Source of the DNA: Rhizophagus irregularis
Taxonomy: Eukaryota
Reading direction: 5' to 3'
Length of the DNA: 64,000 nucleotides
Assembly: GCF_026210795.1 (NCBI RefSeq)
Contig: NC_089433.1
Location: 1,798,001-1,862,000, forward strand
A program made the position numbers and the translations under genes. How positions within the stretch are numbered: the first letter of the stretch is position 1; each line of letters starts with the position of its first letter. The notes under the pieces were generated by a model. That model searched no databases, was not told the origin of the DNA, and saw nothing but the letters and a program-made list of their open reading frames with translations. Below are positions 1-64,000 of the stretch, piece by piece.

Positions 1-766
1 ATTAATACTTTTGTTTAATAAAAAAAATTTATTATATCTATATCTGACGCACGTCAGCCTGCATCTGACGTATAAATAATAGTACCGGGATATCGTCATG
101 TGACACTATTTGACATAGTCTGGACAATAAAAATTCCTTATTTTATTATGTTTTCACAAATATTTAGTTTTATATTTTTTAACAGATTTTTTAAAAATTG
201 TTTTTAACATTAGAAAAGAAAGAAAATTTTGTTGTAGTTGTACATAAAACGGTTGACGCAAGTAGACGCTATACTAACTAAATGATAGACTATACTACAT
301 ATAGAAGTAACTAACCCATAAAACGGTAAATAAATTAATGGGGCTGATCGCCACACAAGTCACGTGGAAAGAAAATTTGTTGGGAAGATCGCATATGTGG
401 TGAATAAATTATTAAATTTTATAACATTTATATCAAATCTGAATTAATGTATTTTGACATGGACAAATTAAAAAACCATTCAAATTGGATCTTTTTTTTT
501 GAAGATTGGTTTATTGATTTGCTACTACGTTTCGACACATTTAATCAATTAAAGTTGACAAAAATCATTATTGAAAATAATTTATAAAATATAAACGCGT
601 TTATTTTTTGATCTAAATATAAAGAAGCTGACTATAACGCGAAAAAGTATTATAACAGCCAATAAAAAAAATATTTATAACAGAAAAAAAGAAAAAAACA
701 AATAAAAATAACAAAAAGCTTCTTAAAATAAATTGATACTATCTTGTTATTAACTACAAGAAAATT

Positions 767-1084
767 TTACGCGCAAGACTTTGTGGTGCAAGAAGTTCCC
801 GAAGGGCAACAAGTACCATCACCGCAAGATACACCATAACTACCGCATCCATAGGGGTGACAGCATCCGACTGCACATGGAACTAATCCTTGGGACGAAC
901 ACGACTGTCTTTTCGTCAAACGGTGTGGACCACTTGTCCTTCCTTTTTCTTCCGGTCGTCTTTTATCTATGGAGTTCTCTTTAACTCTACTATTATCATC
1001 TCTTTTCCAAATAGAAGGTGTAGCAGAAGCGAATGCGATAAAAGCTACAATTAGAGCGAGTATTAGGATAAATTTTTTATTCAT
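767..1084 (-). CDS. Small secreted cysteine-rich protein (prepropeptide, candidate effector)
   Basis: Intact 105-aa ORF: hydrophobic signal peptide (MNKKFILILALIVAFIAFASA), three dibasic KR sites, C-terminal 46-aa region with 10 Cys including two CC pairs. Confidence 0.85.
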   Translation of the reverse strand: MNKKFILILALIVAFIAFASATPSIWKRDDNSRVKENSIDKRRPEEKGRTSGPHRLTKRQSCSSQGLVPCAVGCCHPYGCGSYGVSCGDGTCCPSGTSCTTKSCA

Positions 1085-1936
1085 GATTTTTGAAGATTAT
1101 TAAAGAATTAATGAGTTTTCGTAATTAAGGAGTTTCTTTATTTTTCGTTTTTTATTTTTTATTTTTGCGTGTTAGGAAAGGAAGAATAAAGCTTATTTAT
1201 AAAACATTTTACAATAGCAGACTCGTTAATGATTATTCTGTTGCGCATTCATTGTTTAAACACTTTTAGATCAAACATTTTGGAGTAACTGATTAAAATG
1301 GGGATATAAAGAAAGAAAAAAATTATTATCAAACAAATCTAAATCTCATTCACTTTAGACATAGTAAATGAAATGATCAAATAAGAAATATTATAAAGAC
1401 GAAGAAACACCACCAAACAAATTTAATGGTTCATGTATGAACATTTAATTGCGAAACATTACAAATCGCAAAGAGGAATCTTGTAATGATCAAAATAGAA
1501 TGCCATCAAACGAATTTATTGTCCCCCTGAATTTTTTTTTTCTTAAAACAGCAAAAATAAATTTTCCATTAAAGGTTTTATAATGAGATGACCAGATGAC
1601 CCGAATCAGGGGTAATGATCTTTTGTTACAGAAATCGATAATTGTTAAGTCGATCCGTTTTTTAAGAATGGTGCAGTTAATTTTCTGCGATTAAACCAGC
1701 CGGATGATCGGCAATCAGGAATTCGGCTCCGTTTTTCACCATTATCGTTTTTCGTTTTTTATATTCCGTCTTTTATATTCCATATTTTTTTTTATAAAAG
1801 GCAAGTCGAAGCGGACAAATCTGCACCTATTTCAACATGATGATAAATGATGTCACATGAATTCTTCGGTTTTCCCCGTTGCACAACAATCCAACAATTT
1901 CTTATTTTAGTTACTACGGTTCCCGTTCCCTAACTT

Positions 1937-2234
1937 CCCGGTCAAAATATGTATGACAAACATATTCTCTGAAAATTAAAAAACGGTATTTCATTATTTC
2001 TTTTCTTTTACGAGAATGTAGACACAAAAAGAATTTTTTGCAAGACATTAATATTAATAAATAGATTTATAATACTTAATAATATGGTACTTATTTTTAA
2101 AAAATAAATTTTTTTATTTTAATATTTTATATCAATATTATTATATTAAAAAATAATTATTTTTATTAAATATTTCTTTTCGAATCAAGAAAAGAAAATG
2201 TTTGTCATACATAATCATGCATATCTTGACCGGG
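1937..2234. mobile_element. Probable MITE (imperfect inverted termini)
   Basis: CCCGGTCAAAATATG-TATGACAAACAT at left mirrors ATGTTTGTCATA...CATATCTTGACCGGG at right; AT-rich interior; no clear TSD. Confidence 0.45.
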
Positions 2235-2899
2235 TCAAGAAAGTAATACGAGGTAATTTTTGCGTTCCCTAGTGTAGATATCATGGACAGTCAAGACGGA
2301 ACTTCAAAAACAATTACACTTAAAATACTTTGCATGGATAATTTTCGTTTTAATATATAAATTCTTTTATACACAGTCTTGATATAATGGAACATAAGTA
2401 AAGTCTTTGATATATCGGAATTGGGGTCTGGAATGGATTTATCATAATTTATAATTAATTTACCCTCGATATAACGGATTTTTGACAAATTTTACTAATG
2501 GAACGGATAGTTCCATTATATCGAATTTCACTGTGTATAAAGCGGGTTTGGTACGAAGTCAATCAGTTATAAAATTTTTAGTTCAAAGGACCAATATGTT
2601 TGTGAACATTTTAAATGACGCTTTTTTCAGTAACTATTTTTTTATCTGATCACTTCAGCTACAGCAACTGGAGATGAGACGGCCACGCTAGCAGACGACA
2701 TTAAAAAAAATATAAGATGAAAGATAATCGAGAAGGCGGGAACTTCTTTGACTTAATCGAAGAAAAGCTTGAGAAATGGGGAATGCCGGGTGGAGAAGCT
2801 GGTGAAGTTCGCTATGAAAAAAAGTTGAGGGCCTTTTCGTCTTACACAGTTTGAAGGAAGTGTTAACGAGATGTAGCATTGACTCCAATAGTACGGACA

Positions 2900-3370
2900 T
2901 CATCCCACAAACCCACGAAATTCAAGACCCCAACGAACGAACACTTCGAGCATTGTATGATAGAAATTTTAGTCAGTTATGGGTCTTTGGTCATATAGCT
3001 TGAAAGCCATGCGTAATGAGTACGTTTCGATCATCTTCACACGGTGGGAGATGCTACGAATAAGGAATTTAGTATGAGACCTGAATACGAAATAATTGGT
3101 GATGAAAGTTGCGGTGAGTTGATTATGCAATCAAGACATGGGAATCCCTCGTTAACATAGCTAATCCGGAATATAATATATCATAGCTAAAAAAATGTTT
3201 TCTTGAGGTGAGAATTTTTTTTTCTTATGTTAATTTTTCATCGACCACGAACTGTGAATAGTAAATAATCGTAGGTTTATTAAAGGACAGGGCATGTGCA
3301 GAAGATGACTCTCCCTCAAAGAAAAAAGCTAGAATAGAGGGTTATCGTTCGAAAAAAATAATCGTGTAAT
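2900..3370 (+). pseudogene. Frameshifted fragment of an expanded Glomeromycota family (Crinkler C-terminal/nuclease-like type)
   Basis: Manual translation across frameshifts gives LKAMRNEYVSII...DATNKEFSMRPEYEIIGDESCG.VDYAIK...VGLLKDRACAEDDSPSKKKARIEGYRSKK; family recognised from memory only. Confidence 0.5.
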
Positions 3371-3566
3371 ATTAGTCTGTAGATATAGAATAAAAATTTT
3401 CGTCATGTATCACGGGCAAAGTCCCAATCATTGTATTTATTTTTTGCGTACATTAATAAAAATTTTTTCTTGGCAAAAGTGATCGGGCGTTACAAATTAT
3501 AACATATATTTTTTTATTTTGAATGCTTACTTGACTTTGTCAAGGTTTTATAGATCATGTCATAGT

Positions 3567-3900
3567 GAATTATTGAGACAACGAGCTTAAAGATTGAGAA
3601 AGCTGAGATAGAGGCTAGAAATGTTGAGCTTCTAAAACAGATTATGGAAGAGAATGCCAAGCGTGATGCTGAGAATGCTCAACACAATCTAGTATCCGGG
3701 AGCTCGAGAGTATATACTCGCAATATTGGAGCAGGGCTCTTGCAGTAGATGTACAGGCACAGAACAATAAGTAAGTCATTGACCAAAACAATGCTGACAC
3801 CAAGTCACTGAAGGACAGGGAGCCCGATTGCAAAATAAATGACACCGGCTCAAAGTCATTAGAGGATAAGGAGGTGGTCACCTTCTTGGATGAGAGGTAC
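3567..3900 (+). pseudogene. Degenerate fragment of a repetitive coiled-coil hypothetical protein family
   Basis: Translates as KAEIEARNVELLKQIMEENAKRDAENA...SKSLEDKEVVTFLDE with stops/frameshifts. Confidence 0.4.
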
Positions 3901-4550
3901 ATGAGGAACTTTTAAACAAGAAAAGGCAGCTTGTGCGGCAAGATTAATTATGTGAGCCATGTATCTCACATGATTATTATCTATAGTAAAATCTATATTT
4001 CTCTTCTGACAAACCAATTCTAATATCTTCATTAAGGAATTATTATTGGAAGCGTTATCTATCGTATATGTTATAATTTATTATTTTTATATAACAGATA
4101 ATAAATTTGTAAATAAATAAATAATAAATAATGAAATAATGATGGCATAAATATACTTTGGTAAGATAGAATAATAACGAAATTACAGAAAGTTTATCAG
4201 AATCATATATATATATTAAACCAGTCAAAAACAATCTTAATTTCAAAAAGATAATTTACTTATTCATATATAAATTTGGAAATCTACACAATATTAAACC
4301 GACCATTATAAGCTTCCTGCATGATGTATTACTACTATTATTAAAAATATTTTTTAAATAGTAATTTAGTTGATATACTTTATTCCGTCACCCGATAGGC
4401 CATTTAACTTAAGTCCATAAAAATAATTTGAAATTTTATAAATAATAATAATCATAATTGTTATTTTAATAAAAGTTATTCTACAAAACTATACTAAATA
4501 ACCGTTCATGATTCATCCGTTATTAGCTGTACTGTTATTATTATTAAGAT

Positions 4551-5855
4551 TTAAGATTCTTCAACTATTTTTTCATTATTGAAATCCCAATTGTTTTGAC
4601 TTAGAGGTTCTTCAATTATTTCATCATTGTCAGAGAATGATGATCTTTTCTCATGTTGTTGAAGAAATTGAGATGGTGAATCGATTGTATCTATCGTTAA
4701 TAAGGAATTTGTTTTGATTTTTGTTGGCTTCTCTTGATTTCTTTTATTATTTCCTTGATTAGATTTGCCCTCAATGACTCGCACAATTTCAGCATCAGCG
4801 GTAATCACGTAAGATAAGAATATATTTATTAAACACTTTGCTGCAAATGTTACGGGACTTAAGCTTTGGCTCAAAATATAAAGATCTACAAAACCAAATG
4901 CATGAAAGATAAAAATCACGAATAAGCGTAAGAAATTCCAGTATATAACGGCAGTGAATATAGACCTTTTTGGGCGTCCCATATTTGTAGATAAACTTGC
5001 AACATTTTTATTAGCCTCTTTTAATATAAGAATTAAACGGACGGTCACATATATATCAATGAAAATTTCAACTAATATCTCAGTAATCGAATAATATCGT
5101 AAAGTGATAATATTGAGGTCACAAACTATTAAATTAATCTCGGAAATAGTTTGAAGTTCTGGTCTTTGTAAACCGAGTTGAGGGACCTTTTAATAAAGAA
5201 ATTAAATTTTTTTAGCAATTTTTAATTACAGTAAAAAAAAAATTAAGGATTTTACTTACTGCTAAGCAGGTTCTGATCACAAATAATATAATACCAATCC
5301 ATTTGTCTGTATTTTTATTATGTATTTGTTTTAAATGCCATAATAAGAAAGCTGTTAATGCCAACCTTATGCTAACATTACCGATGGCTGCCATGTATTG
5401 AAAAGATACGCATTGAGGTAGAGTGGCAATGTGAGGAGTCATATGTACGCCAAATACACTACCAAAACGCAATATATTGGCAAAATTTACAATTATTTTA
5501 AGAAAATTCGAAATTTTTGTCTCGCGAACTTTGTACAAAAATATCGAAACGATCATATTATGTAAACTTATCTGGAAAAAAAAATTACGTATATATTAAA
5601 ATTCTATATGTTGTACGTATAATTTGATTTACATTTACAGACTATACCGTATATCGTAGGAGATAATAGTAAAACCACAAATTTTGGTAACAAAGAATTT
5701 TGATAAAACATGTACAAAATTTATATAGAGAATACTATACTATTGCCTACGATATAAGGTACATTAGTGTATATATATATATAGCATAGATAGCTTACCA
5801 CCACGGTTATCCCAACAAAAACTCCAATATACGCTTGTTTCTGAAAATAATCCAT
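4551..5855 (-). CDS. Three-exon multi-pass (about 7 TM, GPCR-like) membrane protein, ~334 aa
   Basis: Exons 5855-5799, 5571-5260 and 5186-4551 join in frame through GT-AG introns (MDYFQKQAYIGVFVGITVV|ISLHNMIVS...RTCLA|VPQLGLQRP...); repeated hydrophobic segments, polar C-tail. Confidence 0.75.
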
Positions 5856-7228
5856 TTTTAAGACAATTAACAAGGACTGAATGAAATTTCGAAAAAAAAA
5901 TACTCCTAATAAATATGACATGTTTATATAAAATAATGAAAGAATAAAATCTTAATTTTCGATTTTCCGAATCCGTGGAACGACCGGTCAGTAATACAGA
6001 TAAATAAGTTGTGACATTACTTCCGAAAAGGAAATTAATTGTTTTTACTTTTTAGAATAATTTTTAGAAATCGGTTGATAATACAGAATGAAAAATATTA
6101 TTGCTAAAAAAAAAGTTATACAAACTAACAATGCTTATTAATATAATAGTATTTCTTTTTACGTTTTCGTTCTCAGTGACCAAAATCAGAATTTTTTTTT
6201 TAATTAATACAAACTAGGTTTAATATTTTTACTGCCTGGTGTGTTAAACCACCTGATGACCCGAACTTGATGTCTTGGCTGAATACATGTTGTTTTTTCG
6301 GTTAATAAAAAAGCCCGTTTATCATTTTATTGGTTTATTTCGGAGTCAGTTATTTTTATAAATTCCTTTTAGAGAAGCTGTTCAACTATAATATTATCAA
6401 GACAAAGAACGCACAGCAGCTATGTAACATTTGTTTATACGTACAAAGATATGATAATTTAAAATAACGGGAACTTTTAAATAAAAATGATAATTTACAG
6501 TACAGATTTCCATATAAAAATTGTGTTTTTTGGGCAAAATTTTTAGAGATCGGCACAATGCATTTAAGTCATTTGACCAATATTAAATAGTGCTCATATC
6601 ACGTGTTTTATAATTTATGTTTAATTTATCCATTTTTCATTTAATAATTTATTAACTTGGCATTCTGAACAATAAATTCAAATTTACTGTCCAGTTAAGT
6701 AAATAATCACTTTCACCACTTGGCTTATATTTAAATAATCATAAGTAAATGAGAATGATAGTACAATTTTACTAATAAAGAAATACTTACCAAATTCTGT
6801 TACCAAACATAAAGGAATAAAATTTGTAAAATATGTACTCTATTAACTAAAAATTATTCTAAGGTATCATCATTTTTATTATTTCCATTTGATTATATGA
6901 TATTTTATCAATTAACATAAAGCAACACAAAGTGATAAAAATGGTTTTTATAGTCCAGCCAGATCAGTTTTTGTTAAGTCTTAAAAAAAAAATTTTTTTA
7001 TATTGTTATTATACTAGGTAAGAATTTTTAAAAATTGAAAAAAATTTTCATATACAAAATTTTTGAAAAAAAAATTAAAAGCTAGGTTGCTGGATTATTG
7101 ACCATAAAATCAAATTTGTATGGCCTAATATATAACATTATTGCAAAATACAAGCTTAAATACCAGTTATATATAGCTTATAAGAAATTCTTTATTATTA
7201 AATAATTTTCTTGCATTTTAAAAATATA

Positions 7229-8135
7229 CAGTACTGGCAAAAAGTAATTAGAATTGCAAAAAAATGCAATAAATGAGAAACCAGCGATTGAAATTACTTT
7301 AAATTTTACAGATTTATTGCCAAATGGATTAATATTAAATGTATAAAATGTCAGCTTTTTATCTTATTTCCTTATCTTACAATTGATTTTTTTTTTCGAA
7401 AAAAAATCCATTAAAAATTTAAGCAAGGTAAAAATTTAATAAAGATTTTTAATATTGTCCTTAATCATTAACAATCAACATATATAATTATAATAAAAAA
7501 TTATAAACATAAAAATATATCTTTAATTGATTTATTGAAAAAATTTGGTTGTTACTTAATTATTAGTTAGTTTTTCATTAATGTTGACTTAAAAATTATT
7601 AAAATAAAATAAAATTTAAATATATTATACTTATTTTTTCAAATATTTTGAATATTATTAAACTAACATTAAAAAGTCTTTATTATAATCCTTTATAATT
7701 ATTGTAATTAAAATTTAATTTTTGAATTTTAGTTCTTTTTACTAAAATTAAAGATTAGGTTAGGTTGCGATCAATATAGTAAAGAAACTTTGATCTCAAT
7801 TTTCTCAATAACCAACAAATAAAAAAGTTTCAAATTTTTTTTAATAAAATTAGCTTAGTGTAAACTTTAATTTATAATCATTCAACATTTTTATGAATTT
7901 TAATTTGAATACTATAATTAGAATTTCAGATTTTTTATAAGTTAAATATTTTACAATTTTTTTTTTTGAATTAAAAAATCAATTGAGAAACAAAGAAATA
8001 AGATAAAAGGCTGATAATTTATATACATAATAATGACATATTTGGCAAAAACTCTATAAAATTTGAAGTAATTTTAATCATTGGTTTCTCATTTATCACA
8101 TTTTTTGCAATTCTGATTACTTTTTGCCAGTACTG
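7229..8135. mobile_element. Tc1/mariner-type MITE with long TIRs
   Basis: TA|CAGTACTGGCAAAAAGTAAT...ATTACTTTTTGCCAGTACTG|TA; inverted similarity extends well over 100 bp; TA TSD. Confidence 0.9.
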
Positions 8136-9114
8136 TATATAAAATAAAGATTATATTTATACAAATAAAAAATAAGCTGTTTTTAAATTAAGTTATGATA
8201 AATATAATTATGTAAAATTATTGATTGTTATTTGTTTAATATCCATTAAGTATTTTTTATTATAGTACTACTAATTTTTTAGTTTGCATTAAATAATTGC
8301 CATATTATTACCTTAAAACTTTTCTCAGGTAATGCAAATAATATTACTTTACAGACTATTAAGCCTAAAATCATTCAATTGATATTAAATATAATAATAG
8401 GTTTTTGCTCCATATTGTTGCATTTCTAAACATTTTGCTACTTAGCTATAAAAGCTAAATATTAGCAGTTAATTTGTTACTTAGATAAATTCATTTTGGC
8501 TTTCAAGAAGTTTATTTGAATTTTGCATTATAATAAAATAATAGATTGGAAAAAATCACAAGGCATTACCAATGCAAATAAAAGTTCTAGTACTAATTAT
8601 TTTTTCAAGTAAATCTCTGATTAGCCAAATTTTAATGAATAATCAATAGAGTTTGGAAACAGATGCACCATCTGGTTTTTAAACTAGTTTCACCCATTTT
8701 TTTTACAATTCGGTTCAATCCGGATTCATGCTGCAAAAACCAGTTTGTGTTTAAAGCAAGTGCAACCGGATGCTCAACCCAGTGTGATATCAAAACTTTA
8801 TAGTGTTGGCCCAAATTACGAAATTATAAATCACATGATACTGGGTAAATAGTTTAGCCACCAGGATTTTATCAGTTATAGAAAATTAAATTCTGGAATT
8901 ATATTACACAAATTTTGTAATTCTGGCTGAAATTATAAATTCGGCCAATTATATGCCGATCGTATTTAATTCTGGCCAAAATTACAGTGTACTGTACACT
9001 TGACAAATTCATGCGGGTTGTCAGTAAATAGAATTTTGTAATTTGTCACATGTCCCGTACATTTTGAAATCAGTGTAAGCCTGATGCAAAATGGAAACTC
9101 TAATCCAGGATGTA

Positions 9115-9270
9115 GATAGGACCCCGAACAATATATATATAGGTCAGATAAAAAATTCAAAATTTACTAAGGTCAATAAGCAAATATTTTTCATGTCTGC
9201 TAAGCAAACTTTTATCTAACCCATAAATTTTTTACACTGCTAAGCAATTTATTTTATGACATATATATAT
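9115..9270 (+). mobile_element. Solo truncated terminus related to the TIRs of the 51430-53972 element
   Basis: GATAGGACCCCGAACAATATATATATAGGTCAG...TAAGCAA...TTTTATGACAT resembles the reverse complement of 53821-53969. Confidence 0.45.
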
Positions 9271-10013
9271 TTATATATAATTTTTTTTATAAAATATATA
9301 TATAAAAAAAACTAAAAAAACAAAAATTTTTGAAATAATGTATGGATAAAGCTATTATTATTTTTTTGTAATATTACAACTTATAAATATTTCTTATTAA
9401 TATTTCGTATATCTGTTCTGTGACTTTAGAGCGTAATTTAGGCACTTTAGTCAAAGGAAACATCTAAAATCTTCTTAAGTAAAGTTGTTCAGCAGATTCG
9501 AATCTACTTATATATAAATTTTTATCATGATTGAATAAATATTTATGGATTTATTCATGTTTTTGTAACGCCACCAATACGCGGAATTTTTATTTTTAAA
9601 ATTTACTGTAAAATTTGTCAAAAAAAATATTTTTAAAAAATTTTCTAAGTAAGAATAATGAAATAACTTTTATTGATTATTACAAAAATTATAGTGTAAA
9701 ATTATAAAAAACAGCAAAACACTTATTTTTTCCTTTCCACCCACCCGTTGCTCTTATTTTCAATATATATTTTTACTGTTACATGAACGCATGTATGATT
9801 TATAATTTTAATGTTATGCGGATACGTATTTGTTTTATCAAAAACATGTTACATGATCACGTCTAAAAATGATTCCTGTATTATGTATACAATTAACTTA
9901 TTCTTTGTATTAAAAATAGTAAATTTTTTTTACACAAACATGTTTATAACTTTGTTTACATATTTTATTAGATTTTTTTAATGTGAAAATGTAAATATAT
10001 ATTATATTATATA

Positions 10014-10911
10014 CAGTCAACTCCCTCTATAGTTACTCCCATTATAGTCACATTCTACTATATAGTCACACCAGTTGAATGTTCAAAACACTTTATTATT
10101 AAAATCTATCCTATATAGTCACAATCTATCTAAAAATCTTATATTAAAAAGAACCGTTTATAATCACAGTTATATAAAGAATATATTAAATAACTTGGCA
10201 TCTAATAATCGTACAAAGATGTATCATAGCTTGTTAGAATCGTCTCACTGAGACGAATCGAATGGTGGTAGTTTTATCCTTTTCCGATCACTGGCTGACG
10301 AGTTATTCAACAAAATGTTAAATATCGGCATTATAATATTTCTTGATTTACGTTTACTGCGCCATTTAACATTTTGCTAGATTTCTCAGTACCTAGTGAT
10401 TATAAAAAGACGATTTATAGCTCGTTGGAATCGCCTCATCGAGACGAATCGAATGGTGGTAAGCTCATCTCTCTGTGATCAATATTGATGGAGTTATTAC
10501 TTAAAAACTATTTAATATTTTTTTAATTTCATAAATTGATCTAGTGATTGGATTTCGATGTATCTTATACATTAGATTCGTCTCATCAAGACGAATCGAA
10601 TGGTAGTAAGATCGTCTTTCTAGGATCAATATTGGCAGAGTTATTACACAAAAACCATTAATATTTTTTTAATTTCGGAAATTAATCTAGTGATTGGATT
10701 TCGATGTATTTTATACCATTAGAACCGTCTCATCAAGACGAATCGAATGGCAGTAAGATCATCTCTCTACGATTGATATTGGCGAAGTTACGATACAATA
10801 AAGTTTTAAGTATAATTCTGGCTAAAATTATGTTAATTTTTGGCCGGAATTATGATATACAAATATAAGAAATTTTTTATATAGTCACATCTCTTTATAA
10901 TCACCAAATAA
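10014..10911. mobile_element. Tc1/pogo-type non-autonomous element hosting the LINE array; matching right TIR not found in window
   Basis: TA|CAGTCAACTCCCTCTATAGT terminus; repeated TATAGTCAC/TATAATCAC motifs at 10030-10150 and again at 10880-10905; four internal repeats with core CGTCTCATCRAGACGAATCGAATGGT near 10241, 10431, 10579, 10726. Confidence 0.7.
10897..10911 (+). repeat. 15-bp target/TSD ATAATCACCAAATAA (also 18917-18931, 29854-29868, 44926-44940, 45823-45837)
   Basis: Five identical copies, one in front of every unit of the array. Confidence 0.95.
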
Positions 10912-11054
10912 GGAGGATCATCGCAACTCTTTCCTGAATTTTTGAAAATACTAATAAAAATTTATTTTTGAAATTTTCGTTCGAAAATTTCTAAGTGCTC
11001 GTTCAAAATACTAATATTTCCACAGTTGCTTTCCTCTTTACTGAGCTTTATACT

Positions 11055-13179
11055 ATGACTACACCTCCAGCTCCTTCTGTTATTAACCCGGATATTCCGC
11101 CGCCACCGCGTCCTGTTGCTTCAACTCCCTCTGGAGACCGACCTTTATCTCCTACTAATACCGCTGGCGCGCCTAACAAACGTTCACGCGTTGTTTCTGA
11201 TGACGCTATGAATGTTGATATAACTTCACCTTCTGCTTCGGCTCCCAACCTTACTTCCACCGCTCCTTCAGGTCTTCCTGTCAACAAAGTCCAAGTGCTT
11301 ACATCTCCTCAAAATACTACCACTCCTGTTGAAACTGTTGACGCTTCTATCCATGCTCCCTCTAACACCAGCGGTAAAGGCAAAGCTGTCGCCTTTCGAT
11401 ATTCCAGAACGACGACCATCCCCCGATGGTAATGCTGCCGCTATAAAATCCGCCCCATCTCGTTATTATGCTGCGGCATATTTACGCGACGCGCCTGTCG
11501 CGTTCAAGACTAAATTTTCCACCAATCGCTCCATGTGTGACGAAGTGGATTGCTCACTCTCCCGATATTCCTCATATGGCACCCGCGCACGTTGTGATGG
11601 ATCAGGCGATAACAAGAAAATCCTTGTCTTCTTTTTTGATCAACAGGATTTTACCGATTGTGTCAGCTCCCCACGTGCCAATCTTCTTGATTTGGCCTTT
11701 AGTCATTACTCCCCTGCTGACGCCAAACTCAGTGATAAAATGAAGTCTTTGTTCGTCACTGATATCCCACTTTTCCTTACTGAGACTCAAGTCCGTCAGG
11801 CATTTTCCCGATATGGCACTGTAATTAAGTGTAAACTTACTCCTAGAAAGCATTACTACAATGGCCATATCCAGTTCTCCTCCGCGGATGCAGTTACCCA
11901 ATTCAATGATATCTGGGCGATCATTTGCCTTGGTAATTCTTTACGTGTCTGCCCGGCATCTTTCTCAAAAGCCCAACGTGATAGCTGCAGAGAACATGTT
12001 GCTATCCTTGCCGGCATCCCTAAGAATATTAAAGAAGCTGATCTGTTAGAAATCGCTACTCAAGTCAACGCTAAGGCCCTTAACGTCCCTTTGTCTATCA
12101 GTTCCTACAAACCTAAACCTTATGTATATTTGAATTTCTCCTCATTTGAATCCCTTGAAGCTGCCAAAGAAATGACCGTGGCTTTCCGCGGCAAAGGATT
12201 AACATGGCACCCTCCCAATGAAGCACAAACTTTATGCCATGTCTGTGGGCGTCCTGGTTGTTCTCCCTCTGTATGTAATCCACGTCCTACTGGAAAGCTG
12301 GACGATCGCCTTAACAAACTTTATTCTCGTTTTAATGCTGGACCTAGACGTGGTCGTCAGGATTCGCGCCAATCACGTGACAATTCCACTTCCCGTTCAA
12401 GATCGCGTTCCAACTCTAGATCCCGCAATAATAATTCCTCTTCATCCCGTTCCAACAACAACAATAATACTTCTAACACTTCTCGTCCCAATACTTCTCA
12501 AAATAACAACCGGAACAATACTAATACTAATAATCATAGGAACAATAAAAATTCTTCCGGTTCTACTCAACCTCCACACCAACCTCATTCTGTCAATTCT
12601 ACATCACCTACTTCTCCATCGGATAATTCTGCCCTTATGCTTCCTCAACATATTATTGATGAATTAAAGGCGCAGATTAAAGAGAATCGCCACTACCCTT
12701 AAATCTCTTGACGATACTGTCTCCTGGATGCAGGATACTATCACGAATCATGATTATAGAATTTCTGAGCTTGAATCAATGATGAATTATGATTGCGGTA
12801 ATCCCGGTGACTCAAATTTGTACCCACCTCACTGACGATCAAGAAACTCATTCCTATAATCATGGATGGGATGATACTCCAACCCAAGACACGAATTCTG
12901 GATTCAATCTTCCTCCCAATACCTCTTCTTCTCTTATGGACGTCTCTCCTGATGCTTCCTTCTCAGCCCTAGATCCTAGCTCCATCCTATCAAGACGACA
13001 TGTTCCCTTACCTGTCTCCCGACCCACTATTACCACTCCTGATGCTAACGCTTCTTCGTTTGCAATCAGAAATTTTTAATGTTACTACTACACAAAAGAA
13101 TCTTTCTGCTCAACTTGGTTCGATTATGGAAAAATTGGACTCCTTCTCTCCTTCAAAACCTTCCCCTTCCAATGATTGA
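11055..13179 (+). pseudogene. LINE ORF1 (two RRM-like domains, zinc knuckle, S/R/N-rich region, coiled coil), with small indels
   Basis: ORF pieces 10995-11432, 11329-12702 and 12789-13079 align with the continuous copy-2 ORF1; motifs SLFVTDIP...GHIQF, YVYLNF, CHVCGRPGCSPSVC. Confidence 0.85.
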
Positions 13180-16100
13180 ACACCAATTTATATCGGGTGC
13201 ATCACAGGGATTTCACCCCCCTAATAGTGCGATACTTAATAATGATAGTCCTAATATTCCGCCTTCTTCTTCCTTTTCTTCCCCTCTTATTAACTTTGGA
13301 CAAATCAATGTTAATGGATTATGTTCCCCTGTGCGACAATTACATTTGTTAAATTATTTTCTCCATTCTTCTTTTGGCGTTTTATCTTTAAATGATACTC
13401 GTCTTACTTCTTCGGTGCCAAATTTATTTATCAAAATGAACATTTCCAACATAATTTTAAGTCCTATTGGGCTCCTTCCCCTTCTAATTCACGACCTCAT
13501 GATGGTGTTGGTCTTTTACTTCGCCATCCTTTACATAAACATGTTCAGAAAATTGATCCTTGGAAAGGTCGTCTTTTAAAATTAGATCTTTTTTTCCATC
13601 AGACAAAAATTTCTATTATTTCTGTTTATATTCCTCCTTATCATTCGATTCATTATAAAGAACGTGATGCTATTTTTGCCCAACTTAATTTATGGCTTGA
13701 TAAAGCCCGCTCTAATAACTATCACGTAGTCATCCTTGGTGATTTTAATGCAGATGAAATTTCACATTCACATCTTCCTCAACATCATTTAAAAATTTTA
13801 CGATCACTTTCTTCTCGATACTTTACGGATCATCAATCCCATATTTCTTCAATTTCAGGTCCTAGTCCCACTTTTTATCATCAAAATGGTTCTTCAAGAC
13901 TTGATTATATTTGGTCATCTCCTGGATTTCCTGCTCCTGGTCTCTTCTCTCATGTTGAAACTTGTCCTAAGCTGAATGATAATCAATTTACTGATCACCG
14001 TGTACTTATAACGGCCTTTGATTTTAGCTCATGTTTCGCTATTTTATCCAAAGCTAGATTAAAGCAGAAAAGCGAACAGCGTACCATCTTTCTTTACAAA
14101 AATTTGAAAGATGATGTTTGGGAGACCTTTTCCAATGAAGTAAACTCGCGTCTTGAGTTGTATTTGACCACACACCATCCCTCTATATCTTCACTTTCAG
14201 CTATTTCATTGGACAAACTTTGGCACGCTCTTAAACGTTCTATTCTTGGTGGTGCCATTGATTCCTTACCATTTCAGCATGTATCCAATACTCACCATCA
14301 TAAATATCCTCCTGAGCTTACGATGCTTATTGCTATCAACAAATTCTTGGATAGATTATTGTTCAAATTGACCACGTCTCGGCTTAGTCGTCCAGCTCAA
14401 ATTTCACAGATGATTAATTCTTTGTCTACACAATTAACTCTTCTGAAATCTCTTTTAATAGATTATACTATACCTATTTATAGTACGACACCACTTCCTG
14501 CTTTTATCAAATTTTTGCGTTCGCAAAAAGCCTTGGTCTCTGCATATCTTTCTACGCAATTTCATCAACATCGTGTAGATTCCATTGAATATTATACCGC
14601 TCTTAGAGATGAACATTTCTCTACGTCTCCAGGCTCCTTTATTTCTTCAGCCCTATCAGTGGAACATCGTTCTATTGTTCTTGATAGAGTTTTGGTTGTA
14701 ATTGACTCCAAACCTACTTTACTTACTGATCCTTCAGATATTAAACAAGCTGCTATTAAACACTTCCAATCGGTAGTTACTCCTCCTTTGGTCCAATATT
14801 CTTCTACCGAATCATTTCCTCCACGTTGGCAGAGAGCATATACTCCTTTTTCTGACATTGATTCATCCTTATATACTTCGGTTATGTCTCCTATTCTGGC
14901 CAATGAATGGATGAACACTATCAACTCTATGCCTAATAATAAAGCCTCTGGTCCTTCCAAAATTTCCTATGAGATGCTCAAACATTTAACTGGCGAAGCT
15001 TTCAACTTATCCCTTATTTTAGCTAATGCCTGCCTCATCCATGGAGATATTCCTGCAGATTGGCGTGAAGCGCTTGTTTATCCCATTCCAAAGCCTCATG
15101 AATTTGACGCACAATTGAAGAATACGCGACCCATCACTTTATTGGAAACTGTACGAAAATGTGTGGTTAAGGTCGTTACAACTCGTCTTTCAAAAATCCT
15201 AGCTGACAACCAAGTGCTTCTAGGTGGTAATTTTGCTGGATTGCCAGGCGGTTCCACTGATATTCCTATTAAGATGCTTGATGCTATTATTCATCAACGA
15301 CGCTTTGACAAAACTGATGACCAAGGATTATGGATTGTTTCTCAGGACATTTCTAAGGCCTTTGACTCAATTGATTTAAACATGCTTAGACTTGCTTTAA
15401 TTCGTCTGCATATACCGTCTTTATTGATTAAATTTATCATCAACCTTTTTACAAGACGTAATAATAAAATTATTACCCATCATGGTGATACTTCTGGATA
15501 TAGAGTTAGAATCGGTATTGACCAGGGTGAAATCATTTCTCCATTATTATGGGTTATTTACTTGGATCCTTTGCTTACCACACTTAATCGAGAAGCTTGT
15601 GATCCTTTTATTTTGAAATCTTCTGCATTATTGGATTATTCTCCAATTGAATATGAACAACACAATCTTCCTGTTTCACATATTACATTTATGGATGATT
15701 CTACTTTAATTGCTTCATCTAAACGAGGAATTGAAGATCGCCTTTCCATTACTGCTGAATTTTATACTTTAAATAATACTCAAGCAAATTCAGCAAAATA
15801 TATACTTCTTTCTTCTGAACAATTTTCTCAAACTATTGTGTTTGATCTTTCTCCATCCCCTCTAATTACATCTCATACCCTTACTTTAAAGGCGTTAGCC
15901 TTATCTACATCTTTTCGTTTTTTAGGTGTTTGGTTTAACCTTTCGGCTTCTTCTCGTTTTGTTCACAACCAAACTGTTTCCATGGTCAAAGATATGGCTG
16001 CTTTACTTAGTCCGAAAAAGCTTTTGGCGCAACATGTGACTTACCTTTACAATATTGTTTTACTTCCGAGGCTTGAGTTTCGCCTACAATCCACATTATT

Positions 16101-18651
16101 TGCTGAATCCACTATTAATCGCATGGTTTCTCCAATGCTTTCCCTTATTCGTCAGAAGGCTGGTTTGGCCTCGGTCACTCCTCTTTCCGCGCTTTTTACT
16201 ATGCTGCCTTTCTCCATTCAGCAAGCGTTTGGTCGATTTTTATCATCTCATGTGGCTTCATGGCAGAAAATTTTTTCTCACCCTTCATATAAGCTTTTTG
16301 CCAATTATATGATTACCTATCTCCAAGGACTTTTGGATTGTGATGCCTGTCCCTCTACTATTGATTTGGAACCATGGTCCCATACCTTTTCCTTACGAAC
16401 ACATTCTTTGTTCAATTCTTTATTGTTCTCTTCTCGATTGAATATCACGTGGTCTTTATTGTTCCGACCTCCGAGGAAAGATTTACGACCGGCGATTCCA
16501 CTCCGGTCTATTTTACCAAATGATTTATTTACTTCCATGAAAAATGTTCGGAATAATTTCTGCACTCGTTTTCTTGCTCAACTGATTACACCATGTGGCT
16601 CTCGACTTCTTTCATGGAAAGATTTACACTTTCTTAAACGAGTATCGAACAAAGGATCTGTGCCTGCTTGGTTTAATTATTTGTTCAATCTTATTGTTAT
16701 TCCTAATTCACCTTCTTTTTTTATTTTACAACAATTTAGAATTCCTAGTTCTCATACTGTAGCTTCTATTTCCTTTATAGATATTAGTCGAAATTATTGG
16801 TTTAACCCTCAATGGGCTATTTCTTTTAATCGTAATACTAATTCTTTTCTCGTTGGCCGTGTGATTACTACCTATCCTGCTCCACGTAATGAAGCTCTCA
16901 TTTCACATTGGATTGCGTCTTCGGTTGATGACTTGCTTTCTGATTTTACTGCATGCCAAGGTTGTGCCTCTGCTCTCCCGCGATCCTCTACCTCTAAGAC
17001 GTTGCTTAAACGATGTCCTTCTGAAAAGTGCTTCTCATATGTGTCTTTATCAAGTTTGATCCGTTATCCGATGAAACCTCGAACTTACATACATGCGGAT
17101 ACTCGCTCGGTTTCACTTTCCGCCTCGTTAGGCTATGCCAAATCTCTTTTATTATTTCATCTTTTTGCTCCAGATCGGTTACCTTCTATGAATGAACAAA
17201 TGCCTAGGATTTCTGTTATCCAACTTCCTTCTTCGGTGTCTACACTTTATATTGATGGTTCCTTCCTCCCTCCTTCTAGTCATCCGGTATCCTCGATGGC
17301 TTATGCATGGACTGCTATAGATCCTGATGGATTTATTTTGGAATCCCACTATAATATTATTTCCTCCATTTTTCCTTCTGCTTTACGTTCAGAAGTTTTT
17401 GCTTTATTGCACGGATTGGACTCCCTTCCTCGGAATTCAAAGATTACTGTTGCCACTGATTGTGCCCAATTACTTTCTTTTTGGTCTTTATATGTGGATG
17501 CTCCCTTTCTTCCCAGAATGCTTAAAGAATCCAACCACCTTTTGTGGTCTTCCATACGCACTATTATGTTGCAAAAGAATCTGGATGTTACCTTGATCAA
17601 GGTCCCTGCTCATGCTGACGATCCTTTGAATAATCATGTGGATGCATTAGCCAAAGCCGCTCATACTGACTCACAGCTTTCCTCTTGTCCACCCTCGGCA
17701 TTGATGGCTCCTTGCATTTTACAATTTAATTCCTTACCTGTGGATATGAATATCCGGAAATTTATTAGAGATATTTTTGACGCCAAAAGTCTTTTAACTC
17801 TTGCTGTATTGCCAAGATTTAATTCCTATTCTTCAACTTCTGATATTGATTGGGCTTGCACCAAATTTTGTCTCAATAACAATAAGCAATTTGCCTCTCA
17901 CCGGAATGGTCGTTCCGAGTTTTGTGGATTCCGTATCAAATTACTATTAGATATGCTTCCAACGCTTACAACTCTTCAGAGACGAAAGCCTCACCTATAT
18001 AATCCGAGTTGGCTATGTCCGCAATGTAATTCTTTTCCTGAGACCTTAGACCACTTGTGGACTTGTCCTTATATCTTACCGGAGTTTAGCCCTTTAAATA
18101 CCTTCAAGACACTACTGTTAAATTTTCTGACTAATTGTCTTGATAAATTCCTTTCTGCATCATCTTTAATACCCTTACCGGACTCTTTTGCTGCTGATTT
18201 TATATCTCTTAATTGTTGGAATTGTGATCCTCCTTCAGTTTCTTGCCTACGACTCGCTAGAGGACTTATACCGACTTCTCTTGCAGAATTTCTTGGAACT
18301 TATTTCTCTCTACTTCTCATATGGTCTATCTTAGATACACCTTTGCATGACTTTCATTTTGACCTTTATGTTCAAATCTGGTTGTGCCGTTCTATTTTCT
18401 TTCATCATTGGGAATCAGCTCAAGGCATTACTAAAAAACTGAAATTATCAGCTCTTGGGTCTTCTTCTATTTCTTGCACTTCCTCTAACGTCCCTCCTGA
18501 TTCTTCGACACCTTCTCTGGCGACAGTTTCCTCGGATTCCTGGGTTTCTTGGGTTTCCTCTTCTATAATCCGTGGGGGATCTTGGATTTCACACTTGGAT
18601 TTTTGGCGCCGCTTAACAGTTCAGCCTCTACTTAGGACTTCTTTTTGGTAA
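13172..18651 (+). CDS. LINE ORF2: APE endonuclease, reverse transcriptase, RNase H, C-terminal CCHC; one frameshift near 13413
   Basis: EN motifs GQINVNGL, GVGLLL, GDFN, RLDYIW, TDH; RT motifs KASGP, RPITLL, DISKAFDSI, GIDQGEIISPLLW, FMDD, FLGV; RNase H LYIDGS, SEVFA, ATDC, AHADDPLNNHVDALAK; CPQC..ETLDHLWTC. Confidence 0.93.
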
Positions 18652-19332
18652 CGGATTGGATCTTCGGATATGCTGGATAGTTGACTCACACTGGCCTTCG
18701 GGTAAAGATGGGGTATGCGTTTCTGTAATAGTTTAGTTTTCTTTACTTAATTTTATTTTGTTTAGATTTCTTTACTTGTATGATTCGTGAAGCTAGTTCT
18801 TTTTATTTTTTATGTTTATTTTCTATATTTGATATTTGTAATATTGTTTGATTTGTTTATTGTACTTTTCGTTTAAAAATTAATAATAAAAGATAAAGTC
18901 ACAAGACTGTTTGCTCATAATCACCAAATAAGAGGATCATCGCAACTCTTTCCTGAATTTTTGAAAATACTAATAAAATTTATTTTTGAAATTTTCGTTC
19001 GAAAATTTCTAAGTGCTCATTTAAAATACTAACATTTCCCCAGTTGCTTTCCTCTTTACTGAGCTTTAAACTATGACTACACCTCCAGCTCCTTCTGTTA
19101 TTAACCCAGATATTCCACCACCACCACGTCCTGTTGTTTCTGCTCCCTCTGGAGACCGACCTTTATCTCCCACTAGTACCGCTGGTGCGCCTAATAAACG
19201 TACACGTACTGTCTCTGATGACGTGATGAATGTTGATATAACTTCGCCCTCAGCTCCTGCCCCTACCTTATTTCTACCGTTCCTTCTGGTCTTCCTGTCA
19301 ACAAAGTCCAAGTGATCACATCTTCTCAAAAT

Positions 19333-19695
19333 CACAGGTCGAAATTAGTTAAATAGGGTATCAATAGGTTATCAATAGGTTATCAATCGGCTATCAATAG
19401 GCTACCCTATTGGTAGCCTATTGAACTTGCGCCATAATCCGTCACCAATCAGGCAGGCTGATTGTTAGCCAATTAATAACCTATTGATAACCTATTAGTA
19501 TCCTATTGGTATTTTTATCAAATTGGTTATCAATAAGGTATTAATAGGTTATCAATAGGTTATCAATCAGCCTGCCCGATTGGTGACGGATTATGGCGCA
19601 AGTTCAATAGGCTACCAATAGGGTAGCCTATTGATAGCCGATTGATAACCTATTGATAACCTATTGATACCCTATTTAACTAATTTCAACCTGTG
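19333..19695. mobile_element. Fold-back MITE, CAC termini, 3-bp TSD (CACTA/CMC-like)
   Basis: AAT|CACAGGTCGAAATTAG...CTAATTTCAACCTGTG|AAT; ~130-bp near-perfect arms with TATCAATAGGT repeats; empty site visible in copy 1. Confidence 0.93.
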
Positions 19696-22600
19696 AATAT
19701 TACCACTCCGGTTGAAACTGTTGACGCTTCTATCTATGCTCTCTCTAACACCAGTGGTAAAGGCAAAGCTGTCGCCTTTGATATCCTAGAACGACGCCCA
19801 TCTCCTGATGGTAATGCTGCTGCTATCAAATCCACACCTTCTCGCTACCATGCTGCGGCCTATCTACGTGACGCGCCTGACACGTTCAAAGCTAAATTTA
19901 CCACCAATCGCTCCATGTGTGACGAAGTGGATTGCTCACTCTCCCGATATTCCTCTTATGGTGCTCGCGCACGCTGCGATGGCTCAGGAGATAACAAAAA
20001 GATCCTCGTCTTCTTTAATGATCAACAGGATTTCACCGATTGTGTCAGCTCCCCACGTGCTGATCTTCTCAATTTAGTCTTCACCCATTATTCCCCTGCA
20101 GATGCCAAACTCAGCGACGAAGAAAAGTCTTTGTTTATCACTGATATCCCACTTTTCCTAAATGAGACTCAAGTCTGCCAAGCATTTTTCCGATATGGCA
20201 CTGTAGTTAAGTGCAAACTTACTCCTAAGAAGCATTATTATAATGGACATATACAGTTTTCCTCCGCGGATGCAGTTACCCAATTTAATGATATTTGGGC
20301 GATCATTTGCCTTGGTAACTCTCTACGTGTCTGCCCGGCATCCTTTTCGAAATCCCAACGCGATAGCCACAGAGAACATGTCGCTATCCTTGCTGGCATT
20401 CCAAAGAACATTAAAGAAGCTGATTTGCTTGATATTGCTACTCAAGTCAATGCTAAGGCTCTTAACATTCCTCTATCTATTAATTCCTACAAACCTAAAC
20501 CCTATGTATATTTGAATTTCTCCTCATTCGAATCTCTTGAAGCTGCCAAAGAAATGACCGTGGCTTTCCGCGGTAAAGGATTAACATGGCACCCTCCCAA
20601 TGAAGCACAGATTTTATGCCACGTTTGTGAACGTCCTGGTTGTTCTCCTTCTGTGTGTAATCTTCGTACTACACGGAAAGTGGACGATCGCCTTAACAAA
20701 CTTTATTCTCGCTTTAATGCTGGCCCTAGACGTGGACGTCAGGATTCGTGCCAATCACGTGACTATTCCACCTCCCGTTCACGATCGCGATCCAATTCTA
20801 GATCTCACAATAATAATTCCTCTTCACCCCGTTCCAACAACAATAACAACAACAACAATAACACTAACACTTCCCATCCTAATACTTCTCGAAGTAGTAA
20901 CCGGTCCAACAATAATAACAATCTCCGGAACAATGGTAATTCCTCTGGTCCTACCCAATCTCCAGACCAACCTCATCCTATCAGTTCTACACCTACTTCG
21001 CCATCTGACAGCCCTGCTCATACACTTCCTCAACATGTTATTGATGAATTAAAGGCGCAGATCAAAGAGATTGCTACTACCCTTAAATCTCTTGATGAAA
21101 CTGTTTCCTGGATGCAGGATACTATTACAAATCATGATTATAGAATATCTGAACTCGAATCAATGATGAATTATGATAATAATAATCCGGGTGACTCAGA
21201 TTTGTACCCACCTCATAATTATCACGATAACCATTCTTATGATAATGGATGGGATGATATCCCAGCCAATGACACGAATTCTGGATTCAATCTTCCTCCT
21301 CATACTTCACCTTCTCTTATGGACACTTCTCCAGATGCTTCCTTTTCAACTCTGGATCCTAACTCTGTCCTATCGAGACGACATGTTCCCTTACCTAATT
21401 CTCGACCTACTATTATTGCCCCTGACGCTAATTCTTCCCGTCTACAATCAGAAATCTTTAATGTTACTAATACACAAAAGAATCTTTCTGCCCAACTTGG
21501 TTCGATTATGGAAAAATTGGACTCCTTCTCTCCTTCAAAACCCTCCTCTTCCAATGATTGAACACCAATTTATATCGGGTGTATCACAGGGATTTCACCC
21601 CCCTAATATTGCGATACCTAAATTTAATAATCCTAATAATCTCTCTTCTCCTTTTTCCCCCTTGTTAATTTTGGACAAATCAATGTCAATGGTTTATGTT
21701 CTCCTGTTCGACAACTGCATTTGTTAAATTATTTTCTCCATTTCTCCTTTGGCGTTTTATCTTTAAATGATACTCGCCTTACTTCTTCTGGTGCTAAATT
21801 CATTTATCATAATCAACATTCCCTATATAATTTTAAGTCCTATTGGGCTCCTTCTCCTTTTAATTCACGACCACATGATGGCGTTGGTCTTTTACTTCGC
21901 CATTCTTTACATAAACATGTTCAGAAGATCGATTCTTGGAATGGTCGTTTATTAAAACTAGATCTTTTTTTTCATCAAACAAAAATTTCTATTATTTCTG
22001 TCTATATTCCTCCTTATCATTCTATTCATTATAAAGAACGTAATGCTATTTTTGCTCAACTTAATTTATGGCTCGATAAAGCCTGTTCTAATAATTATCA
22101 TATAGTTATTCTTGGTGATTTTAATGCAGATGAAATTTCACATTCACATCTTCCTCAACATCATTTGAAAATTTTGCGATCACTTTCTTCTCAATATTTT
22201 ACGGATCATCAATCCCATATTTCTTTGATTTCCGGTTCTAGTCCTACCTTTTATCATCAAAATGGTGCTTCAAGGCTTGACTATATTTGGTCATCCCCTG
22301 GATTTCCTGCTCCCAGTCTTTTCTCTCAAGTTGAAACTTGCCCTAAGTTGAATGATAATCAATTTACCGATCACCGTGTACTTATAACGGCCTTTGATTT
22401 TAGCTCTTGTTTCGCTACTTTAGCTAAAGCTAGACTTAAACAGAAAAGCGAACAACGCACCATCTTTCTTTACAAAAATTTGAAAGAAGATACTTGGGAC
22501 AAATTTTCTAATGAAGTAAACTCACGTCTCGAGTTATATTTGACCACACACCACCCTTCGATATCTTCACTATCAGTTCTATCCTTAGACAAACTTTGGC

Positions 22601-25368
22601 ACGCTCTTAAACGTTCTATTCTTGGTGGTGCTATTGATTCTCTACCATTTCAACATGTATCCAATACCCATCACCATAAGTATCCTCCTGAACTTACGAT
22701 GCTTATTGCTATCAACAAATTCTTGGATAGATTATTGTTCAAATTGACCACTTCTCGGCCTAGTCGTCCTGCTCAAATTTCACAGATGATTAATTCTTTG
22801 TCTACACAATTAATTCTTCTCAAATCTCTTTTAAAAGATTATACTATACCTTTTTATAGTACAACACCACTTCCTGCCTTTGTCAAATTTTTGCGTTCAC
22901 AAAAGATTTGGTCTCAGCTTATCTTTCCACGCAATTTCATCAACATCGTGTAGATTCCATCGAATATTATACTGCTCTTAGAGATGAACATTTCTCTACA
23001 TCTCCGGACTCCTTTATTTCTTCAGCCCTATCAGTGGAATATCGTTCTATCGTTCTTAATAGAGTTTTGGTTGTCATTGACTCCAAACCCACATTACTTA
23101 CTGATCCTTCAGATATCAAACAAGCTGCCATTAAACACTTCCAATCGGTTGTTACTCCTCCTTTGATCCAATATTCTTCTATTGACGAATTTTCTTCACG
23201 TTGGCAAAGAGCATATACTCCTCTTTCTGATATTGATTCGTCATTATATGACTCGGTTTTGTCTCCTATTCTGGAAGATGAATGGAAGAGTACTCTCAAT
23301 TCTATGCCTAATAATAAAGCCTCTGGTCCTTTCAAGATCTCTTATGAGATGCTGAAACATTTAACTGGCGGAGCTTTTAATTTGTCTCTTATTTTAGCTA
23401 ATGCCTGCCTTAACCAAGGCGATATCCCTGCTGATTGGCGTGAAGCGCTTGTTTATCCCATCCCAAAGCCTCATGAATTTGATGCTCAATTAAAGAATAC
23501 GCGACCTATCACTTTATTGGAAACTGTACGGAAATGCGTGGTTAAAGTCGTTACAACTCGACTTTCAAAAATTCTAGCTGACAACCAAGTGCTTCAAGGT
23601 GATAATTTTGCTGGATTGCCAGGCGGTTTCACTGACATTTCTATTAAGATGCTTGATGCTATTATTCATCAACGACGTTTTGACAAAACTGATGACCAAG
23701 AATTATGGATTGTTTCTCAGACATCTCTAAGGCCTTTGACTCAATTGATTTAAACATGCTTAGACTGGCTTTAATTCGTCTGCATATACCGTCTTTATTG
23801 ATCAAATTTATTATTAACCTTTTTACAAGACGTAATAATAAAATTATTACACATCATGGTGATACTTCTGGATATAGAGTTAGAATTGGTATTGACCAAG
23901 GTGAAATCATTTCTCCATTATTATGGGTTATTTACTTGGATCCTTTGCTTACTACACTTAATCGAGAAGCTTGTGATCCCTTTATTTTGAAATCTTCTGC
24001 ATTATTGGATTATTTTCCCATTGAATATGAACAACATAATCTTCCTGTTTCGCATATTACATTTATGAATGATTCTACTTTAATTGCTTCATCTAAACGA
24101 GGAATTGAAGATCGCCTTTCCATTACTGCTGAATTTTATACTTTAAATAATACACAAGCAAATTCAGCAAAATATATCCTTCTTTCTTCTGAACAATTTT
24201 CTCAAACTATAGTGTTTGATCTTTCTCCCTCTCCTCTAATTTCATGTCCTACTCTTACTTTAAAAGCGTTAGCTTTATTCACCTCTTTCCGTTTTTTAGG
24301 TGTTTGGTTCTGTCTTTCGGCTTCTTCTCGTTTTGTTCATAACCAAACCACTTCCATGGTTAAAGACATGGTCGCTCTTCTCAGTCCCAAAAAACTTTTG
24401 GCATAACATATAGCTTATCTTTATAATGTTGTCCTACTTCCGAGGCTAGAATTTCGCCTACAAACCACATTATTTGCAGAATCTACCATTAATCGCATGG
24501 TTTCTCCAATGCTTTCCCTTATTCGACAGAAGGCTGGTCTTGTTTCAGTCACTCCTCTCTCTGCGCTTTTCACTTTGTTACCATTTTCAATCCAACAAGC
24601 ATTTGGTCGATTTCTTTCATTCCATGTGGCTTCATGGCAGAAAATTTTTTCTCACCCTTCATATAAACTTTTTGCCAATTATATGATTACTTATCTCCAA
24701 GGTTTTTTGGACTGTGATGCCTGTCCTTCTACTATTGACCTGGAACTATGGTCCCATACCTTTTCCTTGCGAACACATTCTTTGTTCAATTCTTTATTAT
24801 TCTCTTCTCGTTTAAATATCACGTGGTCTTTATTGTTCCGATCTCTGAGGAAAGATTTACGTCTGGTGATTCCACTCCGGTCTATTTTACCAAAAGATTT
24901 ATTTCCTTCCATGAAAAATGTTCGGAAAAATTTCTGCACTCGTTATCTCGCCCAATTGATTACACCGTATGGCTCTCGACTTCTCTCATGGAAAAATTTA
25001 CGTTTCCTTAAACGAGTATCAAAAAAGGATCTGTACCTGCTTGGTTTAATTATTTATTTAATCTTATTGTTATTCCTAATTCTATTTCTTTGTTTGTTTT
25101 ATCACAATTTAGAATTCCTATTTCTCATACTGTAGCTTCTATTTCTTTTATAGACATTAGTCGTAATTATTGTTTAACCCTCAATGGGCTATTTCTTTCA
25201 ATCGTAATACTAACTCTTTTCTTGTTGGCCGTGTAATCACTATTTATCCTGCTCCACGTAACAAAGCTCTTATCTCGCATTGGATTGCAACTTCGGTTGA
25301 TGATTTGTTTTCTGATTTCTCAGCATGCCAAGGATGTGCTTCTGCTATCCCGCGATCCTCTACCTCTA

Positions 25369-27938
25369 CATCAGGAAGTCACGGGAAAAATGTTTATTAC
25401 ATGTACATTTTTGTAGATCATGTATATTATAATATTCATTATTTTAAATTAACATGTAATATTTAACATTAATGAGCATCATCAATGAGATTTTTATCAT
25501 GATGTGCAGCATTAAATAATGATAATTCAATATTTATCAAATTTATAATTTTTTATATTAGTGCACTAGTCAAAATAGACCATGATCTACGATTAGACAT
25601 TGGTCAAATAGTGCACTAATTAAAACGTCACGCGTTACGCATATTAAAAGTTTAAAAAAGGATCATCATCTTTTTTTAAACTTTTCATTCTCTTTCATCC
25701 TTCCCCTATCATCCTTCCTTTCCCCCCTTCCCTTCCTTTATCTTCCTTTCCTTTCCCTTTGTCCCTCCCTCCCTTTCGTCCTTCCCTTCCCCCTTTTCTC
25801 ACGCCTCTTTTTCTTGGAAGTAATGTAAGTTTCATTTCGAAACTTACATATTTTTTTTTAATTTATTTTTTTTTTAATTTAAAAAACAACTTAACATTTC
25901 TTATTGTTATTTTTTTGTAGGACGCGCACTAGGAGGACGCCAGCTTGAATACTACGAAACCGGACTTTAGGTAGTGAGAAATGGGAAAGGGGAAGAGATT
26001 TTTGTTATTTTATTTTAAGAAACGAACTAACGTTTCTTTTTGTTATTCTTTTTTTGTAGGACGTGCACTAGGAAGACGCTGGCTTGAATACTACGAAACT
26101 GGACTTTAGGTAGTGATAAATGGGAAAGGGGGGAGATTTTTGTTGTTTTTAATTTAAGAAACGAACTAATGTTTCTTTCATTATTTTTTTTTTTATAGAA
26201 CAAGGACGCCGGCTTGAATACGAAACCAGACTTTAAGGTAAAAAACTGGAAAGGGGGGATTGGAGGAAGGGGACTTGAACTAAGATTCGTAAGAATCTTG
26301 GTTTTATTTATTTTTTTTTATTATTTTAGAATAGTTACTAATAACCGTTCTTTTCTTTTTAGATTTCGGATGGACTTCCGATTTTTGGAAAAGGAGAAAC
26401 CAAGATTCGTAAGTACGTACGAATCTTGGTTTTTTATTTTTATTTTTTATTATTACGAACGGTTACTAATAACCATTTTTTTTTGTTTAGGTTCGGATGG
26501 GCTTCCGAATTCCAAAGAATGGAAGACTAAAGATTCGTAACGGTAAGTACAAATTTTTTTTTATTTTTTATTTTATGGAACGGTTTACTAACCGTTCCTT
26601 TCTTTTTTTTTATAGGTTTGGTGAGCTTCTGACGAACGGAAACCAAGATTCGTAAGAATCTTGGTATTTTTTTTTTATTTTATAGAACGGTTTACTAACC
26701 GTTCCTTTCTTTCTTTTATAGGTTCGGTGGGCTTCTGACAAACGGGGAACCAAGATTCGTACGAATCTTGGTTTTTATTTATTTTTTTTATTATTATGGA
26801 ACGGTTTACTAACCATTCCTTTTTTTATTTTTATAAGTTCGGTGTCTCAGAAGAATGGAAAAACCTAAAGATTCGTAAGTACTAGTACGAATCTTTTGGG
26901 TTTTTTTTATTTTTTTTAATATTACGAACAGTTACTAACCGTTTTTTTCTTTTATTTTTTTTTTATAGGATTGGGTGGTCTTCCGAAGAACGGAAAATAA
27001 TAAACTGAGGTTCGTAAGTATTTTACTACAAACTTTAGGATTTTTTTAATATTACGAACGGTTTATTAACCGTTCTTTCTTTCTTTTTTTTAGAGGATCA
27101 GGTGGATTTCTAAAGATCGGAAAAAGGAGAACTAAGGTTCGTAAGTATTATATTACGAACCTTAGATTTATTTTTTTTTAATGCTATGAATGGTTCTAAC
27201 CATTCTTTTTGTTTTATTTTTTAGATTTCGGGTAGGCCTCCAATCTTCGGATAAAGTGGAACCAAGATTCATGAGTACGAATCTTGGTTTGTTTATTATT
27301 TTTTTTTTTAAATATTATGGAACGGTTACTATTTACTAACCGTTCTTTTTCTTTTTTTTAGGTCTCAGGTGAATTTTCGAAGAATGAAACAAGAAGATCA
27401 AGATTTGTAAGTATATACAAATCTTAACGGAACGGATTAGTAAGTTTCGAAGTTTTACTTCAAAACTTTTTTTAAAATTTTTTTTTAAATTAATTTTTTT
27501 ATTAATTCTTTTTTTATCTTTTTATTGTTAGGTTGTACTTCTTGAACAAGTTTCGAAGAATAACTGAACTTCAAACCTTTTTTTGTAGGTCACGGAGTAT
27601 TTAGTTAATTAATATAAAGATTGTAAGTTTCGTTGCGAAGCCTACTGTCTTTTTTTCATTTTCTTTAACAGTTGTTACTTTTAATAATAGAAAAATTTAG
27701 CTAATATTATTGTTATAGTGTATTTAATAAAATAAATTCAATAATATTATAAATTTAATATGATGTTTATTATCTTTAAATAATGTACATCGTTAATAGA
27801 CATTAAAATTAGGTGATGCACATCGAATATTATGACATCGGTAGTACATTGCAGGGTCCGATGTTCAGCGTTTCTTTATAATGTACATCAAATGACCGAT
27901 GTACATTTGATAAACATTTTTCCCGTGACTTCCTGATG
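25369..27938. mobile_element. Non-autonomous TIR element A (TA TSD) carrying a micro-exon/intron array
   Basis: 29-bp perfect TIR CATCAGGAAGTCACGGGAAAAATGTTTAT; TA duplicated relative to empty site TACCTCTAAGAC in other copies; no transposase ORF. Confidence 0.93.
25690..27735 (+). ncRNA. Putative multi-exon non-coding transcription unit (about 14 micro-exons)
   Basis: CT-rich leader, then repeated donor (GTAAG/GTAG) - branch (CTAAC/CTAAT) - poly-T - YAG units; AATAAA near 27726. Confidence 0.55.
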
Positions 27939-30900
27939 TAAGACTTTACTTAAACGGTGTCCTTCTGAAGGATGTTTTTCTTATGTTCCGTTATCAAGTT
28001 TGATCTGTTATTCTACGAAACCTCATACTTATATACATGCGGATACTCGCTCAGTTTCACTTTCTGCATTGTTAGGCTATGCCAAATCTCTTTTATTATT
28101 TCATCTATTTGCTTCGGTTCGGCTACCTCCTGCGCTTACCCAAGCGTCCAGGATTTCTGATATCCAACTTCCTTCTTCGGTATCTATACTTTATATTGAT
28201 GGTTCCTTCCTTCCTCCTTCTAGTCATCTGGTATTTTCGATGGCCTATGCATAGACTGCTATAGATCCTGATGGGTTTATTTTGGAATCCCATTATAATA
28301 TCATTTCTTCCATTTTTCCATCTCCTTTACGTTCAGAAGTATTTGCTTTATTGCATGGATTGGACTCCCTCCCTCGGAATTCAAAAATTACTGTCGCCAC
28401 TGATTGTGCCCAATTACTTTCTTTATGGTCTTTATATGTGAATGCTCCTTTTATTCCCAGAATGCTTAAAGAATCCAACCACCTTTTGTGGTCTTCTATA
28501 CGCACTATTATGTGGCAAAAGAATCTGGATGTTTCCTTGATTAAGGTTCATGCTCACGCTGACAACCCTTTGAATAATCATGTGGATGTATTAGCCAAAG
28601 CTGCTCATACCGACTCGCATCTTTCTTCTCATCCATCATTGAAATTGCTAGCTTCTTGCATTTTACAATTTAATTTCTTACCTGTGGATATGAATATCCG
28701 GAAATTTATTAGAGATATTTTTGATGCTAAATGTCTTTTAACTCTTGCTGTATTACCAAGATTTAATTCCTCTTCTTCGATTTCTGATATCGATTGGGCT
28801 TGCACCAAATTTTGTCTCAATAACAATAAGCAATTTGTCTCTCATCAGAATGGCCGTTCTGAGTTTTGTAGTTTCCGTATCAAACTAATATTAGATATGC
28901 TTCTGACGCTTACAACTCTTCAGAGACAAAAGCCTCATCTTTACAATCCGAGTTGGCTTTGTCCTCAATGTAACTTTTCTCCTGAGACTTTAAACCACTT
29001 GTGGACTTGTCCTTATATTTTACCAGAATTTAGTCCTTTAAAAACTTTTAAAACACTACTATTGGCTCTTCGGACTACTTATCTTGATAACTTTCTTTCC
29101 GCGTCATCTTTTATCCCTTTACCGGACACTTTTGCTGCTGAATTTATGGCTCTTAATTGTTGGGATTGTGACCCTCCTTCAATTTCCTACTTACTGCTCG
29201 CAAGAGGACTTATACCGATATCTCTTACAGAATTTCTTGGAATCTATTTCTCTTCACCTACCATATGGTCTATCTTAGATACACCTTTGCATGACTTTCA
29301 TTTTGACCTTTATGTTCAAATCTGGTTGTGCCGGTCTATTTTCTTTCATCATTGGGAATCAGCTCAAGGCATTACTAATAAAATGAAATCGTTAGCTCTT
29401 GGGCCTTCTTCTATTTCTCGCTCTTCCTCTAACATTCCTCCTGATTCTTTGACACCTTCCTTGGCGACAGTTTCCTCAGATTCCTGGGTTTCCTGGGTTT
29501 CCTCTTCTATAATCCGTGAGGGATCTTGGATTTCACATTTGGATTTTTGGCGCCGTTTAACAGTTCAGCCTCTACTTAGGATTTCTTCTTGGTAACAGAT
29601 TGGATTTTAGGATATGCTGGATAGTTGACTCACACTGGCCTTCGGGTAAAGATGGGGTATGCGTTTCTGTAATAGTTTAGTTTTTCTTTACTTAATTTTA
29701 TTTTGTTTAGATTTCTTTACTTGTATGAATCGTGAAGCTAGTTCTTTTTATTTTTTGTTTAATTTTCTATATTTTGTAATATTGTTCGATTTGATTATTG
29801 TACTTTTCGTTTAATAATTATAATAAAAGATAAAGTTAAAAGACTGTTTGCTCATAATCACCAAATAAGAGGATCATCGCAACTCTTTCCTGAATTTTTG
29901 AAAATACTAATAAAAATTTATTTTTGAAATTTTCGTTTGAAAATTTCTAAGTGCTCGTTCAAAATACTAATATTTCCACAGTTGCTTTCCTCTTTACTGA
30001 GCTTTATACTATGACTACACCTCCAGCTCCTTCTGTTATTAACCCGAATATTCCGCCGCCACCGCGTCCTGTTGTTTCTACTCCCTCTGGAGACCGACCT
30101 TTATCTCCCACTAGTACCGCTGGCGCATCTAACAAACGTTCACGCGTTGTCTCTGATGACGCTATGAATGTTGATATAACTTCACCTTCTGCTTCGGCTT
30201 CCAACCTTATTTTTACCGCTCCCTCAGGCCTTCCTGTCAACAAAGTCCAAGTGATTACCTCTTTTCGTAATACTACTACTTCTGTTGAAACTATTGACGC
30301 TTCTATCCATGCTCCCTCTAACATTAATGGTAAAGGCAAAGCTGTTGCCTTCGATATGCCAGAGCGCTGACCCTCTCCCGATGGTAATGCGGCTGCTATC
30401 AAATCCGCACCTTCTCACTACCATGCTGCGGCCTATCTACGCGACGCGCCTGACACGTTCAAAGCTAAATTTACCACCAATCGCTCCATATGTGACGAAG
30501 TGGATTGTTCACTCTCCCGATATCCTTCTTATGGCGCCCGTGCACATTGCGATAGATCAGGCGATAACAAAAAGATCCTTGTCTTCTTCAATGATCAGCA
30601 TGATTTTACCGATTGTGTCAGCTCCCCGCATGCAGATCTTCTCAATTTAGCCTTTGTTCATTATTCCCCTGCAGATGCCAAACTCAATGATGAAGCAAAG
30701 TCTTTGTTTGTTACTGACATCCCACTCTTCCTGAATGAGATGCAAGTCCGCCAGGCATTTTCCTGATATGGAACTGTGATTAAATGCAAACTCACCCCTA
30801 AGAAACATTACTACAATGGTCATATCCAGTTTTCTTCTGTGGATGCAATTGCCCAATTTGATGATATTTGGGCGATCATTTGCCTTGGTAATTCCTTACG

Positions 30901-33649
30901 TGTCTGCCCGGCATCTTTTTCAAAATGCCAACATGACAGCCGTAGAGAATATGTTGCTATTCTTGCCAGCATTCCAAAAAATATTAAAGAAGCCGACCTT
31001 TTTGAAATTGCTAATCAAGTTAATGCTAAAGCCCTTAACGTCCCACTATCTATTAACTCTTACAAGCCTAAACCCTACGCATACTTGAATTTTTCTTCAT
31101 TTGACACTCTAGAAGCTGTAAAAGAAATGACCGTAGCTTTCCATGGCAAAGGGTTGATATGGCACCCTCCCAATGAAGCACATACTTTATGCCATGTTTG
31201 TGGGCGTTCTGGTTGTTCACCTTCTGTTTGTAGTCCTTGTCCTACACGAAAAGTGGATGATCACCTTAACAAATTATATTCACGCTTCAATGCTGGTTCT
31301 TGACGTGGTCATCAGAATTCACGCCAACCGCGTGATAAATCCAATTCCCGTTCACGATCGCGATCTAATTCCAGATTTCGCAATCCATCTTCTTCATTCC
31401 GATCTAATAACAGTAATAACCGTACTAATAATACTCGTCCTGATACTTCTCGTAGTAACAACTGAACCAACAGCAATAATAATAATAACATTCCCAATAA
31501 CAATGGTTATTCTTCCGGTTCTATTCAACCTCCACCTGAGCCTCGTCCTAATAATTCTACTACACATATCTCTTCTTCTGACAATTCTGCTTATACACTT
31601 CTTCAACATATCATTGATGAGTTAAAGGCGCAGATTAAAGAGATTGCTACTACCCTCAAATCTCTTGATGAAACGGTCTCCTGGATGCAGGATACTATCA
31701 CGAATCATGATTATAGAATTTCTGAGCTCGAATCAATGATGAATTATGATAGCGGTAATCCTGGTGACTCAGATTTGTACCCACCTCATGATGATCAAGA
31801 AACTCATTCCTATAATAATGGATGGGATGATGCCCCAACCCAGGACACGAATTCAGGATTCAACCTTCTTCCTCATACTGCACCCTCTCTTATTGATACT
31901 TCTCCTGATGCTTCTTTTTCTACTTTGGATCCTAACTCTGTCTTATCACGACGACATGTCCCCTTACTTAACTCTCGACCTACTATTATTGCCCCTGATG
32001 CTAATGCTTTCCGTCTGCAATTGGAAATTTCTAATGTTACTAATACCCAAAAGAATCTTTCTGCCCAACTTGGTTCGATTATGAATAAGTTGGACTCCTT
32101 CTCCCCCTCAAAACCTTCCCCTTCTAATGATTGAACACCAACTTGATTTGGGTGATTTACAGGGACTTCACCCCCCTGACAGTGTGTTACCTGATAGTCT
32201 TAATAGCAAGATCCCTTCCTTTTCTCCTTCCCCTCTTATTAATTTTGGACAAATCAATGTTAATGGTTTATGTTCCCCTGTTAGACAATTGCACTTGTTA
32301 AATTATTTCTTGCATTCCTCATTTGGTGTTTTATCTCTAAATGATACTCGTCTTACTTCATCTAGTGCTAAATTTATTTATCAAAATGATCATTCCCAGT
32401 ATAATTTTAAGTCCTATTGGGCTCCTTTCCCTTCTAATTCATGACATCATGATGGTGTTGGTCTTTTACTTCGCCATCCTTTACATAAACATGTTCAGAA
32501 AATTGATCCCTGGAAAGGTCGTCTTTTAAAATTAGATCTTTTTTTCCATCAAACTAAAATTTCTATTATTTCAGTTTATATTCCTCCTTATCATTCTATT
32601 CATTATAAAGAACGTGATGCTATTTTTGCTCAACTTAATTTATGGCTTGATAAAGCCCGCTCTAATAACTATCACGTAGTCATCCTTGGTGATTTTAATG
32701 CAGATGAATTTTCACATTCACATCTTCCTCAACATCATTTAAAAATTTTACGATTACTTTCTTCTCGATATTTTACGGATCATTAATCCCATATTTCCTC
32801 AACTTCAGGTCCTAGTCCTACCTTTTATCATCAGAATGGTTCTTCACGACTTGATTATATTTGGTCATCCCCTGGATTTCCTGCTCCTGGTCTTTTCTCT
32901 CAAGTTGAAACTTGTCCTAAGCTGAACGATAATCAATTTACTGATCACTGTGTACTTATAACGGCCTTTGATTTTAGTTCTTGTTTCGCTACTTTAGCTA
33001 AAGCTAGATTAAAGCAGAAAAGCGAACAACGCACCATTTTTCTCTACAAGAATTTAAAAGAAGATATTTGAAAAACATTTTCCAATGAAGTAAACTCACG
33101 TCTTGAGTTGTATTTGACCACACACCATCCCTCTATATCTTTACTTTCAGCTCTTCCTTTGGACAAACTTTGGCACGCTCTTAAACGTTCTATTCTTGGT
33201 GGTGCCATTGACTCTCTACCATTTCAACATGTATCCAATACTCACCATCATAAATATTCTCCTGAGCTTACTAAGCTTATTGCTATCAACAAATTTTTGG
33301 ATAGATTATTGTTTAAATTGACCACATCTAGGCCTACACTGGTCAAAATCAATTCTATCGGGTACATATCGGGTACCTATATATCGGTGGCTAATCGGAT
33401 AAGTATCGGGTATTTTTACATATCGGGTACCCGATAGCTAAGCTATTAGTCACTGATATTGTATATCGGGCATTGATCTATCTTACACATATCAGGTACC
33501 CGATATGTAAATTTTAATACGTAAGATTTTTATTTTGTACAACGTACTGTATTATATATAATCCGTTTCAACTAAAATTTTTTATTTAAATTCATTTTTT
33601 AGATAATTTTTATAAATAATTTTCTAAGAAATTTTAAAAGTCCATTTGA

Positions 33650-36600
33650 ATAATATTTAATAGGGATTTTATTTAAGAAACTTTTAGATAGATTTTTTTG
33701 AGAAATTTTTTAAGAGTCCGTTTGGAAAAATTATTTTTTTAACTAAGAGGATCATTTAGAGCATTTTTGATAGAGAATTTTCTAAAGATTTGTTTGGAGA
33801 GATTATTTTTGAGAATTTTTTAACTAAAGGGACCGTTTGGAACATTTTTTGATAGAGAATTTTCTAAGAATTCGTTTGGGAAATGGTTTTTTGAGAATTT
33901 TTTAACTAAAAGGATCATTTGGGCATTTTTTGATTGAGAATTTTCTAAGAGTTCGTTTAGGGAAATTATTTTTTGAATTTTTTAATTAAGGGGATCGTTT
34001 AGGGCATTTTTTGATTGAGAATTTTCTAAGAGTTCGTTTAAAGAGATTATTTTTGAGAATTTTTTAACCAAAGGGACCGTTGGAACATTTTTTGATAGAG
34101 AATTTTTTTGATAGAGAATTTTCTAAGAGTTTGTTTGGAAAAATTATTTTTTGAGAATTTTTTAACTGAAGGTATCATTTGATAGAGAAATTTCTAGGAG
34201 TTCGTTTAGGAAAATTATTTTTTGTATTTTTTAATTAAGGGGATCGCTTAGGACATTTTTGATAGAGAATTTTCTAATGATTTGTTTGGAGAGATTGTTT
34301 TTGAGAATTTTTTAATTAAAGGGAACGTTTGGAACATTTTTGATAGAGAATTTTCTAAGAATTTGTTTGGGAAATGGTTTTTCAAAAATTTTTTAACTAA
34401 AAGGATCATTTAGGGCATTTTTTGATTGAGAATTTTCTAAGAGTTCGTTCAGGGAAATTATTTTTTGAATTTTTTAATTAAGGGGATTGTTTAGGGCATT
34501 TTTTGATTGAGAATTTTCTAAGAGTTCGTTTAGGGAAATTATTTTTTGAATTTTTTAATTAAGGGGATCGTTTAGGGCATTTTTTGATTGAGAATTTTCT
34601 AAGAGTTCGTTTAGGGAAATTATTTTTTGAATTTTTTAATTAAGGGGATCGTTTAGGGCATTTTTTAATAGAGAATTTTCTAAGAGTTCGTTTAGGGAAA
34701 TTATTTTTTGTATTTTTTAATTAAGGGGATCGTTTAGGGCATTTTTTGATAGAGAATTTTCTAATGATTCGTTTGGAGAGATTATTTTTGAGAATTTTTT
34801 AACCAAAGGAACCGTTGGAACATTTTTTGATAGAGAATTTTCTAAGAATTTGTTTGGGAAATGGTTTTTTGAGAATTTTTTAACTAAAAGGATCATTTAG
34901 GGCATTTTTGATTGAGAATTTTCTAAGAGTTCGTTTAGGGAAATTATTTTTTGTATTTTTTAATTAAGGGGATCGCTTAGGGCATTTTTGATAGAGAATT
35001 TTCTAATGATTCGTTTGGAGAGATTGTTTTTGAGAATTTTTTAACTAAAGGGAACGTTTGGAACATTTTTGATAGAGAATTTTCTAAGAATTTGTTTGGG
35101 AAATGGTTTTTCGAGAATTTTTTAACCTAAAGGATCATTTAGGGCATTTTTGATTGAGAATTTTCTAAGAGTTCGTTTAGGGAAATTATTTTTTGTATTT
35201 TTTAATTAAGGGGATCGCTTAGGGCATTTTTGATAGAGAATTTTCTAATGATTCGTTTGGAGAGATTGTTTTTGAGAATTTTTTAACTAAAGGGAACGTT
35301 TGGAACATTTTTGATAGAGAATTTTCTAAGAATTTGTTTGGGAAATGGTTTTTCGAGAATTTTTTAACCTAAAGGATCATTTAGGGCATTTTTGATTGAG
35401 AATTTTCTAAGAGTTCGTTTAGGGAAATTATTTTTTGTATTTTTTAATTAAGGGGATCGCTTAGGGCATTTTTGATAGAGAATTTTCTAATGATTCGTTT
35501 GGAGAGATTGTTTTTGAGAATTTTTTAACTAAAGGGAACATTTGGAACATTTTTGATAGAGAATTTTCTAAGAATTTGTTTGGGAAATGGTTTTTTGAGA
35601 ATTTTTTAACTAAAAGGATCATTTAGGGCATTTTTGATAGAGAATTTTCTAAGAGTTCGTTTGGGGAAATTATTTTTTGTATTTTTTAATTAAGGGGATC
35701 GCTTAGGGCATTTTTGATAGAGAATTTTCTAATGATTCGTTTGGAGAGATTGTTTTTGAGAATTTTTTAACTAAAGGGAACGTTTGGAACATTTTTGATA
35801 GAGAGTTTTCTAAGAATTTGTTTGGGAAATGGTTTTTTGAGAATTTTTTAACTAAAAGGATCATTTAGGGCATTTTTGATTGAGAATTTTCTAAGAGTTC
35901 GTTTAGGGAAATTATTTTTTGTATTTTTTAATTAAGGGGATCGCTTAGGGCATTTTTGATAGAGAATTTTCTAATGATTCGTTTGGAGAGATTGTTTTTG
36001 AGAATTTTTTAACTAAAGGGAACGTTTGGAACATTTTTGATAGAGAATTTTCTAAGAATTTGTTTGGGAAATGGTTTTTCGAGAATTTTTTAACTAAAAG
36101 GATCATTTAGGGCATTTTTGATAGAGAATTTTCTAAGAGTTCGTTTGGGGAAATTATTTTTTGAATTTTTTAATTAAGGGGATCGTTTAGGGCATTTTTT
36201 GATAGAGAATTTTCTAAGGATTCGTTTGAAGAGATTATTTTTGAGAATTTTTTTAACTAAAGGGAACGTTTGGAACATTTTTGATAGAGAATTTTCTAAG
36301 AGTTCGTTTGGGAAATGGTTTTTCGAGAATTTTTTAATTAAAAGAATCATTTAGGGCATTTTTTGATAGAGAATTTTCTAAGAGTGTGTTTAGGGAAATT
36401 ATTTTTTGAATTTTTTAATTAAGGGGATCGTTTAGGGCATTTTTTGATAAAGAATTTTCTAATGATTCGTTTGGAGAGATTATTTTTGAGAATTTTTTAA
36501 GCCAAAGGGATCGTTTGGAACGTTTTTGATAGAGAATTTTCTAAGAGTTCATTTGGAAATGGTTTTTCAAGAATTTTTTAACTAAAAGGATCGTTTAGGG

Positions 36601-37230
36601 CATTTTTTGATAGAGAATTTTCTAAGAGTTCGTTTGGAAAAATTATTTTTTGAGAATTTTTTAACTAAAGGGATCATTTGGGACATTTTTGATAGAGAAA
36701 ATTCTAGGAGTTTATTTGGGGAAAGTATTTTTTGAGAATTTTTTAACTGAAGGTATCGTTTGATAGAGAAATTTCCAAGAGTTCGTATAGGGAAATTATT
36801 TTTTGAATTTTTTAATTAAGGGGATCGTTTAGGGTATTTTTTGATAGAGAATTTTCTAAGAGTTTGGGGAAATTATTTTTTGAGAATTTTTTAACTGAAG
36901 TATCGTTTGATAGAGAAATTTCTAAGAGTTCGTTTAGGGAAATTATTTTTTAAATTTTTTAATTAAGGAGATCGTTTAGGGCAATTTTTGATAGAGAATT
37001 TTCTAAGAGTTTGTTTGGAAAAATTATTTTTTAAATTTTTTAATTAAGAGGATCGCTTAGGGCATTTTTGATAGAGAATTTTCTAAAGATTCGTTTGGAG
37101 AGATTATTTTTGAGAATTTTTTAACTATTTGGAACATTTTTTGATAGAGAATTTTCTAAGAGTTTGTTTGAAAAATTATTTTTTGAGAATTTTTTAACTG
37201 AAGGTATCATTTGATAGAGAAATTTCTAAG
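33650..37230. repeat. Satellite array, ~81-bp monomer (two ~40-bp halves) with 242-bp higher-order repeat
   Basis: GAGTTCG anchor at 34441, 34522, ~34603 (81 bp) and at 34927, 35169, 35411, 35653, 35895, 36137 (242 bp). Confidence 0.92.
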
Positions 37231-37695
37231 ATAATATAGTTATTGAGTATGATATATACTTCCGATGGTGTATAGTAATAAAATTCTAAAAACCGTTCAT
37301 TGTATATTATAATCCAAGTACTTACAATTCATATCTTTTTCGTTTATATAATTATCATTCGGTAAATCATCTTTGATGTTTTGTCCCTATAATAATATTG
37401 AGAAAAGTTAATTTATCATTAATTTCGTCATAATAAGAGAAGTATAGTGTAAAAAAACTATACTGTATAGATAAAAGGGGTACTGTATAAAATAAAAACT
37501 ATACTGTATAAAATAAAAAACTATACTGTATAGATAAAAAATTATACTGTATGGATAAATATAGATTTTTATCAACTATACTATACAACATCGGAGGATT
37601 CGGAGGTATATTTCATACTCAATATCGTTTAACCAGAAATGGATGCTATCGGGTATTCAGTATATCGGTATATTTGATTGGCCGATCTACACATC

Positions 37696-39160
37696 TTTTT
37701 TGTAGATTCCGGGTAAGTGTCTCGAAAAATTTTGTTTTTTATGTAAGAACGTTCATTAACGTTCTTTTACTGCTTTTTTTTTTGTAGATTTCGGCCGGAA
37801 CTTGGAAATGGAGACCGGTGAGTATTTTTAAAAGGAGGAAGCAAGTTTTTTTTTTGGTTTTTCATATGTAAGAACGTTTATTAACGTTCTTTTACTTTTT
37901 CCTTTTTGTAGATTTCGGCCTGCGAACTTGAAATTAGGATCAGTAAGAGGGAAAGCAGGAGATTTTTTTATGTAAGAACGTTTATTAATGTTCTTTACTT
38001 CTTTTTTTTGTAGATTTTAGCCTGCAATTCGGATATGGGGACCGGTGGGTATTTGAGAAGGAGGAGGTTTTTTTTTTTTATGTAAGAACGTTTATTAACG
38101 TTCTTTTATTTTTTTTGTAGATTTTGGCCTGGAACTCAGAAATAGAGACCGGTGGTGAGTATTTTTAAAGGGAAGAAGCGGATTTTTAAATTTTTCTTTA
38201 TGTAAGAACGTATATTAACGTTCTTTTATTTTTATTTTTTTTGTAGATTTCGGCCCGGAACTCAGAAATGGAGACCGGTGAGTATTTTTAAAAAGGGAAG
38301 TGGGGGTTTTTTATTTTATTTATGTAAGAACGTTTATTAACGTTCTTTTATTTCTATTTTTTTTGTAGATTTCGGCCTGGAACTCAGAAATGGAGACCGG
38401 TGAGTATTTTTAAAAAGGGAAGTGGGGGGTTTTTTATTTTATTTATGTAAGAACGTTTATTAACGTTCTTTTATTTCTATTTTTTTGTAGATTTCGGCCC
38501 AGAACTCAGAAATGGAGACCGGTGAGTATTTGGAAAAGTAGGGGTTTTTTTTGTTTTCTTTATGCAAGAACGTTTATTAACGTTCCTTTACTTCTTTTAT
38601 TGTAGATTTTAGCCCGGAACTTGAAAATGGAGACCGGTGAGTATTTCTAAATGTTTTTTTATATTTATTCATGTAAGAACGTTTATTAACGTTCTTTTAC
38701 TACCTTTTTTTTGTAGATTTTAGCCCAGAACTCGGAAATGGTGACCAGTGGTGAGTATTTTTAAAGGGAGGAAGCGGATTTTTTTAATTTTTCTTTGTGT
38801 AAGAACGTTTATTAACGTTCCTTTACTTCTTTTTTTTTGTAGATTTTAGCCCAGAACTTGGAAATGGAGACCGGTGAGTATTTCTAAAAGAGGAAGTTAT
38901 TTTTTTATATTTCTTCATGTAAGGACGTTAATAATGTTCCCTTTCTTTTTTTTATCATTTTTATTAGGGACATGGATTCTTGGATAATAATACAAACTGT
39001 AAGTTGAGTGGATGAAGGAGATTCTAAATAATTGTGATATTATGAAAAATCAGTGATTTAACTTGTTGACTGGTATATGTATGATAGGCTACCGATAGGT
39101 ACCCGATATATGACTAATTGGTATATTTAAGTAGGGTTTTGTATTATTTAAAGTAATAAA
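37696..39160 (+). ncRNA. Putative micro-exon/intron array (about 11 units of ~120 bp)
   Basis: Unit: TTTTGTAG|~31-nt exon ATTTCGGCCCGGAACTCAGAAATGGAGACCG|GTGAGT...AAGAACGTTTATTAACGTTCTT...poly-T; AATAAA at ~39155. Confidence 0.6.
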
Positions 39161-42100
39161 GAGTTTAACTTGCAGTGTAATTCTAGTATAAATAGTATAA
39201 ATGCATTTTATTAATTATAATAATCCGGATTGATATGTTGGGGTTAAAATCCATGGCCCAATCAGAATTTGTTGTTGTAATCAGGCGATTGATCACATGA
39301 TTTCAGTATTTATATTTCGCACTTTGTTTATTTTTTTTTTCCTTTCGTAAAAACCTTTCTCTTAAACTTTTTATTTAAAACAAACTCTTTACTTAGTTAT
39401 TATGAAATAATATTATTATTATATTTTTTTATTTATTTTTATATTAGAAATAAACATAAAGGTATATTTTTATTATGCTCGTTTTTTCTTTTATATATAC
39501 ATTTTCTATTGACGTTCTAATACTTTTTTTCTTTTCTCTCACTAATGTTTTCTACCACTTATTAACATTTTCTATTAATATTAAATACTACTAACATGTT
39601 TTTATTAACATTCTCGTATTAATATTTTCTATTTTACTAACTTTTCTTTCTTCCTACTAACATTTTTACTAATATTTTCTATATTTACCACTAACGTTTT
39701 TATTAATATTTCTATTTTTATTTCTCTTATTAATTAATATACTTACTAATATTTTCACTAATATTTCTTTTAAATGTTAAACAGATAATTTTATTATCAT
39801 TGTTACTTTTAGTAGAACTTTACATATTACATAGTATAATTATTTATTTTTAATGTTCAACTTTATTTGATTTTACGTATGTAGTAGATAGAGTAAGATT
39901 TGTATTATTGTTTAAATTTTAATAAAGTTGAATTTCATTTTATCTGAATTAAAATAAAAAAAAGAGATATATGTCTATTGGTTTTATATGAAATTTATAG
40001 CTACTAACTGATGTATTACAAATATTTTACTACCCGATATATGTGTGTTAAATATATGATATTTATAATATATATCACTGATATTTGACTACCCGATATG
40101 TATAAGATATATACATGATGTTTACAAGATATGTCACCGATATTTGACTACCCGATATGTATAAGATATATACATGATGTTTACAAGATATGTCACCGAT
40201 ATTTAACTACCCGATATGTGTAAGATGTATACATGATGTTTACAGTATATGTCACCGATTTTCTACATTTCTACTACACATATCGGGTACCTGATATGTG
40301 TGGTATTGTTAAATATCATACACATATATCACATATATTATACACATATCAGGTACCTGATATGTACCCGATAGTATTGATTTTGACCAGTGCTAGTCGT
40401 CCTGCTCAAATTTCACAACTGATTAATTATCCATCTACCCAATTAATCCTTCTTAAATCTCTTTTAACAGATTATACTATACCTTCTTATAGTACAACAC
40501 CACTTCCTAATTTTGTCAAATTCTTGCGTTCACAAAAAGCTTTGGTCTCAGCTTATCTTTTCACGCAATTTCATCAACATTGTGTAGATTCCATTGAATA
40601 TTATACTGCTCTTAGAGATGAACATTTCTCTACATCTCCGGGCTCCTTTATTTCTTCAGCCCTTTCAGTGGAACATCGTTCTATCGTTCTTGATAGAGTC
40701 TTGGTTGTTATTGACTCTAAACCCACTTTACTTACTGATCCTTCAGATATCAAACAAGCTGCTATTAAACACTTCCAATCGGTTGTTACTCCTCCTTTGG
40801 TCCAGTATTCTTCTATAGATTCATTTCCTCCACGATAGCAAAGAGCATATACCCCTCTTTCCGATATTGATTCGTCATTATATAACTCGGTCATGTCTCC
40901 TATTTTGGAAGATGAATAGAAGAATATTCTCAATTCTATGCCTAATAACAAAGCCTCTGGTCCTTCCAAAATTTCTTATGAGATGCTCAAACATTTAACT
41001 GGCGAAGCTTTCAATTTATCCCTTATTTTAGCTAATGCCTGCCTCATTCATGGAGATATTCCTGCTGATTGGTGTGAAGCGCTTGTTTATCCCATTCCAA
41101 AGCCTCATGAATTTGACGCACAATTAAAGAATACGCGACCTATCACTTTATTGGAAACTGTACGAAAATGTGTGGTTAAGATCATTACAACTCGTCTTTC
41201 AAAAATCCTAGCTGACAACCAAGTGCTCCAAGGTGGTAATTTTGCTGGATTGCCAGGCGGTTCCACTGACATTCCTATTAAGATGCTTGATGCTATTCTT
41301 CATCAACGCCGCTTTGACAAAACTGATGACCAAGATTTATGGATTGTTTCTCAAAACATTTCTAAGGCCTTTGACTCAATTGATTTAAACATGCTTAGAC
41401 TGGCTTTAATTCGTCTGCATATTCCGTCTTTATTGATCAAATTTATTATTAACCATTTTACAAGACGTAATAATAAAATTATTACCCATTATGGTGATAC
41501 TTCTGGATATAGAGTTAGAATTGGTATTGACCAAGATGAAATCATTTCTCCATTATTATGGGTTATTTACTTGGATCCTTTGCTTACTACACTTAATCGA
41601 GAAGCTTGTGATCCCTTTATTTTGAAATCTTCTGCATTATTGTATTATTCTCCAATTGAATATGAACAACACAATCTTCCTGTTTCGCATATTACATTTA
41701 TGGATGATTCTACTTTAATTGCTTCATCTAAACGAGGAATTGAAGATCGCCTTTCCATTACTGCTGAATTTTATACTTTAAATAATACTCAAGCCAATTC
41801 AGCAAAATATATTCTTCTTTCTTCTGAACAATTTTCTCAAACTATTATGTTTGATCTTTCTCCATCCCCTCTAATTACATCTCATACCCTTACTTTAAAG
41901 GCATTAGCCTTATCTACATCTTTTCGATTTTTAGGTGTTTGGTTTAATCTTTTGGCTTCTTCTCATTTTGTTCACAACCAAACTGTTTCCATGGTCAAAA
42001 ATATGGCTGTTTTACTTAGTCTTAAAAAACTTTTGGCACAACATGTGGCCTATCTTTATAATATTGTTTTACTTTCGAGGCTAGAATTTCGCCTACAATC

Positions 42101-44940
42101 CACATTATTTGCTGAATCCACCATTAATCGCATGGTTTCTCCAATGCTTTCTCTTATTCGTCAGAAGGCTGGTTTGGCCTCAGTCACTCCTCTCTCTGCG
42201 CTTTTCACACTGTTGCCGTTCTCTATCCAACAAGTGTTTGGTCGATTTCTATTATTTCATGTGACTTCATGGCAGAAAATTTTTTCTCACCCTTCATATA
42301 AACTTTTTGCCAATTATATGATTACCTATCTCCAAGGATTTTTGGATTGTGATGCCTGTCCTTCTACTATTGATTTGGAACCATGGTCCCATACCTTTTC
42401 CCTATGAACACATTCTTTGTTTAATTCTTTATTGTTCTCTTCTCGATTGAATATCACATGGTCTTTATTATTTCGACCTCTGAGGAAAGATTTACGACCG
42501 GTGATTCCACTCTGGTCTATTTTACCAAAAGATTTATTTACTTCCATGAAAAATGTTCGGAAAAATTTCTGCACTTGTTTTCTTGCTCAACTGATTACAC
42601 CATGTGGCTCTCGACTTCTCTCATGGAAAGATTTACGCTTTCTTAAACGAGTATCGAACAAAGGATCTGTGCCTGCTTGGTTTAATTGTTTATTCAATCT
42701 TATTGTTATTCCTAATTTACTTTCTTTTTTTATTTTACAACAATTTAGAATTCCTAGTTCTCATACTGTAGCTTCTATTTCCTTTATAGATATTAGTCGA
42801 AATTATTGGTTTAACCCTCAATGGGCTATTTCTTTCAATCGTAATACTAATTCTTTTCTTGTTGGCCGTGTGATTACTACCTATCCTGCTCCACGTAATG
42901 AAGCTCTCATCTCACATTGGATTGCGATTTCAGTTGATGATTTGCTTTCTGAATTTACAGCATGTCAAGGATGTGCCTCTGCTATTTCGCGATCCTCTAC
43001 CTCTAAGACTCTACTTAAACGATGTCCTTCTGAAGGATGTTTTTCTTATGTTCCGTTATCAAGTTTGATCCGTTGTCCTACGAAACCTCGTACTTATATA
43101 CATGCGGATACTCGTTCGGTCTCACTCTCTGCCTCATTAGGCTATGCCAAATCTCTTTTATTATTTCATCTTTTTGCTCCGGGTCGATTGCCTTCTATGA
43201 ATAACCATGTGTCTAGGATCTCGGATATCCAACTTCCTTCTTCGGTGTCTACACTTTATATTGATGGCTCCTTCCTTCCTTCTTCTAGTCATCTGATATC
43301 TTCGATGGCTTATGCATGGACTGCTATAGATCCCGATGAATTTATTTTGGAATCCCATTATAATATCATTTCTTTTATCTTTTCTTCTGCTTTACGTTCA
43401 GAAGTGTTTGCTTTATTGCATGGATTGAACTCCCTCCCTTGGAATTCTAAGATTACTGTCACCACTGATTGTGCTCAATTACTTTCTTTATGGTCTTTAT
43501 ATGTGGATGCTCCTTTTATTCCCAGAATGCTTAAAGAATCCAACCACCTTTTGTGGTCCTCCATACGCACTATTATGTTGCAAAAGAATCTGGATGTTAC
43601 CTTGATCAAGATTCCTGCTCATGCTGACGACCCTTTGAATAATCATATGGATGCATTAGCTAAAGCCGCTCATACTGACTCACATCTTTCTTCTTGTCTA
43701 CCATCGGAATTGATGGCTCCTTGCATTTTACAATTTAATTTTTTACCTGTGGATATGAATATCCAGAAATTTATTAGAGATATTTTTGACGCTAAAAGTC
43801 TTTTAACTCTTGCTGTATTACCAAGATTTAATTCCTATTCTTCAACTTCTGATATTGATTGGGCTTGCACCAAATTTTGTCTTAATAACAATAAGCAATT
43901 TGCCTCTCATCGGAATGGACGTTCCGAGTTTTGTGGTTTCCGTATCAAATTACTTTTAGATATGCTTCCAACGCTTACAACTCTTCAGAGACGAAAGCCT
44001 CATCTTTATAATTCCAGTTGGCTTTGTCCTCAATGTAACTCTTTTCCTGAGACTTTAGACCACTTGTGGACTTGTCCTTATATCTTACCAGAATTTAGCC
44101 CTTTAAATACTTTTAAAACACTTCTATTGGCTCTCTGGACTAATTATCTTGACAAATTCCTTTCCGCGTCATCTTTAATACCTTTACTGGACTCTTTTGC
44201 TGCTGAATTTATGGCTCTTGATTGTTGGAATTGTGACCCTCCTTCATTTTCTTGCCTGAGACTCACACGAGGACTTATACCGATATTCCTTACAGAATTT
44301 CTTGGAAATTATTTTTCTTCACTTACCATATGGTCTATCTTAGATACACCTTTGCACGACTTTCATTTTGACCTTTATGTCCAAATCTGGTTGTGCTGTT
44401 CCATTTTCTTTCATCATTGGGAATTAGCTCAAGGCATTATAAAAAAAATGAAATTGTCAGCTCTTGGGCCTTCATCTATTCTTTGTCCTTCCTCTAACAT
44501 TCCTCTTGACTCTTCGACACCTTCCTTGGCGACAGCTTCCTTGGATTCCTGGGTTTCTTGGGTTTCCTCTTCTATAATCCGTGGGGGATCTTGGATTTCA
44601 CATTTGGATTTTTAGCGCCGCTTAACAGTTCAGCCTCTACTTAGGATTTCTTTTTGGTAACGGATTAGATCTTAGGACATGCTGGATAGTTGACTCACAC
44701 TGGCCTTCGGGTAAAGATGGGGTATGCGTTTCTGTAATAGTTTAGTTTTTCTTTACTTAATTTTATTTAGTTTAGATTTCTTTACTTGTATAAATCGTGA
44801 AGCTAGTTCTTTTTATTTTTATGTTTATTTTCTATATTTGATATTTGTAATATTGTTCGATTTGTTTATTGTACTTTTCGTTTAAAAATTAATAATAAAA
44901 GATAAAGTCATAAGACTGTTTGCTCATAATCACCAAATAA

Positions 44941-45822
44941 TAGCGTGAAGGCACAGGGATTAGTGTAGTTGGACTGCATCATGGTGAATTAGTGTGTACA
45001 GTTAGGCCGCACATTTCAACTAAGGGTCATGGTGTCCTTCTAACGTTCTCTGAAGAGCCACTTGGCATGTGCCTGGGGCCCCGTCTTTCGAGGTCACTAC
45101 TATACCTTGGAGGGGACTTCCTGTCCGGGTGGTCACTCTACGATACCACTTGGGGTCAGTAATGGCTAGATGGTCGTCCTAGATGGTAAAGCTGAGGGTG
45201 CAATGTCTTAGTGGTAGTTTGACCTTCTGTTAGGTCTTAGACCAACCACAGTGTTCGTGCACAGAACAGATAGCTTGGTGATTGGGTTCGATTCCCTTCT
45301 CTGATGGGCCCTGGTTGGTGATTCCTGGTGGTTGATACCCACCATAAGGGATGATCCTGGGTAACACCTACAAGCTTACTGTCCAGGTGGTCGCTACAAA
45401 GTATACCACTTGGGGATTACAACTGTACTATCGGTGGTGGGTAATCGCGGGCTGTAGTGGCCTTTGAGTGAGACCTGGTACCTAATATGGTAGTATGGAA
45501 GGGGTCCAGATGTTTGAAGGTTATTTGACGAAAGTCCTCCGTGACAGTAGTAGTGGTGAGGGGTTTATAATAGTAGCCATTACAGTATCATGCAGTGGAT
45601 TAAAGGACGAGTAGGGTGGTGTTTAGCAGATTCGAAGGCCTTTGGGTCCCTGGAATATGTCCTTGCGTTTCGGTTGTGATGTTGAATTGTCCCTGTTAAA
45701 AAGGTGGCAGGAATGGTTACATCATGGCTTAGTGAGGATGATGCAATGAACGACCTACCTCCATAGCCTTCAATAGAGGGTGCGAAAAGTAGTGGCCACT
45801 AAACTTACAAAACACTTGTAAA
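44941..45822 (+). mobile_element. 882-bp GC-rich non-coding SINE-like element inserted at the LINE target
   Basis: Flanked by the 15-mer on both sides; no ORF, no visible similarity to the LINE; A-box-like TAGTGTAGTTGG 44961-44972, B-box GGTTCGATTCC 45285-45295; no TTTT on + strand. Confidence 0.75.
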
Positions 45823-45837
45823 ATAATCACCAAATAA

Positions 45838-47669
45838 GATTCTCTCATGGAAAGATTTACGTTTCCTTAAACGAGTATCGAACAAAGGACCTGTGCCTGC
45901 TTGGTTTAATTATTTATTTAATCTTATTGTTATTCCTAATTCTCCTTATTTATTTGTTTTATCACAATTTAAAATTCCTATTTCTCATACTGTAGTTTCT
46001 ATTTCTTTTATAGACATTAGTCGAAATTATTGGTTTAACCCTCAATGGGCTATTTCTTTTAATCGTAATACTAACTCCTTCCTTGTTGGCCGTGTGATTA
46101 CTACCTATTCTGCTCCACGTAATGAAGCTCTTATTTCACATTGATGATTTGCTTTCTGATTTTACTGCATGCCAAGGTTGTGCCTCTGCTATTCCGCGAT
46201 CCTCTACCTCTAAGACTTTGATTAAATGATGTCCTTCTGAAGGATGCTTTTCTTATATTCCGTTATCTAGTTTGATCCGTTATCCTACGAAACCTCATAC
46301 TTATATACATGTGGATACTTGCTCGGTTTCACTTTCTGCCTCGTTAGGCTTTGCCAAATCTCTTTTATTATTTCATCTTTTTGCTCCAGTTCGATTACCT
46401 CCTATGAATAATTAAGTGCCTAGGATTTCTGATATCTGACTTCCTTCTTCAGTGTCTACGCTCTATATTGATGGTTCCTTCCTTCCTCCTTCTAGTCATC
46501 CGGTATCTTCGATGGCTTATGCATAGACTGCTATAGACCCTGATGGATTTATTTTGGAATCTCATTATAATAGTATTTCTTCCATTTTTCCTTCTGCTTT
46601 ACGTTCAGAAGCTTTTGCTTTATTACATGGATTGGACTCCCTCCCTTGGAATTCAAAGATTACTGTCGCCACTGATTGTGCCCAACTACTTTCTTTATGG
46701 TCTTTGTATGTGGATGTTCCTTTTATTCCCAGATTGCTTAAAGAATTCAACCACCTTTTGTGGTCCTCCATACGAACTATTATGTCACAAAAGAATCTGG
46801 ATGTTTCCTTGATTAAAGTTCCTGCTCACGCTAACGATCCTTTGAATAATCATGTGGATGCATTAGCCAAAGCCGCTCATATTGACTCACATCTCTCTTC
46901 TCATCCGTTTTCGGAATTGTTGGCTTCTTGCATTTTACATTTTAATTCTTTACCTGTGGATATGAATATCCAGAAATTTATTAGAGATATTTTTGACGTG
47001 AAAAGTCTTTTAACTTTTGCTATATTACCAAGATTTAATTCCTATTCTTCAACTTCTGGTATCGATTGGGCATGCACCAAATTTTGCCTTAATAACAATA
47101 AGCAATTTGTCTCCCATCGGAATGGCCGTTCCGAGTTTTGTAGCTTCCGTATCAAATTATTATTAGATATGCTTCCAACGCTTACAACTCTCCAGAAACG
47201 AAAGCCTCATCTTTATAATCCGAGTTGGCTTTGTCCTCAATGTAACTCTTCTTCTGAGACTTTAGACCACTTGTGGACTTGTCCTTATATCTTACCAGAA
47301 TTTAGCCCTCTAAATACTTTTAAAGCACTACTATTAGCTCTCCGGACTACTTGTCTTGATAAATTTCTTTCTGAGCCATCTCTACTACTTTTACCAGATT
47401 CCTTCGCTGCTGATTTTAAAGCTATTGATTATTGGGATTGTGATCCTTCTTCAATTTCCTGTCTGCGACTTACACGAGGACTTATACCAATATCTCTTAC
47501 AAAATTTCTTGGAAATTATTTTTCAACATTTACCATATGGTCTATTTTAGATACTGACGAATTCAATTTTTTCATAATGCCTTGAGCTGATTCCCAATGA
47601 TGAAAGAAAATGGAACAGCACAACCAGATTTGTACATAAAGGCCAAAATGAAAGTCATGTAAAGGTGTA
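45838..47669 (+). mobile_element. LINE copy 4, 5'-truncated, last ~115 bp inverted, 3' end missing
   Basis: Begins directly after the 15-mer at a position equivalent to ~16607 of copy 1; forward to 47554; 47554-47669 is the reverse complement of the next LINE segment. Confidence 0.9.
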
Positions 47670-50600
47670 CTTTGCTAAAAATAGCTATTTTTTCGAAATG
47701 CTTTTGATATAGCTATAATATTATTTTTATATGGTTTTAATGCATTTCATATGCATTTCGTCAACCATTAAAAGCATGTTATCTAGGCTTATAATTTTAT
47801 TGCGAAATAATGTGAAATAGTTCTGCAATTATTTATACTTGTTTTCGTAATAGTTTTTGTAATAGTTTTAAAATAGCTTTATAATTTATTTATAATGAAT
47901 TTATAGTGAATCTATAATACAAATGTAATAATATATTTTCAATTGATTTTTAATTGTTTTACAAATGTTAATACAAATACTATAACACTTATAACACTAT
48001 AGTAAAATTTATTCTGATCTGATGGTTAATTCGTAATAGTATCTACTGATCGTATTTTTCCCGGTACACGTTCTGCAGTTAGACCATTTAGGTCACCATA
48101 CACCTTTCACGTGACTGCATCCACCACTTTAAAATACGAAACCTACAAAATAGTTAAAGAAATGGTCAGTATACTGTTTCTTTAATTAAAAAAGTAAGAT
48201 TTCGAAGTTAAAATTTCAAAACTTACCATCCACTCATCCTGAAAGCAGGATTCCTAAAAGCTAAACTGTTTCTAATAGCGTTTTGAAATTTTATTTGGGA
48301 ATCCAGAGCCGAAGTCCCTACAAAAAAAGAAAAATATTGGTAAAAAAATTTCTTGGGCTATTTTCTAAATCTTTCAGATACTCACTCAGAATCAACAATG
48401 AATCTAAAATTTGACGCCGGATAAAAGAAAATGTTAAAGTTCCTATGTTCCAAATTCTTCTGAGATATACCTACGATTAATCAAAAGCTGAAGACCTATA
48501 AAAAAAATAAATAACAAGTTAATAACATTGTCTTTAAAAAAGGAAATTTGGAATTTTCGTTAAAAAAGTGCTTACCCGCTCTACAAATGTTCTATAAAAG
48601 AAAAAAACTGTTTTAAAAAAAAGCTTTTAAAAGAAGTGTTTAAAAGTGCTTCAGTGGTTTCCTACAAAAAAATAAAAAAAAGTTAATAAAATGACTTCTT
48701 ATTATAAAAAAAGGTAATGTTTTCGAAATGAAAACTTGCCTCTCCATTCTTTTTAAAAATATTATTATCCTTCATTTCTCCTTTCCCCTCCTTTAAACGC
48801 AAATATATTTTTTTATAACACTATTATCTTGTTCACAAACGTAATAGGAAAAAAGTCTATACTTTAATCCACATAATAGGAAAAAAAAGTTTAAAAAGTA
48901 ATCCCTATTTCTGAAATCAGAACGGGACACCTACAAAATAGAAAATAAAACAATAAATAATTTTTACATAAAAATTTATTTACTAAGTTTTCGAAATGAA
49001 AAATTACCAGGGCATTCGACTTCTTCAAAGTTCGAGTCGGATTCCTACAAAATAAAAAAAAAAGAATAAAAGAAACGTTAGTAAACATTTCGTTTCGTTA
49101 AATAAAAAAAATTGACAAAAGCACATCTACCTATATCCAGCATATCCAAAAATCCGAAATCAAAGCCGAAGAAGATGTCATTGAAATCAAAAACTCAGAA
49201 AGTCGGAAAATACTAGCTGTCTAAAAAAAAAAAAGAAAAAAAAAACGAATTGTTAGAACTTTTCGTTGAAATACATAAATTAAAGAAAAAAAGTGAAATC
49301 TGAACGAACCTTACACGTCCAAAGTTATCCAAAGAAACCCGAAGAGCTAGCAACCTAAAAAAAAGAAAAAAATGAACTATTAGTTACAGTCCGTTAAAAT
49401 AAATAAATCAAAGAAAAAAAATAAATACCAAAACTCACGCGTCCCACACGTCTGAAGACCTAGCCGAACTTTTAAAGTTCTATATTTCTTTTTTGTATCA
49501 GAAAATACTACTACGCGCTAAAGACCCGAAGATCTGGAATGGTCCCACCAGCGTTCTGATATTCTCATTAATTCAAATTCCATTGCCCATACCCACGCGT
49601 TAAATTTCCCGAAATCTACAAAAGAGAATAGACGAAATGTTAGTGAACGTTTCGTTAAAAGAATTAACAAAACTCCCTCCCCCTTACCGAGTTTTCTACG
49701 CGTGCGTCTGAGGTCTGGAGCCTACAAAAGAAGAAAACCGAAATGTTAGAAGTTTCGTTGAAAAAGATTATTTACAAAAGCCAAAAATTCCCCTCACTGA
49801 AATTCCATGCGTCTAAGACTGACCGTTTACAAAAGAAAAAATGAAACGTTAGTAGCCGTTTCGTTAAAATAAAAATATTTTTTCAAAAAAACGTCTTACT
49901 AACGTCTGACCCAAAAAAGAAAAGAAACGAACTTTAATAAGGTTTGTTAAAAATAGAAAAATTAATAAAAAAAATTGTCTTACTGAAATCCCGAACCAAA
50001 AAGCCGAAGAAACTCGCCCGTCCAAAGAAATCCAGAAAACCGTCTAAAAAAAAAAGAAAACTCGAAACTTTAATAAACGTTTCATCAATGAAAATACGAA
50101 AGAATACACTCTCCTGACCTCCCCCTTTTCTACCTAATTTCAATGCAATCCGACTATCTAGAAAAAGAAAAAACGAATTTTTAAAAAATCATTTTTTAAA
50201 ATAAAAAAATGAAACAAAAAAATTAATTACTTACAAAATGTCGCGTCCAGGAAGACCGGTAGAACTATCTAGAAAAAAGATCAGTTTGTTTAATAGAATG
50301 TATGGGAAAAAGGGAAAGGAAGGGAAAGAGAACGAAGGAAGGGGAAAGAGAGAACGAAGGAAAGGGAGAGGGAAAGAACGAGAGAAAAGGAAATAGGAAA
50401 ATCAGAAAGGACGAAGTGCAGGAAAAAGTTAAAAAAAAGCTTAACTACCGCAGTTATTATTAATATGAATCACGTGGTATCACGCGATCACGTGATTTTT
50501 ATTTTATATAAATAGGCCTTTTCTCCCGAAATCCAATTTTTTTTTTTATAATTTTTTAATGATATATATATATATGCTTATATACACACATATATATATA

Positions 50601-51144
50601 TCTAATAACTTTACGAAAAGCCCCTCCTCTGTAAACAGGTAGAGGTCTTTAGTACCTATAGGGGGAGAGCTATTGCTGCTTCTCCATCTGTTTATAGTGA
50701 CAAAAAGAGGAGTCTTCAGTAGTAAAGTTTAATGCAATTACCATTTCAATATAATTTCATATAAAATATAATCATTGCAATACAATTTCATATATATTAA
50801 GATATATAAACCATTGCAATACAATTTCATATTAAGATATATAAACCATTGCAATACAATTTTATATTAATATTATAAATATTGCAATACAATTTCATAA
50901 TAATTTCAATTTATAATTATATTATTAATAATAAATCAATTACAAACACCATTGCAACATAATATTTAAATTGTTTTGAAATTATGGTTTGTAATACTTT
51001 TATTAGCCTTTGTGATATAATCTTTGTAATTAATTGCAAAATATATAAAAACAATTTCAACCATTACAAAATAATGTCAGTATTGCAAAAGTATAATAAG
51101 AATATTATAAAAGTATTTCAAAAAAATAGCCATTTTTAGTAAAG
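47670..51144. mobile_element. Non-autonomous TIR element D (probable 8-bp TSD) with a minus-strand micro-exon/intron array
   Basis: CTTTGCTAAAAATAGCTATTTTTTCGAAATGCTTT vs AAAGTATTTCAAAAAAATAGCCATTTTTAGTAAAG; flanks AAGGTGTA/AAGATGTA (7/8); CATTGCAATACAATTT subterminal repeats 50770-50960. Confidence 0.8.
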
Positions 51145-51683
51145 AAGATGTACTGATACTTTAGGTTACACTGGTATTAATTTGAGTCAACACTATGAAT
51201 TTGGCCAGAGTTACTAAACATAAAGGTTCCATCCAAATCACATGACATTTTAATATATTAGCTATCCAGAGTTTACATAATGCTGGTAAGAATTGGATTT
51301 TGGCCCGCATTATGATTCACTGATGATGGTTATGTAACGATAATTTGATATACTGATATATTTTTCCTAAAACAACAGTATTGGTACATAGAGGTCCGAC
51401 TGTATTTATAATTTGAGATATCTTTATATCATGGTAGGATCCACAAAATATATATAAAGGTCACATATAAGTTTGCTTAACTATATTAGTAAAATTTCCA
51501 AAAGTCATATACGATCCAAATTAATTAATTAATTTAATATGGAAAATTTTATTTGCATAGATTTTGAGATTTTTTAAAAGGTTATATATATAGTTTGCAT
51601 AATAATAATCATTTTTATATATGTCATATATTTTAATTTGCATAATCAACGGTATTTTTTAATAAAATATATATATATATATA

Positions 51684-51912
51684 ATTCCAGCGGTCTTCTA
51701 CTAATTAGCAGCATAATGCCTTGGAATTTCAGCAATTTTCTACTAATTAGCAGCATAACACCTTGGAATTCTGGCGATTTTCTACTAATTAGCAGCATAA
51801 TGCCTTAGAATTCCAGCAATTTTCTACTAATTAGTAGCATAATGCCTTGGAATTCCAGCAATTTTCTACTAATTAGTAGCATAATGCCTTGGAATTCCCT
51901 AATAAGCAGCAT
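51684..51912. repeat. 42-bp minisatellite, ~5 copies
   Basis: GGAATTCCAGCAATTTTCTACTAATTAGCAGCATAATGCCTT in tandem. Confidence 0.9.
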
Positions 51913-52696
51913 TACACATAGTATAATACATAAATTTTTGAAAATACATAATTGACGGCTAATCTGATTGATAATAGATAATTTTTTTTCAATTTTTTGA
52001 CTTTTAACAGACCATTTTATTGAAAGAAAAAAATAAAATAATTTTTTTTGGTCTGTAATAAACCATTTTATTCAATAAAAATTTTTTTTTGACCTTTACT
52101 GTTATATTTTTTTAACAACAGGCCATTTTATTTAAAAAAAATATTTGGTTTAGAATGTTATTAATATTCCTTTTTATTATTTTTCTTTAAAAGCAACTTC
52201 TTAAATCTAAAATTTATTATTTTAGATACCAATATCTTAGAAAAATATGAGTTAAGAGAAAAGTATAGTCAATTTTTTTGGAAATATTACTATACTAATA
52301 TTCCTTTTACTTTTTTTTTAGGAACTTGGAATTCAGACTGGAACTCCAATGCTCACTGTAAGTAAAGAATTTTTTAGCTTTATTTTGTTTATTTTAGAAG
52401 TATTATTAACATTTCTATTGTTTTTTCTATTAGAAATAGTTTTTAGATTAAAACTAAACTGAAATTTTTAGTAAGTTGAGAATAGGGTGGAATTTTTTTT
52501 GTTTTATATGTGAAAGTAGTATTAATATTTTTTTCTTTAGAAATAGGATTTTCTTTTAGAAATGATTTTATAAATTATATTGACTTTTCTTTAACTTTAA
52601 AATGTTATCAATATTCTAAGTTTTTGTTATAATTTATTAAAAAATAATGAACAATCTTTTTGTTTTAGTGTTAATACTTGAATTATCAAATAATTA

Positions 52697-53670
52697 TTTT
52701 TTTTTTTTTTTTTTAATGATTTATATATGCTTTATTGATATTAAGTTTATATACCATACAAACAAATTATCATGAACTATATCCACCTAGCAGGATGCAA
52801 TCATCAAAATATAAATAATAAAAGAAAAATGATAGTTGATACTATACCAATTAATTTGAACTACAAGATTTGAGGTTTTTTTTTTTTTTTTTTTTTCAAA
52901 ATTAATGAATTTAAGTTCAGAGTAAAATTAATTATGTTGTTATTAGATCTATTATAACATTGTTAATAATATTTTTTGTTTTCTTATATGCCCAGCTATA
53001 CCACCAGTTATTACTGATTAGTAAACTCATCTGATCTTGAGCTTTTTTTCCCACTCTATAACACTTTGATATAATGTGATTTTCATTTAATAAATTTTCA
53101 GACTGCACTGAATCCAACTCAATTGAAATATTATCAAGTACTGCAATTTGATCTTCCTGTAAATCTGAATAATTGTTCTTCTTTAAAGTTTGTTTATCCT
53201 GTTTTAAGTGTTTAACCGTTTGGTGAGAGGATTTGAAGTAACGATCCATATTTTCGGATTCATTTAATTTTTCTTTTCTTCCAATATTTCTAGTCTTTTC
53301 CCATGCAATAGTAGCATTACATCTTGGTATCCAAATTAGTTCTTTAAAGTGAATAATAAAGGAGTCCAAAAGTGAAGCCAAGAATAAAATGTTTTTTGAT
53401 TCTGAGAATCCAAATGTTTGTTTTGAAATTTTGGAAATATTGGTGTTAATTTTAGCTTCCAAGGCCAATGAGCTAAAATCAATAAATTTTTTGTTATCAT
53501 GTTGTAATCCTAGTATCTGGTTTAATTTCTCACTTATGGCTTTAGGTGTGTTTTCTGGTATGTTACTCCATTTTTGAATTATAGGAATCACATCATCTTG
53601 CATTCTACTTTTAATTATAGGCCATAGATCCTTATTGGCATCACATTCAATAAAATGATATCTGTTTTCA
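52697..53670 (-). mobile_element. 5'-truncated LINE of a second family with poly(A) tail and 16-bp TSD
   Basis: T-run 52697-52714; AATTATCAAATAATTA at 52681-52696 and 53671-53686; ORF 52932-53603 resembles an ORF2 C-terminus (ELIWIPRC, compare VQIWLCRS in the array LINE). Confidence 0.8.
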
Positions 53671-54399
53671 AATTATCAAATAATTAAATATAGTAGTATA
53701 AATAAATATGTTAGTACAAATTAATTTATGCAATTTGGCATTATGCTAGCAATTGAAAATCAATTATACTGCTAAATACAACTAATTAAATTAAAAAAAA
53801 AGCCATGATTTTATTTTTTTAATATACAAATGTCATAAAAAAAATTTGCTTATTCTAATATAAATTATAAAGTCAGAAGTCAACTTTGCGTATTGATTTT
53901 AGTAAAAACATTTGCTTATTTTAAAGCAAAATTTTGCTGACTTTTATATGTATTTTTCGGGATCCTATCATGGTGAGTTCTATGAATTAGAGGAAAATTT
54001 GTTACAAACTTTGTTATAGGTATAATAAGAAAAATATTAGCTGAAATATTAGTTGCGATATGGTAACATTAGTTGGATTAAAGGACAGAGTTCACAAATG
54101 TTTCTCTGAGCTTGTTGGAGTCAAGAATTGGAACATTAGTCTTTATAAATGATTTACTTGAAAGCGATGAAATGTTAAACTCATTTGTTTTGGGTGAATT
54201 ATATAGGATTGATATTGCCATAGTTATTAAAGTGAATCAGGCAGATCACAACCCTTCAGATGAAAAATTATGTATTGATATTCATACTGTAGCAAAATTT
54301 TATATTAAATAAAATATTGATATACCAGGAATAGGCCATTTCTGTTACCATGTGTATGTTCACAATTTAAGATGTTTGTTTGCCAACATGCATGTATTC

Positions 54400-54746
54400 T
54401 AGGGATGTTAGATTGCTTAAGCATTTAGTTCAGGTTCTAAACCTGATTAAACTAATTTGAATCTGGCTTTAAATTGATTTACATAAACCAATTTTTGAAT
54501 CATGTTTGAAACTATGCTTATAAATGTATTAGTAAAGTTTGCTTACTCAAGCAATTAGTTTAACCCTGATTTAATAATATAATACGCAAAATAATTATTT
54601 TTATTTCATTTGTAAAATTAATGCATATATGAATTGTTATGCTATTATACTTTATGCTCAAAAATTGATTTCATTGAATTTTAAATACTATTGACCATAA
54701 AACTCGATTCAAGTAGTTTTTACTTCGAACTCGAATAACATCCCTA
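54400..54746. mobile_element. hAT-type MITE
   Basis: 11-bp TIR TAGGGATGTTA/TAACATCCCTA; 8-bp TSD ATGTATTC/ATGTACTC. Confidence 0.8.
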
Positions 54747-55231
54747 ATGTACTCCTGTCACAAAATAAACGATCACATAACTGATAACATATTTGTATAA
54801 CAGATTGATTTCTCACGCTAGTTTGCACCAATAACATTTCACGAAAAACCGTATAAAACCCGAAAATGTCAGTCACGTTATTCTGCCTTGTCAAGCATGG
54901 TGTGGAGAGCAGTGATCGGCAGGGACAAAACCATATGTGGTCCCAAAAAGGGACCTGTTATGAACTTCGTGATCTCCACGAGTCAGAAGGTCTCTATGTG
55001 AAACGTTTACTTGATAAATATCACGTGTAATTCATGAAATTTTGTCGATTATGCTTGATTTATAAAAAAAAAAATCATGTTGTTAAAAGGGATTTAATTC
55101 TCCCATACTAAAATTCTGCCGCTTATTAATCACTTTCCTACTTTCAGCAAAATATAAAAAAGGTCAAATTTGGAGACGAAAATTGAAAATATCAGCAACA
55201 TATATATTAATTTTCTGGTTAATTACTTACC

Positions 55232-56690
55232 ATGGAATCTGCAACTTCAAGACCACCAAGGAAAGGTAAGCTTCTAACAAAGACTCCTTGCCCCATTCAC
55301 CGACTTGGAGCTACAACTGAAGAGATTAGACATGTAGACTACGAACTTGTGGATGGAAATTTCGTAAGACACTACATACACGATGATATTAACCCAATAG
55401 GAGTTTCATGTTTTACACCTTTGGGCGAACCCCCTCATAAAAATCCTATTAGTGATCAAATTGACTGCTACTTTCTTCCCAAGGATACTCTCCTACCTCA
55501 AGGATTAGCTATTATTTTCACCCACAAGACTAGACTTCGATTTCCTACGTGTTGTCAAAAAGGATGGCACTTTTGTATAGTACCAACGATGCAAATGACA
55601 TTAGCAGAGTACGGAGATGCAATAAAAAATCTTAATTGGAATCTATGTGAAATTAAGGCCAATGCAGAGTTAAAGGAATTAGTCCATAAAGATGATGACT
55701 TGAGGGGCGTGCGAGATTTCCTAATAACTGAGATATACTTACTTATCGAACTCTGGTACAAACAGACGACAGACGCCATGGAACGTCTCTATGCTAACGA
55801 TATTCATACATGGATCGCATTAAAAAAGCCAACCCTTAAAGAACTTATCCGTGATAAACCACGTGCATACATTATATTCCATGCCATTTCTTACTTGAAT
55901 GCAACATCGGTAACCCAAAAAACATACAAATATGATATTTTGGGTGTACTTGAGAGACGCATTCGGATGGAAAGTCAAAGAGTTCGGTGATGAACCAAAT
56001 ATAGGAAGTTGTAAGTAATTTTTATAATAACGTGTTTTTATTTGTAGAAACCTATCAAATAACCTAATTTTATAGTAGCAGAAACGTTTGATACTATGCA
56101 TCTGGATGATAAAGGAAAAGCTCCAGGTATTTATTTGAGCGTCTTACAGTTCAATCTAGACTAAAAGAGTTGTAGTGCGACGATACGCTCTACTGAAAGT
56201 GTCGTTGTTCCGCAACTAATGGGACATTTTTTGGTATAATTAATATACGATTCTGATACAGTCATACATTTAATGTTTAGATGAAAGCGCAGATAAATAT
56301 CTTCGGGACGCATGTGATGCTGAAGTTATTAGAGTAAATGATGAGTTATGGATATTAAAAGATTATGAATTAAAAGACGGGAAAAAGTATAAAAAACAAG
56401 TTAATATTGGATGTAGGGTAACTAATATTAATGATGGCAAATTAACCATTGCTCTTATTGATCATGAAGAAAAACAAAATATAATTTCTTCGTTAAATAA
56501 GCTTGAAGAGTGGTTGCTTGATGAGTTTAAGTTAGATAAAGAATACAGACCTAAAGATTATCATAATTGCACCGCTAACATTTTAATTAAACGTGAAGGG
56601 GGGAAATTCCTAGGGAACATTAGAGAATGTAAGAAATTAAAAAATAACTATATGCCTCAAACTTATATCGAAATTCCACCTAAATATTAA
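55232..56690 (+). CDS. Tse2-like ADP-ribosyltransferase-domain protein; probable downstream exons after an apparent frameshift near 55955
   Basis: 252-aa ORF with IHR, GVSCF, YFLPKDTLLPQGLAI, HFCIVPTMQMTLAEY; further GT-AG bounded segments and a stop-free ~135-codon terminal exon 56281-56690. Confidence 0.65.
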
Positions 56691-57017
56691 AACGTAATAA
56701 AAAATTGCCTTTTGTTGATTGATATGTCTATACTTATCTATTGAACGCATGATCTTATATAGCTTCATCCGCAGTAGAGCTGTTCAGGTCGTAAGCACTT
56801 GATGTAGTACTTAATTCCGATCTGATCCGGAGCATTAATTGATTAATATCACCGCATTTGTGTCACAAATAAATGAGTCATACAACAGGGGGGGTCTGTA
56901 CAACCGATGAATTTCTCAATTCTCTCATTAGTGCCATTCGCAAATAAAATTCCTTTTTTACTCTTGTTGCACTTTGAGCCAATAGCATTTCGCAAAAAAC
57001 ACTATATAAGTTGAAAA

Positions 57018-57290
57018 ATGTCTATCACTTACTTTGTTAAGGGTAATACAACTGTGAATGCTTCAAAATTAGTAGGGACGAGCCTGTTAGTGAGCTCAAC
57101 AAAGCTATAAAAGCGGAAATAGATGTTCCTGCTGGTTTCAAAGTGAAGGACTTAAAGTTATGGAATGTGATAATCAGGACGATCTCTTGAGGAATCTCAC
57201 ACTCAATGATGGGGATGAACTTCTTGCAACAAGAGAATTAGAAGAGTACTGGCTTGAGAAACTGCCTAAGAGGCATCGTAAAGTTGCCAC
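57018..57290 (+). pseudogene. Crinkler (CRN) effector N-terminal domain pseudogene
   Basis: MSIT..FVKGNTTVNA...VSELNKAIKAE...KDLKLWNV...ELLATRELEEYW...PKRH with frameshifts; LxLWxV motif. Confidence 0.7.
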
Positions 57291-58077
57291 ATAAATGTCT
57301 GGTACAGTCTAATTCTCCTCGTAATATTTACACGTTTTTATTTCCAGTTCTCAGCATGGCTCCTGAATATAATGATTGGAACCTCATCATAATAATTGAT
57401 GTAATATCTACTATGTTTACTAGTATCAAAATGGCCAAAATGTACATAGTTACACTTATGTTACTTAGAGGAATTATTTCCAAAGTGTATGAAACAGTTA
57501 TCTTAATATAATATCTTTGTATTTAGGGCCGTTTCTCAGTCTGAAAGAGGCATTTTCACGCATTTTTCCACCAGTAACATATTCTCTAAAATGTACTACA
57601 TTGAAAACCACTATGAAGGTTAACAGTTGTAATGCTTTGGGATGATTTCTACAAAAAAAAATGGTTGTACTATAAATATATGCAGAATTAATAGTATCTG
57701 GTATATCACATGATTTTGGTAAAGCTGATATGATCAACACCTGGACTAGCTAAATCAGAAATAAATAGTCTATATTACGGCTGCAGGCATAACTGCGGCT
57801 GCGATTAGTAATTTAGAATACATGCGCTTTATTTATTCGATACAAAAAAAGCTAATAACTTGCTAAGACCATATCATCCAGAACTATCCTAGTCTATACT
57901 GCGTATTTCAGCTCTGAAGTAGCAGGTATTATACTTAAGCATATGCTGGAGTGATGATTGGACTCGTCATCGGTGAGACTTTTCTTTCATATTTTCCATT
58001 ATGATAATAATAACCTTTATCTTTTCATAATAGCAGTTATCATACATGTCCTTATCTTCACAGTAATTCCATTCAAC

Positions 58078-58480
58078 CTACCATACTCTATTTTCTGTGA
58101 CTTGAGATTTAACAGAATCAGAGACATAAGTTAACGGAATAGATACTGTTGAGACGTTTGCTTTATCTGAAACTAAAGTATTCACTCGCACTTCTGATGT
58201 GTTAGTCTGCTCATTTGAAATCTCCTCTTCAGAATCGATAATAGAGTCATCTTGATCATCAGGTAATCCAATGTTAGGATTCTTGGAGAAATAGCCAATA
58301 ATAGTTTGAGTTTGACTGATTATCAGATAATTCTGCAATAGAATTCACAGTATATGTTGTGATATACTTGATTTTATCAATTCCTATTTTTTCAAATAAT
58401 TTGTATATATTTCTTGCTCTTTGAGTTTGTTTTAATAATATATTACGTTTAGTACTGAGTTGCGTATTAATTTTAGATAT
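58078..58480 (-). pseudogene. Fragment of a repetitive hypothetical protein family
   Basis: KQTQRARNIYKLFEKIGIDKIKYITTYTVNSIAELSDNQ, frameshift, then TQTIIGYFSKNPNIGLPDDQDDSIIDSEEE. Confidence 0.45.
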
Positions 58481-58580
58481 AGTATTATGTATTATAAGAC
58501 TCAGATAAAAAATGTGTTACGTTCAGAGTGATTGACCGATGTGAAATAAAAATGTTTCTGGAAAAGCAGGTGTTACACTA

Positions 58581-58800
58581 CACAGGTTGAAATGCTAAAA
58601 ATCGGCAAAAAAAATGGCACGAAAAGCAGTGGCTATTCTTGGCTATTCTTGGCTATTCTTGGCTATTCTTGGCTATTCTTGGCTGTTTTTGGCTATTTAC
58701 GAATTAACCTATACTATTTGTAAATAGTTTATACAAATTTGCGAATAGTTTATGCGATTTGTGCCATTTTTTTTGCCTATTTTTGATCATTTGACGTGTG
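58581..58800. mobile_element. CAC-ended MITE, 3-bp TSD CTA, internal (GGCTATTCTT)n
   Basis: CTA|CACAGGTTGAAATG...GGCAAAAAAAATGGCAC vs GTGCCATTTTTTTTGCC...TTTGACGTGTG|CTA; terminus resembles the 19333 MITE. Confidence 0.8.
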
Positions 58801-59042
58801 CTAGTTGAAATAGGACAATTCAACCTAAATTTGATCAGGTCGAATATAGGTCGAATGATGATCTAACCTGTATCAAATTGAGGTCAAATTTTTGGGTACA
58901 TTTAGGGTGCCAATTGTCTTATATTCGGAAAGAATATTTGACTTACATTAGTAAATGATTCGATCTGTATTCATATATGAGAATTGTAATCTAAAACCAG
59001 CTGATTTATTTCTGAATTTTATTTAGTTTATTTTTCATTAAA

Positions 59043-59295
59043 TTTTTTTTTTTTTTTTTTTTTCCGCAGCGCATTTGCAGTTTTATTAAAGTAAAAAAAT
59101 AAAGAAAATATATACAAAGTAAAATTCCCTAATAACTACTCTAATATAATTAAACTACAAACCACTCGTTATACCAGTAGTACCCCACGTGTGCACTGTT
59201 GAGTGATCGTTTGACTCCGTAGGTAGACTTCGTTTAGTAACAGGTCATCTTAGCCATAAAGGCCCTATCTTCAATGTCTGGTGATTACGGGACCC
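59043..59295 (-). mobile_element. Possible short retroposed 3' fragment
   Basis: ~20-nt T-run followed by TTTATT (minus-strand AATAAA) and a GC-richer 140-bp block; TSD only approximate. Confidence 0.35.
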
Positions 59296-60074
59296 ATTTA
59301 TTAATTTGATATTTTATTAAACATTTTTAAAAATACATTATCGTTATAATTAATTACATATGTGCTAATTTTTGGAATTAGTCTAAATTAAGATTTTTAT
59401 AAAAATTTAATATTTTAGTAAAATTAACATTACACAAATCTAAATTAAATAAGTGTTATATATTTACATAACTCAGATTTAATAAAAAATAAAAAAAATT
59501 TTTTTAATCAATATTTAAAAATAACGGTAATAACCACTTCTTTTTCCCCATCACTGCCCATCACTTTTCCATCATTTTTCTATTCACTTTTATTAAATAT
59601 GAAAAAAAAGTTTATAAGCAAATATAGCAGTTATTTTTAAGTGGTAAGTAAAAGAAAAAACTTAATATTTTATATACATAGAAAGACATATTTTTTCATA
59701 ATTTTTAGCTTTAATTTATTGTTTTTTCTTTGTAAAAAATACATGCAAATAAAAAATAATTATGATGTGAAATAGTTGTAAAATGAATAATAAGATATTC
59801 TTTTTTTTTCAAAATAACTAATTATATATTTGTTTTTTATCTTTTAAATTTATTTTATTAGATTTATTCTACTAAAATCCTTAAATGGCAAATAAAATCC
59901 TTTAAATAAAATAAAAGAATTTGGGATTCTCTTATGAAAGCATTTTTTGGTAAGAAATAAAATTTTCAGATCGGACTTTATGCAGGTGACAAAATCATGC
60001 ATTATTATTCCTGGAGATATGCTAACATTATCATTTTACATTCATTTGAAAGCTGAGAATTTGCTCTATTGTAA

Positions 60075-60640
60075 AAATCAAAGATCAGGAAAATTGGATC
60101 ACTGGATGAGGCGTAATTAACGATCAAAGTCAAATCAAATTTAAAAAATTAAAAATAAATATATTAGACGTAATTATTCACAATCCAGTGATTCAATTTA
60201 TTCGATTTTAGGCTTATTAGATAGACCTCAATTTTCAAATGAATATAATTTCATTTGTATAGCTTGCATCTACAGGTATTTAATAAATTTTTTTATATCA
60301 GATTTTATCAAACATATAAAATTTTATATTATTAATATAATTGATGATTCCTAAACATCTACATATAAACGAATTATTTTAAATTTATTTTAAAGATAAA
60401 AGTTGGCATCACCTTAGGGAGCAAAGATCATTCAAATTGAATCACTACATGTGAAGTAATTAATGATCAAATTTAGATAAAATTCAATAAATATACTGAA
60501 CGTGATTACTGAACAACTAGTGATTCAATTCATTTGATTTTAGATTCATTAGATAGATCTCAATTTTTCTTTTAAATGAATGTAAATTTATTTGTATAGC
60601 TTATTTCTATGAAGAATTATCAATGATTTTATCATGAGAG
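60075..60640. repeat. Degenerate ~345-bp direct duplication, probably DNA-transposon internal repeats
   Basis: AAAGATCA...ATCACT...AGTGATTCAATT...ATTAGATAGA.CTCAATTTT...TTTGTATAGCTT occurs twice (from ~60080 and ~60423). Confidence 0.55.
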
Positions 60641-61189
60641 TTATATTTGATCTTTTAAATTTTAATGATATCTTATATTAAAAAAAAATTAAAAATTATA
60701 TAATTAATTAGTTTTTTTTGCATTATCTAGTATAAATTTATTATTCTTATATAAATGATAATTTATATTTGCTTTAATAAAATTATTTTTGTGTAAAAAA
60801 ATTAGATTTTAAGGATTGGCTCATATGATTTAATATCTTTAATGTCTTTTTAGTAAAAAATCTATAAAATTCTGAAGTTATCTTTAAAGGATATCATGAA
60901 ATAAAATTGTACTATAAAAAAAAGAAACATTTCAGAAAAAAAATAATTAGAAGCAATATATATATATATATATATCAAAAAAAAAAATCAAAATATTAGA
61001 AATAATGTCCCTGAGAAAGTAAAATAAAGCAAAATTTCAATATTAATCAATTAAATAAATGTAAATAGATTAGAAAATAAAAAAGAGAAATGAATCTTCC
61101 ACAATCTGATAGTTGTATAACTTTTGTATAATTCTGCCGTAATATCGTAATTCCATCATAATGTTTTAATATCACAATCTTAATGCTGT

Positions 61190-62413
61190 AAAATGTCCTA
61201 AAAATAGAAAAATTTAGAAAAATTAAAAATAAACGCTTCCTATCCTCCTTTAAGTCTCTTTATCTCATCAGCATAAAGTCTAATTCGTCCATTTCAACCC
61301 CAAAAAGCCGGCGTCTCTATAGTAAAAGAAAAAGAAACATTAGAACGTTTCTTAAAAATAAATTTAAAAAAAACACTACTCCCACTTTACCTCATCAAGC
61401 TAAGTCCATTCCAAGAGTCCAGTGCTACAAAAAAAAGAAAGAACGTTAGAAACGTTCCTTAATTAACACATACCATTCACCCCATTTACCTGTCCTGCTG
61501 TCTTGTTTGTTTAAGTTTAGCATCCTATAAAAGAAAGTGTATCTAAAAAATAAATAAAGTATTTATATAAAAAAAAAGAAATAAAAAGAAATTTCAGATA
61601 AAAAACCAAAAAATATATGAAATAAACCCATATCTTTTACTAATTACCAGTATCGGGATCTCATGCAATCTAAATTAAAAATATTGTAAAATAAATCAAT
61701 ATTTGAGTATGCTACACAACAAACAATAAAAACAAACTGCCTACTTTATTAACACGAATAGGCTTCCCATACAACTTGATTTGATTCATTATTTTAATCT
61801 GCATCATCTTCATTCGTAAACTCACAAAACTCAATCTTGATGTGTTTGAGTTATGCAATCTTTTGGTAAATGAACATTGACTTGAAGTTAAAATATATTT
61901 TCTGATTAGTAATGCTGAATTTATAACAAAATAAAATGAGCAGAGAGAGTGAAAATTACCAACATGTCCTCTGCCAGAAGTATTAACTCCTAAATCAGAG
62001 TTTCAGTACAATATTCATCAAAGGTTACTGATATAGACCATAGCGTTTTGATCACATTCTTCTGTAGGATGAGCCATAATATTAAAGAAAAAAAATTTTT
62101 GACGTTAAAGAATCTTTTCCATTCTTTGGAAGCCCACCCGAACCTAAAAAAGTAAAGAACGGTTATTAGTAACCGTTCATAATAAAAAAAATTAAAAAAA
62201 TATATATATAAAAATAAACCAAGATTCGTACTTACAAATCTTGGTTCCTCTTTTCCCAAAAATCAGAAGCCCACCCGAAGCTTAAAAAAAAGAAAGAACG
62301 GTTATTAGTAACTGTTCATTAATATTAAAAAAAAATTAAAAAAATTAAACCAAGATTCGTACTTACTTATAAATCTTAGTTTTTCTGTTTTTCAGAACAT
62401 GAAAGCCCACCTG
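61190..62413 (-). ncRNA. Micro-exon/intron array related to element A, cut by a CACTG-ended insertion
   Basis: GAACGGTTATTAGTAACCGTTC (62157-62178) and ACCAAGATTCGTACTTACAAATCTTGGT (62218-62245) mirror element A unit motifs on the opposite strand. Confidence 0.55.
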
Positions 62414-64000
62414 CACTGGTCAAAAACCAGGGTAAACATAGCATGAGCTTGAATTTTATTAATTAATGCCGAAGTAACTTTAGAGAAACACAGAGTGATC
62501 TAAAAAGTACCGCAACAAGTGCAGAACTAATAGAAAAACAAAGAACAAATAATCTTCCGAAATTACAAATAAGAAAAGCTAAGATTAAAAACCCCACCCT
62601 CTCTATATAAATAACTACGGCTACTCCCCCCAAATATATCTCAAAATGAGTAAAGTCGACTATGCTATACGTAACCCATCCAGCACCGTACCCACTCCTA
62701 GAATCGGTAAAGAACCTCCGAGCTACCATTAGCACTATCAAAAACGCCTAAAATTCAATTTCCCCTATTTGACTACATACTATGGATAACAAACCTATTT
62801 CACAAAGACCTCCGGGAACTTTTTAGTGTCGTGCAGTCCAGCCGATGGGGAACTTTTTAGTGTCGTGCAATCCCCAAAGGGACACCCACCTCATTTTGAA
62901 CGATCCCAAACGGAGGACACCCACCTCATTGCGAACAATCCATCGACCTAAGATCTACCTAGATAAGTCAATCCAATGATAGTCCATCATGTGACCACCT
63001 TGATCGGCATACTACAAAAACTGCGGTACCCAACCTGTCACCCCCCTTATCACCCCAATGATGATCGATTTTGAAAATTGTAACACCAAGCCACCATGAC
63101 GATCAAATTTTCCAGTATCCCCCCACCCCCCAAAGAAAATAAGGTTACACCGAAAAAAGCGACCAAGAAAAACAAAAAGCAAAAAATAAAGACATAAACC
63201 TCAGGAAAACTCGAAGTGCAATGAGAAAAACCTGAGTAAAATTCACCAAACATACACCTCAACTCCGTCTCCTTATTTTAGAAGACTAACTCCCCAGTTA
63301 ACAACATCAACTAGCAAGAAATACGTTGGTCAGGAGCTCCTTCCAAGAAATACCGGTCCGGCCTGCGAACCATTTGGCCAGTTAGACTTTAAAGGCGTAG
63401 GAACCAAGACGCACTACTTTTCAACCTTTCAGAAAGCCCAGGGGAACGTTCGTATGGAACTGCCATCTTACAGTATTATTGGTAACTCCAAGACTCATGA
63501 TAACGGTCCTAACTCAATATAAGCCGTAAGGAGTTCGGGCGAAACTAAAGACCTCAGTAATAGCTTCATATAACGTCGAAAAGTCCTTTTACTATCACTC
63601 AAGGCAAAAAATCATCATATTTTTCATCCATAACTTCATGGGAAAAAATGGGCAGAGCCCAACGGGGGAGAAAGTACGATCATCATCACTGGTCAAAAAC
63701 CAGGCAAATGTGGCATAGTAGCCTTTATCTTTATTAAATTTATTCGAACTTTACAATTTACAAAAAATAAAAAAGAAAATATAAAAATAAAACTAACTAA
63801 AAACAAAGCTATATAGTCTCCTAAGAAAAAATAAAGTAAAAAATTAATCTAAAAAGAAGAAAAATCGCATTACACTAAATTTCCCCAGATCTTCCCCCTT
63901 GATATATTCCAACCAAAGTAGAAGCAACTATGCTAACAAAATAACGAATAGCGCGCCCACTATAGAAATCGACACTCCATCCTGCAAAAGCTGTTATTAA
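62414..64000. mobile_element. Two left ends (62414, 63687) of CACTGGTCAAAA-type elements, running out of the window
   Basis: CACTGGTCAAAAACCAGG at both positions; first 12 nt identical to the element C terminus. Confidence 0.65.

What the first reader, a model, noticed from the sequence alone, without database searches (positions are those of the whole stretch)
10014..10911. The retrotransposon target lies inside a DNA-transposon subterminal motif
Seen: the first 15-mer sits in TATATAGTCACATCTCTTTATAATCACCAAATAA, built from the same TATA(G/A)TCAC motif repeated beside the left TIR at 10014. Known: Xenopus Tx1L is an APE LINE that targets a DNA-transposon-like element. Inference: this LINE uses a dispersed MITE family as a safe harbour, possibly at a transposase-binding repeat. 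I know of no fungal precedent.
Basis: partly seen in the sequence, partly recalled or inferred. Interest (0 to 1): 0.8.

Follow-up and report, generated by a model that had tools for sequence, protein, structure and literature searches.

The report
Site-specific fungal LINE inside a MITE
In this Rhizophagus irregularis window a LINE retrotransposon sits four times head-to-tail, with one unrelated 882-base element, always at the same 15-base site of a very abundant non-coding repeat that is likely a miniature DNA transposon, so the LINE likely uses that repeat as a harmless landing pad, as Tx1 elements do in frogs and crocodilians.

Summary
All 8 TATARTYAC motifs of the 64-kb window lie in 10028-10904. 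The 15-mer ATAATCACCAAATAA (10897-10911) overlaps the last motif. It recurs exactly at 18917, 29854, 44926 and 45823. These five 15-mers bound three full-length LINE copies, a non-coding 882-bp element and a 5'-truncated LINE.

The LINE has an RRM ORF1 and an APE-RT-RNase H ORF2. It is 98% identical to Rhizophagus irregularis proteins. Its closest solved relatives are human L1 ORF2p and L1-EN.

Public-run contigs show that 10014-10911 is a very high-copy repeat. Unoccupied copies carry one 15-mer (exact, or 14 of 15). About 16 nt further on they carry the inverted motif GTGACTATAAAGAGAGT. That 17-mer matches the reverse complement of the left terminus at 14 of 17 positions. Its last 6 nt could not be seen.

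The site-specific LINE and the dispersed host repeat are well supported. Three points remain open. The TIR/MITE nature of the host is probable, not proven. Transposase binding is untested. A genome-wide table of LINE flanks could not be made, because no genome is held.

This is the Tx1L/Tx1D and Tx1-Mar/Mariner-N4_AMi strategy, apparently undescribed in fungi. I rate it a new member of a known kind, of moderate interest.

The parts
10012..10013 (.). TA directly left of the repeat's terminus. It is a possible target-site duplication of the host element, seen on the left side only.
   Evidence: The right flank was not seen.
10014..10036 (+). Left terminus of the host repeat, CAGTCAACTCCCTCTATAGTTAC (TIR-like).
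   Evidence: Summed contig depth rises from about 15.6k (9953-10003) to 50k (10004-10054) and 204k (10055-10105) in run X1.
10028..10167 (+). Left subterminal cluster of five direct TATARTYAC motifs (10028, 10043, 10061, 10114, 10159).
10212..10822 (+). Internal tandem repeats of the host repeat, about 147-190 bp per unit and about 4 units.
   Evidence: (family D7).
10880..10904 (+). Two more direct motifs, TATAGTCAC at 10880 and TATAATCAC at 10896. The second overlaps the first 8 nt of the 15-mer.
10897..10911 (+). First copy of the 15-mer ATAATCACCAAATAA. It is the target site and the left target-site duplication.
   Evidence: Unoccupied copies of the repeat carry it once.
10912..18916 (+). 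LINE copy 1 (8005 nt). It has an ORF1 region with RRM and a CX2CX4CX4C knuckle, and a 1751-codon open frame with APE (part), RT and RNase H. There is no poly(A); the 3' end is ...CTGTTTGCTC.
18917..18931 (+). Second copy of the 15-mer.
18932..29853 (+). LINE copy 2, interrupted by TIR elements at 19333-19695 and 25369-27938.
29854..29868 (+). Third copy of the 15-mer.
29869..44925 (+). LINE copy 3, interrupted by a 7057-bp TIR element at 33337-40393.
44926..44940 (+). Fourth copy of the 15-mer.
44941..45822 (+). 882-bp non-coding element (48% G+C) with no sequence similarity to the LINE, bounded by two 15-mers. It is likely a passenger or non-autonomous retroelement that uses the same site.
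   Evidence: Its 3' end is seen beside the 15-mer in 5 contigs of X1.
45823..45837 (+). Fifth copy of the 15-mer.
45838..47554 (+). 5'-truncated LINE copy 4 (about LINE positions 5692-7427). It starts directly after the 15-mer.
47554..47669 (-). Inverted 116-nt LINE fragment (LINE positions 7425-7540). This is the rearrangement that removes the array's right end and the right part of the host repeat.

Best explanation
A Rhizophagus irregularis APE-type LINE lies repeatedly at one fixed 15-16-bp site (ATAATCACCAAATAA, perhaps plus G) inside a very high-copy non-coding repeat that is likely a non-autonomous TIR DNA transposon (MITE), and it is predicted to get there by sequence-specific target-primed reverse transcription. 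Shown directly: five exact 15-mers bound three full-length LINE copies, one 5'-truncated copy and one unrelated 882-bp element, all in one orientation. Unoccupied copies of the host repeat in public runs carry a single 15-mer. The 15-mer overlaps a TATA(A/G)TCAC motif. That motif is found nowhere else in the window but in this repeat, and it appears inverted about 16 nt beyond the 15-mer in unoccupied copies. Inferred steps: (1) The LINE's APE domain nicks the bottom strand at the left edge of the 15-mer, reading 5'-GGTGATTAT^AAAGAG-3' on that strand. (2) The freed 3'-OH primes cDNA synthesis on the poly(A)-less 3' end of the LINE RNA. (3) The top strand is cut 15-16 nt to the right, which duplicates the 15-mer. 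(4) Each insertion therefore rebuilds the site on both sides, and later insertions build a head-to-tail array. (5) Landing in thousands of non-coding repeat copies would spare host genes. (6) The motif may be the binding site of the host element's transposase. This last step is the least supported.
For: LINE identity: RVT_1 at 2.5e-16 and RNase_H at 1.7e-06 in the long frame, and RRM_1 in ORF1. Exo_endo_phos at 2.7e-10 in copy 2. 98% identity to R. irregularis proteins. A profile of the family hits human L1 ORF2p at 8e-76 and L1-EN at about 1e-30.

Fixed site: 5 exact 15-mers, each at a junction. The 5'-truncated copy starts right after a 15-mer, so the 15-mer is target sequence and not part of the LINE.

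Separate insertions rather than local duplication: the copies are 88.8-90.3% alike overall but 96-99% alike in the first 150 nt and 94.7-97.3% in the last 150 nt. An element with no sequence similarity to the LINE shares the site.

Host repeat: it is held by 20 of 24 listed runs from 13 studies. In X1, 12714 contigs lay on 9800-11300. Summed depth is 213k at 10875-10879 against 6k at 10915-10919 in X1, and 527k against 51k in X3.

Unoccupied copies: loose ends behind 10914 read CTGTCCCAAATGTGTGACTATAAAGAGAGT (3 contigs in X1; 5 in X3, ending ...GAGAAT). Loose ends behind 10910 read TAAACTGTTCCAAATATGTGACTATAAAGA (8 contigs in X1; 6 in X3, with one letter different). Both contain GTGACTATA, the exact reverse complement of the motif. 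The 17-mer GTGACTATAAAGAGAGT matches the reverse complement of 10020-10036 at 14 of 17 (my comparison).

Other loci: a loose end TCACCAAATAT lies before the LINE 5' end, in 2 contigs in each of X1 and X3. It fits an insertion into the second subfamily, whose 15-mer ends in T.

Context: three other TIR elements in the window have 3-bp AAT, TA and TA duplications. The two larger ones (TA duplications) carry internal tandem repeats and the hairpin element carries 11-bp repeats.
Against: Only one locus could be read in full. The array's right end is lost, so the right duplication next to the host sequence is not seen in the window.

The right TIR is seen only as 17 letters of a 30-letter consensus. 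Its extra similarity beyond the 9-nt motif is 6 of 8 (about p = 0.01 by my estimate). The same extended motif, CTCTTTATA(A/G)TCAC, also occurs internally at 10890-10903. The inverted copy may therefore be a subterminal repeat and not the terminus. Loose ends in X3 run on for a median of 128 letters, which may mean the repeat extends further.

None of the 16 pieces listed in table 8 (of 1084 laid) has 31 or more letters on both sides of the host-LINE junction. Sixteen loose-end rows were not shown. The share of LINE copies that lie in this repeat was therefore not measured.

No transposase, no autonomous partner and no empty-versus-filled site of the host repeat itself was seen.

No LINE copy here is intact. 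Copy 1 needs at least 5 frame changes against the 2475-aa protein P0009.

The runs may include the sample the window was assembled from.
Confidence: 0.7

Rival explanations
1. The host repeat is not a DNA transposon. It would be a mosaic or a satellite-like repeat: a terminal piece, a 147-bp satellite and a small palindromic unit. The LINE is still site-specific, but its target is simply an abundant 15-mer in repetitive DNA.
For: Only a left TIR-like end is seen. Summed depth varies about five-fold along 10055-10920. Variant loose ends at 10132, 10570 and 10609 show many sub-variants and alternative joints. The inverted motif after the 15-mer pairs with the internal direct motif at 10890-10903 (13 of 14 complementary by my reading). 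That pattern could define a small palindrome of its own.
Against: All 8 TATARTYAC motifs of the window lie in this one 877-bp span and link the left end to the target region. The terminus TA|CAGT... resembles the other TA-flanked TIR elements with internal tandem repeats in the same window. The orientation of the motif switches after the 15-mer, as expected for a right end.
Confidence: 0.22
2. The array arose from a single chance insertion followed by tandem duplication or unequal crossing-over of the unit 'LINE + 15-mer'. The LINE would then have no real site specificity.
For: All five 15-mers lie in one array at one locus. Head-to-tail arrays can arise by unequal exchange.
Against: The copies differ by 10-11% inside but only 1-5% at their ends. 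This is the pattern of diverged active lineages and not of decay in place. A 5'-truncated copy and an 882-bp element with no sequence similarity to the LINE are bounded by the same 15-mer. Public contigs show the LINE 5' end behind a variant 15-mer ending in T, which fits the second subfamily of the repeat. They also show junction contigs that differ from the window at 2-5 of 60-71 letters.
Confidence: 0.05
3. The 15-mer is part of the LINE itself, as a terminal direct repeat, and is not duplicated target DNA.
For: Every full-length copy is bounded by it on both sides.
Against: Unoccupied copies of the host repeat carry the 15-mer without any LINE. The 5'-truncated copy, which lacks 5.7 kb of its 5' part, still has the 15-mer directly at its start. 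An unrelated element is bounded by it too.
Confidence: 0.03

Closest known systems
Tx1L in Tx1D (Xenopus laevis)
   Same: It is an APE-type LINE with a sequence-specific endonuclease. It integrates at one site of an abundant non-autonomous DNA transposon, which does little harm to the host (PMC1950540 passages; PMC4494074 passages; PMC6719617 passage). The host element here also carries internal tandem repeats. That Tx1D does too is my recollection and comes from no call.
   Different: The host is a fungus (Glomeromycota), not a vertebrate. Tx1D is called a piggyBac-type element, whereas the host repeat here has a TA|CAGT... terminus that looks Tc1/mariner-like. The LINE here carries an RNase H domain. 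The duplication is 15-16 bp; the length of Tx1L's duplication was not checked in any call. Specific nicking by the endonuclease was shown for Tx1L and not here.
Tx1-Mar LINEs and SINEU in Mariner-N4_AMi; Tx1-9_AMi in Harbinger transposons (crocodilians)
   Same: These are LINE families that insert preferentially into one family of DNA transposon. A non-autonomous element (SINEU) shares the target and is thought to be mobilised by the LINE (PMC4494074, abstract, passages and section 15). Here the 882-bp element shares the 15-mer site with the LINE.
   Different: The 882-bp element has no snRNA or tRNA head that Rfam or ARAGORN can find. It has no detectable similarity to the LINE. Its mobilisation by the LINE is only inferred. 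The kingdom is different. The clade of the LINE here is not established.
R1-clade target-specific LINEs (R1Bm in 28S rDNA, TRAS/SART in telomeric repeats)
   Same: They are APE-type, have a fixed target, have no need for poly(A), and form arrays in repeated targets (PMC4640811 passages; PMC1950540 passages). 'LINE R1' is listed among the R. irregularis repeats (PMC8647823 passage).
   Different: The profile of this family finds L1-EN at about 1e-30. The R1Bm and TRAS1 endonuclease structures are not among the best 60 hits. This points to the L1/Tx1 group and away from R1. The target here is a mobile element, not a host gene or a telomere.
Fungal telomere-targeting LINEs (FoTeR of Fusarium; MoTeR of Magnaporthe, recalled)
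   Same: They are fungal non-LTR elements with a fixed repeated target and head-to-tail arrays. FoTeR was seen in the search listing and abstract only. MoTeR is recalled.
   Different: They target telomere repeats and, as I recall, use a restriction-like endonuclease. Here the endonuclease is an APE domain and the target is an interspersed repeat.

Membership tests
Target-specific APE-type non-LTR retrotransposon | Encodes an apurinic/apyrimidinic-like endonuclease and a reverse transcriptase. | tested here: met
   Exo_endo_phos at 2.7e-10 and Exo_endo_phos_2 at 5.1e-10 in copy 2. RVT_1 at 2.5e-16 in copy 1. The family profile hits L1-EN at about 1e-30 and L1 ORF2p at 8e-76.
Target-specific APE-type non-LTR retrotransposon | Separate copies lie at the same sequence with a duplication of constant length and sequence. 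| tested here: met
   There are five exact 15-mers at five junctions, including a 5'-truncated copy. The copies are diverged lineages. This was fully read at one locus only. Contigs from public runs add a junction with a variant 15-mer.
Target-specific APE-type non-LTR retrotransposon | Unoccupied target sites carry the duplicated sequence once. | tested here: met
   Loose ends behind 10910 and 10914 in X1 (8 + 3 contigs) and X3 (6 + 5 contigs) continue from a single 15-mer into host-repeat sequence.
Target-specific APE-type non-LTR retrotransposon | Most or all genomic copies are at the target. | not testable with these tools
   No genome is held. The read laying tables were cut: 16 loose-end rows were not shown, and no listed piece has 31 letters on both sides.
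Target-specific APE-type non-LTR retrotransposon | The endonuclease nicks the target specifically. | not testable with these tools
   This needs a biochemical assay.
Tx1 clade (L1 group) | The RT falls inside the Tx1 clade in a phylogeny with reference elements. | not tested
   No named reference LINE sequences could be obtained. The cluster names were uninformative. The only hint is that the best solved relatives are L1 ORF2p and L1-EN, not R1Bm or TRAS1 EN. LINE/L1-Tx1 families are reported in R. irregularis (PMC11075540 passage).
Tx1 clade (L1 group) | Domain set APE-RT-CCHC without RNase H. This description of the clade is recalled. | tested here: inconclusive
   RNase_H is present at 1.7e-06. 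A C-terminal CX2CX8HX4C-like motif is visible in P0001. Whether RNase H excludes the Tx1 clade rests on recall.
MITE / non-autonomous TIR DNA transposon (Tc1/mariner-like) | Terminal inverted repeats at both ends. | tested here: inconclusive
   The left terminus is at 10014. In unoccupied copies a 17-nt stretch matches its reverse complement at 14 of 17, but the outermost 6 nt lie beyond the 30-letter consensus. No right terminus is in the window.
MITE / non-autonomous TIR DNA transposon (Tc1/mariner-like) | Constant flanking duplication (TA). | tested here: inconclusive
   TA is seen on the left only, in a TA-rich flank.
MITE / non-autonomous TIR DNA transposon (Tc1/mariner-like) | Short, non-coding, and in many dispersed copies. 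| tested here: met
   No ORF of 120 aa or more starts inside 10014-10911 other than the LINE-side one at 10995. Thousands of contigs of 85-100% likeness lay on it in four runs. It is held in 13 studies. Dispersal as such is inferred from the many variants, not from mapped loci.
MITE / non-autonomous TIR DNA transposon (Tc1/mariner-like) | An autonomous partner with the same termini that encodes a transposase. | not testable with these tools
   No genome is held.

The most novel reading that the evidence does not exclude
A fungal L1/Tx1-like LINE has evolved an endonuclease that reads the transposase-binding-type motif at the inner edge of a MITE's terminal palindrome. The thousands of MITE copies thereby become a genome-wide safe harbour, which the LINE shares with an unrelated 882-bp passenger RNA. 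This would be an independent, cross-kingdom re-invention of the Tx1L/Tx1D strategy. It would also be a natural site-specific integration system in arbuscular mycorrhizal fungi.
Probability: 0.25. Interest if true: 0.75.

Novelty: new member of a known kind. Interest (0 to 1): 0.55.

Why it matters
Target-specific APE LINEs that live inside other transposons are documented in vertebrate Tx1-clade elements (PMC4494074, PMC1950540). A case in Glomeromycota would show that the 'transposon inside a transposon' niche is used across kingdoms. It would also give a second, distant endonuclease-target pair for studying how APE domains gain long-sequence specificity. About half of the R. irregularis genome is repeats, and two thirds of these were long unclassified (PMC11075540 abstract). 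Knowing that one LINE family nests in one MITE family would explain part of the nested repeat structure and improve annotation. It is my recollection that stable transformation of these fungi is lacking. If so, a retroelement with a defined 15-bp landing site in a harmless multicopy repeat is a candidate starting point for targeted integration.

Tried and rejected
1. The whole genome of the window is not held, so the proposed census of all MITE and LINE copies could not be run.

2. A metagenome-contig scan with a 21-nt stretch spanning the 15-mer gave 3 loci. On inspection all three were unrelated chance matches.

3. Scans of viral contigs and of genome contigs for host-repeat sequences found nothing.

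4. The earlier findings of this scan, searched by place, sequence and words, held nothing.

5. Rfam found no family at gathering score in the window. Only an E = 0.13 hit lies near the 882-bp element. ARAGORN found no tRNA.

6. Folding the left end as DNA (z = -0.86) and the 882-nt element as RNA (z = 0.08) gave no structural signal.

7. I tried to name the LINE clade through 50%-identity representatives and their cluster names. This gave only 'exonuclease III/ribonuclease HI' labels from metagenomes.

8. Searching the PDB with the single protein gave RT hits only. A profile was needed to reach the endonucleases.

9. Christensen et al. 2000 (PMC85248) is not held. The supplement of PMC11075540 holds only expression counts per superfamily.

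10. The idea that LINE copy 1 is intact is rejected. It has a stop at 11221-11223 in the frame of the first ATG and needs at least 5 frame changes against P0009.

11. The first read-laying run did not list the loose ends at the junction among its best rows. Only the second, narrower call did.

Full report
What is in the window

The window is A+T-rich eukaryotic DNA. The long reading frame at 13396-18651 is 98% identical to proteins of Rhizophagus irregularis DAOM 197198. The source is therefore this arbuscular mycorrhizal fungus or a very close relative. No whole genome is held for the window.

At 10012-10036 the sequence reads TA|CAGTCAACTCCCTCTATAGTTAC. To its right lie five direct copies of TATA(G/A)T(C/T)AC, at 10028, 10043, 10061, 10114 and 10159. 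Then come four units of a 147-190-bp tandem repeat (10212-10822). Two more direct motif copies follow at 10880 and 10896.

The exact 9-mer TATAGTCAC occurs 4 times in 64 kb against 0.41 expected, and 0 of 100 shuffles reach 4. All 8 matches to TATARTYAC in the window fall in 10028-10904.

The 15-mer and the array

The last motif overlaps the 15-mer ATAATCACCAAATAA (10897-10911). This 15-mer occurs exactly five times, at 10897, 18917, 29854, 44926 and 45823. A self-comparison and the printed junctions show what lies between the five copies:
- LINE copy 1 at 10912-18916 (8005 nt).
- LINE copy 2 at 18932-29853, carrying two inserted TIR elements.
- LINE copy 3 at 29869-44925, carrying one inserted TIR element.
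- An 882-bp non-coding element at 44941-45822.
- A 5'-truncated LINE at 45838-47554.

After the truncated LINE comes an inverted 116-nt LINE fragment, and then unrelated DNA. The right end of the array and the right part of the host repeat are thus missing from the window. No right TIR is found.

The LINE

It has three recognisable features:
- An ORF1 region with an RRM and a CX2CX4CX4C knuckle.
- A long frame with an APE endonuclease, a reverse transcriptase and RNase H.
- A poly(A)-less 3' end...CTGTTTGCTC.

A profile of the family finds human L1 ORF2p (8e-76) and L1-EN (about 1e-30) as the best solved relatives. The R1Bm and TRAS1 endonucleases are not among the best 60. This hints at the L1/Tx1 group. 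No phylogeny with named references could be made.

No copy here is intact. Copy 1 needs at least five frame changes against the 2475-aa R. irregularis protein P0009.

Is the 15-mer a target-site duplication?

Three facts say it is:
- The 5'-truncated copy, which lacks 5.7 kb, still begins directly after a 15-mer.
- An element with no similarity to the LINE is bounded by the same 15-mer.
- Unoccupied copies of the host repeat carry the 15-mer once (see below).

The array is unlikely to be a local duplication. The four copies are 88.8-90.3% alike overall, but 96-99% alike in the first 150 nt and 94.7-97.3% in the last 150 nt. That is the pattern expected of diverged active lineages whose ends are constrained, and not of decay in place.

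The host repeat elsewhere

The stretch 10014-10911 is held by 20 of 24 listed public runs from 13 studies. These include three coded organisms and rhizosphere and soil metagenomes. Four runs were laid on 9800-11300 at 85% likeness. Between 2992 and 12714 contigs lay on it per run. Summed depth rises near 10014 and falls about ten- to thirty-fold at the LINE junction. These depths are not copy numbers. They do show that the repeat's words far outnumber the LINE's.

A second, narrow lay on 10845-10965 showed the unoccupied copies:
- Behind 10914, contigs go on with CTGTCCCAAATGTGTGACTATAAAGAGAGT (3 contigs in X1; 5 in X3, ending ...GAGAAT).
- Behind 10910, contigs go on with TAAACTGTTCCAAATATGTGACTATAAAGA (8 contigs in X1; 6 in X3, with one letter different).

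These are two subfamilies of one sequence. The first carries the exact 15-mer followed by GGA. This explains the extra G before LINE copy 1. The second carries a 15-mer that ends in T.

Both continue, 16-17 nt after the 15-mer, with GTGACTATA, the exact reverse complement of the motif. The 17-mer GTGACTATAAAGAGAGT matches the reverse complement of 10020-10036 at 14 of 17 positions (my comparison).

The outermost six letters and the flank lie beyond the 30-letter limit of the consensus. The median loose length of 39 letters in X1 fits an end about 39-40 nt after the 15-mer. The median of 128 in X3 does not.

There is a further caveat. The extended motif CTCTTTATA(A/G)TCAC also occurs internally at 10890-10903. 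The inverted copy could therefore be a subterminal repeat and not the terminus. Either way, the 15-mer sits where the motif switches from direct to inverted orientation. It lies between two arms that are 13 of 14 complementary.

LINE copies at other loci

The evidence here is thinner:
- A loose end TCACCAAATAT lies directly before the LINE 5' end, in 2 contigs in each run. It fits an insertion into the second subfamily.
- Junction contigs differ from the window at 2-5 of 60-71 letters. None has 31 letters on both sides.
- Five X1 contigs show the 3' end of the 882-bp element next to the 15-mer, so that element is repeated at this site too.

The metagenome scan gave only chance matches. The viral and prokaryotic collections held nothing.

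Mechanism (inferred)

1. The APE domain nicks the bottom strand at the left edge of the 15-mer.
2. The 3'-OH primes reverse transcription of the LINE RNA.
3. The top strand is cut 15-16 nt to the right.
4. Each insertion rebuilds the 15-mer on both sides, so repeated insertion makes head-to-tail arrays.

An array can grow by insertion at an outer 15-mer alone. It is therefore not shown that the 15-mer suffices without the flanking repeat sequence.

That the motif binds a transposase is an analogy to subterminal repeats of other TIR elements. It is untested.

Comparison with what is known

- Tx1 of Xenopus inserts into Tx1D, a non-autonomous piggyBac-type transposon, and its endonuclease nicks the site specifically (PMC4494074 and PMC1950540 passages).
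- Crocodilian Tx1-Mar families insert into Mariner-N4_AMi together with SINEU elements.
- Tx1-9_AMi inserts about 300 bp inside Harbinger transposons (PMC4494074, section 15).
- Reported target-specific APE LINEs belong to the Tx1 and R1 clades (PMC4640811 passage).

The two R. irregularis TE surveys list LINE R1, L1-Tx1 and other families. They have no occurrence of 'target site' in their main text (PMC8647823 and PMC11075540, term searches). My searches for fungal or Rhizophagus target-specific non-LTR elements found only telomere-associated cases and nothing of this kind. The library lacks most subscription journals, so absence from print is not proven.

Verdict

Three points are unproven: the complete right TIR, the transposase link, and the share of LINE copies at this target. 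This is a new member of a known kind, in a new kingdom, and of moderate interest.

Noticed in passing
window 44941-45822: An 882-bp element with 48% G+C and no ORF above 72 aa, bounded by two copies of the LINE's 15-mer. It has no similarity to the LINE, no Rfam or tRNA match, and no fold signal. It contains a B-box-like GGTTCGATTCC and an internal duplication (...GGTGGTC(A/G)CT...ATACCACTTGGGG...). Its 3' end is seen beside the 15-mer in 5 contigs of run X1. It may be a non-autonomous partner of the LINE.
   Followed up: partly
window 19333-19695: A 363-bp hairpin element inside LINE copy 2. Its arms are 176 nt long and 93% complementary and are built of 11-bp repeats (GGTTATCAATA-like). Its termini are CACAGGT...ACCTGTG and it is flanked by a 3-bp duplication, AAT.
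   Followed up: partly
window 25369-27938: A 2570-bp non-coding TIR element inside LINE copy 2. Its inverted termini are about 29 bp long (CATCAGGAAGTCACGGGAAAAATGTTTAT...). It has a TA duplication and internal tandem repeats of 107-139 bp.
   Followed up: partly
window 33337-40393: A 7057-bp non-coding TIR element inside LINE copy 3. Its termini are CACTGGTCAAAATCAAT... and it has a TA duplication. It carries a 3.5-kb satellite (periods 81, 242 and 484 bp at 33735-37212) with strong G-over-C skew (+0.57), plus further 122-bp and 237-bp repeats.
   Followed up: partly
window 47554-47669: At LINE position 7427 the truncated copy jumps to an inverted 116-nt piece (positions 7540 to 7425) and then to unrelated DNA. 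This is a small inverted duplication at the break that removed the array's right end.
   Followed up: no
window 10912-18916 versus 18932-44925: The first and last 150 nt of the LINE copies are 95-99% alike, while the interiors are about 89% alike. This suggests constrained 5' and 3' cis-acting ends. C and G positions differ more often than A and T (0.11-0.18 against 0.07-0.11).
   Followed up: partly
window 48100-49800: A run of short units that each end in ...cctacaaaa / ...ctacaaaa(a), with 'ttcg(aa/tt)' motifs, on an A-rich strand. It looks like a degenerate tandem family and was not analysed.
   Followed up: no
window 9800-10013: The left flank of the host repeat is itself repeated in the public runs (summed depth 2.5k-15.6k in X1, with many contigs). 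The host repeat therefore probably sits inside another repeat.
   Followed up: no

Follow-up and report, generated by a model that had tools for sequence, protein, structure and literature searches.

In the window, the whole 64,000-nucleotide stretch of DNA analysed here, a Rhizophagus irregularis LINE family is represented by four copies that, together with one 882-bp repeat, form a head-to-tail array in which the same 15-bp sequence precedes each of the five units (Table 1). The copies are independent insertions, and the joints between units recur in contigs of other public data sets. We propose that the stack arose by separate target-primed insertions into the 15-mer, each of which would have duplicated it as the TSD of a pre-existing target; we give this reading a probability of roughly 0.55.

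Composition of the array

The element is a non-LTR (LINE) retrotransposon with an APE endonuclease N-terminal to the RT. Pfam places Exo_endo_phos (2.4e-10), Exo_endo_phos_2 (8.9e-10), RVT_1 (4.2e-16) and, C-terminally, RNase_H (1.9e-06) in ORF2, and RRM_1 (9.5e-08) in ORF1. All four copies in the window are defective: the ORF2 part of copy 1 is open over 1745 aa and its ORF1/linker part has at least five frame changes, copies 2 and 3 have 11 in-frame stops each, and copy 4 has 4 stops. Without their nested inserts, the three full-length copies are 88.3–90.0% identical in pairwise comparison. The family is abundant in Rhizophagus irregularis, and thousands of contigs match it in other public runs.

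Table 1. Features of the array, in window coordinates
Feature	Position	Strand	Evidence or remark
15-mer no. 1	10897..10911	+	flank U (unique-looking) on its left, copy 1 on its right
LINE copy 1, full length, 8005 bp	10912..18916	+	self-BLAST, junctions
15-mer no. 2	18917..18931	+	exact match
LINE copy 2, full length, 7989 bp without inserts	18932..29853	+	self-BLAST, junctions
Nested DNA transposons in copy 2	19333-19695 and 25369-27938
15-mer no. 3	29854..29868	+	exact match
LINE copy 3, full length, 8000 bp without insert	29869..44925	+	self-BLAST, junctions
Nested 7056-bp TIR element in copy 3	33337-40392
15-mer no. 4	44926..44940	+	exact match
882-bp non-coding repeat unit	44941..45822	+	48% G+C, longest ORF 72 aa
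15-mer no. 5	45823..45837	+	exact match
LINE copy 4, 5′-truncated, spans copy 1 positions ~5706 to 7442	45838..47554	+	self-BLAST, junctions
Inverted 116-bp LINE piece (copy-1 positions 7440-7555), then unrelated DNA	47555..47669	-

Five exact plus-strand copies of ATAATCACCAAATAA are present in the window. One extra match, at 7808 and with two mismatches, is probably due to chance; six or more matches with up to two mismatches were found in 0 of 100 shuffles, for which the mean was 1.03. The five exact matches bear out the claim of the preliminary description that the 15-mer heads three full-length LINE copies, an unrelated 882-bp unit and a truncated copy. Of the LINE 3′ ends, three are intact in the window, and all three, like the 882-bp unit, are followed directly by an exact 15-mer. 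The same description had stressed that the 15-mer stays identical while the copies diverge. The identity itself holds, but the invariance is not unique to the 15-mer, as the three full-length copies are just as uniform over the final 14 nt of the LINE and over its initial 39 nt (which in copy 1 start after an extra G). Over longer stretches, the LINE termini are 95–98% (first 100 nt) and 87–98% (last 100 nt) identical, versus 88–90% overall, a pattern that would fit differences among source elements predating insertion.

The borders of the array differ in what they preserve. On the left, the 120 nt upstream of 15-mer no. 1 are unlike the LINE 3′ end, an equal or higher score being reached in 273 of 500 shuffles, and on this account a decayed LINE 3′ end was discarded as the origin of flank U. 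On the right, the last copy had been described as 5′-truncated, which is correct for its start at ~5706, and this truncation falls exactly at the 15-mer; its 3′ end, however, is also broken, by the 116-bp inversion. This rearrangement has cost the array its right border, and no 15-mer follows the last unit. The TSD model predicts six 15-mers for five units, so the five that are present count against it; the sixth would fall in the lost border.

The 882-bp unit has no similarity to the LINE and no tRNA or Rfam match. A shared 3′ end of the SINE type was looked for by comparing its last 120 nt with the last 300 nt of the LINE; the score of 14 was equalled in 449 of 500 shuffles. Thus, the unit is not a SINE or non-autonomous partner sharing the LINE 3′ end, and the 15-mer is all that the two 3′ ends have in common. 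The unit was also considered as the 3′ UTR of a related LINE family, a candidate that was dropped since protein likeness occurs only in chimeric gene models. The 882-bp family does recur beside the LINE elsewhere: in gene models P0082 and P0129/P0130, sequence like the 882-bp unit is fused to LINE sequence.

Independent copies and recurring joints

In a tree with 19 family proteins from other contigs, the four window copies do not form a clade, and constraining them to one group is rejected by the AU test (p = 0.030). Copy 1 clusters with P0013/P0006/P0014 (SH-aLRT 96), and the terminal branches of the window copies measure 0.05, 0.12, 0.053 and 0.11. No nested element is common to two window copies, and copy 1 alone has, at its 5′ joint, one extra G between the 15-mer and GAGGATC. 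Together with the stops, these observations support the copies of the stack as independent insertions.

Could the array nevertheless stem from local tandem duplication or unequal crossing-over of a single LINE with a random 15-bp TSD, followed by divergence in place? TE tandems are known to arise by unequal exchange, and the regular unit length of ~8 kb and the single orientation speak for it here. However, the window copies are not most closely related to one another, their ages and stop counts differ, and the units bounded by the 15-mer include a truncated copy and the foreign 882-bp repeat. Moreover, at 88–90% identity the persistence of unchanged 15-mers and termini would be unlikely (~0.01–0.02 for the 15-mers alone, by our own arithmetic), and the same joints occur elsewhere in other arrangements. 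Simple tandem duplication is therefore insufficient, as had been argued from the window, because the copies are not a clade, their decay is unequal, their inserts are unshared and their joints recur elsewhere. With neither a clade nor a shared nested element, the stack is not a tandem (segmental) duplication array, and we regard such an origin as very improbable.

The succession of LINE 3′ end, 15-mer and LINE 5′ end was found at high depth in contigs of three other runs (X2, X5 and X12). In X12, one contig reads from the last 14 nt of the LINE through the 15-mer into the first 45 nt of the LINE at a depth of 2278, and the sole other contig over the LINE 5′ end has an 882-like 3′ end and the 15-mer in front (depth 370); the two make up the entire LINE 5′-end depth of 2648. 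Contigs like the first of these occur in X2 and X5 (records 13 and 20), and the order 882-like 3′ end, 15-mer, LINE 5′ end is seen in X2 as well as X12. A loose end right before the LINE 5′ end (18932) was seen in none of the matches listed (18 of 30; 24 of 321). These contigs bear on the suspicion that the array is an assembly artefact. The LINE family is highly repeated, which speaks for such an artefact, but copies that are 10–12% different and hold different nested elements make a collapse or false join unlikely, and the generic joints are also found in contigs of independent runs; we consider an artefact extremely improbable.

The same contigs speak to whether the 15-mer is a 5′ leader of each unit, as a promoter or as the 5′ end itself, with copy 4 shaped by an internal deletion. 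Such a leader would agree with the exact count of five units and five 15-mers, each ahead of a unit, and with the X12 data, in which the 15-mer precedes every detected LINE 5′ end. Against it, the 15-mer also heads the unrelated 882-bp unit and a copy that begins at ~5706, which is the ground on which the preliminary description, rightly, denied that it is the LINE 5′ end. In addition, the extra G that separates 15-mer and LINE 5′ end in copy 1 recurs in four contigs of X1 and two of X5 (none of X2 or X12), and three contigs of X2 continue from 14 nt of the 15-mer into a further, different sequence. A leader function is, accordingly, highly unlikely in our view.

On the 3′ side, the independent copies show a precise junction to one fixed sequence, with some departures. 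Among the matches listed, LINE 3′ ends leave the reference after 18914 (one contig each of X5 and X12), 18917 (one of X5), 18920 (one of X12, depth 227) and 18922 (two of X2). The link between the LINE 3′ end and the 15-mer is therefore not absolute, since these contigs depart inside or before it. As Logan contigs are very short, with rare branches dropped, they would miss single-copy junctions to unique DNA, and this census is skewed to repeated joints. Read-through gene models with further 3′ joints are limited to P0004/P0126, from one locus; P0004 reads the LINE 3′ UTR and 14 nt of the 15-mer, then other sequence.

Landing site or own tail

How might such a stack be built? By analogy with the R1 element, a first nick, made by the APE endonuclease, would fall in the bottom strand at the 15-mer's left edge. 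The freed 3′ end would be the complement of the 15-mer and might anneal to the 15-mer at the 3′ end of a read-through element RNA; the annealed end would then prime reverse transcription, and cleavage of the top strand would follow 15 bp downstream, both steps being modelled on R1. Every landing would flank the new copy with a 15-mer at either end, and for this reason the landing pad would be renewed and stacks could grow. We suppose that the 882-bp repeat family uses the same machinery as a passenger and that the 15-mer was present at the locus before the first insertion. The truncation of copy 4 at the 15-mer and the extra G at the 5′ joint of copy 1 are marks of TPRT.

By our own arithmetic, the chance expectation for the 15-mer is below about one per 150-Mb genome, and because it is so low, a genomic target independent of the elements is hard to see. 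A scan of the window with Rfam and for tRNA gave no rRNA, snRNA or tRNA. The 15-mer alone gave only chance matches to viral contigs among the 120 matches listed, and the 21-nt 3′ joint gave 0; two matches of this joint in bacterial MAG contigs were set aside as chance, the likeness ending there.

It is conceivable, then, though we lean away from it, that the 15-mer is the elements' own 3′ tail, common to the LINE and the 882-like repeat, and that copies are primed on or beside existing tails, the stack having been seeded by a tail-only or tail-bearing copy that landed at a random place. The rarity of a chance genomic target is in favour of such self-targeting, as is the position of four of the five 15-mers directly 3′ of an element end. 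The 3′ ends of the LINE and the 882-bp unit are alike in the 15-mer alone, as expected of a common recognition or annealing tail, and P0004 carries most of the 15-mer after the LINE 3′ UTR, with other sequence behind it. On the other hand, 15-mer no. 1 follows DNA unlike any element end, so that a 15-nt-only insertion has to be assumed, and an insertion point exactly at the tail end is left unexplained. Nor does the RNA of the 3′ region with the 15-mer have a stable fold (z = +1.17, with an equally good fold in 180 of 200 shuffles). Self-targeting partly merges with insertion into a pre-existing 15-mer, the reading that we prefer, if read-through puts the 15-mer on the RNA.

It is tempting to go further, and we do so tentatively: the sole landing pad of this fungal APE and RNase H LINE might be a self-made 15-bp sequence, shared with a non-coding passenger, with LINE-only stacks genome-wide and genes spared. 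Such confinement to its own junction sequence, if true, would explain how an abundant LINE multiplies with little gene damage.

Relation to known elements

The mechanism itself is already known from R1 arrays in the Drosophila 28S rDNA, where, in the accessible text of Stage and Eickbush (2009; PMC2718515), a 14-bp TSD lies between tandem copies and is explained by insertion into the TSD; R1 RNA often bears flanking target sequence there and may anneal to the target. The likeness to R1, as far as that text describes it, extends to an APE-type LINE without a poly(A) tail, to head-to-tail copies with a short fixed spacer (14 bp in R1, 15 bp here), and to extra nucleotides and truncations at 5′ joints alongside precise 3′ joints. 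Unlike the R1 target described there, which is a conserved site in a multicopy host gene (28S rRNA), no host gene is seen here, and the 15-mer is known only beside the elements, with an unrelated non-coding repeat using the same site. The host is also a fungus, and ORF2 has an RNase H.

LINEs of the Tx1 clade are APE-type elements that land at one sequence, often within other repeats, and by description only the present element may be set beside them as an APE-type LINE at one sequence. Tad1 elements, which are fungal LINEs, resemble it in host, in the order APE-RT-RNase H and in having no poly(A) tail; we know of no Tad1 element that is sequence-specific or array-forming. The accessible part of PMC4640811 names Tx1L, Keno, Mutsu, Dewa and others as target-specific LINEs of the Tx1 clade, and, as a point of difference between that clade and the present element, reports RNase H for the I group, plant L1, Proto1 and Dualen; it gives RNase H for Tad1 as well. 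Matches of our LINE in the PDB (R2, 71.9 bits; L1 ORF2p, 61.9 bits) do not tell clades apart, and the EN domain alone gave no match there. A nearby Atlas cluster carries the automatic name ‘Transposon TX1’, which is a lead only.

Other LINEs that form arrays, at chromosome ends or inside their own tails, are MoTeR in Magnaporthe and Zepp in Chlorella. HeT-A/TART of Drosophila form arrays at chromosome ends (PMC13534243, in the text available). With all of these the present array shares head-to-tail stacks through repeated end-on insertion; their sites are telomere repeats, chromosome ends or poly(A) tails, whereas here a unique 15-mer is used at an internal locus.

In arbuscular mycorrhizal fungi, whose genomes are repeat-rich, LINEs have so far been catalogued by class only. 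Repeat labels published for R. irregularis, in the portions available, comprise LINE R1, L1-Tx1, L1-R1 and I, which are not tied to this element, and ‘LINE/L1-Tx1’ families are listed in the accessible text of PMC11075540. The Glomeromycota literature that we searched, in main text, including PMC11075540, bioRxiv 2022.10.19.511543 and PMC8647823, describes no site-specific or array-forming LINEs; supplements may list families. The earlier suggestion of a possibly undescribed target-specific LINE thus agrees with this literature as regards the element, but not as regards the mechanism, for which R1 is the precedent (PMC2718515). If the more tentative reading of a self-made landing pad is true, the element would represent a target-specific APE LINE lineage outside animals whose target is not a host gene, and a second, non-rDNA case of the R1-type ‘insert into the TSD’ mechanism. 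It would also offer a short defined target for probing how the APE endonuclease and RNA-target annealing set specificity.

In metagenome contigs, a scan with the ORF2 C-terminus returned one locus, distant (33% identity) and without ends. Within R. irregularis, the annotated ‘genes’ P0082, P0129, P0130 and P0004 are chimeras read across such stacks.

Layout of the array

Across the 64-kb window, the 15-mer ATAATCACCAAATAA has five exact matches, each of them on the + strand (10897, 18917, 29854, 44926, and 45823), with one additional match, at 7808, when up to two mismatches are allowed. Six matches were reached in 0 of 100 dinucleotide shuffles (mean 1.03). The order of the units, given in the table, was established from the junction sequences and from a BLAST search of the window with the first unit. 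On these grounds, the preliminary description of a head-to-tail LINE array punctuated by the 15-mer is correct, with three amendments.

Units of the array and elements nested in them (window coordinates)
Feature	Coordinates	Position or strand	Details
Flank U (DNA left of the first 15-mer), then 15-mer	15-mer at 10897	+	Left start of array
LINE copy 1	10912-18916	Between 15-mers	BLAST and junctions
LINE copy 2	18932-29853	Between 15-mers	BLAST and junctions
MITE-like element, 363 bp	19333-19695	In copy 2	Palindromic, CACAGG ends, 3-bp duplication
TIR element, 2570 bp	25369-27938	In copy 2	42-bp TIRs, TA duplication
LINE copy 3	29869-44925	Between 15-mers	BLAST and junctions
TIR element, 7056 bp	33337-40392	In copy 3	CACTGG ends, 3-bp duplication
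882-bp unit	44941-45822	Between 15-mers	BLAST and junctions
LINE copy 4	45838-47554	Directly after fifth 15-mer	BLAST and junctions
Inverted 116-bp LINE piece	47555-47669	Inverted in place	Right array edge, then unrelated AT-rich DNA

Without their nested inserts, copies 1, 2, and 3 measure 8005, 7989, and 8000 bp, with pairwise identities of 88.3–90.0%. The LINE starts with GAGGATCATCGC and ends with ...GACTGTTTGCTC, without a poly(A) tail, and an extra G separates the 15-mer from the 5′ end of copy 1. The 15-mer had been said to stay identical while the copies diverge. Its five exact copies bear this out, but its invariance is not special, as the last 14 nt and first 39 nt of the LINE are equally invariant, with 95–98% identity over its first 100 nt. 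Likewise, copy 4 had been called 5′-truncated, and it does begin inside ORF2, immediately behind the 15-mer; however, its 3′ side is broken as well, so that the array has lost its right border, along with any sixth 15-mer. A 147-bp tandem repeat (10428-10790; 2.5 copies, 85% matches) precedes the first 15-mer by about 100 bp.

Origin of the copies and joints at other loci

If the array had grown by duplication in place, the copies would be one another's closest relatives. The relationships were examined in a tree of a 476-aa stretch common to all four copies; 38 proteins covered at least 90% of it, of which 19 family proteins from other contigs (at least 76% identity) and four outgroup proteins (about 50%) were used, the other 15, all distant, being set aside. 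In this tree, the four copies from the window are not a clade. Copy 1 clusters with the family proteins P0013, P0006, and P0014 (SH-aLRT 96), and the best tree uniting the four copies is rejected by the AU test (lnL difference 30.1, p = 0.030). The terminal branches of copies 1 to 4 measure 0.05, 0.12, 0.053, and 0.11, and no nested element is common to two copies. Together with the extra G in copy 1 and the start of copy 4 at the 15-mer, these sequence comparisons support separate insertions rather than duplication in place, which is disfavoured; the earlier claim that simple tandem duplication does not explain the array thus holds. The termini are also far better kept than the body, a pattern that would fit differences acquired by active source elements rather than decay following local duplication.

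Joints between units were sought in Logan contigs of public sequencing runs containing the stretch (20 rows, 10 studies). These contigs are mostly 31–130 bp with rare branches dropped, so that junctions with single-copy DNA would not show. Since a 915-bp stretch across junction 2 matched 289–3149 contigs per run, the LINE family is highly repeated. The clearest picture came from run X12, where a 105-bp stretch matched 18 contigs. In a 76-bp contig at depth 2278, the final 14 nt of the LINE are followed by the 15-mer and then by the LINE's opening 45 nt, and the sole other contig over the LINE 5′ end, at depth 370, has ...ACACTTGTAAA and the 15-mer ahead; the sum, 2648, is the entire LINE 5′-end depth, depth not being copy number. 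With fewer than 31 letters on the left, the X12 joint contigs fall below the "bridging" criterion, yet the 14 letters are the LINE-specific end. Similar joint contigs occur in X2 (record 13) and X5 (record 20). In seven X2 contigs and one X12 contig, the sequence ahead of the 15-mer agrees at 20 of 22 letters with the 3′ end of the window's 882-bp unit. The extra G behind the 15-mer recurs in four contigs of X1 and two of X5, with none in X2 and X12. No loose end directly ahead of the LINE 5′ end (18932) was found among 18 of 30 rows for the 105-bp stretch or 24 of 321 rows for the 915-bp stretch.

The link from the LINE 3′ end to the 15-mer is not a strict rule, as several 3′ ends depart before or inside the 15-mer: behind 18914 (one in X5, one in X12), 18917 (one in X5), 18920 (one X12 contig, depth 227), 18922 (two X2 contigs), and 18930, after 14 of the 15 letters (three X2 contigs). 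In X1 and X5, some family members have a joint leading back 241 bases, from 18914 to 18674, across 19 intervening letters of other sequence. A 3′ UTR segment is duplicated there, which explains some of the LINE 3′ ends that fail to reach the 15-mer.

Public R. irregularis gene models count as loci independent of the window array. P0082 starts within 882-like sequence and passes into LINE ORF1; P0129 and P0130 run from the LINE 3′ region through 882-like sequence into the LINE 3′ region again; and P0004/P0126, a single locus, cross the LINE 3′ UTR and 14 letters of the 15-mer before entering other sequence. These models are chimeras, spliced across LINE/882-like units or reading through the 3′ UTR and 15-mer, and are likely annotation artefacts of such stacks. 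Given the run contigs and these models, the LINE and the 882-like family are regular neighbours, in one orientation, at several places. Because of these joints and the independence of the copies, we also disfavour a misassembled array and a 15-mer that is the 5′ leader of the units.

Proposed insertion at the 15-mer and comparison with R1

In Drosophila, nothing but the 14-bp 28S target-site duplication (TSD) stands between tandem R1 copies, an arrangement explained by further copies inserting into the TSD at the resident copy's 5′ end; R1 RNA often bears flanking target sequence, which may anneal to the nicked target (passages on R1 in Stage and Eickbush, PMC2718515). Because the layout here matches such arrays, we favour, at slightly better than even odds (about 0.55), R1-like repeated insertion at the 15-mer, by which the target would be renewed on both sides of each new copy. 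The bottom strand would be nicked at the left edge of the 15-mer, reverse transcription would be primed on element RNA ending in a read-through 15-mer, and the top strand would be cut 15 bp downstream, so regenerating the 15-mer on either side of the landed copy.

The main alternative, less likely, is that the 15-mer is instead a 3′ tail that the LINE and the 882-like repeat have in common, with new copies primed at existing tails. This would account for four of the five 15-mers and for the absence of an evident host target, a given 15-mer being expected, by arithmetic, less than about once per 150-Mb genome; there is also no RNA gene at the array locus. However, the first 15-mer follows DNA unlike any element end, for which a tail-only insertion would be needed. 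The two accounts become one if read-through places the 15-mer on the RNA, and differ over the existence of free 15-mers and of solitary copies flanked by the 15-mer.

The R. irregularis array would thus be built like R1 tandem insertions, a likeness of layout and not a placement in an RT clade. It differs from R1 in its host kingdom, in the RNase H of its LINE, in lacking a known host gene as its target, and in the use of the site by an unrelated non-coding repeat, the 882-bp unit. PDB matches of the LINE to R2 (71.9 bits) and L1 ORF2p (61.9 bits), with none for the endonuclease domain alone, do not distinguish between RT clades. PMC4640811 reports RNase H for the I group, in which it includes R1 and Tad1, and for plant L1, Proto1, and Dualen. 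Passages on R. irregularis repeat libraries name "LINE R1" as abundant (PMC8647823) and list LINE/L1-Tx1, L1-R1, R2-Hero, RTE-BovB, I, and CR1-Zenon (PMC11075540). The portions of these three texts dealing with such elements make no mention of target specificity or head-to-tail stacks, and a full-text literature search of main texts found no description of site-specific or array-forming LINEs in Glomeromycota.

Coding content and nested elements

The ORF2 frame of copy 1 is open for 1751 codons and contains an APE endonuclease (Exo_endo_phos, 2.4e-10; Exo_endo_phos_2, 8.9e-10), RVT_1 (4.2e-16), and RNase H (1.9e-06); ORF1 carries an RRM (9.5e-08). A protein search returned 265 relatives at E ≤ 0.001 from 6379 candidates, and 117 of the best 120 of these bear R. 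irregularis names, on many contigs, with top identity of 92–93%. By these sequence matches, the LINE family is abundant. Compared with P0003, a 2475-aa gene model joining ORF1 and ORF2, none of the four array copies is intact: stops number 11 in each of copies 2 and 3 and four within about 580 aa of copy 4, while copy 1 has no stop over 1745 aa of ORF2 and at least five frame changes in its ORF1/linker part (to match the fused reading, over 11055-13414). In P0003 the two ORFs form an unbroken protein joined by a coiled-coil linker, other members of its cluster having 2491–2502 aa. The family's ORF1 and ORF2 may be fused into a single frame, or the gene models may bridge the frames by false introns.

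Each nested insert in copies 2 and 3 is a non-autonomous DNA transposon bounded by terminal inverted repeats (TIRs). The 7056-bp element is filled with satellite-like repeats, namely an 81/242-bp unit in about 43 copies (33735-37212) and a 122-bp unit (37738-38929). The 882-bp unit has a G+C content of 48% and a longest ORF of 72 aa, and resembles neither the LINE nor the rest of the window, nor does it match any Rfam or tRNA model. Elsewhere in the window, a 255-aa open frame (55223-55987, +) has a weak, sub-threshold Pfam match to Tse2 ADP-ribosyltransferase (24.0 bits, cut-off 26.6; E 6.8e-05).

Follow-up and report, generated by a model that had tools for sequence, protein, structure and literature searches.

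A PlavakaB-type transposon of Rhizophagus irregularis with an array of hairpin-centred spliceosomal introns as its cargo

A short insertion in the genome of the root-symbiotic fungus Rhizophagus irregularis carries many splice signals and no evident product, which raises the question of what kind of cargo this is. The insertion lies in a window of 64,000 nucleotides (assembly GCF_026210795.1, contig NC_089433.1, positions 1,798,001 to 1,862,000), which is AT-rich and holds several LINE copies with endonuclease, reverse transcriptase and RNase H. An initial annotation, made from the letters alone, had described a transposon cargo of about 14 short exons and introns, with donors and branch points locked in hairpins, and had proposed that it acts as a small-RNA precursor, a spliceosome decoy or a silencing modulator. 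The comparisons used here were drawn from the window, from two short loci that share an end with the element (L003 and L004) and from eight sequencing runs.

The element splits a LINE copy, the domains of which were assigned using Pfam on its own frames and on an intact paralog (13396-18651), together with repeat comparison. The TA duplication lies at 25367-25368 and 27939-27940, and the sequence CCTC-TA-AGAC stands in three uninterrupted LINE paralogs of the window at the site that is TA-element-TA in this copy. The terminal arms, which measure 42 nt with the TA counted, are 95% complementary. PlavakaB elements are defined by CATCA..TGATG ends and a 2- or 3-bp duplication (Kojima 2025, PMC12730594), and the present element has 5'-CATCA..TGATG-3' termini, inverted repeats and a 2-bp duplication. 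These ends, the duplicated TA and the empty LINE sites bear out the description as transposon cargo. Assignment to Tc1/mariner, first suggested by the TA duplication, was rejected, given that other insertions have AA, GA and GC flanks and that the ends fit PlavakaB. The same end is flanked by AA in L003 and by GA in L004, which indicates that TA is not a fixed target.

Plavaka elements are prevalent and expressed in R. irregularis (PMC11075540). The 2,570 bp of this element encode no transposase, and no autonomous Plavaka partner was found, the two short same-ended loci showing only a protein without a Pfam match. A scan of sequence collections with the terminal repeat returned two viral loci without a match to the window and two short metagenome loci. 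Searches with the hairpin patterns gave no matches in viral and prokaryote contigs, a result that is uninformative for fungal genomes.

The interior of the element follows the grammar of U2-type introns on one strand, with GT donor, branch point, pyrimidine tract and YAG in order (Table 1). The pattern of donor, branch point and acceptor has 12 matches on the plus strand and none on the minus strand (mean 1.5 and maximum 5 in 300 dinucleotide shuffles), and a strict intron pattern has eight and none, respectively (shuffle mean 0.18). The introns of the array, 13-14 in number, are of GT-AG type and 70-125 nt long; between the longer end exons lie 11 internal exons, each measuring 36-52 nt, in agreement with the exon-intron series initially annotated. 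Each beta unit runs from its exon through a donor hairpin (AAGATTC-GTA..-GAATCTT), a T tract, a branch-point hairpin (GAACGGTT-TACT-AACCGTTC) and a second T tract to TAG. In the unit at 27.0 kb GTAAGT was rejected as the donor, splicing occurring four bases earlier at AG|GTTCGT (27010). Private damage is present in this copy at a donor (GT>AT at 27271) and at an acceptor (26836); at both sites many paralog reads show the consensus letter.

Table 1. Positions of the element, its cargo and related features in the window; the two same-ended loci have coordinates of their own
Feature	Position	Strand	Details
Non-autonomous DNA transposon, PlavakaB-type ends CATCA..TGATG	25369..27938	.	2,570 bp, TA duplicated
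Left terminal inverted repeat	25369..25408	+	40 bp
Right terminal inverted repeat	27899..27938	-	40 bp
Host LINE copy, frame-broken, split by the element	21640..29595	+	endonuclease, reverse transcriptase region, RNase H
Putative promoter-like region	25620..25690	+	CACGCG at 25629, 18-bp AT-rich hairpin 25643-25688
Exon 1, pyrimidine-rich, 5' end approximate	25690..25824	+	RNA cover; read joint to 25921
Intron 1, spliced	25825..25920	+	donor within 11-bp predicted stem, pairing 0.98
Three alpha units	25921..26288	+	exons of 50, 50 and 39 nt; open donors AG|GTA
Alpha-unit branch points	within 25921..26288	+	in AAGAAACG/CGTTTCTT-type stems
Nine to ten beta units	26289..27439	+	exons of 36-52 nt
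Beta intron, spliced from AG|GTTCGT	27010..27093	+	branch point in perfect 8-bp predicted stem
Intron, likely spliced	27440..27531	+	X5 contig geometry
Last exon, 3' end approximate	27532..27731	+	RNA-like cover to 27711; AATAAA at 27726
Elements with CATCAGG end	L004 1-1354, L003 1-420	.	gene for 439-aa protein P0001, acidic tail
CACTG-ended element, CACTGGTCAAAA ends, CTA duplication	33337-40392	.	81-bp satellite 33700-37200 plus array
Ten-unit intron array	37700-38960	.	9/10 branch points in AAGAACGTT/AACGTTCTT stems
Degenerate inverted-repeat element beside inverted LINE piece	47670-51144	-	holds array 48100-50500
Short introns, three or more, weaker branch-point stems	52150-52560	+
Array	61200-62400	-	beta-type units 62080-62400, alpha-like units 61200-61560
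SF3B4 piece, frame-broken, then intron	61744-61860	-	E 3.5e-4 to human chain; between array modules

In L003 and L004 an intron-containing protein gene replaces the array. The last 162 nt of the present element are 94% identical to L004, a metagenome locus sharing the right end, the protein of which is 98% identical to an unnamed R. irregularis protein. P0001 has no Pfam family, and its atlas neighbors are unnamed fungal clusters at 0.93-0.94. The presence of a real-looking protein gene in the position of the array suggests that the array itself might be a decayed or mis-spliced protein gene with repeated exons. We regard this as highly improbable, and it is already largely refuted. P0001 has no tblastn match in the window, and all three phases occur among the exon lengths of the array. 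Counted from ATG, frames of 33-35 aa are obtained for fully spliced models, and for 4,000 splice combinations drawn at random the median is 56 aa and the maximum 102. Two word-index searches returned no protein match, and a search of 1.84 billion representatives returned two, both metagenome gene calls that read through introns and carry the same beta-type units elsewhere. The spliced product therefore has no conserved frame (35 aa at most when fully spliced), in keeping with the non-coding nature initially proposed.

Known classes of structured RNA were also considered. The Rfam search gave nothing near threshold, its six matches having E values of 0.06-0.76 and lying far under the gathering score (MIR5998, 19.9 bits versus 180), and no C/D or H/ACA snoRNA family is found among matches up to E 1. 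Precursors of miRNAs have stems of about 20 bp or more, and mirtrons pair the two ends of the intron. The stems of the array measure 7-17 bp, and its anatomy makes a role as small-RNA precursor unlikely. A related proposal is that the array is a snoRNA-host-like gene, in which the exons are disposable and the excised introns, encoding small structured RNAs, are the product. The lack of a frame and an intron sequence that is more conserved than the exons would be expected of such a gene, which is nevertheless very unlikely here, given that no Rfam family is approached and that the conserved parts are the splice signals themselves, the remaining intron being a variable T tract.

Transcription of the array was observed in four raw-read runs with the same species label (X21-X24, from at most three samples and two studies). 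PolyA RNA has a depth of 1-67 over 25720-27693 and of less than 1 at 25438-25625 and 27788-28050, with the depth climbing from about the promoter-like region. The joint 25824>25921 (GT..AG) is found in 6, 7, 11 and 2 reads of X21-X24, that is, 26 reads in all four runs, and the joint 27007>27092 (GT..AG, donor at 27010) in 18 reads from three of the four. Coverage by polyA RNA and the removal of these two introns confirm the transcription and splicing that the initial annotation had predicted. The second joint also occurs in all three RNA-like contig sets and is absent from the DNA-like set. The RNA-like sets (X3, X5 and X9) were taken as RNA by guess, the sole support being their zero depth on the LINE flanks, which have deep cover in the DNA-like run. 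Of two successive X5 contigs, the first matches as far as 27432 and the second from 27532 onward, with 37 extra letters ahead of that point. This geometry fits 27403-27439 joined to 27532, with an overlap of 30 letters, which would remove 27440-27531; by the geometry of the X5 contigs the acceptor at 27361 is also likely used.

Splicing appears to be incomplete. Mismatch-free contigs are unspliced over 26034-26240, 26215-26390 and 26984-27123 and run through the donors at 27407 and 27623. The remaining introns, including all those starting at the eight TTC|GTA donors, are not among the joints listed, which are 15 of 63 for raw reads and 15 of 41 for contigs, an unlisted joint not being thereby an absent one. 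Among these 15, 13 (raw reads) and 14 (contigs) are not GT..AG and are read as a unit order that differs between paralogs, or as empty LINE sites. Most RNA reads derive from paralogs (in X21, 65% are 90-95% alike and about 80% run on into unlike sequence), the libraries look unstranded, and the listed joints are a subset. For these reasons the data describe the array at the level of the family, which is transcribed and partly spliced as a mixture of paralogs. RNA-like contigs diverge into other sequence from exon 1 (at 25827) and from the last exon (at 27565), a sign that one first exon may be joined to different arrays in different paralogs, whose ends would also vary. In X15 hairpin bins have a summed contig depth that exceeds that of locus-specific contigs by a factor of 100 to 500, which hints at many copies but gives no count.

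The three hairpin strings quoted in the initial annotation are present at the positions it gave for them. When the splice motif was kept fixed and the flanks were shuffled, 10 of 16 donors folded better than shuffles (51-mers centered on the donor, p<=0.013; controls 0/8), as did 7 of 13 branch points (41-mers, p<0.05; controls 0/7). The controls are few, 15 sites in all from introns of L003, L004 and two gene fragments of the window; some fold-test coordinates are off by 1-3 bases, and the branch-point count omits a 14th scoring site, where the donor hairpin had been picked. The region 26363-26970 folds with z = -9.7 (20 shuffles). Of 34 introns picked from five arrays for a clear branch motif, 24 have their best local hairpin centered at most five bases upstream of the branch adenosine. 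The claim that exons often hold hairpins did not survive the same comparison, with only 1 of 12 exons above shuffles at p = 0.05.

The predicted hairpins stand on the splice signals as initially described, but they cage these signals only in part. The loop of the commonest forms holds the letters GUAA, with which the donor starts, or UACU or UAUU of the branch point, with the branch adenosine in the stem; in the short donor form GUAA is itself the four-base loop. Nor is the description of the signals as locked supported. The donor at 25825, which has the highest predicted pairing of all, is spliced in every raw-read run, and the intron ending at 27093 is spliced despite the perfect predicted stem over its branch point. 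Neither the opening energy nor the pairing with the U1 end separates spliced from unspliced donors. The donor AG|GTTCGTAAGT is used at 27010 (opening energy 8.5 kcal/mol) and unlisted at 27137 (16.9 kcal/mol), which is one pair only, and the uncaged donors at 26110 and 26238 also appear unspliced. This behavior resembles that of Saccharomyces cerevisiae, where stems near splice sites are uncorrelated with the fraction spliced (PMC12350175).

Stems remain complementary as the units diverge, as had been noted at the outset. The 12 donor hairpins compared have 92% of their cells paired; double-sided change is seen at 5 of the 13 pairs, in 9 cells against 3.3 in shuffles (0/500). The 25 branch-point segments from five arrays, aligned in a single fixed register, have 65% paired and reach a covariation score of 0.30, against 0.18 (0/500). 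These figures are not probabilities, since the units are kin and the structure was read from the same units. None of the outcomes named by the initial annotation as speaking against it (lack of transcription or splicing, lack of compensatory changes, a conserved frame) was found, and the array may act as a decoy or silencing modulator.

Double-sided changes alone cannot decide for selection, because template switching yields them without it. This bears on a neutral account, in which inverted-repeat elements took up an old intron-containing module from the 5' part of a gene, one unit was duplicated in tandem, splicing is incidental, and template switching during replication made and repaired the palindromes. 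Template switching is reported to create and maintain stems with multi-base compensatory changes (bioRxiv 10.1101/2021.04.15.439925), and the array holds a perfect palindrome over the donor at 26759 and stems that differ by paired insertions in both arms. The broken SF3B4 piece between array modules at 61.8 kb shows that host fragments are captured, and the strength of the cage is unlinked to splicing. What the neutral account explains poorly is the distribution of conservation. Comparison of the beta units gives 2 departures from consensus among 74 splice-critical letters, 4 among 70 letters of the 5' arm of the donor hairpin and 85 among 312 letters of the exon cores. Compared in pairs, the donor arms are the most alike (identity 0.87), followed by the branch hairpins (0.76) and then the exon cores (0.59). 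Splice letters and stems are therefore far better conserved than exons, although the Fisher p of 3e-7 for splice letters versus exon cores overstates the case, the units being kin and delimited on conserved motifs. We reason that template-switch repair keeps the arms complementary but would not slow their drift. Moreover, the hairpins lie on splice signals and not in exons, and the geometry at the branch point recurs over arrays with different exon sequences. A neutral origin of the cargo is nevertheless only somewhat less likely than the explanation favored below.

The recurrence of the array is seen within the window, where four further arrays carry the branch-point hairpin, two of them inside other inverted-repeat elements, so that arrays sit in three different elements of this kind. 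In the array at 48100-50500 the motif CACG(T/C)G occurs three times, the leader is pyrimidine-rich and the donor at 49007 has a hairpin resembling that of intron 1; only 3 of its 12 branch points fold at p<0.05. The array at 61200-62400 is cut at 62414 by a CACTGG end. Other features of the window are a 907-bp TA-flanked element with CAGTACTGG inverted ends (7229-8135), a near-perfect inverted repeat of 176 bp that is composed of short units and lies between LINE copies (19332-19696), and a 255-aa open frame (55223-55990, plus strand) that Pfam matches weakly to an ADP-ribosyltransferase family (E 6.8e-5; 24 bits, under the cut-off of 26.6).

The arrays are rich in CpG. The observed/expected ratio is 1.72 in the present array and 1.49 and 1.47 in two others, against 0.66-0.82 in the LINE copies; it is also high in the 81-bp satellite (1.43), and high CpG may also be a product of recent amplification or of palindromes, where one CpG stands opposite another. 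The pair 27191/27202 is C-G in RNA-like contigs and T-A in this copy, both changes being of the CpG-decay type.

Slow introns could also provoke silencing. The hairpins would then stall spliceosomes, and the transcripts would recruit RNA-dependent RNA polymerase and RNAi factors, with the result that small RNAs are made or the silencing machinery is soaked up. The mismatch-free unspliced contigs across several introns, the missing TTC|GTA donors among the joints listed and the single pair of AG|GTTCGTAAGT donors are what such stalling would give. In addition, unannotated regions account for 41% of the 3,067 small-RNA loci of R. irregularis (PMC8647823), and slow introns of Schizosaccharomyces pombe call in RNAi (PMC5322907, PMC13473130). 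Against a trigger of this kind, the array has no sequence in common with a transposase gene, so that any small RNAs from it would be directed at other arrays alone; the array is rich in CpG and found in polyA RNA; its most fully paired donor is spliced, and its uncaged donors likewise appear unspliced. Silencing as the function of the array is unlikely.

The best explanation at present, which we hold tentatively, is that the element is a selfish gene mimic, whose non-coding array of hairpin introns keeps it transcribed and unmethylated. The selected trait would be the repeated loading of spliceosomes and not the spliced product. The hairpin loops may offer the first letters of each signal (GUAA, UACU) to U1 and U2, a loop-first capture suggested by general knowledge of the spliceosome, and the stems may slow the following step, making each unit a slow landing pad. 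Transcription coupled to splicing would keep the element in open chromatin free of CpG methylation, where a Plavaka transposase made elsewhere could still reach its ends. This explanation is favored because non-autonomous cargo persists most simply if it aids the movement of its element, and because R. irregularis methylates silent transposons, expressed ones being less methylated at their small-RNA loci (PMC8647823). Fungal transposons are also known to carry anti-methylation cargo of another sort, TET/JBP (PMC12730594).

Counted in favor of the gene mimic are the strand-specific grammar, the RNA on the array but not on its flanks, the conservation of splice letters, the high CpG and the recurrence in several elements. 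Counted against it are the failure of opening energy to predict donor use, the high CpG of the satellite and the private damage to splice sites; by analogy, the inefficient introns of S. pombe, which promote silencing, would point to the opposite of protection. If this explanation holds, the function of a transposon cargo would be splicing itself. A broader form, which is speculative and on balance doubtful, is that several CACTA-like transposon families of mycorrhizal fungi share a protein-free anti-silencing device, in which arrays of hairpin-gated introns present a loop to U1 and U2, load one spliceosome after another and render the chromatin gene-like. Such a device may explain part of the unclassified quarter of the R. 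irregularis genome, of which about 24% is unclassified repeat (PMC8647823). A recurring cargo that is transcribed, spliced and non-coding would put a name to part of these repeats or of the unannotated small-RNA loci.

The vehicle is of a known kind. It resembles PlavakaB (PMC12730594) in its CATCA..TGATG ends, terminal inverted repeats and 2-bp duplication and differs in that it has neither transposase nor any other protein, its cargo being a non-coding intron array. A cargo of tandem hairpin-centered spliceosomal introns without a product appears undescribed in the literature searched, a search that covered neither subscription papers nor repeat libraries nor Rhizophagus supplements. The word "intron" has no occurrence in the main text of PMC11075540 and PMC8647823, the supplements and repeat libraries of which may hold the family unclassified.

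Closer parallels are found among fungal introns. Introners, or introner-like elements, are fungal introns similar to each other in sequence. The [D1,2] stwintrons likewise form families of short introns in fungi that resemble one another and whose splice signals bear inverted repeats (PMC12403724). Both spread singly into coding genes, and their 5' end pairs with their 3' end, whereas the units described here are tandem, belong to non-coding cargo and have separate local hairpins at donor and branch point. The structured introns of S. cerevisiae share with the array their stems near splice sites, but true splice sites in yeast are depleted of stems, which cover cryptic sites (PMC12350175), while here stems are centered on the consensus sites of most units.

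With respect to silencing, the nearest systems are those in which splicing is coupled to RNAi. Stalled spliceosomes reportedly recruit RNAi in Cryptococcus through SCANR. In S. pombe, inefficiently spliced introns of the centromeric dg/dh transcripts promote silencing (PMC5322907), and cryptic introns with TEaM steer RNAi (PMC13473130). Their transcripts are, like those of the array, non-coding, repeat-derived and partly spliced. Silencing in those systems is set off by a single weak intron or by a few, whereas the present array places 13 introns in tandem, their consensus signals lying under hairpins, in a mobile element. Arrays of this kind also lend themselves to asking if slow splicing protects a fungal transposon or singles it out for silencing, since hundreds of variant units, alike in their signals and graded in their stems, would allow splicing rate, small RNA and methylation to be compared directly.

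Follow-up and report, generated by a model that had tools for sequence, protein, structure and literature searches.

The 64-kb stretch of DNA analysed here (the window) carries tandem arrays of micro-exons and mini-introns inside DNA transposons of differing end types, and the array of one of these, element C, is spliced into a non-coding RNA. Each array unit is made up of a GT 5' splice site, a YTAAC branch motif, a poly-pyrimidine tract and AG, with the branch motif lying across the loop and 3' arm of a hairpin that is conserved and contains G-C pairs. We lean towards the view that the module acts in cis for its transposon, through well-spliced, terminated transcripts at the element ends that escape silencing. 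The splicing of the C array RNA, the carriers in metagenomes, the inward-facing inverted arrays and the compensatory changes in the stem are new here, and no published description of this design was found in a search that ran outside subscription journals and repeat-database entries.

Hairpin introns and their carriers in the window

The introns of the arrays begin GTGAGT or GTAAGT and finish TTGTAG. A strict scan, which called for a perfect stem (6 bp or longer, two or more of the pairs G-C) over YTRAY, followed by poly-pyrimidine-YAG, returned 21 branch-site hairpins from the 64-kb window (seven in element A, nine in C, three in the last array and two in D) and zero outside arrays; these are not independent counts, because the units of an array arose as tandem copies, and members of the same family likewise do not count separately. 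The same scan of 100 dinucleotide shuffles gave a mean of 0.52 (sd 0.69, maximum 2). The hairpin-intron arrays are present where the earlier note had placed them. Its proposed search motif fared less well, since the loose pattern GAAC-N-CTAAY occurs 11 times against 11.6 expected, and the enrichment is seen with the strict stem scan. At least four distinct stems are found in the window (GAACGG/CCGTTC, AAGAAACG/CGTTTCTT, AAGAACGTT/AACGTTCTT and ACGAAA/TTTCGT), and Rfam gave no match at gathering score anywhere in it.

Element C (33337-40392, plus strand) has CACTGG...CCAGTG ends, terminal inverted repeats (TIRs) of 42 nt at 95% (33337-33378 and 40351-40392) and a CTA target duplication (33334-33336 and 40393-40395), identified as such because the empty site reads GGCCTA directly followed by GTCG. 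Its CACTGG ends, 3-bp duplication and ATCGGGTAC-type subterminal repeats are those of CACTA/EnSpm elements, and it lacks a transposase and is therefore non-autonomous. The array lies at 37713-39087 on the plus strand, within a plus-strand transcription unit at 37650-39320, whose start is approximate, being taken from a step in depth, and whose end is marked by a pile-up of read ends at 39320. Over 37742-39509 the RNA reads reach a depth of about 90-130, whereas upstream it is about 9 and in the flanking LINE close to 0; either a promoter of its own or read-in transcription would be compatible with the depth step.

The unit contains 12 introns of 71-94 nt, and the array exons measure 30-34 nt. 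In all four RNA runs, which come from two studies (three polyA runs from one and one run from the other), the array yields a polyadenylated transcript from which 11 consecutive predicted GT..AG introns are spliced out, each intron with some 60-270 junction reads in each run. The GT..AG joints include 37816>37911, 37942>38014, 38043>38120, 38276>38368, 38398>38490, 38520>38605, 38635>38716, 38749>38842, 38872>38967 and 38998>39088, and the introns 37713-37787 and 38155-38246 are absent as single introns among the joints listed. The earlier note had called these introns caged, in the sense of blocked; splicing at 11 consecutive sites in polyA RNA means that in C they are used. They carry consensus signals and have none of the suboptimal, poorly spliced character of stalled-spliceosome introns. 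A typical branch-site hairpin, AAGAACGTT-TATT-AACGTTCTT at 38326-38347 (plus strand), is one of the nine strict matches in C and appears in both minimum-energy and centroid folds; a C intron folds at z = -2.2, with the hairpin present in the centroid fold. The spliced RNA has no long ORF, and stops in all three frames rule out protein coding by the window copy. In 120-138 reads per run, the last C exons are joined to a different upstream sequence.

Element A (25369-27938, plus strand) is non-autonomous and has TIRs of about 42 nt that are 95% complementary (25369-25408 and 27899-27938). Its target duplication (25367-25368 and 27939-27940) is read as TA because an uninterrupted LINE copy shows the empty site, CCTCTA directly followed by AGAC. 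TA duplication and TIRs together are as in TA-targeting Tc1/mariner-type elements, although with no transposase present the superfamily itself is unproven. An ACGT-box and a TATA-like stretch, followed by a CT-rich tract of about 100 nt before the first 5' splice site (25640-25825, plus strand), could, as read from the sequence, be either a promoter or a splice acceptor. D has a similar layout, but aligning the promoter regions of A and D, like aligning the tails of A, C and D, gave low-complexity similarity only, which does not speak for homology. About 14 introns are predicted in the A array (25826-27671, plus strand), which includes three A1 units, with the AAGAAACG/CGTTTCTT stem, and about nine A2 units. 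In the predicted fold of A2 a hairpin of 9-14 bp takes up the 5' splice site, while the branch site falls within GAACGG..CCGTTC, and A2 units fold better than shuffles (z = -4.0). With so stable a 5'-site hairpin in the model, the A array may go unspliced. The exon starts ATTTCGG/GTTCGG, described earlier as frequent, are found in half of the exons of the C array (5 of 10) and in about 5 of 9 A2 exons.

Element D (47670-51144, minus strand) is a non-autonomous, hAT-like element. Its 8-bp duplication (47662-47669 and 51145-51152) is only probable, because the flanks AAGGTGTA and AAGATGTA agree at 7 of 8 positions; this match and TIRs of 58 nt at 76% (47670-47727 and 51087-51144) are what D offers towards a hAT assignment, and it shows neither a transposase nor an empty site. 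Its array, at approximately 48100-50300 on the minus strand, holds about 16 units resembling introns. Their exons are heterogeneous, and their branch hairpins belong to the ACGAAA/TTTCGT and GAAACG/CGTTTC types; two of these pass the strict scan and about eight are recognizable by eye. Upstream of the array, at 50310-50500, are a CT-rich tract and CACGTG boxes. In the RNA mapping, which covered C and D, depth over D is only 1-17, and there is no D joint among the 15 joints listed. One intron design is thus found, as had been noted, in carriers with different ends: TA in A, CACTA-type in C and a probable 8-bp duplication in D.

Two further stretches are less complete. F, at about 52283-52560 on the plus strand, consists of AT-decayed array remnants with AT-only stems, two or three intron-like units in an undefined carrier. 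The last array (61197-62412, minus strand) is built from A-like pieces at 70-75% identity to A, with A2-type units at 62143-62412 and other units at 61197-61460, and is cut at 62413 by an element starting CACTGGTCAAAAACC. Between its pieces, at 61650-62080 on the minus strand, lies a degenerate piece of a gene for SF3B4 (SF3b49), which matches residues 61-90 of SF3B4 at E = 4e-4 and has stops, frameshifts and ordinary introns of its own. Being A-related, interrupted by the splicing-factor fragment and cut at 62413, the last array, listed earlier as 61190-62413, is no independent carrier type. Intact host genes are almost absent from the 64-kb window.

Relatives in soil metagenomes and the conserved stem

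A search by stem recovered the hairpin intron in 96 stretches from soil metagenomes, loci that are thus ascertained by the stem itself. Taken with the AT-rich composition of the window, these soil matches suggest a fungal genome, possibly that of an arbuscular mycorrhizal species. At least two hairpins are present in 33 of the metagenome loci, with spacings mostly of 99-130 bp or multiples thereof. In 54 loci we found 95 intron-context hairpins with an identical 18-nt stem, which the window has as well, followed by 29 exon clusters, and a search in which the loop was left free found a YT+AAC loop in 93 of the 95.

Transposase domains stand beside the arrays in some metagenome loci, hAT in seven and MULE in two. 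Dimer_Tnp_hAT was identified in L021, L025, L030, L031 and L068 (E = 1e-16 to 1e-20), DUF659, for the most part under the Pfam cut-off, in L021, L030, L044, L068 and L077, and the MULE transposase domain in L038 and L011 (E = 1e-21 and 4e-21), with inverted arrays in L038. All 14 of 14 array blocks are aimed inward, toward the transposase ORF, and autonomous elements carry inverted array copies at both ends (261 nt at 99% in L068, for example), with short subterminal repeats located outside the arrays. The module is therefore not confined to non-autonomous elements, as had been supposed: autonomous hAT and MULE elements have it too. In loose Pfam scans, no domain in the other ORFs adjoining arrays scored above threshold.

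Outside their arrays, A, C and D have no match in the metagenome contigs, so that only the intron module is common to the carriers. The earlier note had left a choice between a cassette swapped among unrelated transposons and convergence. The shared module fits the former, and the identity of the stem across superfamilies speaks for common ancestry with exchange rather than for convergence.

Compensatory substitutions preserve the stem, which bears out the suggestion that the design is under selection. Among double CpG stem changes, 17 are compensated (12 as locus counts) and 2 uncompensated; the 9 double-change cells, a number that 0 of 500 shuffles reached, compare with 2.7 +/- 1.3 expected. 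Single CpG changes are without bias to G-U wobble (10 TG against 11 CA), and for that reason pairing at the RNA rather than the DNA level is unproven.

Function of the arrays

The arrays likely serve, at the ends of transposons, as a module for splicing and termination that acts in cis and counters silencing. Transcription at the ends of an element would be turned into well-spliced, terminated RNA that triggers no silencing. With its hairpin and a G-rich segment able to pair with the poly-U tract, each intron is predicted to fold on itself, and such folding would lead each 5' site to pair with its own branch site among the identical sites of the array. A, C and D would be deletion derivatives that retained one array, and the selective benefit would be protection from, or insulation against, genome defence. 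A broader version, in which DNA transposons of several superfamilies in this lineage acquired and exchanged a "splice me" module, with arrays of self-folding introns facing inward from both ends and engaging the spliceosome, so that transcripts of the element are treated as self in a splicing-based counter-defence, we put forward tentatively, as having perhaps a modest chance of being right.

The arrays might instead be the multi-intron 5' leader of a transposase gene, acting in intron-mediated expression or translational control, kept after internal deletion and copied to the far end through long inverted repeats. In L021, L031, L011, L044, L030 and L068 one array does precede the transposase ORF in the sense orientation, and the C reads with other upstream sequence would fit a longer gene in other copies. 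We consider this unlikely, however, given that arrays occur at both ends, half of them antisense to the gene; that L025 and L077 show only a convergent array; that array and ATG in L021 are about 545 nt apart, with an AATAAA between them and no acceptor seen just before the ATG; and that the C RNA terminates at a site of its own. Nor does it seem at all probable that the palindromes act as DNA, whether by binding proteins or forming cruciforms needed for transposition or by expanding as a satellite, with splicing incidental. The same palindrome is found in elements with unrelated transposases, and GT, YTAAC, poly-pyrimidine and AG are all kept alongside it, the free loop being the branch motif in the 93 cases cited above. 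Moreover, compensation would be unexpected for protein half-sites, and separate short subterminal repeats of a kind fitting transposase binding lie outside the arrays (the ATCGGGTAC motifs in C). Such a role for the DNA is nonetheless in keeping with the position of the arrays in subterminal inverted regions, with motifs that are perfect, CpG-rich palindromes and with the lack of wobble bias among single changes, and templated correction of quasi-palindromes could mimic compensation.

Were the hairpin simply this organism's ordinary style of intron, nothing about it would be specific to transposons. This was one of the refutations named in the earlier note. The hairpin is present in 0 of 13 ordinary introns, a set comprising nine gaps in hAT genes, the terminal intron of C and three introns of the SF3B4 fragment; the borders of nine of the 13 were set by eye, and no intron of the set comes from a confirmed, natively placed host gene. 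Nor is the folding of ordinary introns any better than that of shuffled sequence (z = 0.0 to 0.5), and no strict match lies outside arrays in 64 kb. The comparison rests on 13 introns, in a window with almost no intact host genes, and on balance we hold an ordinary style to be improbable. By far the least plausible to us, argued by analogy with Cryptococcus, is that the host exploits the design, sequestered splice sites stalling spliceosomes and so yielding small RNAs against the transposons. The A2 5' site within a predicted stem of up to 14 bp and the branch A at the stem edge would suit such stalling, but the C introns are efficiently spliced, their RNA is abundant and polyadenylated, and the compensatory conservation, occurring as it does within selfish elements, points to the element as the beneficiary.

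The cis-acting module has partial likenesses in known systems. Introner-like elements of fungi are described as near-identical, multi-copy introns with stable predicted secondary structure (PMC3609843), and an introner is defined as being itself a small transposon, whose TIRs and target duplication mark the borders between intron and exon (PMC11282704). The array introns resemble both in forming a family of near-identical spliceosomal introns with many copies and a stable predicted fold. However, introners are dispersed in protein-coding genes, whereas the array introns are in tandem with non-coding micro-exons inside larger transposons, and their borders have neither inverted ends nor a flanking direct repeat. 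Every copy seen in the window and metagenomes is in a non-coding tandem array inside a transposon, and none of those seen is in a coding gene.

The inverted repeated units near both ends, retained by non-autonomous derivatives, recall the subterminal repeats found in hAT and CACTA elements. In their classical form those repeats are short motifs bound by the transposase, in contrast to array units of 100-140 bp that hold full splice signals and are common to several superfamilies. Inward-facing units at both ends are also a feature of MuDR, in which terminal-repeat promoters drive convergent protein-coding genes; the array product, unlike these, is a spliced non-coding RNA, and the array promoters are putative. 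In Ds and dSpm, cryptic splice sites carried by the transposon and used by the spliceosome remove the element from host mRNA, whereas the consensus sites of the array form a self-contained unit of many introns, whose splicing cannot take the element out of a transcript. A rationale for intron content mattering to a transposon comes from two host systems: the intron-based discrimination of self from mobile DNA by human HUSH (PMC8770142) and RNAi against transposons from stalled spliceosomes in Cryptococcus (PMC5851062). These are known from humans and Cryptococcus, and a counterpart in this organism is hypothetical.

If the module does act in cis against silencing, splicing signals would be cargo that transposons keep and share, beyond something that they merely disturb, and the arrays would offer a natural system in which to ask whether fungal genome defence reads intron content. 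They would also show RNA structure pairing identical splice sites correctly in a tandem array, and would bear on the origin of repeated structured introns. Whatever their function, the arrays are prone to being annotated as multi-exon non-coding genes or mis-joined to their neighbours, and the hairpin motif is a simple marker for the transposon ends of this lineage in soil metagenomes.

Carrier elements and array architecture

The window is AT-rich (GC 21-42% in 2-kb steps) and is mostly made up of several copies of one LINE-like retroelement, with three DNA elements inserted into or beside them. An uninterrupted copy of the retroelement gives the exact insertion site of two of these elements. 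Element A (25369-27938; TIRs of 42 nt with 95% complementarity) converted the empty site CCTCTA/AGAC into CCTCTA-[A]-TAAGAC, a TA duplication, and element C (33337-40392; ends CACTGG...CCAGTG, TIRs of 42 nt) converted GGCCTA/GTCG into GGCCTA-[C]-CTAGTCG, a CTA duplication. These empty sites bear out the earlier note's claim that tandem arrays of micro-exons and mini-introns occur in elements with different ends. The 8-bp duplication it proposed for element D (47670-51144; TIRs of 58 nt, 76%) is probable, the flanks, AAGGTGTA and AAGATGTA, agreeing with each other at 7 of 8 positions; it lacks an empty-site control, since an inverted LINE fragment (47555-47661) separates the left end of D from a truncated LINE copy. 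Transposase coding is absent from A, C and D alike.

Two further arrays had been listed. F (about 52283-52560) is degenerate as described, consisting of AT-decayed remnants only. The array at 61197-62412, previously counted as a separate carrier (61190-62413), is instead an A-like array and no further carrier kind: it shares 70-75% identity with parts of A, is cut at 62413 by another element, and surrounds a piece of a gene. That piece (61650-62080, minus strand), wedged between array units, is a decayed fragment of the gene for SF3B4 (SF3b49), a U2 snRNP protein binding near the branch site. It retains the start codon as well as ordinary introns and has the look of a captured gene fragment, whose tie to splicing may be coincidence. 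Two stretches starting CACTGGTCAAAAACC lie in the same orientation within 62413-64000, at about 62414 and 63669, the first being the one that cuts the A-like array. Element C also holds, between its left end and its array, a 3.5-kb satellite (33735-37231) with an 81-bp unit in about 43 copies and higher-order periods of 242 and 484 bp.

According to Tandem Repeats Finder, the repeat period is 107-139 bp in A and 122 bp in C. Each unit begins with an exon, followed by GTAAGT, GTGAGT or GTAGTG and a purine-rich stretch or a 5'-site hairpin, and ends with a hairpin around YTAAC, a T-rich tract and YAG. The looser GAAC-N-CTAAY pattern put forward as a marker is not by itself enriched in the window. 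A stricter scan, for a perfect stem (6 bp or longer, two or more pairs being G-C) over YTRAY with poly-pyrimidine-YAG downstream, gave 21 matches (A 7, C 9, the A-like array 3, D 2), with none outside arrays in the 64-kb window and 0.52 +/- 0.69 (maximum 2) expected from shuffles; sites in the same array are copies rather than independent, and at least four different stems are represented.

Splicing and folding of the introns

The C array introns are real introns. Four RNA runs were mapped over 37300-50540, three of them polyA and the fourth from a separate study; all four show GT..AG joints at 11 consecutive predicted introns, each supported by about 60-270 reads. Coverage, about 9 before the array, jumped to about 90-130 where the array starts and dropped after 39509; read ends accumulated at 39320. 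The LINE flanking C had near-zero depth in all four runs, so the fourth, although labelled genomic, is RNA and its joints are not DNA forms. Other joints skip or repeat whole units, perhaps because they stem from copies that differ in how many units they contain. With its 12 introns of 71-94 nt removed, the C transcript retains array exons of 30-34 nt; it contains stops in all frames, so that the product of this copy is a non-coding RNA. Undecayed exons of C (31 nt) and of the metagenome locus L068 (48 nt) have no stop codon in any frame. RNA depth over D was only 1-17-fold, and none of the 15 joints listed falls there. Just upstream of the C array, a small inverted-repeat element is nested at 37240-37625, where a fixed G>A at 37361 indicates that the RNA reads come from other copies. 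At the junction of two LINE copies (44372-45255) polyA RNA depth reached about 530, both mate orientations summed, unlike the LINE bodies, which are near zero.

Pairing of the hairpin appears to be under selection. When two stem CpGs were scored over hairpin copies from metagenome loci and the window, double changes restored pairing in 17 cases (12 locus counts) and failed to do so in 2. Single changes gave 10 TG and 11 CA, equal rates from which neutrality predicts roughly as many restoring as non-restoring doubles. Among 24 distinct hairpins both sides had changed at 3 of 9 pairs, with 9 double-change cells against 2.7 +/- 1.3 in shuffles, none of 500 being as high, and the 5'-site hairpin of A has paired changes as well (AAGATTCGTA/TACGAATCTT, AAGGTTCGTAA/TTACGAACCTT, AAGATTTGTA/TACAAATCTT). 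The hairpins are present in predicted centroid structures; the fold of A2, one unit type of the A array, has z = -4.0, and that of a C intron z = -2.2, with a G-rich segment predicted to pair with the poly-U tract.

Relatives in soil metagenomes

Scanning metagenome contigs with the C stem, the loop left free, returned 96 stretches. At least two hairpins occurred in 33 loci, mostly spaced 99-130 bp or multiples thereof; about 15-20 single matches, from contigs dense in ORFs or rich in GC, seem fortuitous. Poly-pyrimidine-YAG followed within 45 nt of 95 hairpins (54 loci), and the exons after these fall into 29 clusters. The last two loop bases, although unconstrained, are CT or TT in 93 of the 95; joined to the first stem bases they make the branch motif YTAAC. 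Outside their arrays, A, C and D have no match in these loci, so the intron module is the sole thing common to the different element families.

Adjoining ORFs encode hAT transposase domains in seven loci and MULE domains in two, and all 14 array blocks in these nine loci face the transposase ORF. In the loci whose contigs include both element ends (L068, L030, L021 and L038), the arrays are inverted copies of each other (best 261 nt, 99%). From the outside inward, L068 comprises flank, short GATTGATCGGATT repeats, a T-rich acceptor-like site, the array, an AATAAA-rich spacer and the transposase gene. A, C and D fit this plan with a single inward array, for which internal deletion would be the simplest reading. 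ORFs weakly matching Tet/JBP-type oxygenases, below the Pfam cut-offs, adjoin arrays at L045:2411-3838 (minus strand; E = 4e-7), where the exons are C-like, and at L050:2281-3192 (minus strand; E = 0.03). In other fungi, genes of this type travel with CACTA-related elements. An inward-facing array also lies at the end of a further type of element (L013:1-420), whose subterminal repeats are GGTCC/GGACCG and whose ORFs are NUDIX- and HMG-like.

Possible function of the array

A conserved, spliced array of structured introns thus lies inward of DNA transposon ends of at least four types. We suggest that the hairpin would display the branch motif and, together with the closing stem, fold each intron, so that identical sites in a tandem array would pair unit by unit. 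For the element, the benefit would be that transcription at its ends yields RNA that is both spliced and terminated. The module could shield the element from transcription that reads in from outside or runs antisense and, by analogy with systems described in PMC5851062 and PMC8770142, from defences that respond to splicing status.

That the array is a multi-intron 5' leader of a transposase gene seems to us rather unlikely. A DNA-level role of the palindromes is distinctly improbable. Wobble bias is absent among the single CpG changes, so it is the context, namely splice signals and loop motif, and not the CpG test that favours pairing at the RNA level. We give a similarly low probability to the hairpin being a general intron style of the organism. 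It was found in 0 of 9 hAT-gene gaps between ORF segments (read as introns by eye), in 0 of 3 SF3B4-fragment introns and not in the RNA-proven terminal intron of C, and three folded ordinary introns gave z = 0.0 to 0.5. The contrast with ordinary introns therefore stands at 0 of 13, but in a small sample without native host genes, which are hardly present in the window. Least credible is a host trap, in which the host exploits the array design against transposons.

In copy number and structure the array introns are similar to introner-like elements. Having neither TIRs nor a duplication where they border the exons, they fall outside introners as PMC11282704 defines them, a definition that also includes dispersal in genes. 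Searches of openly accessible full-text papers yielded no account of arrays like these. The TATT-loop hairpin (38326-38347, and the L068 hairpins) contains AATAAA on the opposite strand, which would present outward transcription with a polyadenylation signal in every unit.

Follow-up and report, generated by a model that had tools for sequence, protein, structure and literature searches.

Several described systems share features with the locus analysed here. Introners, like this locus, comprise numerous spliceosomal introns that are almost identical and are linked to mobile DNA; however, they are single introns dispersed in protein-coding genes and have transposon hallmarks of their own, and for fungal introner-like elements a stable predicted structure has been described. 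In transposons of the Foldback and Galileo types, tandem repeats make up the long inverted ends, MuDR elements have promoters in their terminal repeats, and the capture of gene fragments by DNA transposons is common. In none of Foldback, Galileo and MuDR is the repeat unit known to be a complete splicing unit. snoRNA host genes of the GAS5 and UHG type yield spliced, polyadenylated, non-coding RNAs with introns that are better conserved than the exons; mirtrons are short, hairpin-bearing introns released by splicing, the hairpin extending across the intron and having a stem of at least about 20 bp; and in structured yeast introns stems bring the donor and the branch site together. Two papers deal with transposons as carriers or creators of splice sites (PMC9860276; PMC12130899); their main texts contain none of the terms Rhizophagus, Glomero-, Mucoro- and tandem.

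The window, by which we mean the whole 64-kb stretch of DNA analysed, comes from an AT-rich fungus that probably lives in association with roots and contains at 37788-38873 on the + strand a core array of ten microexons of 30-34 nt and nine introns of 71-94 nt. The microexons, all on the + strand, lie at 37788-37817, 37912-37942, 38014-38044, 38121-38154, 38247-38277, 38369-38399, 38491-38521, 38606-38636, 38717-38750 and 38843-38873, with lengths in array order of 30, 31, 31, 34, 31, 31, 31, 31, 34 and 31 nt; seven of the ten are thus 31 nt long, a length that, as the preliminary description pointed out, does not keep the reading frame. That description had put the array at about 11 units, in agreement with the 11 acceptors and 10 exon-donor units found between 37706 and 38873. 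The acceptors have the form TTGTAG/ATT (n=11, 37706 to 38843), and the donor after the array exons is GTGAGT in eight of ten cases and GTAAGA or GTGGGT in the others. Each intron has, in order, a GTGAGT-type donor, a purine tract, a 9-bp palindrome AAGAACGTT-TATT-AACGTTCTT, a poly-T tract and TAG. On its 5' side the array is preceded by a leading unit (37706-37787, +) made up of an acceptor-like TAG, 7 nt, GTAAGT and an intron-like stretch with a hairpin at 37745-37766; since the acceptor at 37706 lies merely 7 nt ahead of the donor, this unit is degenerate. On the 3' side, also on the + strand, follow a final array-type intron of 94 nt (38874-38967), which comes from a twelfth, diverged unit and has a decayed hairpin, AAGGACGTTAATAATGTTCC; a unique 31-nt exon (38968-38998), bounded by the joints 38872>38967 (112 reads) and 38998>39088 (123 reads); a non-repeat intron of 89 nt (38999-39087; GTAAGT..TAG, without hairpin, fold z = +0.08); and a terminal exon (39088-39340), the transcript ending near 39320-39340.

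Tandem Repeats Finder gives the array a period of 122, 7.2 copies and 82% matches, near-identity being confined to the units 38278-38399 and 38400-38521. The mean pairwise divergence of the nine full units amounts to 22.8% for the exon and 34.9% for the purine/T tract, and the earlier characterization of the array as young and homogeneous was therefore overstated. In the same comparison the donor and the hairpin each differ by 3.8% and the acceptor AG by 0%, so that the splice signals and the hairpin are about 6-fold better conserved than the exons (3.8% versus 22.8%).

The array is transcribed and spliced. At the junction GGAGACCG/ATTT, which the preliminary description had singled out, polyA RNA-seq reads with the same organism label join the exons. 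In polyA run X24 (1,762 reads aligned, 665 at ≥99% identity), 12 of the 15 joints listed are GT..AG skips at predicted exon borders, as in an array of U2-type spliceosomal introns, and at least 10 of the 11 predicted neighbouring junctions were found as GT..AG joints with 47-270 reads each (for example 38398>38490 with 270 reads and 38520>38605 with 253 reads). A GT..AG joint was seen for at least eight of the nine core-array introns, 38154>38247 being absent among the 15 joints listed of a total of 31. The RNA-seq library was unstranded, and the assignment of the strand rests on GT..AG. In an oligo-dT metatranscriptome contig of 388 nt (X17), eight array joints follow in series; together with the GT..AG joints, this bears out a tandem exon-intron array with splicing, and the repeat RNA and the many near-identical hairpin introns that had been predicted are indeed made. 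The RNA depth rises from about 0.6 at 37618-37723 to about 79 at 37724-37829, and the 5' end of the RNA is in or near the degenerate unit at 37706-37787, its start being bracketed to 37724-37788. At the 3' end, 13 molecules stop at 39320, a contig piece spans 39088-39340 and the depth is 0-5 past 39420; the depth was 0-0.5 at 39844-40450 in the same element and about 0 on the LINE flanks, which served as silent controls. Many of the reads carry fixed differences from the window; at 37923, for example, 143 of 151 have C>T. Much of the RNA thus comes from a strain variant or a paralogous copy, and exactly this locus is only a putative source.

Every array exon has an acceptor and is joined to other exons in cis, which is not what is expected of an array of spliced-leader RNA genes, with donor-only capped exons and trans joining; nor do the exons behave as a mutually exclusive cluster, since successive array exons are found joined both in the reads and in the X17 contig. 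Two joints run backwards (38398>38368, 60 reads; 38520>38368, 85 reads). Circular RNA was considered here and not adopted, as such joints are equally explained by copies with extra units and a linear contig has the same order. The 599-nt spliced product has stops in all three frames, and a coding reading of the array was rejected on this ground. An SP7-like effector gene had been considered on account of the repeats and the splicing; such effectors of arbuscular mycorrhizal fungi have a signal peptide, in-frame hydrophilic repeats and a conserved island, as outlined in PMC11333574, and the gene structure found here, with no open frame through the array, does not fit. Folding of the 346-nt spliced array is not more stable than that of its shuffles (z = +0.47).

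The best conserved block of the unit lies at the predicted branch site. Ten hairpins of the form AAGAACGTT-NNNN-AACGTTCTT, of 22 nt each, lie within 37745-38822 on the + strand, starting at 37745, 37870, 37974, 38084, 38204, 38326, 38449, 38566, 38675 and 38801, and the instance reported earlier at 38326-38347 matches AAGAACGTTNNNNAACGTTCTT exactly. With at most one mismatch, AAGAACGTTNNNNAACGTTCTT occurs 10 times in the window, always within the array, versus 0.05 expected, and none of 100 shuffles reaches this count. The hairpin is predicted to form in the pre-mRNA: its 9-bp stem with a 4-nt loop is part of the predicted minimum-energy fold of 10 of the 12 introns, the fold z-scores being modest: they range from -3.9 to +0.1, and 4 of 12 introns lie below -2.5. 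The arms vary by compensation (GAACGTT, GAACGGTT and GAATGGTT, each with a matching partner). In a covariation alignment that was itself fitted to the model and contains tandem units sharing descent, 96.6% of the cells are paired, six of the nine pairs have changes on both sides, and 23 cells have two-sided changes as compared with 2.0 ± 1.3 in shuffles, none of 500 of which reaches 23. Mismatches of the A.C/C.A type exceed those of the G.T/T.G type (20 versus 10), and hence the stem pairing is not marked as acting at the RNA level over the DNA level. In 84 of 107 distinct matches the loop and the following arm read TATTAAC (45) or TACTAAC (39), and from this motif and its conservation we predict that the branch site is made up of the loop and the adjoining bases of the 3' arm (TAYT+AAC). 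The purine tract is in turn predicted by folding to pair with the poly-pyrimidine tract, thereby enclosing the hairpin, which would be similar to the pairing in structured yeast introns. One point against our main reading, given below, is that partial burial of the branch site in a hairpin should impede the binding of U2 rather than aid it.

Set against the systems described above, the array introns differ from introners in that they are tandem, alternate with microexons, are non-coding and lie inside a larger element: all 10 palindromes of the window are in one array, the contig copies are tandem as well, and the unit alignment contains an internal palindrome only, with no inverted repeats or target duplication belonging to the single intron. 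They differ from the introns of snoRNA host genes in that no snoRNA was found in them by Rfam and that what is conserved in them is a hairpin of 22 nt at the branch site. Rfam gave no match at the gathering score in the whole window, and at a permissive threshold in 37400-39500 only a chance-level match to SNORA19 (E = 0.78, 22.9 bits as against a cut-off of 80 bits). With a 9-bp stem and a 4-nt loop at the branch site, the hairpins are also not of the pre-miRNA-like kind found in mirtrons.

The array is carried by a non-autonomous DNA transposon, TE2 (33337-40393, +; 7,057 bp), which is inserted in a LINE copy; both this location and the membership of a wide family had been missed in the preliminary description. 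The interrupted LINE breaks at 33333/33336 and resumes at 40394, whereas the LINE copies at 10897-18931 and 19696-25368 are uninterrupted across the insertion site. The termini of TE2 are the inverted repeats CACTGGTCAAAATCAAT..CTATCGGGTAC (33337-33365, +, and 40365-40393, -), which match at 28 of 29 positions, and the target duplication is CTA (or TA). Apart from a frame at 40233-40838, which extends into the LINE, TE2 contains no open frame of ≥150 aa. It therefore has the termini, the duplication, the empty LINE sites and the lack of a transposase gene that define a non-autonomous terminal-inverted-repeat transposon, which is probably of the CACTA type in view of its CACTG ends, 3-bp duplication and subterminal 9-mers. 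The 9-mer TACCCGATA has 14 exact copies in the window versus 0.29 expected, all within TE2; six copies in both orientations form a left subterminal cluster (33356-33505) and six a right one (40031-40373), which includes a 59-nt repeat present four times (40022-40259). The left part of TE2 contains an 81-nt satellite (33685-37231, +; about 43 copies, higher-order periods of 242 and 484 nt, GC skew +0.57). A 21-nt repeat with the palindromic core CTATACTGTATAG is present five times (37451-37559, +; RNA depth just 1-4), some 230 nt ahead of the first full exon; these repeats may possibly serve as an upstream control element.

The order of hairpin, poly-T, YAG, microexon and GT recurs in two other elements of the window and on soil metagenome contigs, so that the 64-kb window has three arrays in separate elements; the other two array families lie within 25369-27938 and 47675-51144. 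The exact palindrome pattern is present at 96 metagenome loci, 34 of which have 2-8 copies spaced about 100-130 nt apart; a covariance model gave 302 matches in 193,626 bases, and hairpins followed by an acceptor were found at 202 sites in the real sequences and at 6 in shuffled ones. By regular expression, only 81 of these 202 sites have a consensus-like donor 12-60 nt downstream, and some array families have weak donors such as GTAATT. The exons differ between families in length (16-58 nt) and sequence while the architecture is kept. Beside the arrays, transposase domains of different kinds are encoded: Dimer_Tnp_hAT (L070, L025), MULE (L038, L039) and DUF659 (L021, L069, L030). On a hAT contig the arrays form inverted repeats of about 0.8 kb around the hAT genes (94% identity over 802 nt), and shorter inverted-repeat arrays of about 0.13-0.14 kb flank the MULE genes on a second contig; on both contigs the two arrays point inward. 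In this respect they resemble the repeat-built ends of Foldback and Galileo and the end-borne inward transcription of MuDR. TE2 differs from the Foldback-like arrangement, as the array, seen inverted at both ends on these two metagenome contigs, is present in it once only and points outward. An array might also be thought to form the 5' leader of a transposase mRNA. We did not adopt this, as the array of L021 seems to end at an AATAAA of its own, which precedes a separate repeat block and then the transposase ATG. For the second array family of the window (25861-27400), RNA reads were mostly of 90-95% identity, from paralogues; none of the 15 joints listed for the alignment of 24800-28500, mostly from the DNA runs X1 and X6, was GT..AG (53 further joints occur).

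Taken together, these data make it probable, though by no means certain, that the locus, a transposon-borne microexon array spliced into a non-coding repeat RNA, is kept for the act of splicing or for the branch-site hairpin and not for the exon sequence; we infer that it functions as a transposon-borne splicing cassette. Pairing of the purine with the poly-pyrimidine tract would bring both ends of the short intron close to each other and thereby lead to the joining of neighbouring sites, and the array would provide DNA transposons with a portable cassette for about ten efficient splicing events per transcript. A plausible pay-off would be that a well-spliced transposon RNA is handled like host mRNA and not like aberrant RNA that feeds silencing; in the non-autonomous TE2 copy the RNA is probably a by-product. 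A bolder form of this idea, which we regard as speculative and rather unlikely as it stands, is that DNA transposons of several superfamilies in a fungal lineage share in their ends a cassette with repeated splicing as its sole job, so that their RNA passes as a host-like message and escapes splicing-sensitive RNA silencing, an intron-built counter-defence. Selection might instead act on the DNA, the spaced palindromes being binding sites or structure-forming subterminal repeats needed for transposition and splicing being incidental or a secondary clean-up that rids any transcript running through the terminus of the bulk of each repeat. The precedent of Foldback and Galileo, the two contigs on which arrays make up the long inverted ends of hAT and MULE elements, the palindrome being the best conserved block of the unit and a stem mismatch spectrum without RNA-specific signal all speak for this possibility. 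However, the same type of hairpin is common to elements with differing termini, target duplications and transposases, which argues against a transposase-specific site; compensatory changes in the arms would not be tolerable to a protein that reads the bases; the loop stays TAYT, with AAC, poly-T and YAG coming after it in a single orientation, a restriction that only splicing would explain; and the donor GT and acceptor AG are no less conserved than the palindrome. On balance we think selection on the DNA possible, but not likely.

It is improbable that the array has no function at all and is a captured exon-intron piece of a host gene, amplified by unequal exchange, the splice sites of which have not yet decayed. 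Gene-fragment capture by DNA transposons would provide the origin, two central units are nearly identical, the outer units are decayed, and continuing change in copy number is suggested by the back-going joints and by an additional pair of exons in the X17 contig; but the exon and purine tract have diverged by 23-35% as against 0-4% for the donor, hairpin and AG, and the architecture is kept across families with differing exons and in three separate elements of the window. That the introns themselves are the product, giving rise to mirtron-like small RNAs or stable decoy lariats, would agree with the position of the conserved block in introns rather than exons and with the release of about ten near-identical introns per transcript; we nevertheless hold it to be very unlikely, given a stem of 9 bp and a loop of 4 nt, far below a Dicer substrate, and an Rfam search in which the chance-level match was the array's only one. 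Hardly credible, finally, is translation of the spliced RNA into a repeat peptide in which three 31-nt exons make one period of 31 residues. The consensus 31-nt exon, when repeated, is open in all three frames and an ATG is present in each exon, yet the longest open stretches of the real product, with its stops in every frame, are a few tens of residues, the exon is the less conserved part of the unit, and exon lengths in the family are not biased towards multiples of three (the three remainder classes have 34, 31 and 16 members).

A search of openly accessible main texts gave no published description of such arrays. Spliced RNAs from transposons, transposon ends made of repeats and transposons that generate introns are all known separately; what we did not find described is a repeat unit that by itself makes up a whole, functioning splicing unit, with conserved signals and a non-conserved exon, common to elements with different transposases. 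If splicing itself is what is selected, the arrays would offer a natural system for investigating how splicing history sets self apart from a silencing target and how splicing makes use of a branch site located in a hairpin. In genome annotation, they are likely to be called odd multi-exon genes or satellites, and with three in a single 64-kb window they appear to be abundant.

In this analysis, we examined the structure, transcription and setting of the array (37788-38873), ten microexons with hairpin introns in an AT-rich eukaryotic sequence (GC 0.21-0.42 in 2-kb bins of the window). Eleven TTGTAG/ATT acceptors span 37706-38873; ten of them start exons of 30-34 nt (31 nt in seven of the ten), while the first one stands just 7 nt ahead of a GTAAGT. 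Most exons have the donor GTGAGT, with GTAAGA and GTGGGT once each. The introns are 71-94 nt long and run in a set order from the donor through an A/G-rich tract, a T-run, TATGT, the palindrome and a pyrimidine tract to TAG. The palindrome, AAGAACGTT-TATT-AACGTTCTT, has 10 copies at no more than one mismatch where 0.05 are expected, and the units of YAG, exon, GTGAGT and palindrome reported in the preliminary description are therefore real. Contrary to that description, the array is not homogeneous: pairwise, the nine full units diverge by 22.8% in the exons and by 34.9% in the purine/T tracts, which also carry many indels. The donor and the hairpin block diverge by only 3.8% each and the AG by 0%. 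Five 21-nt repeats with the palindromic core CTATACTGTATAG (37451-37559) precede the first full exon by about 230 nt and may control the array transcript from upstream.

The array is transcribed and spliced, and it lies within a transposon. Among public runs, matching DNA came from one organism, and matching RNA came, in small shares, from root, rhizosphere, soil and 'fungus' metatranscriptomes and also from one unstranded polyA RNA-seq run with the same organism label. When the polyA run was aligned to 37300-40450, 1,762 reads fell on this region (665 at 99% identity or above, 711 at 95-99% and 386 at 90-95%), and 12 of the 15 joints listed, out of 31 in all, are GT..AG skips whose ends coincide precisely with exon borders as predicted. 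The splice junctions that were to be sought in RNA-seq are thus present; of the 11 junctions predicted between neighbouring exons, 10 have reads among the joints listed: 37816>37911 (100 reads), 37942>38014 (74), 38043>38120 (72), 38276>38368 (47), 38398>38490 (270), 38520>38605 (253), 38635>38716 (159), 38749>38842 (127), 38872>38967 (112) and 38998>39088 (123). The joint 38154>38247 is absent among these 15 of 31, and two exon-skipping forms were seen, 38043>38368 (65 reads) and 38153>38368 (83 reads). A 388-nt contig from an oligo-dT metatranscriptome carries eight array joints in series. RNA depth is close to zero over 37406-37723 and past 39420, 13 molecules terminate at 39320 on the 3' side, and there is no RNA signal over 39844-40450, still within the carrier element. 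In a second read alignment LINE flanks gave no RNA signal, and none of the 15 joints listed there, mostly from DNA runs, was GT..AG. DNA contamination therefore fails to account for the signal.

Nearly all reads differ from the window at several positions, so that a strain variant or paralogous copy is the source of much of the RNA. Two joints go back, 38398>38368 (60 reads) and 38520>38368 (85 reads), and the metatranscriptome contig has one extra exon pair. The backward joints fit copies with extra units, because the linear contig has the identical order; together with the extra pair they point either to copies or strains that differ in array length or to back-splicing. A further 126 reads match from 38977 onward and upstream run into unrelated sequence, and 48 reads, all with G>A at 37361, diverge likewise at 37326, so that other expressed loci share these stretches.

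The window holds mobile elements nested in one another. A LINE with an RRM in ORF1 and endonuclease, reverse transcriptase and RNase H in ORF2 (reference copy 10897-18931) recurs head to tail, an arrangement that is unusual for LINEs. At 10897-33333 and 40394-47554 successive copies are joined 3' end to 5' end, and 18917-19332, at such a junction, matches 10897-11315. Where RNA was aligned to LINE flanks, depth was near zero. Just upstream of the ORF1 start of one LINE copy (19693), an 11-nt repeat, AATAGGTTATC, and its complement form inverted blocks at 19352-19676. Two LINE copies are interrupted by inserts. One is the carrier of the array, TE2 (33337-40393, 7,057 bp), at LINE position 14384; its inverted termini start with CACTGG and match at 28 of 29 positions, the target duplication is CTA (or TA), and empty sites are seen in two other LINE copies. 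The window has 14 copies of the 9-mer TACCCGATA where 0.29 are expected, and all lie within TE2: 12 cluster beneath its two ends, and a single inverted copy flanks the array on each side. No transposase frame was found inside TE2, which we read as a non-autonomous element, and from family features we presume that it is possibly of the CACTA type. An 81-nt satellite (about 43 copies, 33685-37231) takes up half of TE2; its higher-order periods are 242 and 484 nt, G strongly exceeds C (skew +0.57), and it has no splice-like signals.

The second insert (25369-27938, 2.57 kb), a non-autonomous element inside a LINE copy, has 29-bp inverted ends without mismatch and a duplicated TA, and its empty site is confirmed by a DNA contig joint, 25368>27942, at depth 974. 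It holds four array families of the same design, with putative hairpin introns and microexons. Its hairpins are GGAACGGTT-TACT-AACCGTTCC, GAACGGTT-TATT-AACCGTTC and GAATGGT-TCTA-ACCATTC, and an extra hairpin, ACCAAGATTC-GTAA-GAATCTTGGT, carries the donor in its loop and has compensatory variants. RNA reads map here at 90-95% identity, with no GT..AG among the joints listed. Ahead of the first donor lies a CT-rich tract (25699-25793). A third unit (minus strand, about 50440-48300) is more diverged but of the same design, with about nine predicted exons after a CT-rich tract and predicted introns with AACGAAACG..CTAAC..CGTTTC hairpins followed by poly-T and YAG; it possibly lies between imperfect 31-bp inverted ends at 47675 and 51144.

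The exact palindrome pattern was found at 96 metagenome loci, 34 of them with 2-8 copies mostly spaced 100-130 nt apart. Where poly-T and YAG follow the palindrome, a microexon of 16-58 nt and diverse sequence comes next and then a GT donor. Hairpin-plus-acceptor sites number 202, against 6 in shuffled sequence; only 81 of the 202 have the strict donor pattern, and some arrays have conserved weak donors such as GTAATT. A covariance model built from 14 window units was searched on the window and 62 of the 96 loci and gave 302 matches at E <= 0.01; the other 34 loci are mostly single, GC-richer matches, 33 of them without poly-T/YAG beside the palindrome, and one, a marine-sediment contig (L028), stayed outside although poly-T/YAG is present. 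Homology of the metagenome loci to TE2 is limited to the array. The 26 array-bearing loci examined have 69 open frames of at least 110 aa, and a domain scan of 30 of these found beside arrays Dimer_Tnp_hAT (L070, L025) and MULE (L038, L039) above the curated cut-off, DUF659 (L021, L069, L030) below it at E <= 6.6e-6, and a weak Tet_JBP below it (L046); NUDIX matches (L013, L026) are possibly on chance bacterial contigs. On the one contig that shows both sides of a hAT gene, the flanking arrays are inverted, matching at 94% over 802 nt and both pointing inward, and arrays on a MULE contig are arranged in the same way. The arrays therefore belong to the hAT/MULE elements, because landing in a satellite would give direct flanking repeats. 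In L021 the array adjoins a hAT transposase gene (1576-2619) with an apparent ordinary intron at about 1838-1902 that lacks a branch-site hairpin/TACTAAC; judging from this single example, inspected by eye, introns of these genomes do not generally carry the hairpin.

The contrast in conservation within the array, stem covariation and the loop and arm motif all bear on constraint. Across the 150 best matches, of which 107 are distinct, 96.6% of stem cells are paired (27-68% in slid controls). Six of nine pairs change on both sides, in 23 cells; shuffles give 2.0 +/- 1.3 such cells, and none of 500 reaches 23. The alignment was fitted to the covariance model, and its units share descent within an array. 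The loop and first arm bases read TATTAAC or TACTAAC in 84 of the 107 distinct matches, which is the branch-site consensus of fungi. We interpret the unit as a portable splicing cassette carried by DNA transposons, in which the signals, and not the exon, are maintained. Our preferred idea is that, through repeated efficient splicing, the RNA would be taken for a normal host message by splicing-sensitive RNA silencing; in Cryptococcus stalled splicing is linked to transposon silencing, and in plants introns protect transgenes.

The main rival is that the palindromes act at the DNA level in transposon ends and that splicing is a clean-up. Stem mismatches are A.C in 20 cases and G.U in 10, so that pairing could be kept at the DNA level, and in placement the array is like Foldback/Galileo-type ends and MuDR end promoters; on the other side stand the conserved donors and the branch-site motif. 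Neutral amplification of units is a weaker rival, with the near-identity of the two central units in its favour and the uneven divergence of exons and signals against it. Production of small RNA from the introns is also weaker, the 9-bp stem being much shorter than Dicer substrates. Folding predicts this hairpin in 10 of 12 introns, in several predicted folds with the purine tract pairing with the pyrimidine tract around it; the intron fold z-scores are modest. The array part of the spliced RNA folds no better than shuffles. Translation of the spliced RNA is likewise weaker, since the 599-nt spliced product of the window copy has stops in all frames.

Among known systems, the array resembles introner-like elements as structured introns of mobile elements. 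It was rejected as an introner (its introns are not dispersed and lack per-intron hallmarks), a mirtron (the hairpin stem is 9 bp) and a snoRNA host gene (no Rfam match), and identity with a spliced-leader array, a mutually exclusive exon cluster or an SP7-type effector gene (PMC11333574) was also rejected. Term look-ups for introns, splicing and tandem arrays were negative in PMC11075540, on transposons of a model arbuscular mycorrhizal fungus, and look-ups in the introner papers PMC9860276 and PMC12130899 returned neither this fungal group nor tandem arrays. The source of the window may itself be an arbuscular mycorrhizal fungus, as its AT-richness, its fungal splice signals and the habitats of the matching RNA suggest. 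Full-text searches of open-access articles, in their main texts, returned no description of such arrays. Elsewhere in the window, a 252-aa frame at 55232-55990 has a weak Tse2 ADP-ribosyltransferase match below the curated cut-off (24.0 vs 26.6 bits).

What the first reader, a model, noticed from the sequence alone, without database searches (positions are those of the whole stretch)
44941..45822. 882-bp structured non-coding passenger using the LINE's target: candidate site-specific SINE
Seen: exact 15-mer at both ends; roughly half G+C in an AT-rich window; no ORF. Pol III-like A box (44961) and B box (45285), and not one TTTT on the + strand though A-runs occur. Possible long-range pairing (ACAGGGA 44953 / TCCCTGT 45690). 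A terminal hairpin TTACAA-AACAC-TTGTAA sits just before the target, where the LINE has AGTC-ANAA-GACT. No shared 3' sequence with the LINE. Known: SINEs borrow LINE enzymes, usually through a shared tail. Inference: an unusually long Pol III RNA mobilised in trans by structure or target pairing, or a captured cellular ncRNA.
Basis: partly seen in the sequence, partly recalled or inferred. Interest (0 to 1): 0.87.

Follow-up and report, generated by a model that had tools for sequence, protein, structure and literature searches.

The report
Site-specific fungal SINE inside a transposon
In a root-symbiotic Rhizophagus fungus, this 882-base stretch is a shortened copy of a roughly 1-kb non-coding repeat with a tRNA-like start. 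It sits, like a neighbouring retrotransposon, at one fixed 14-base site near the end of a small DNA transposon, likely because it borrows that retrotransposon's enzymes, an arrangement already described in crocodilians.

Summary
The insert is real. It is a copy of a multi-copy SINE-like family in Rhizophagus irregularis-type DNA, missing about 127 nt at its 5' end.

The flanking repeat is a 14-bp target duplication, not 15. The empty site lies 54 bp inside the end of a ~940-bp TA-flanked MITE. In public contigs, 7 different 5'-truncated copies follow LINE tail plus 14-mer. Five of 6 loose-end rows at the 3' end pass through the 14-mer; three 5' junctions lack it.

The true head, absent here, has an A/B-box pair (0 of 10,000 shuffles). 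The body holds a ~255-nt duplication. There is no poly(A) and no tail shared with the LINE.

The closest precedent is crocodilian SINEU-3/Tx1-Mar in a Mariner element (PMC4494074). This scan already noted a like system elsewhere in this genome (e1-10422192). New variant of a known kind.

The parts
44941..45822 (+). 5'-truncated copy of a ~1.0-kb SINE-like family (about 127 nt of head missing)
   Evidence: 464 of 525 columns identical to L001, which runs 127 nt further 5'
44926..44939 (+). 14-bp target duplication, upstream copy; A44940 is a junction base that also fits the element
45823..45836 (+). 14-bp target duplication, downstream copy
44960..45180 (+). internal repeat unit 1, begins with an A-box match at 44961, no B-box match
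   Evidence: unit 1 vs unit 2 score 72, 0 of 300 shuffles
45208..45455 (+). internal repeat unit 2, A-box-like match 45209 and exact B box 45285-45295
   Evidence: pair in 4 of 10,000 shuffles
45381..45500 (+). two predicted local hairpins, lowest local fold z (-3.2)
45659..45740 (+). predicted long local hairpin (window z -2.4)
45805..45821 (+). small terminal hairpin, 6 bp here, 5 bp in copies with T45805G
10014..10910 (+). target MITE, left part up to and including the first 14-mer (10897-10910); starts TA|CAGTCAACTC; its last 40 bp are missing from the window
10911..18916 (+). LINE copy 1, ~8.0 kb, RRM ORF1 and RT-RNase H ORF2, broken into several ORFs
18931..29853 (+). LINE copy 2 (APE domain seen here), with two inserts
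29868..44925 (+). LINE copy 3, split by a ~7-kb insert; its 3' end abuts the upstream 14-mer
45838..47554 (+). 5'-truncated LINE piece after the downstream 14-mer, ending in an inverted 116-bp piece

Best explanation
The stretch is a 5'-truncated copy of a ~1-kb, multi-copy, non-coding repeat with an A/B-box head that sits at a fixed 14-bp site 54 bp inside the end of a TA-flanked MITE, and it is likely a Pol III SINE copied by target-primed reverse transcription with the enzymes of the APE-RT-RNase H LINE that stacks at the same site. Inferred steps: full-length copies are transcribed by Pol III from the head boxes. The LINE endonuclease nicks at the left edge of ATAATCACCAAATA. The RT copies the SINE RNA from its 3' end, often stopping early. 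A second cut 14-17 bp away duplicates the site, so each insertion re-creates a target and mixed LINE/SINE arrays grow. The SINE has no poly(A), no LINE-like tail and no T5 run, so its RNA would read through into the downstream target copy. Pairing of that copy with the nicked DNA is my preferred but untested way for the RT to engage it (about 0.35).
For: SHOWN. (1) Family: 5304, 3222, 219 and 1072 contig records laid from four runs on the element plus short LINE flanks. (2) Truncation series: 7 of 15 joint rows shown (2 more not shown) join LINE tail + 14-mer to 7 different internal starts (45016, 45112, 45154, 45510, 45526, 45586, 45666). One row joins the 3' end + 14-mer to 45617 in 3 of 4 runs. 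(3) 3' end: 5 of 6 'behind' loose-end rows pass through the 14-mer or a one-mismatch form. They continue into the MITE (X7), a LINE 5' end (X4, X12), a full-length head (X1), or a two-contig mixed consensus (X1). In X7 one contig of depth 862 spans 45767-45836 plus 8 MITE bases, with no drop from the upstream contigs (774 + 23). (4) Empty target: L001 156-801 matches window 10914-10271 at 94% and carries one 14-mer, 54 bp from an end that mirrors window 10012 (score 43, 0 of 300 shuffles). (5) Head: A box L001 817 and exact B box 873, 0 of 10,000 shuffles. Its 5' end also appears after a 14-mer variant in X1. (6) Similar divergence: LINE copies 85-93%, SINE copies 88%. (7) The first T5 lies 67 nt past the target start in the empty site and 41 nt past it when a LINE follows; none inside the element.
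Against: Three 5' junctions lack the 14-mer: L001, at another place of the same MITE in the other orientation, and two short copies at 45763 and 45782. One 3' row leaves at 45810 into unrelated DNA. Short-read contigs probably under-report unique flanks, and most loose-end rows were not shown (24 shown, 365 not), so specificity is not quantified. Joint sides are only 25-29 nt. Neither ARAGORN (relaxed) nor Rfam calls the head a tRNA, and the full head was read in one contig. Transcription was not shown. More distant LINE subfamilies exist in this species (about 50-84% identity) and could be the partner.
Confidence: 0.78

Rival explanations
1. The SINE is real and target-specific but is mobilised by a different LINE family that uses the same site and may share its 3' tail.
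For: No tail similarity to this LINE. Many related RT families at about 50-84% identity exist in the species. In crocodilians different Tx1-Mar families are inferred to serve different SINEU families (PMC4494074 section 16).
Against: All LINE pieces seen next to the element belong to this family, and divergence levels are similar.
Confidence: 0.12
2. The element inserted once or a few times and was amplified passively inside the MITE or by array duplication.
For: It lies in a repeated DNA element, and one tandem joint (45836 to 45617) recurs in 3 of 4 runs.
Against: Seven different truncation points behind the same site, and several different neighbours after the 3' 14-mer, need independent insertions.
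Confidence: 0.04
3. It is the UTR, LTR or non-coding end of another autonomous element, or a retrocopy of a single cellular ncRNA.
For: About 1 kb is long for a SINE (recalled), and the head is not called as a tRNA.
Against: The 5' end is bounded by a 14-mer variant in X1 and by MITE DNA in L001. There is no ORF and no Rfam match near a gathering score. It has two A/B-box pairs and copies diverged by about 12%.
Confidence: 0.06

Closest known systems
Crocodilian SINEU-3 with Tx1-Mar LINEs in Mariner-N4_AMi (Kojima 2015, PMC4494074; passages and sections 14 and 16 read)
   Same: A SINE and a LINE share a site in a non-autonomous DNA transposon. The duplication is ~16 bp, tandem SINEs sandwich a duplication, 5'-truncated copies prove independent insertion, the partner is inferred from the shared target, and there is a second unlike site in the same transposon.
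   Different: Here: a fungus, a tRNA-like A/B-box head rather than a U1/U2 head, about 1 kb with an internal duplication, no poly(A) (all SINEU have one), a LINE with RNase H and RRM whose clade was not determined, and a target near the terminal repeat.
Xenopus Tx1L in Tx1D (as cited in PMC4494074, passage)
   Same: An APE-type LINE specific for a site in a non-autonomous DNA transposon.
   Different: The target there is a piggyBac element, and the passage names no SINE passenger.
Fungal tRNA SINEs Mg-SINE (partner MgL/MGR583) and SINE2-1_BG (partner Tad1-24_BG) (table passage in PMC3747384)
   Same: Fungal SINEs with tRNA-derived heads.
   Different: They are listed for sharing a 3' end with the partner LINE. 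This one shares none, and the passage gives no fixed target for them.
SINE and L1-Tx1 families in the curated R. irregularis TE library (PMC11075540; passages and 2 supplement rows seen)
   Same: Same species; SINE and L1-Tx1 families are listed, and SINEs among expressed orders.
   Different: No structure, head or target preference in what I saw.

Membership tests
SINE (tRNA-derived, SINE2) | non-autonomous, no coding capacity | tested here: met
   longest stop-free stretch 72 aa
SINE (tRNA-derived, SINE2) | multi-copy, independently inserted | tested here: met
SINE (tRNA-derived, SINE2) | TPRT marks: target duplication, 5' truncations, fixed 3' end | tested here: met
   14-bp duplication and 7 truncation points
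SINE (tRNA-derived, SINE2) | internal Pol III promoter (A and B box) in the 5' head | tested here: met
   L001 817/873, 0 of 10,000 shuffles; box consensus recalled; head absent from the window copy
SINE (tRNA-derived, SINE2) | head derived from an identifiable tRNA | tested here: inconclusive
   head not called by relaxed ARAGORN or Rfam; relaxed ARAGORN calls only unit 2 of L001
SINE (tRNA-derived, SINE2) | transcribed by Pol III | not testable with these tools
SINE (tRNA-derived, SINE2) | 3' tail shared with partner LINE, or poly(A) (usual; exceptions noted in PMC4494074) | tested here: not met
Target-specific SINE/LINE pair, works like SINEU-3/Tx1-Mar | more than 20% of flanks are one repeat type (criterion in PMC4494074) | tested here: met
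   5 of 6 3' loose-end rows carry the 14-mer; small, possibly biased sample
SINEU | U1/U2 snRNA head and poly(A) tail | tested here: not met
   no snRNA match in Rfam for the head; no poly(A)
Tx1 clade (partner LINE) | RT phylogeny inside Tx1 | not tested
   no reference set; PDB hits to R2 and L1 are similarly weak
Tc1/mariner-pogo MITE (target) | TA duplication and terminal inverted repeats | tested here: inconclusive
   TA|CAGTCAACTC at both ends, but the ends come from two different copies; superfamily label recalled; no transposase linked
Retrozyme / hammerhead element | hammerhead core | tested here: not met
   no ribozyme family in Rfam scans; core pattern absent from L001

The most novel reading that the evidence does not exclude
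A fungal LINE and a 1-kb Pol III SINE with no poly(A) and no common tail are both primed through a read-through copy of their own 14-bp target. The target duplication itself is then the shared 'tail', and any RNA that once lands at this MITE site becomes a substrate for site-specific re-insertion.
Probability: 0.3. Interest if true: 0.7.

Novelty: new variant of a known kind. Interest (0 to 1): 0.42.

Why it matters
It extends the target-specific SINE/LINE-in-a-DNA-transposon arrangement from crocodilians to an arbuscular mycorrhizal fungus, with a different head and no poly(A). It helps explain part of the unclassified repeats of R. irregularis. If the RT accepts an unrelated 1-kb RNA through target read-through, this is a compact test case for how LINE enzymes choose RNAs in trans, which bears on site-specific gene insertion tools. 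The architecture itself has a published precedent, and this scan noted a like system elsewhere in the same genome.

Tried and rejected
No whole genome is held, so copy number and flanks could not be counted directly.

Rfam gave only sub-threshold matches on the window stretch, L001 and the head. Default ARAGORN found 0 genes in the window. Relaxed ARAGORN gave one call in L001 unit 2 and 22 implausible calls in the window copy; not used as support.

DNA pattern scans: 1 hit in metagenomes (L001), 0 in three viral scans, 0 in the first genome scan. The second genome scan gave L003, a chance match in a bacterial gene, discarded. L002 (29% over 68 aa) was not used.

RNA: one search lists 6 runs on record as RNA that hold 27-41% of the words (one flagged as probably DNA).

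A third repeat unit in the 3' part is not significant (78 of 300, 124 of 300 and 179 of 500 shuffles). Head versus unit 1 is borderline (17 of 300). The two-sequence consensus fold has 1 compensated pair of 151.

A script offset error was redone. Summed contig depth was not used as copy number. Earlier-finding look-ups by sequence returned nothing.

Full report
CONTEXT. RT homologues at 92-98% identity are named Rhizophagus irregularis, so the window is R. irregularis-type DNA. From 10911 to 47554 it holds a head-to-tail array of one LINE family: three long copies and one truncated piece, 85-93% identical. Pfam finds RRM, APE, RT and RNase H domains, and a C-terminal Cys/His motif is visible. 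The clade was not determined. The 15-mer occurs exactly five times, always at element borders.

OBSERVATION. Length, G+C, lack of ORF, boxes, lack of TTTT and the terminal hairpin are as described. The whole stretch folds no better than shuffles (z -0.4). The proposed 44953/45690 helix has pair probability 0 and such matches arise in 64% of shuffles. There is no similarity to the LINE.

IT IS A FAMILY. 20 of 24 listed runs from 15 studies hold part of the stretch. Four runs laid on it gave 219 to 5304 contig records each, LINE flanks included. The window copy differs from most contigs at many places and from L001 at 61 of 525 columns, clustered in patches. In X7 the 3'-end contig has depth 862 while the lowest contigs have 22-35. 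This suggests tens of copies, but the tool warns that depth is not a copy number.

THE TRUE 5' END. Loose ends before 44939 in three of four runs (X1, X7, X11) agree with L001, a metagenome contig that runs 127 nt further 5'. The extension begins GGGCTGATCACC and has an A box at 817 and an exact B box at 873. No shuffle of 10,000 gives such a pair (box consensus recalled). A near-identical start follows a 14-mer variant in run X1, which bounds the element at about 1.0 kb. ARAGORN and Rfam do not call the head a tRNA, so tRNA origin is inferred from the boxes. The window copy lacks this head but keeps the second A/B pair of unit 2.

THE TARGET. L001 also holds the empty site. Its 156-801 matches window 10914-10271 at 94% and carries one ATAATCACCAAATA followed by T, 54 bp from an end that mirrors the window's TA|CAGTCAACTC at 10012. 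The target is therefore near the end of a ~940-bp TA-flanked MITE; the Tc1/mariner-pogo label is recalled. The duplication is 14 bp. Contigs that continue with TGG suggest up to 17 bp, though part of that overlaps the LINE start. The MITE's last 40 bp are absent from the window.

SITE PREFERENCE, FOR. Seven of 15 joint rows shown link LINE tail + 14-mer to seven different internal starts, and a SINE-SINE joint through the 14-mer recurs in 3 of 4 runs. At the 3' end 5 of 6 loose-end rows pass through the 14-mer or a one-mismatch form. In X7 the single 3'-end contig runs on into the MITE without loss of depth.

SITE PREFERENCE, AGAINST. L001's copy starts at another place of the same MITE, in the other orientation, with no 14-mer at its 5' side. 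Two short copies have unrelated 5' flanks, and one contig leaves at 45810. Joint sides are 25-29 nt, 365 loose-end rows were not shown, and contig graphs probably hide unique flanks. Strong preference is shown; exclusivity is not.

STRUCTURE. Two of 20 sliding windows fold better than shuffles (z -3.2 and -2.4). I scored 26 of the 40 difference rows shown. I dropped 14 low-depth rows at 45050-45089, and 46 more rows were not shown. In seven of eight settings 10-12 differences kept a predicted pair against 4-7 expected (P for kept minus broken from below 0.0001 to 0.07). The eighth setting had too few pairs (P 0.33). The number broken was below chance in only two settings. All changes are one-sided. 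Local hairpins are modestly supported; a conserved global fold is not.

MECHANISM. Shown: shared site, duplication, truncation series, fixed 3' end, head boxes. Inferred from non-LTR biology: Pol III transcription and TPRT in trans by the co-resident LINE, with each insertion re-creating the site. Neither element ends in poly(A). The SINE has no T5 run, and the first one lies 41-67 nt past the target start. That fungal Pol III needs five or more T is recalled; one search did not confirm it. A transcript would thus carry the target at its 3' end. PMC4494074 notes that co-transcription with the target can strengthen specific integration (passage). I put target pairing at about 0.35, and recognition of a terminal hairpin lower, since the LINE's hairpin is at chance level.

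COMPARISON. It works like SINEU-3 with Tx1-Mar in Mariner-N4_AMi (PMC4494074; passages and sections 14 and 16) but is not a SINEU: different head, no poly(A). The fungal SINEs tabulated in PMC3747384 (passage) share tails with their LINEs. SINE and L1-Tx1 families are listed for this species in PMC11075540 (passages, two supplement rows), and SINEs are named for AM fungi in PMC11952901 (passages), without targets in what I saw. The library sequences, which I could not see, may contain this family. Nine paper searches showed no fungal target-specific SINE in the listings; the library is incomplete. I found the crocodilian paper before reading earlier notes. Those notes report a 17-bp-target LINE/SINE array and CACTA-end LINE arrays in this genome; I could not check whether the first is the same family.

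VERDICT. A real, target-preferring, tRNA-like SINE. New variant of a known kind, interest 0.42.

Noticed in passing
window 19332-19696: 365-bp foldback element with 176-nt arms (93% complementary) inserted in LINE copy 2.
   Followed up: no
window 33337-40392: ~7-kb insert splitting LINE copy 3, with 47-bp inverted ends and a long 81-bp tandem array.
   Followed up: no
window 25368-27939: ~2.6-kb insert in LINE copy 2 with 42-bp inverted ends and internal repeats related to 62074-62413.
   Followed up: no
window 47554-47669: The last LINE piece ends in a 116-bp inverted segment; the LINE 3' end and the MITE's right end are missing.
   Followed up: partly
window 55232-55990: ORF with a weak Pfam ADPRTs_Tse2 match, 24 bits, below the 26.6 cut-off.
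   Followed up: no
window 14104-18651: The RT catalytic motif reads FMDD, and RNase H lies before the C-terminal Cys/His motif.
   Followed up: no
window 45046-45090, 45296-45310, 45360-45392 vs L001: Differences from L001 are clustered in patches with 100-nt identical runs between (0 of 5000 random placements). In the window copy the two units share TTCTCTGA at the patches, which hints at conversion between units or a separate subfamily.
   Followed up: partly
window 7224-8140: Element with 183-bp inverted ends at 84% identity.
   Followed up: no
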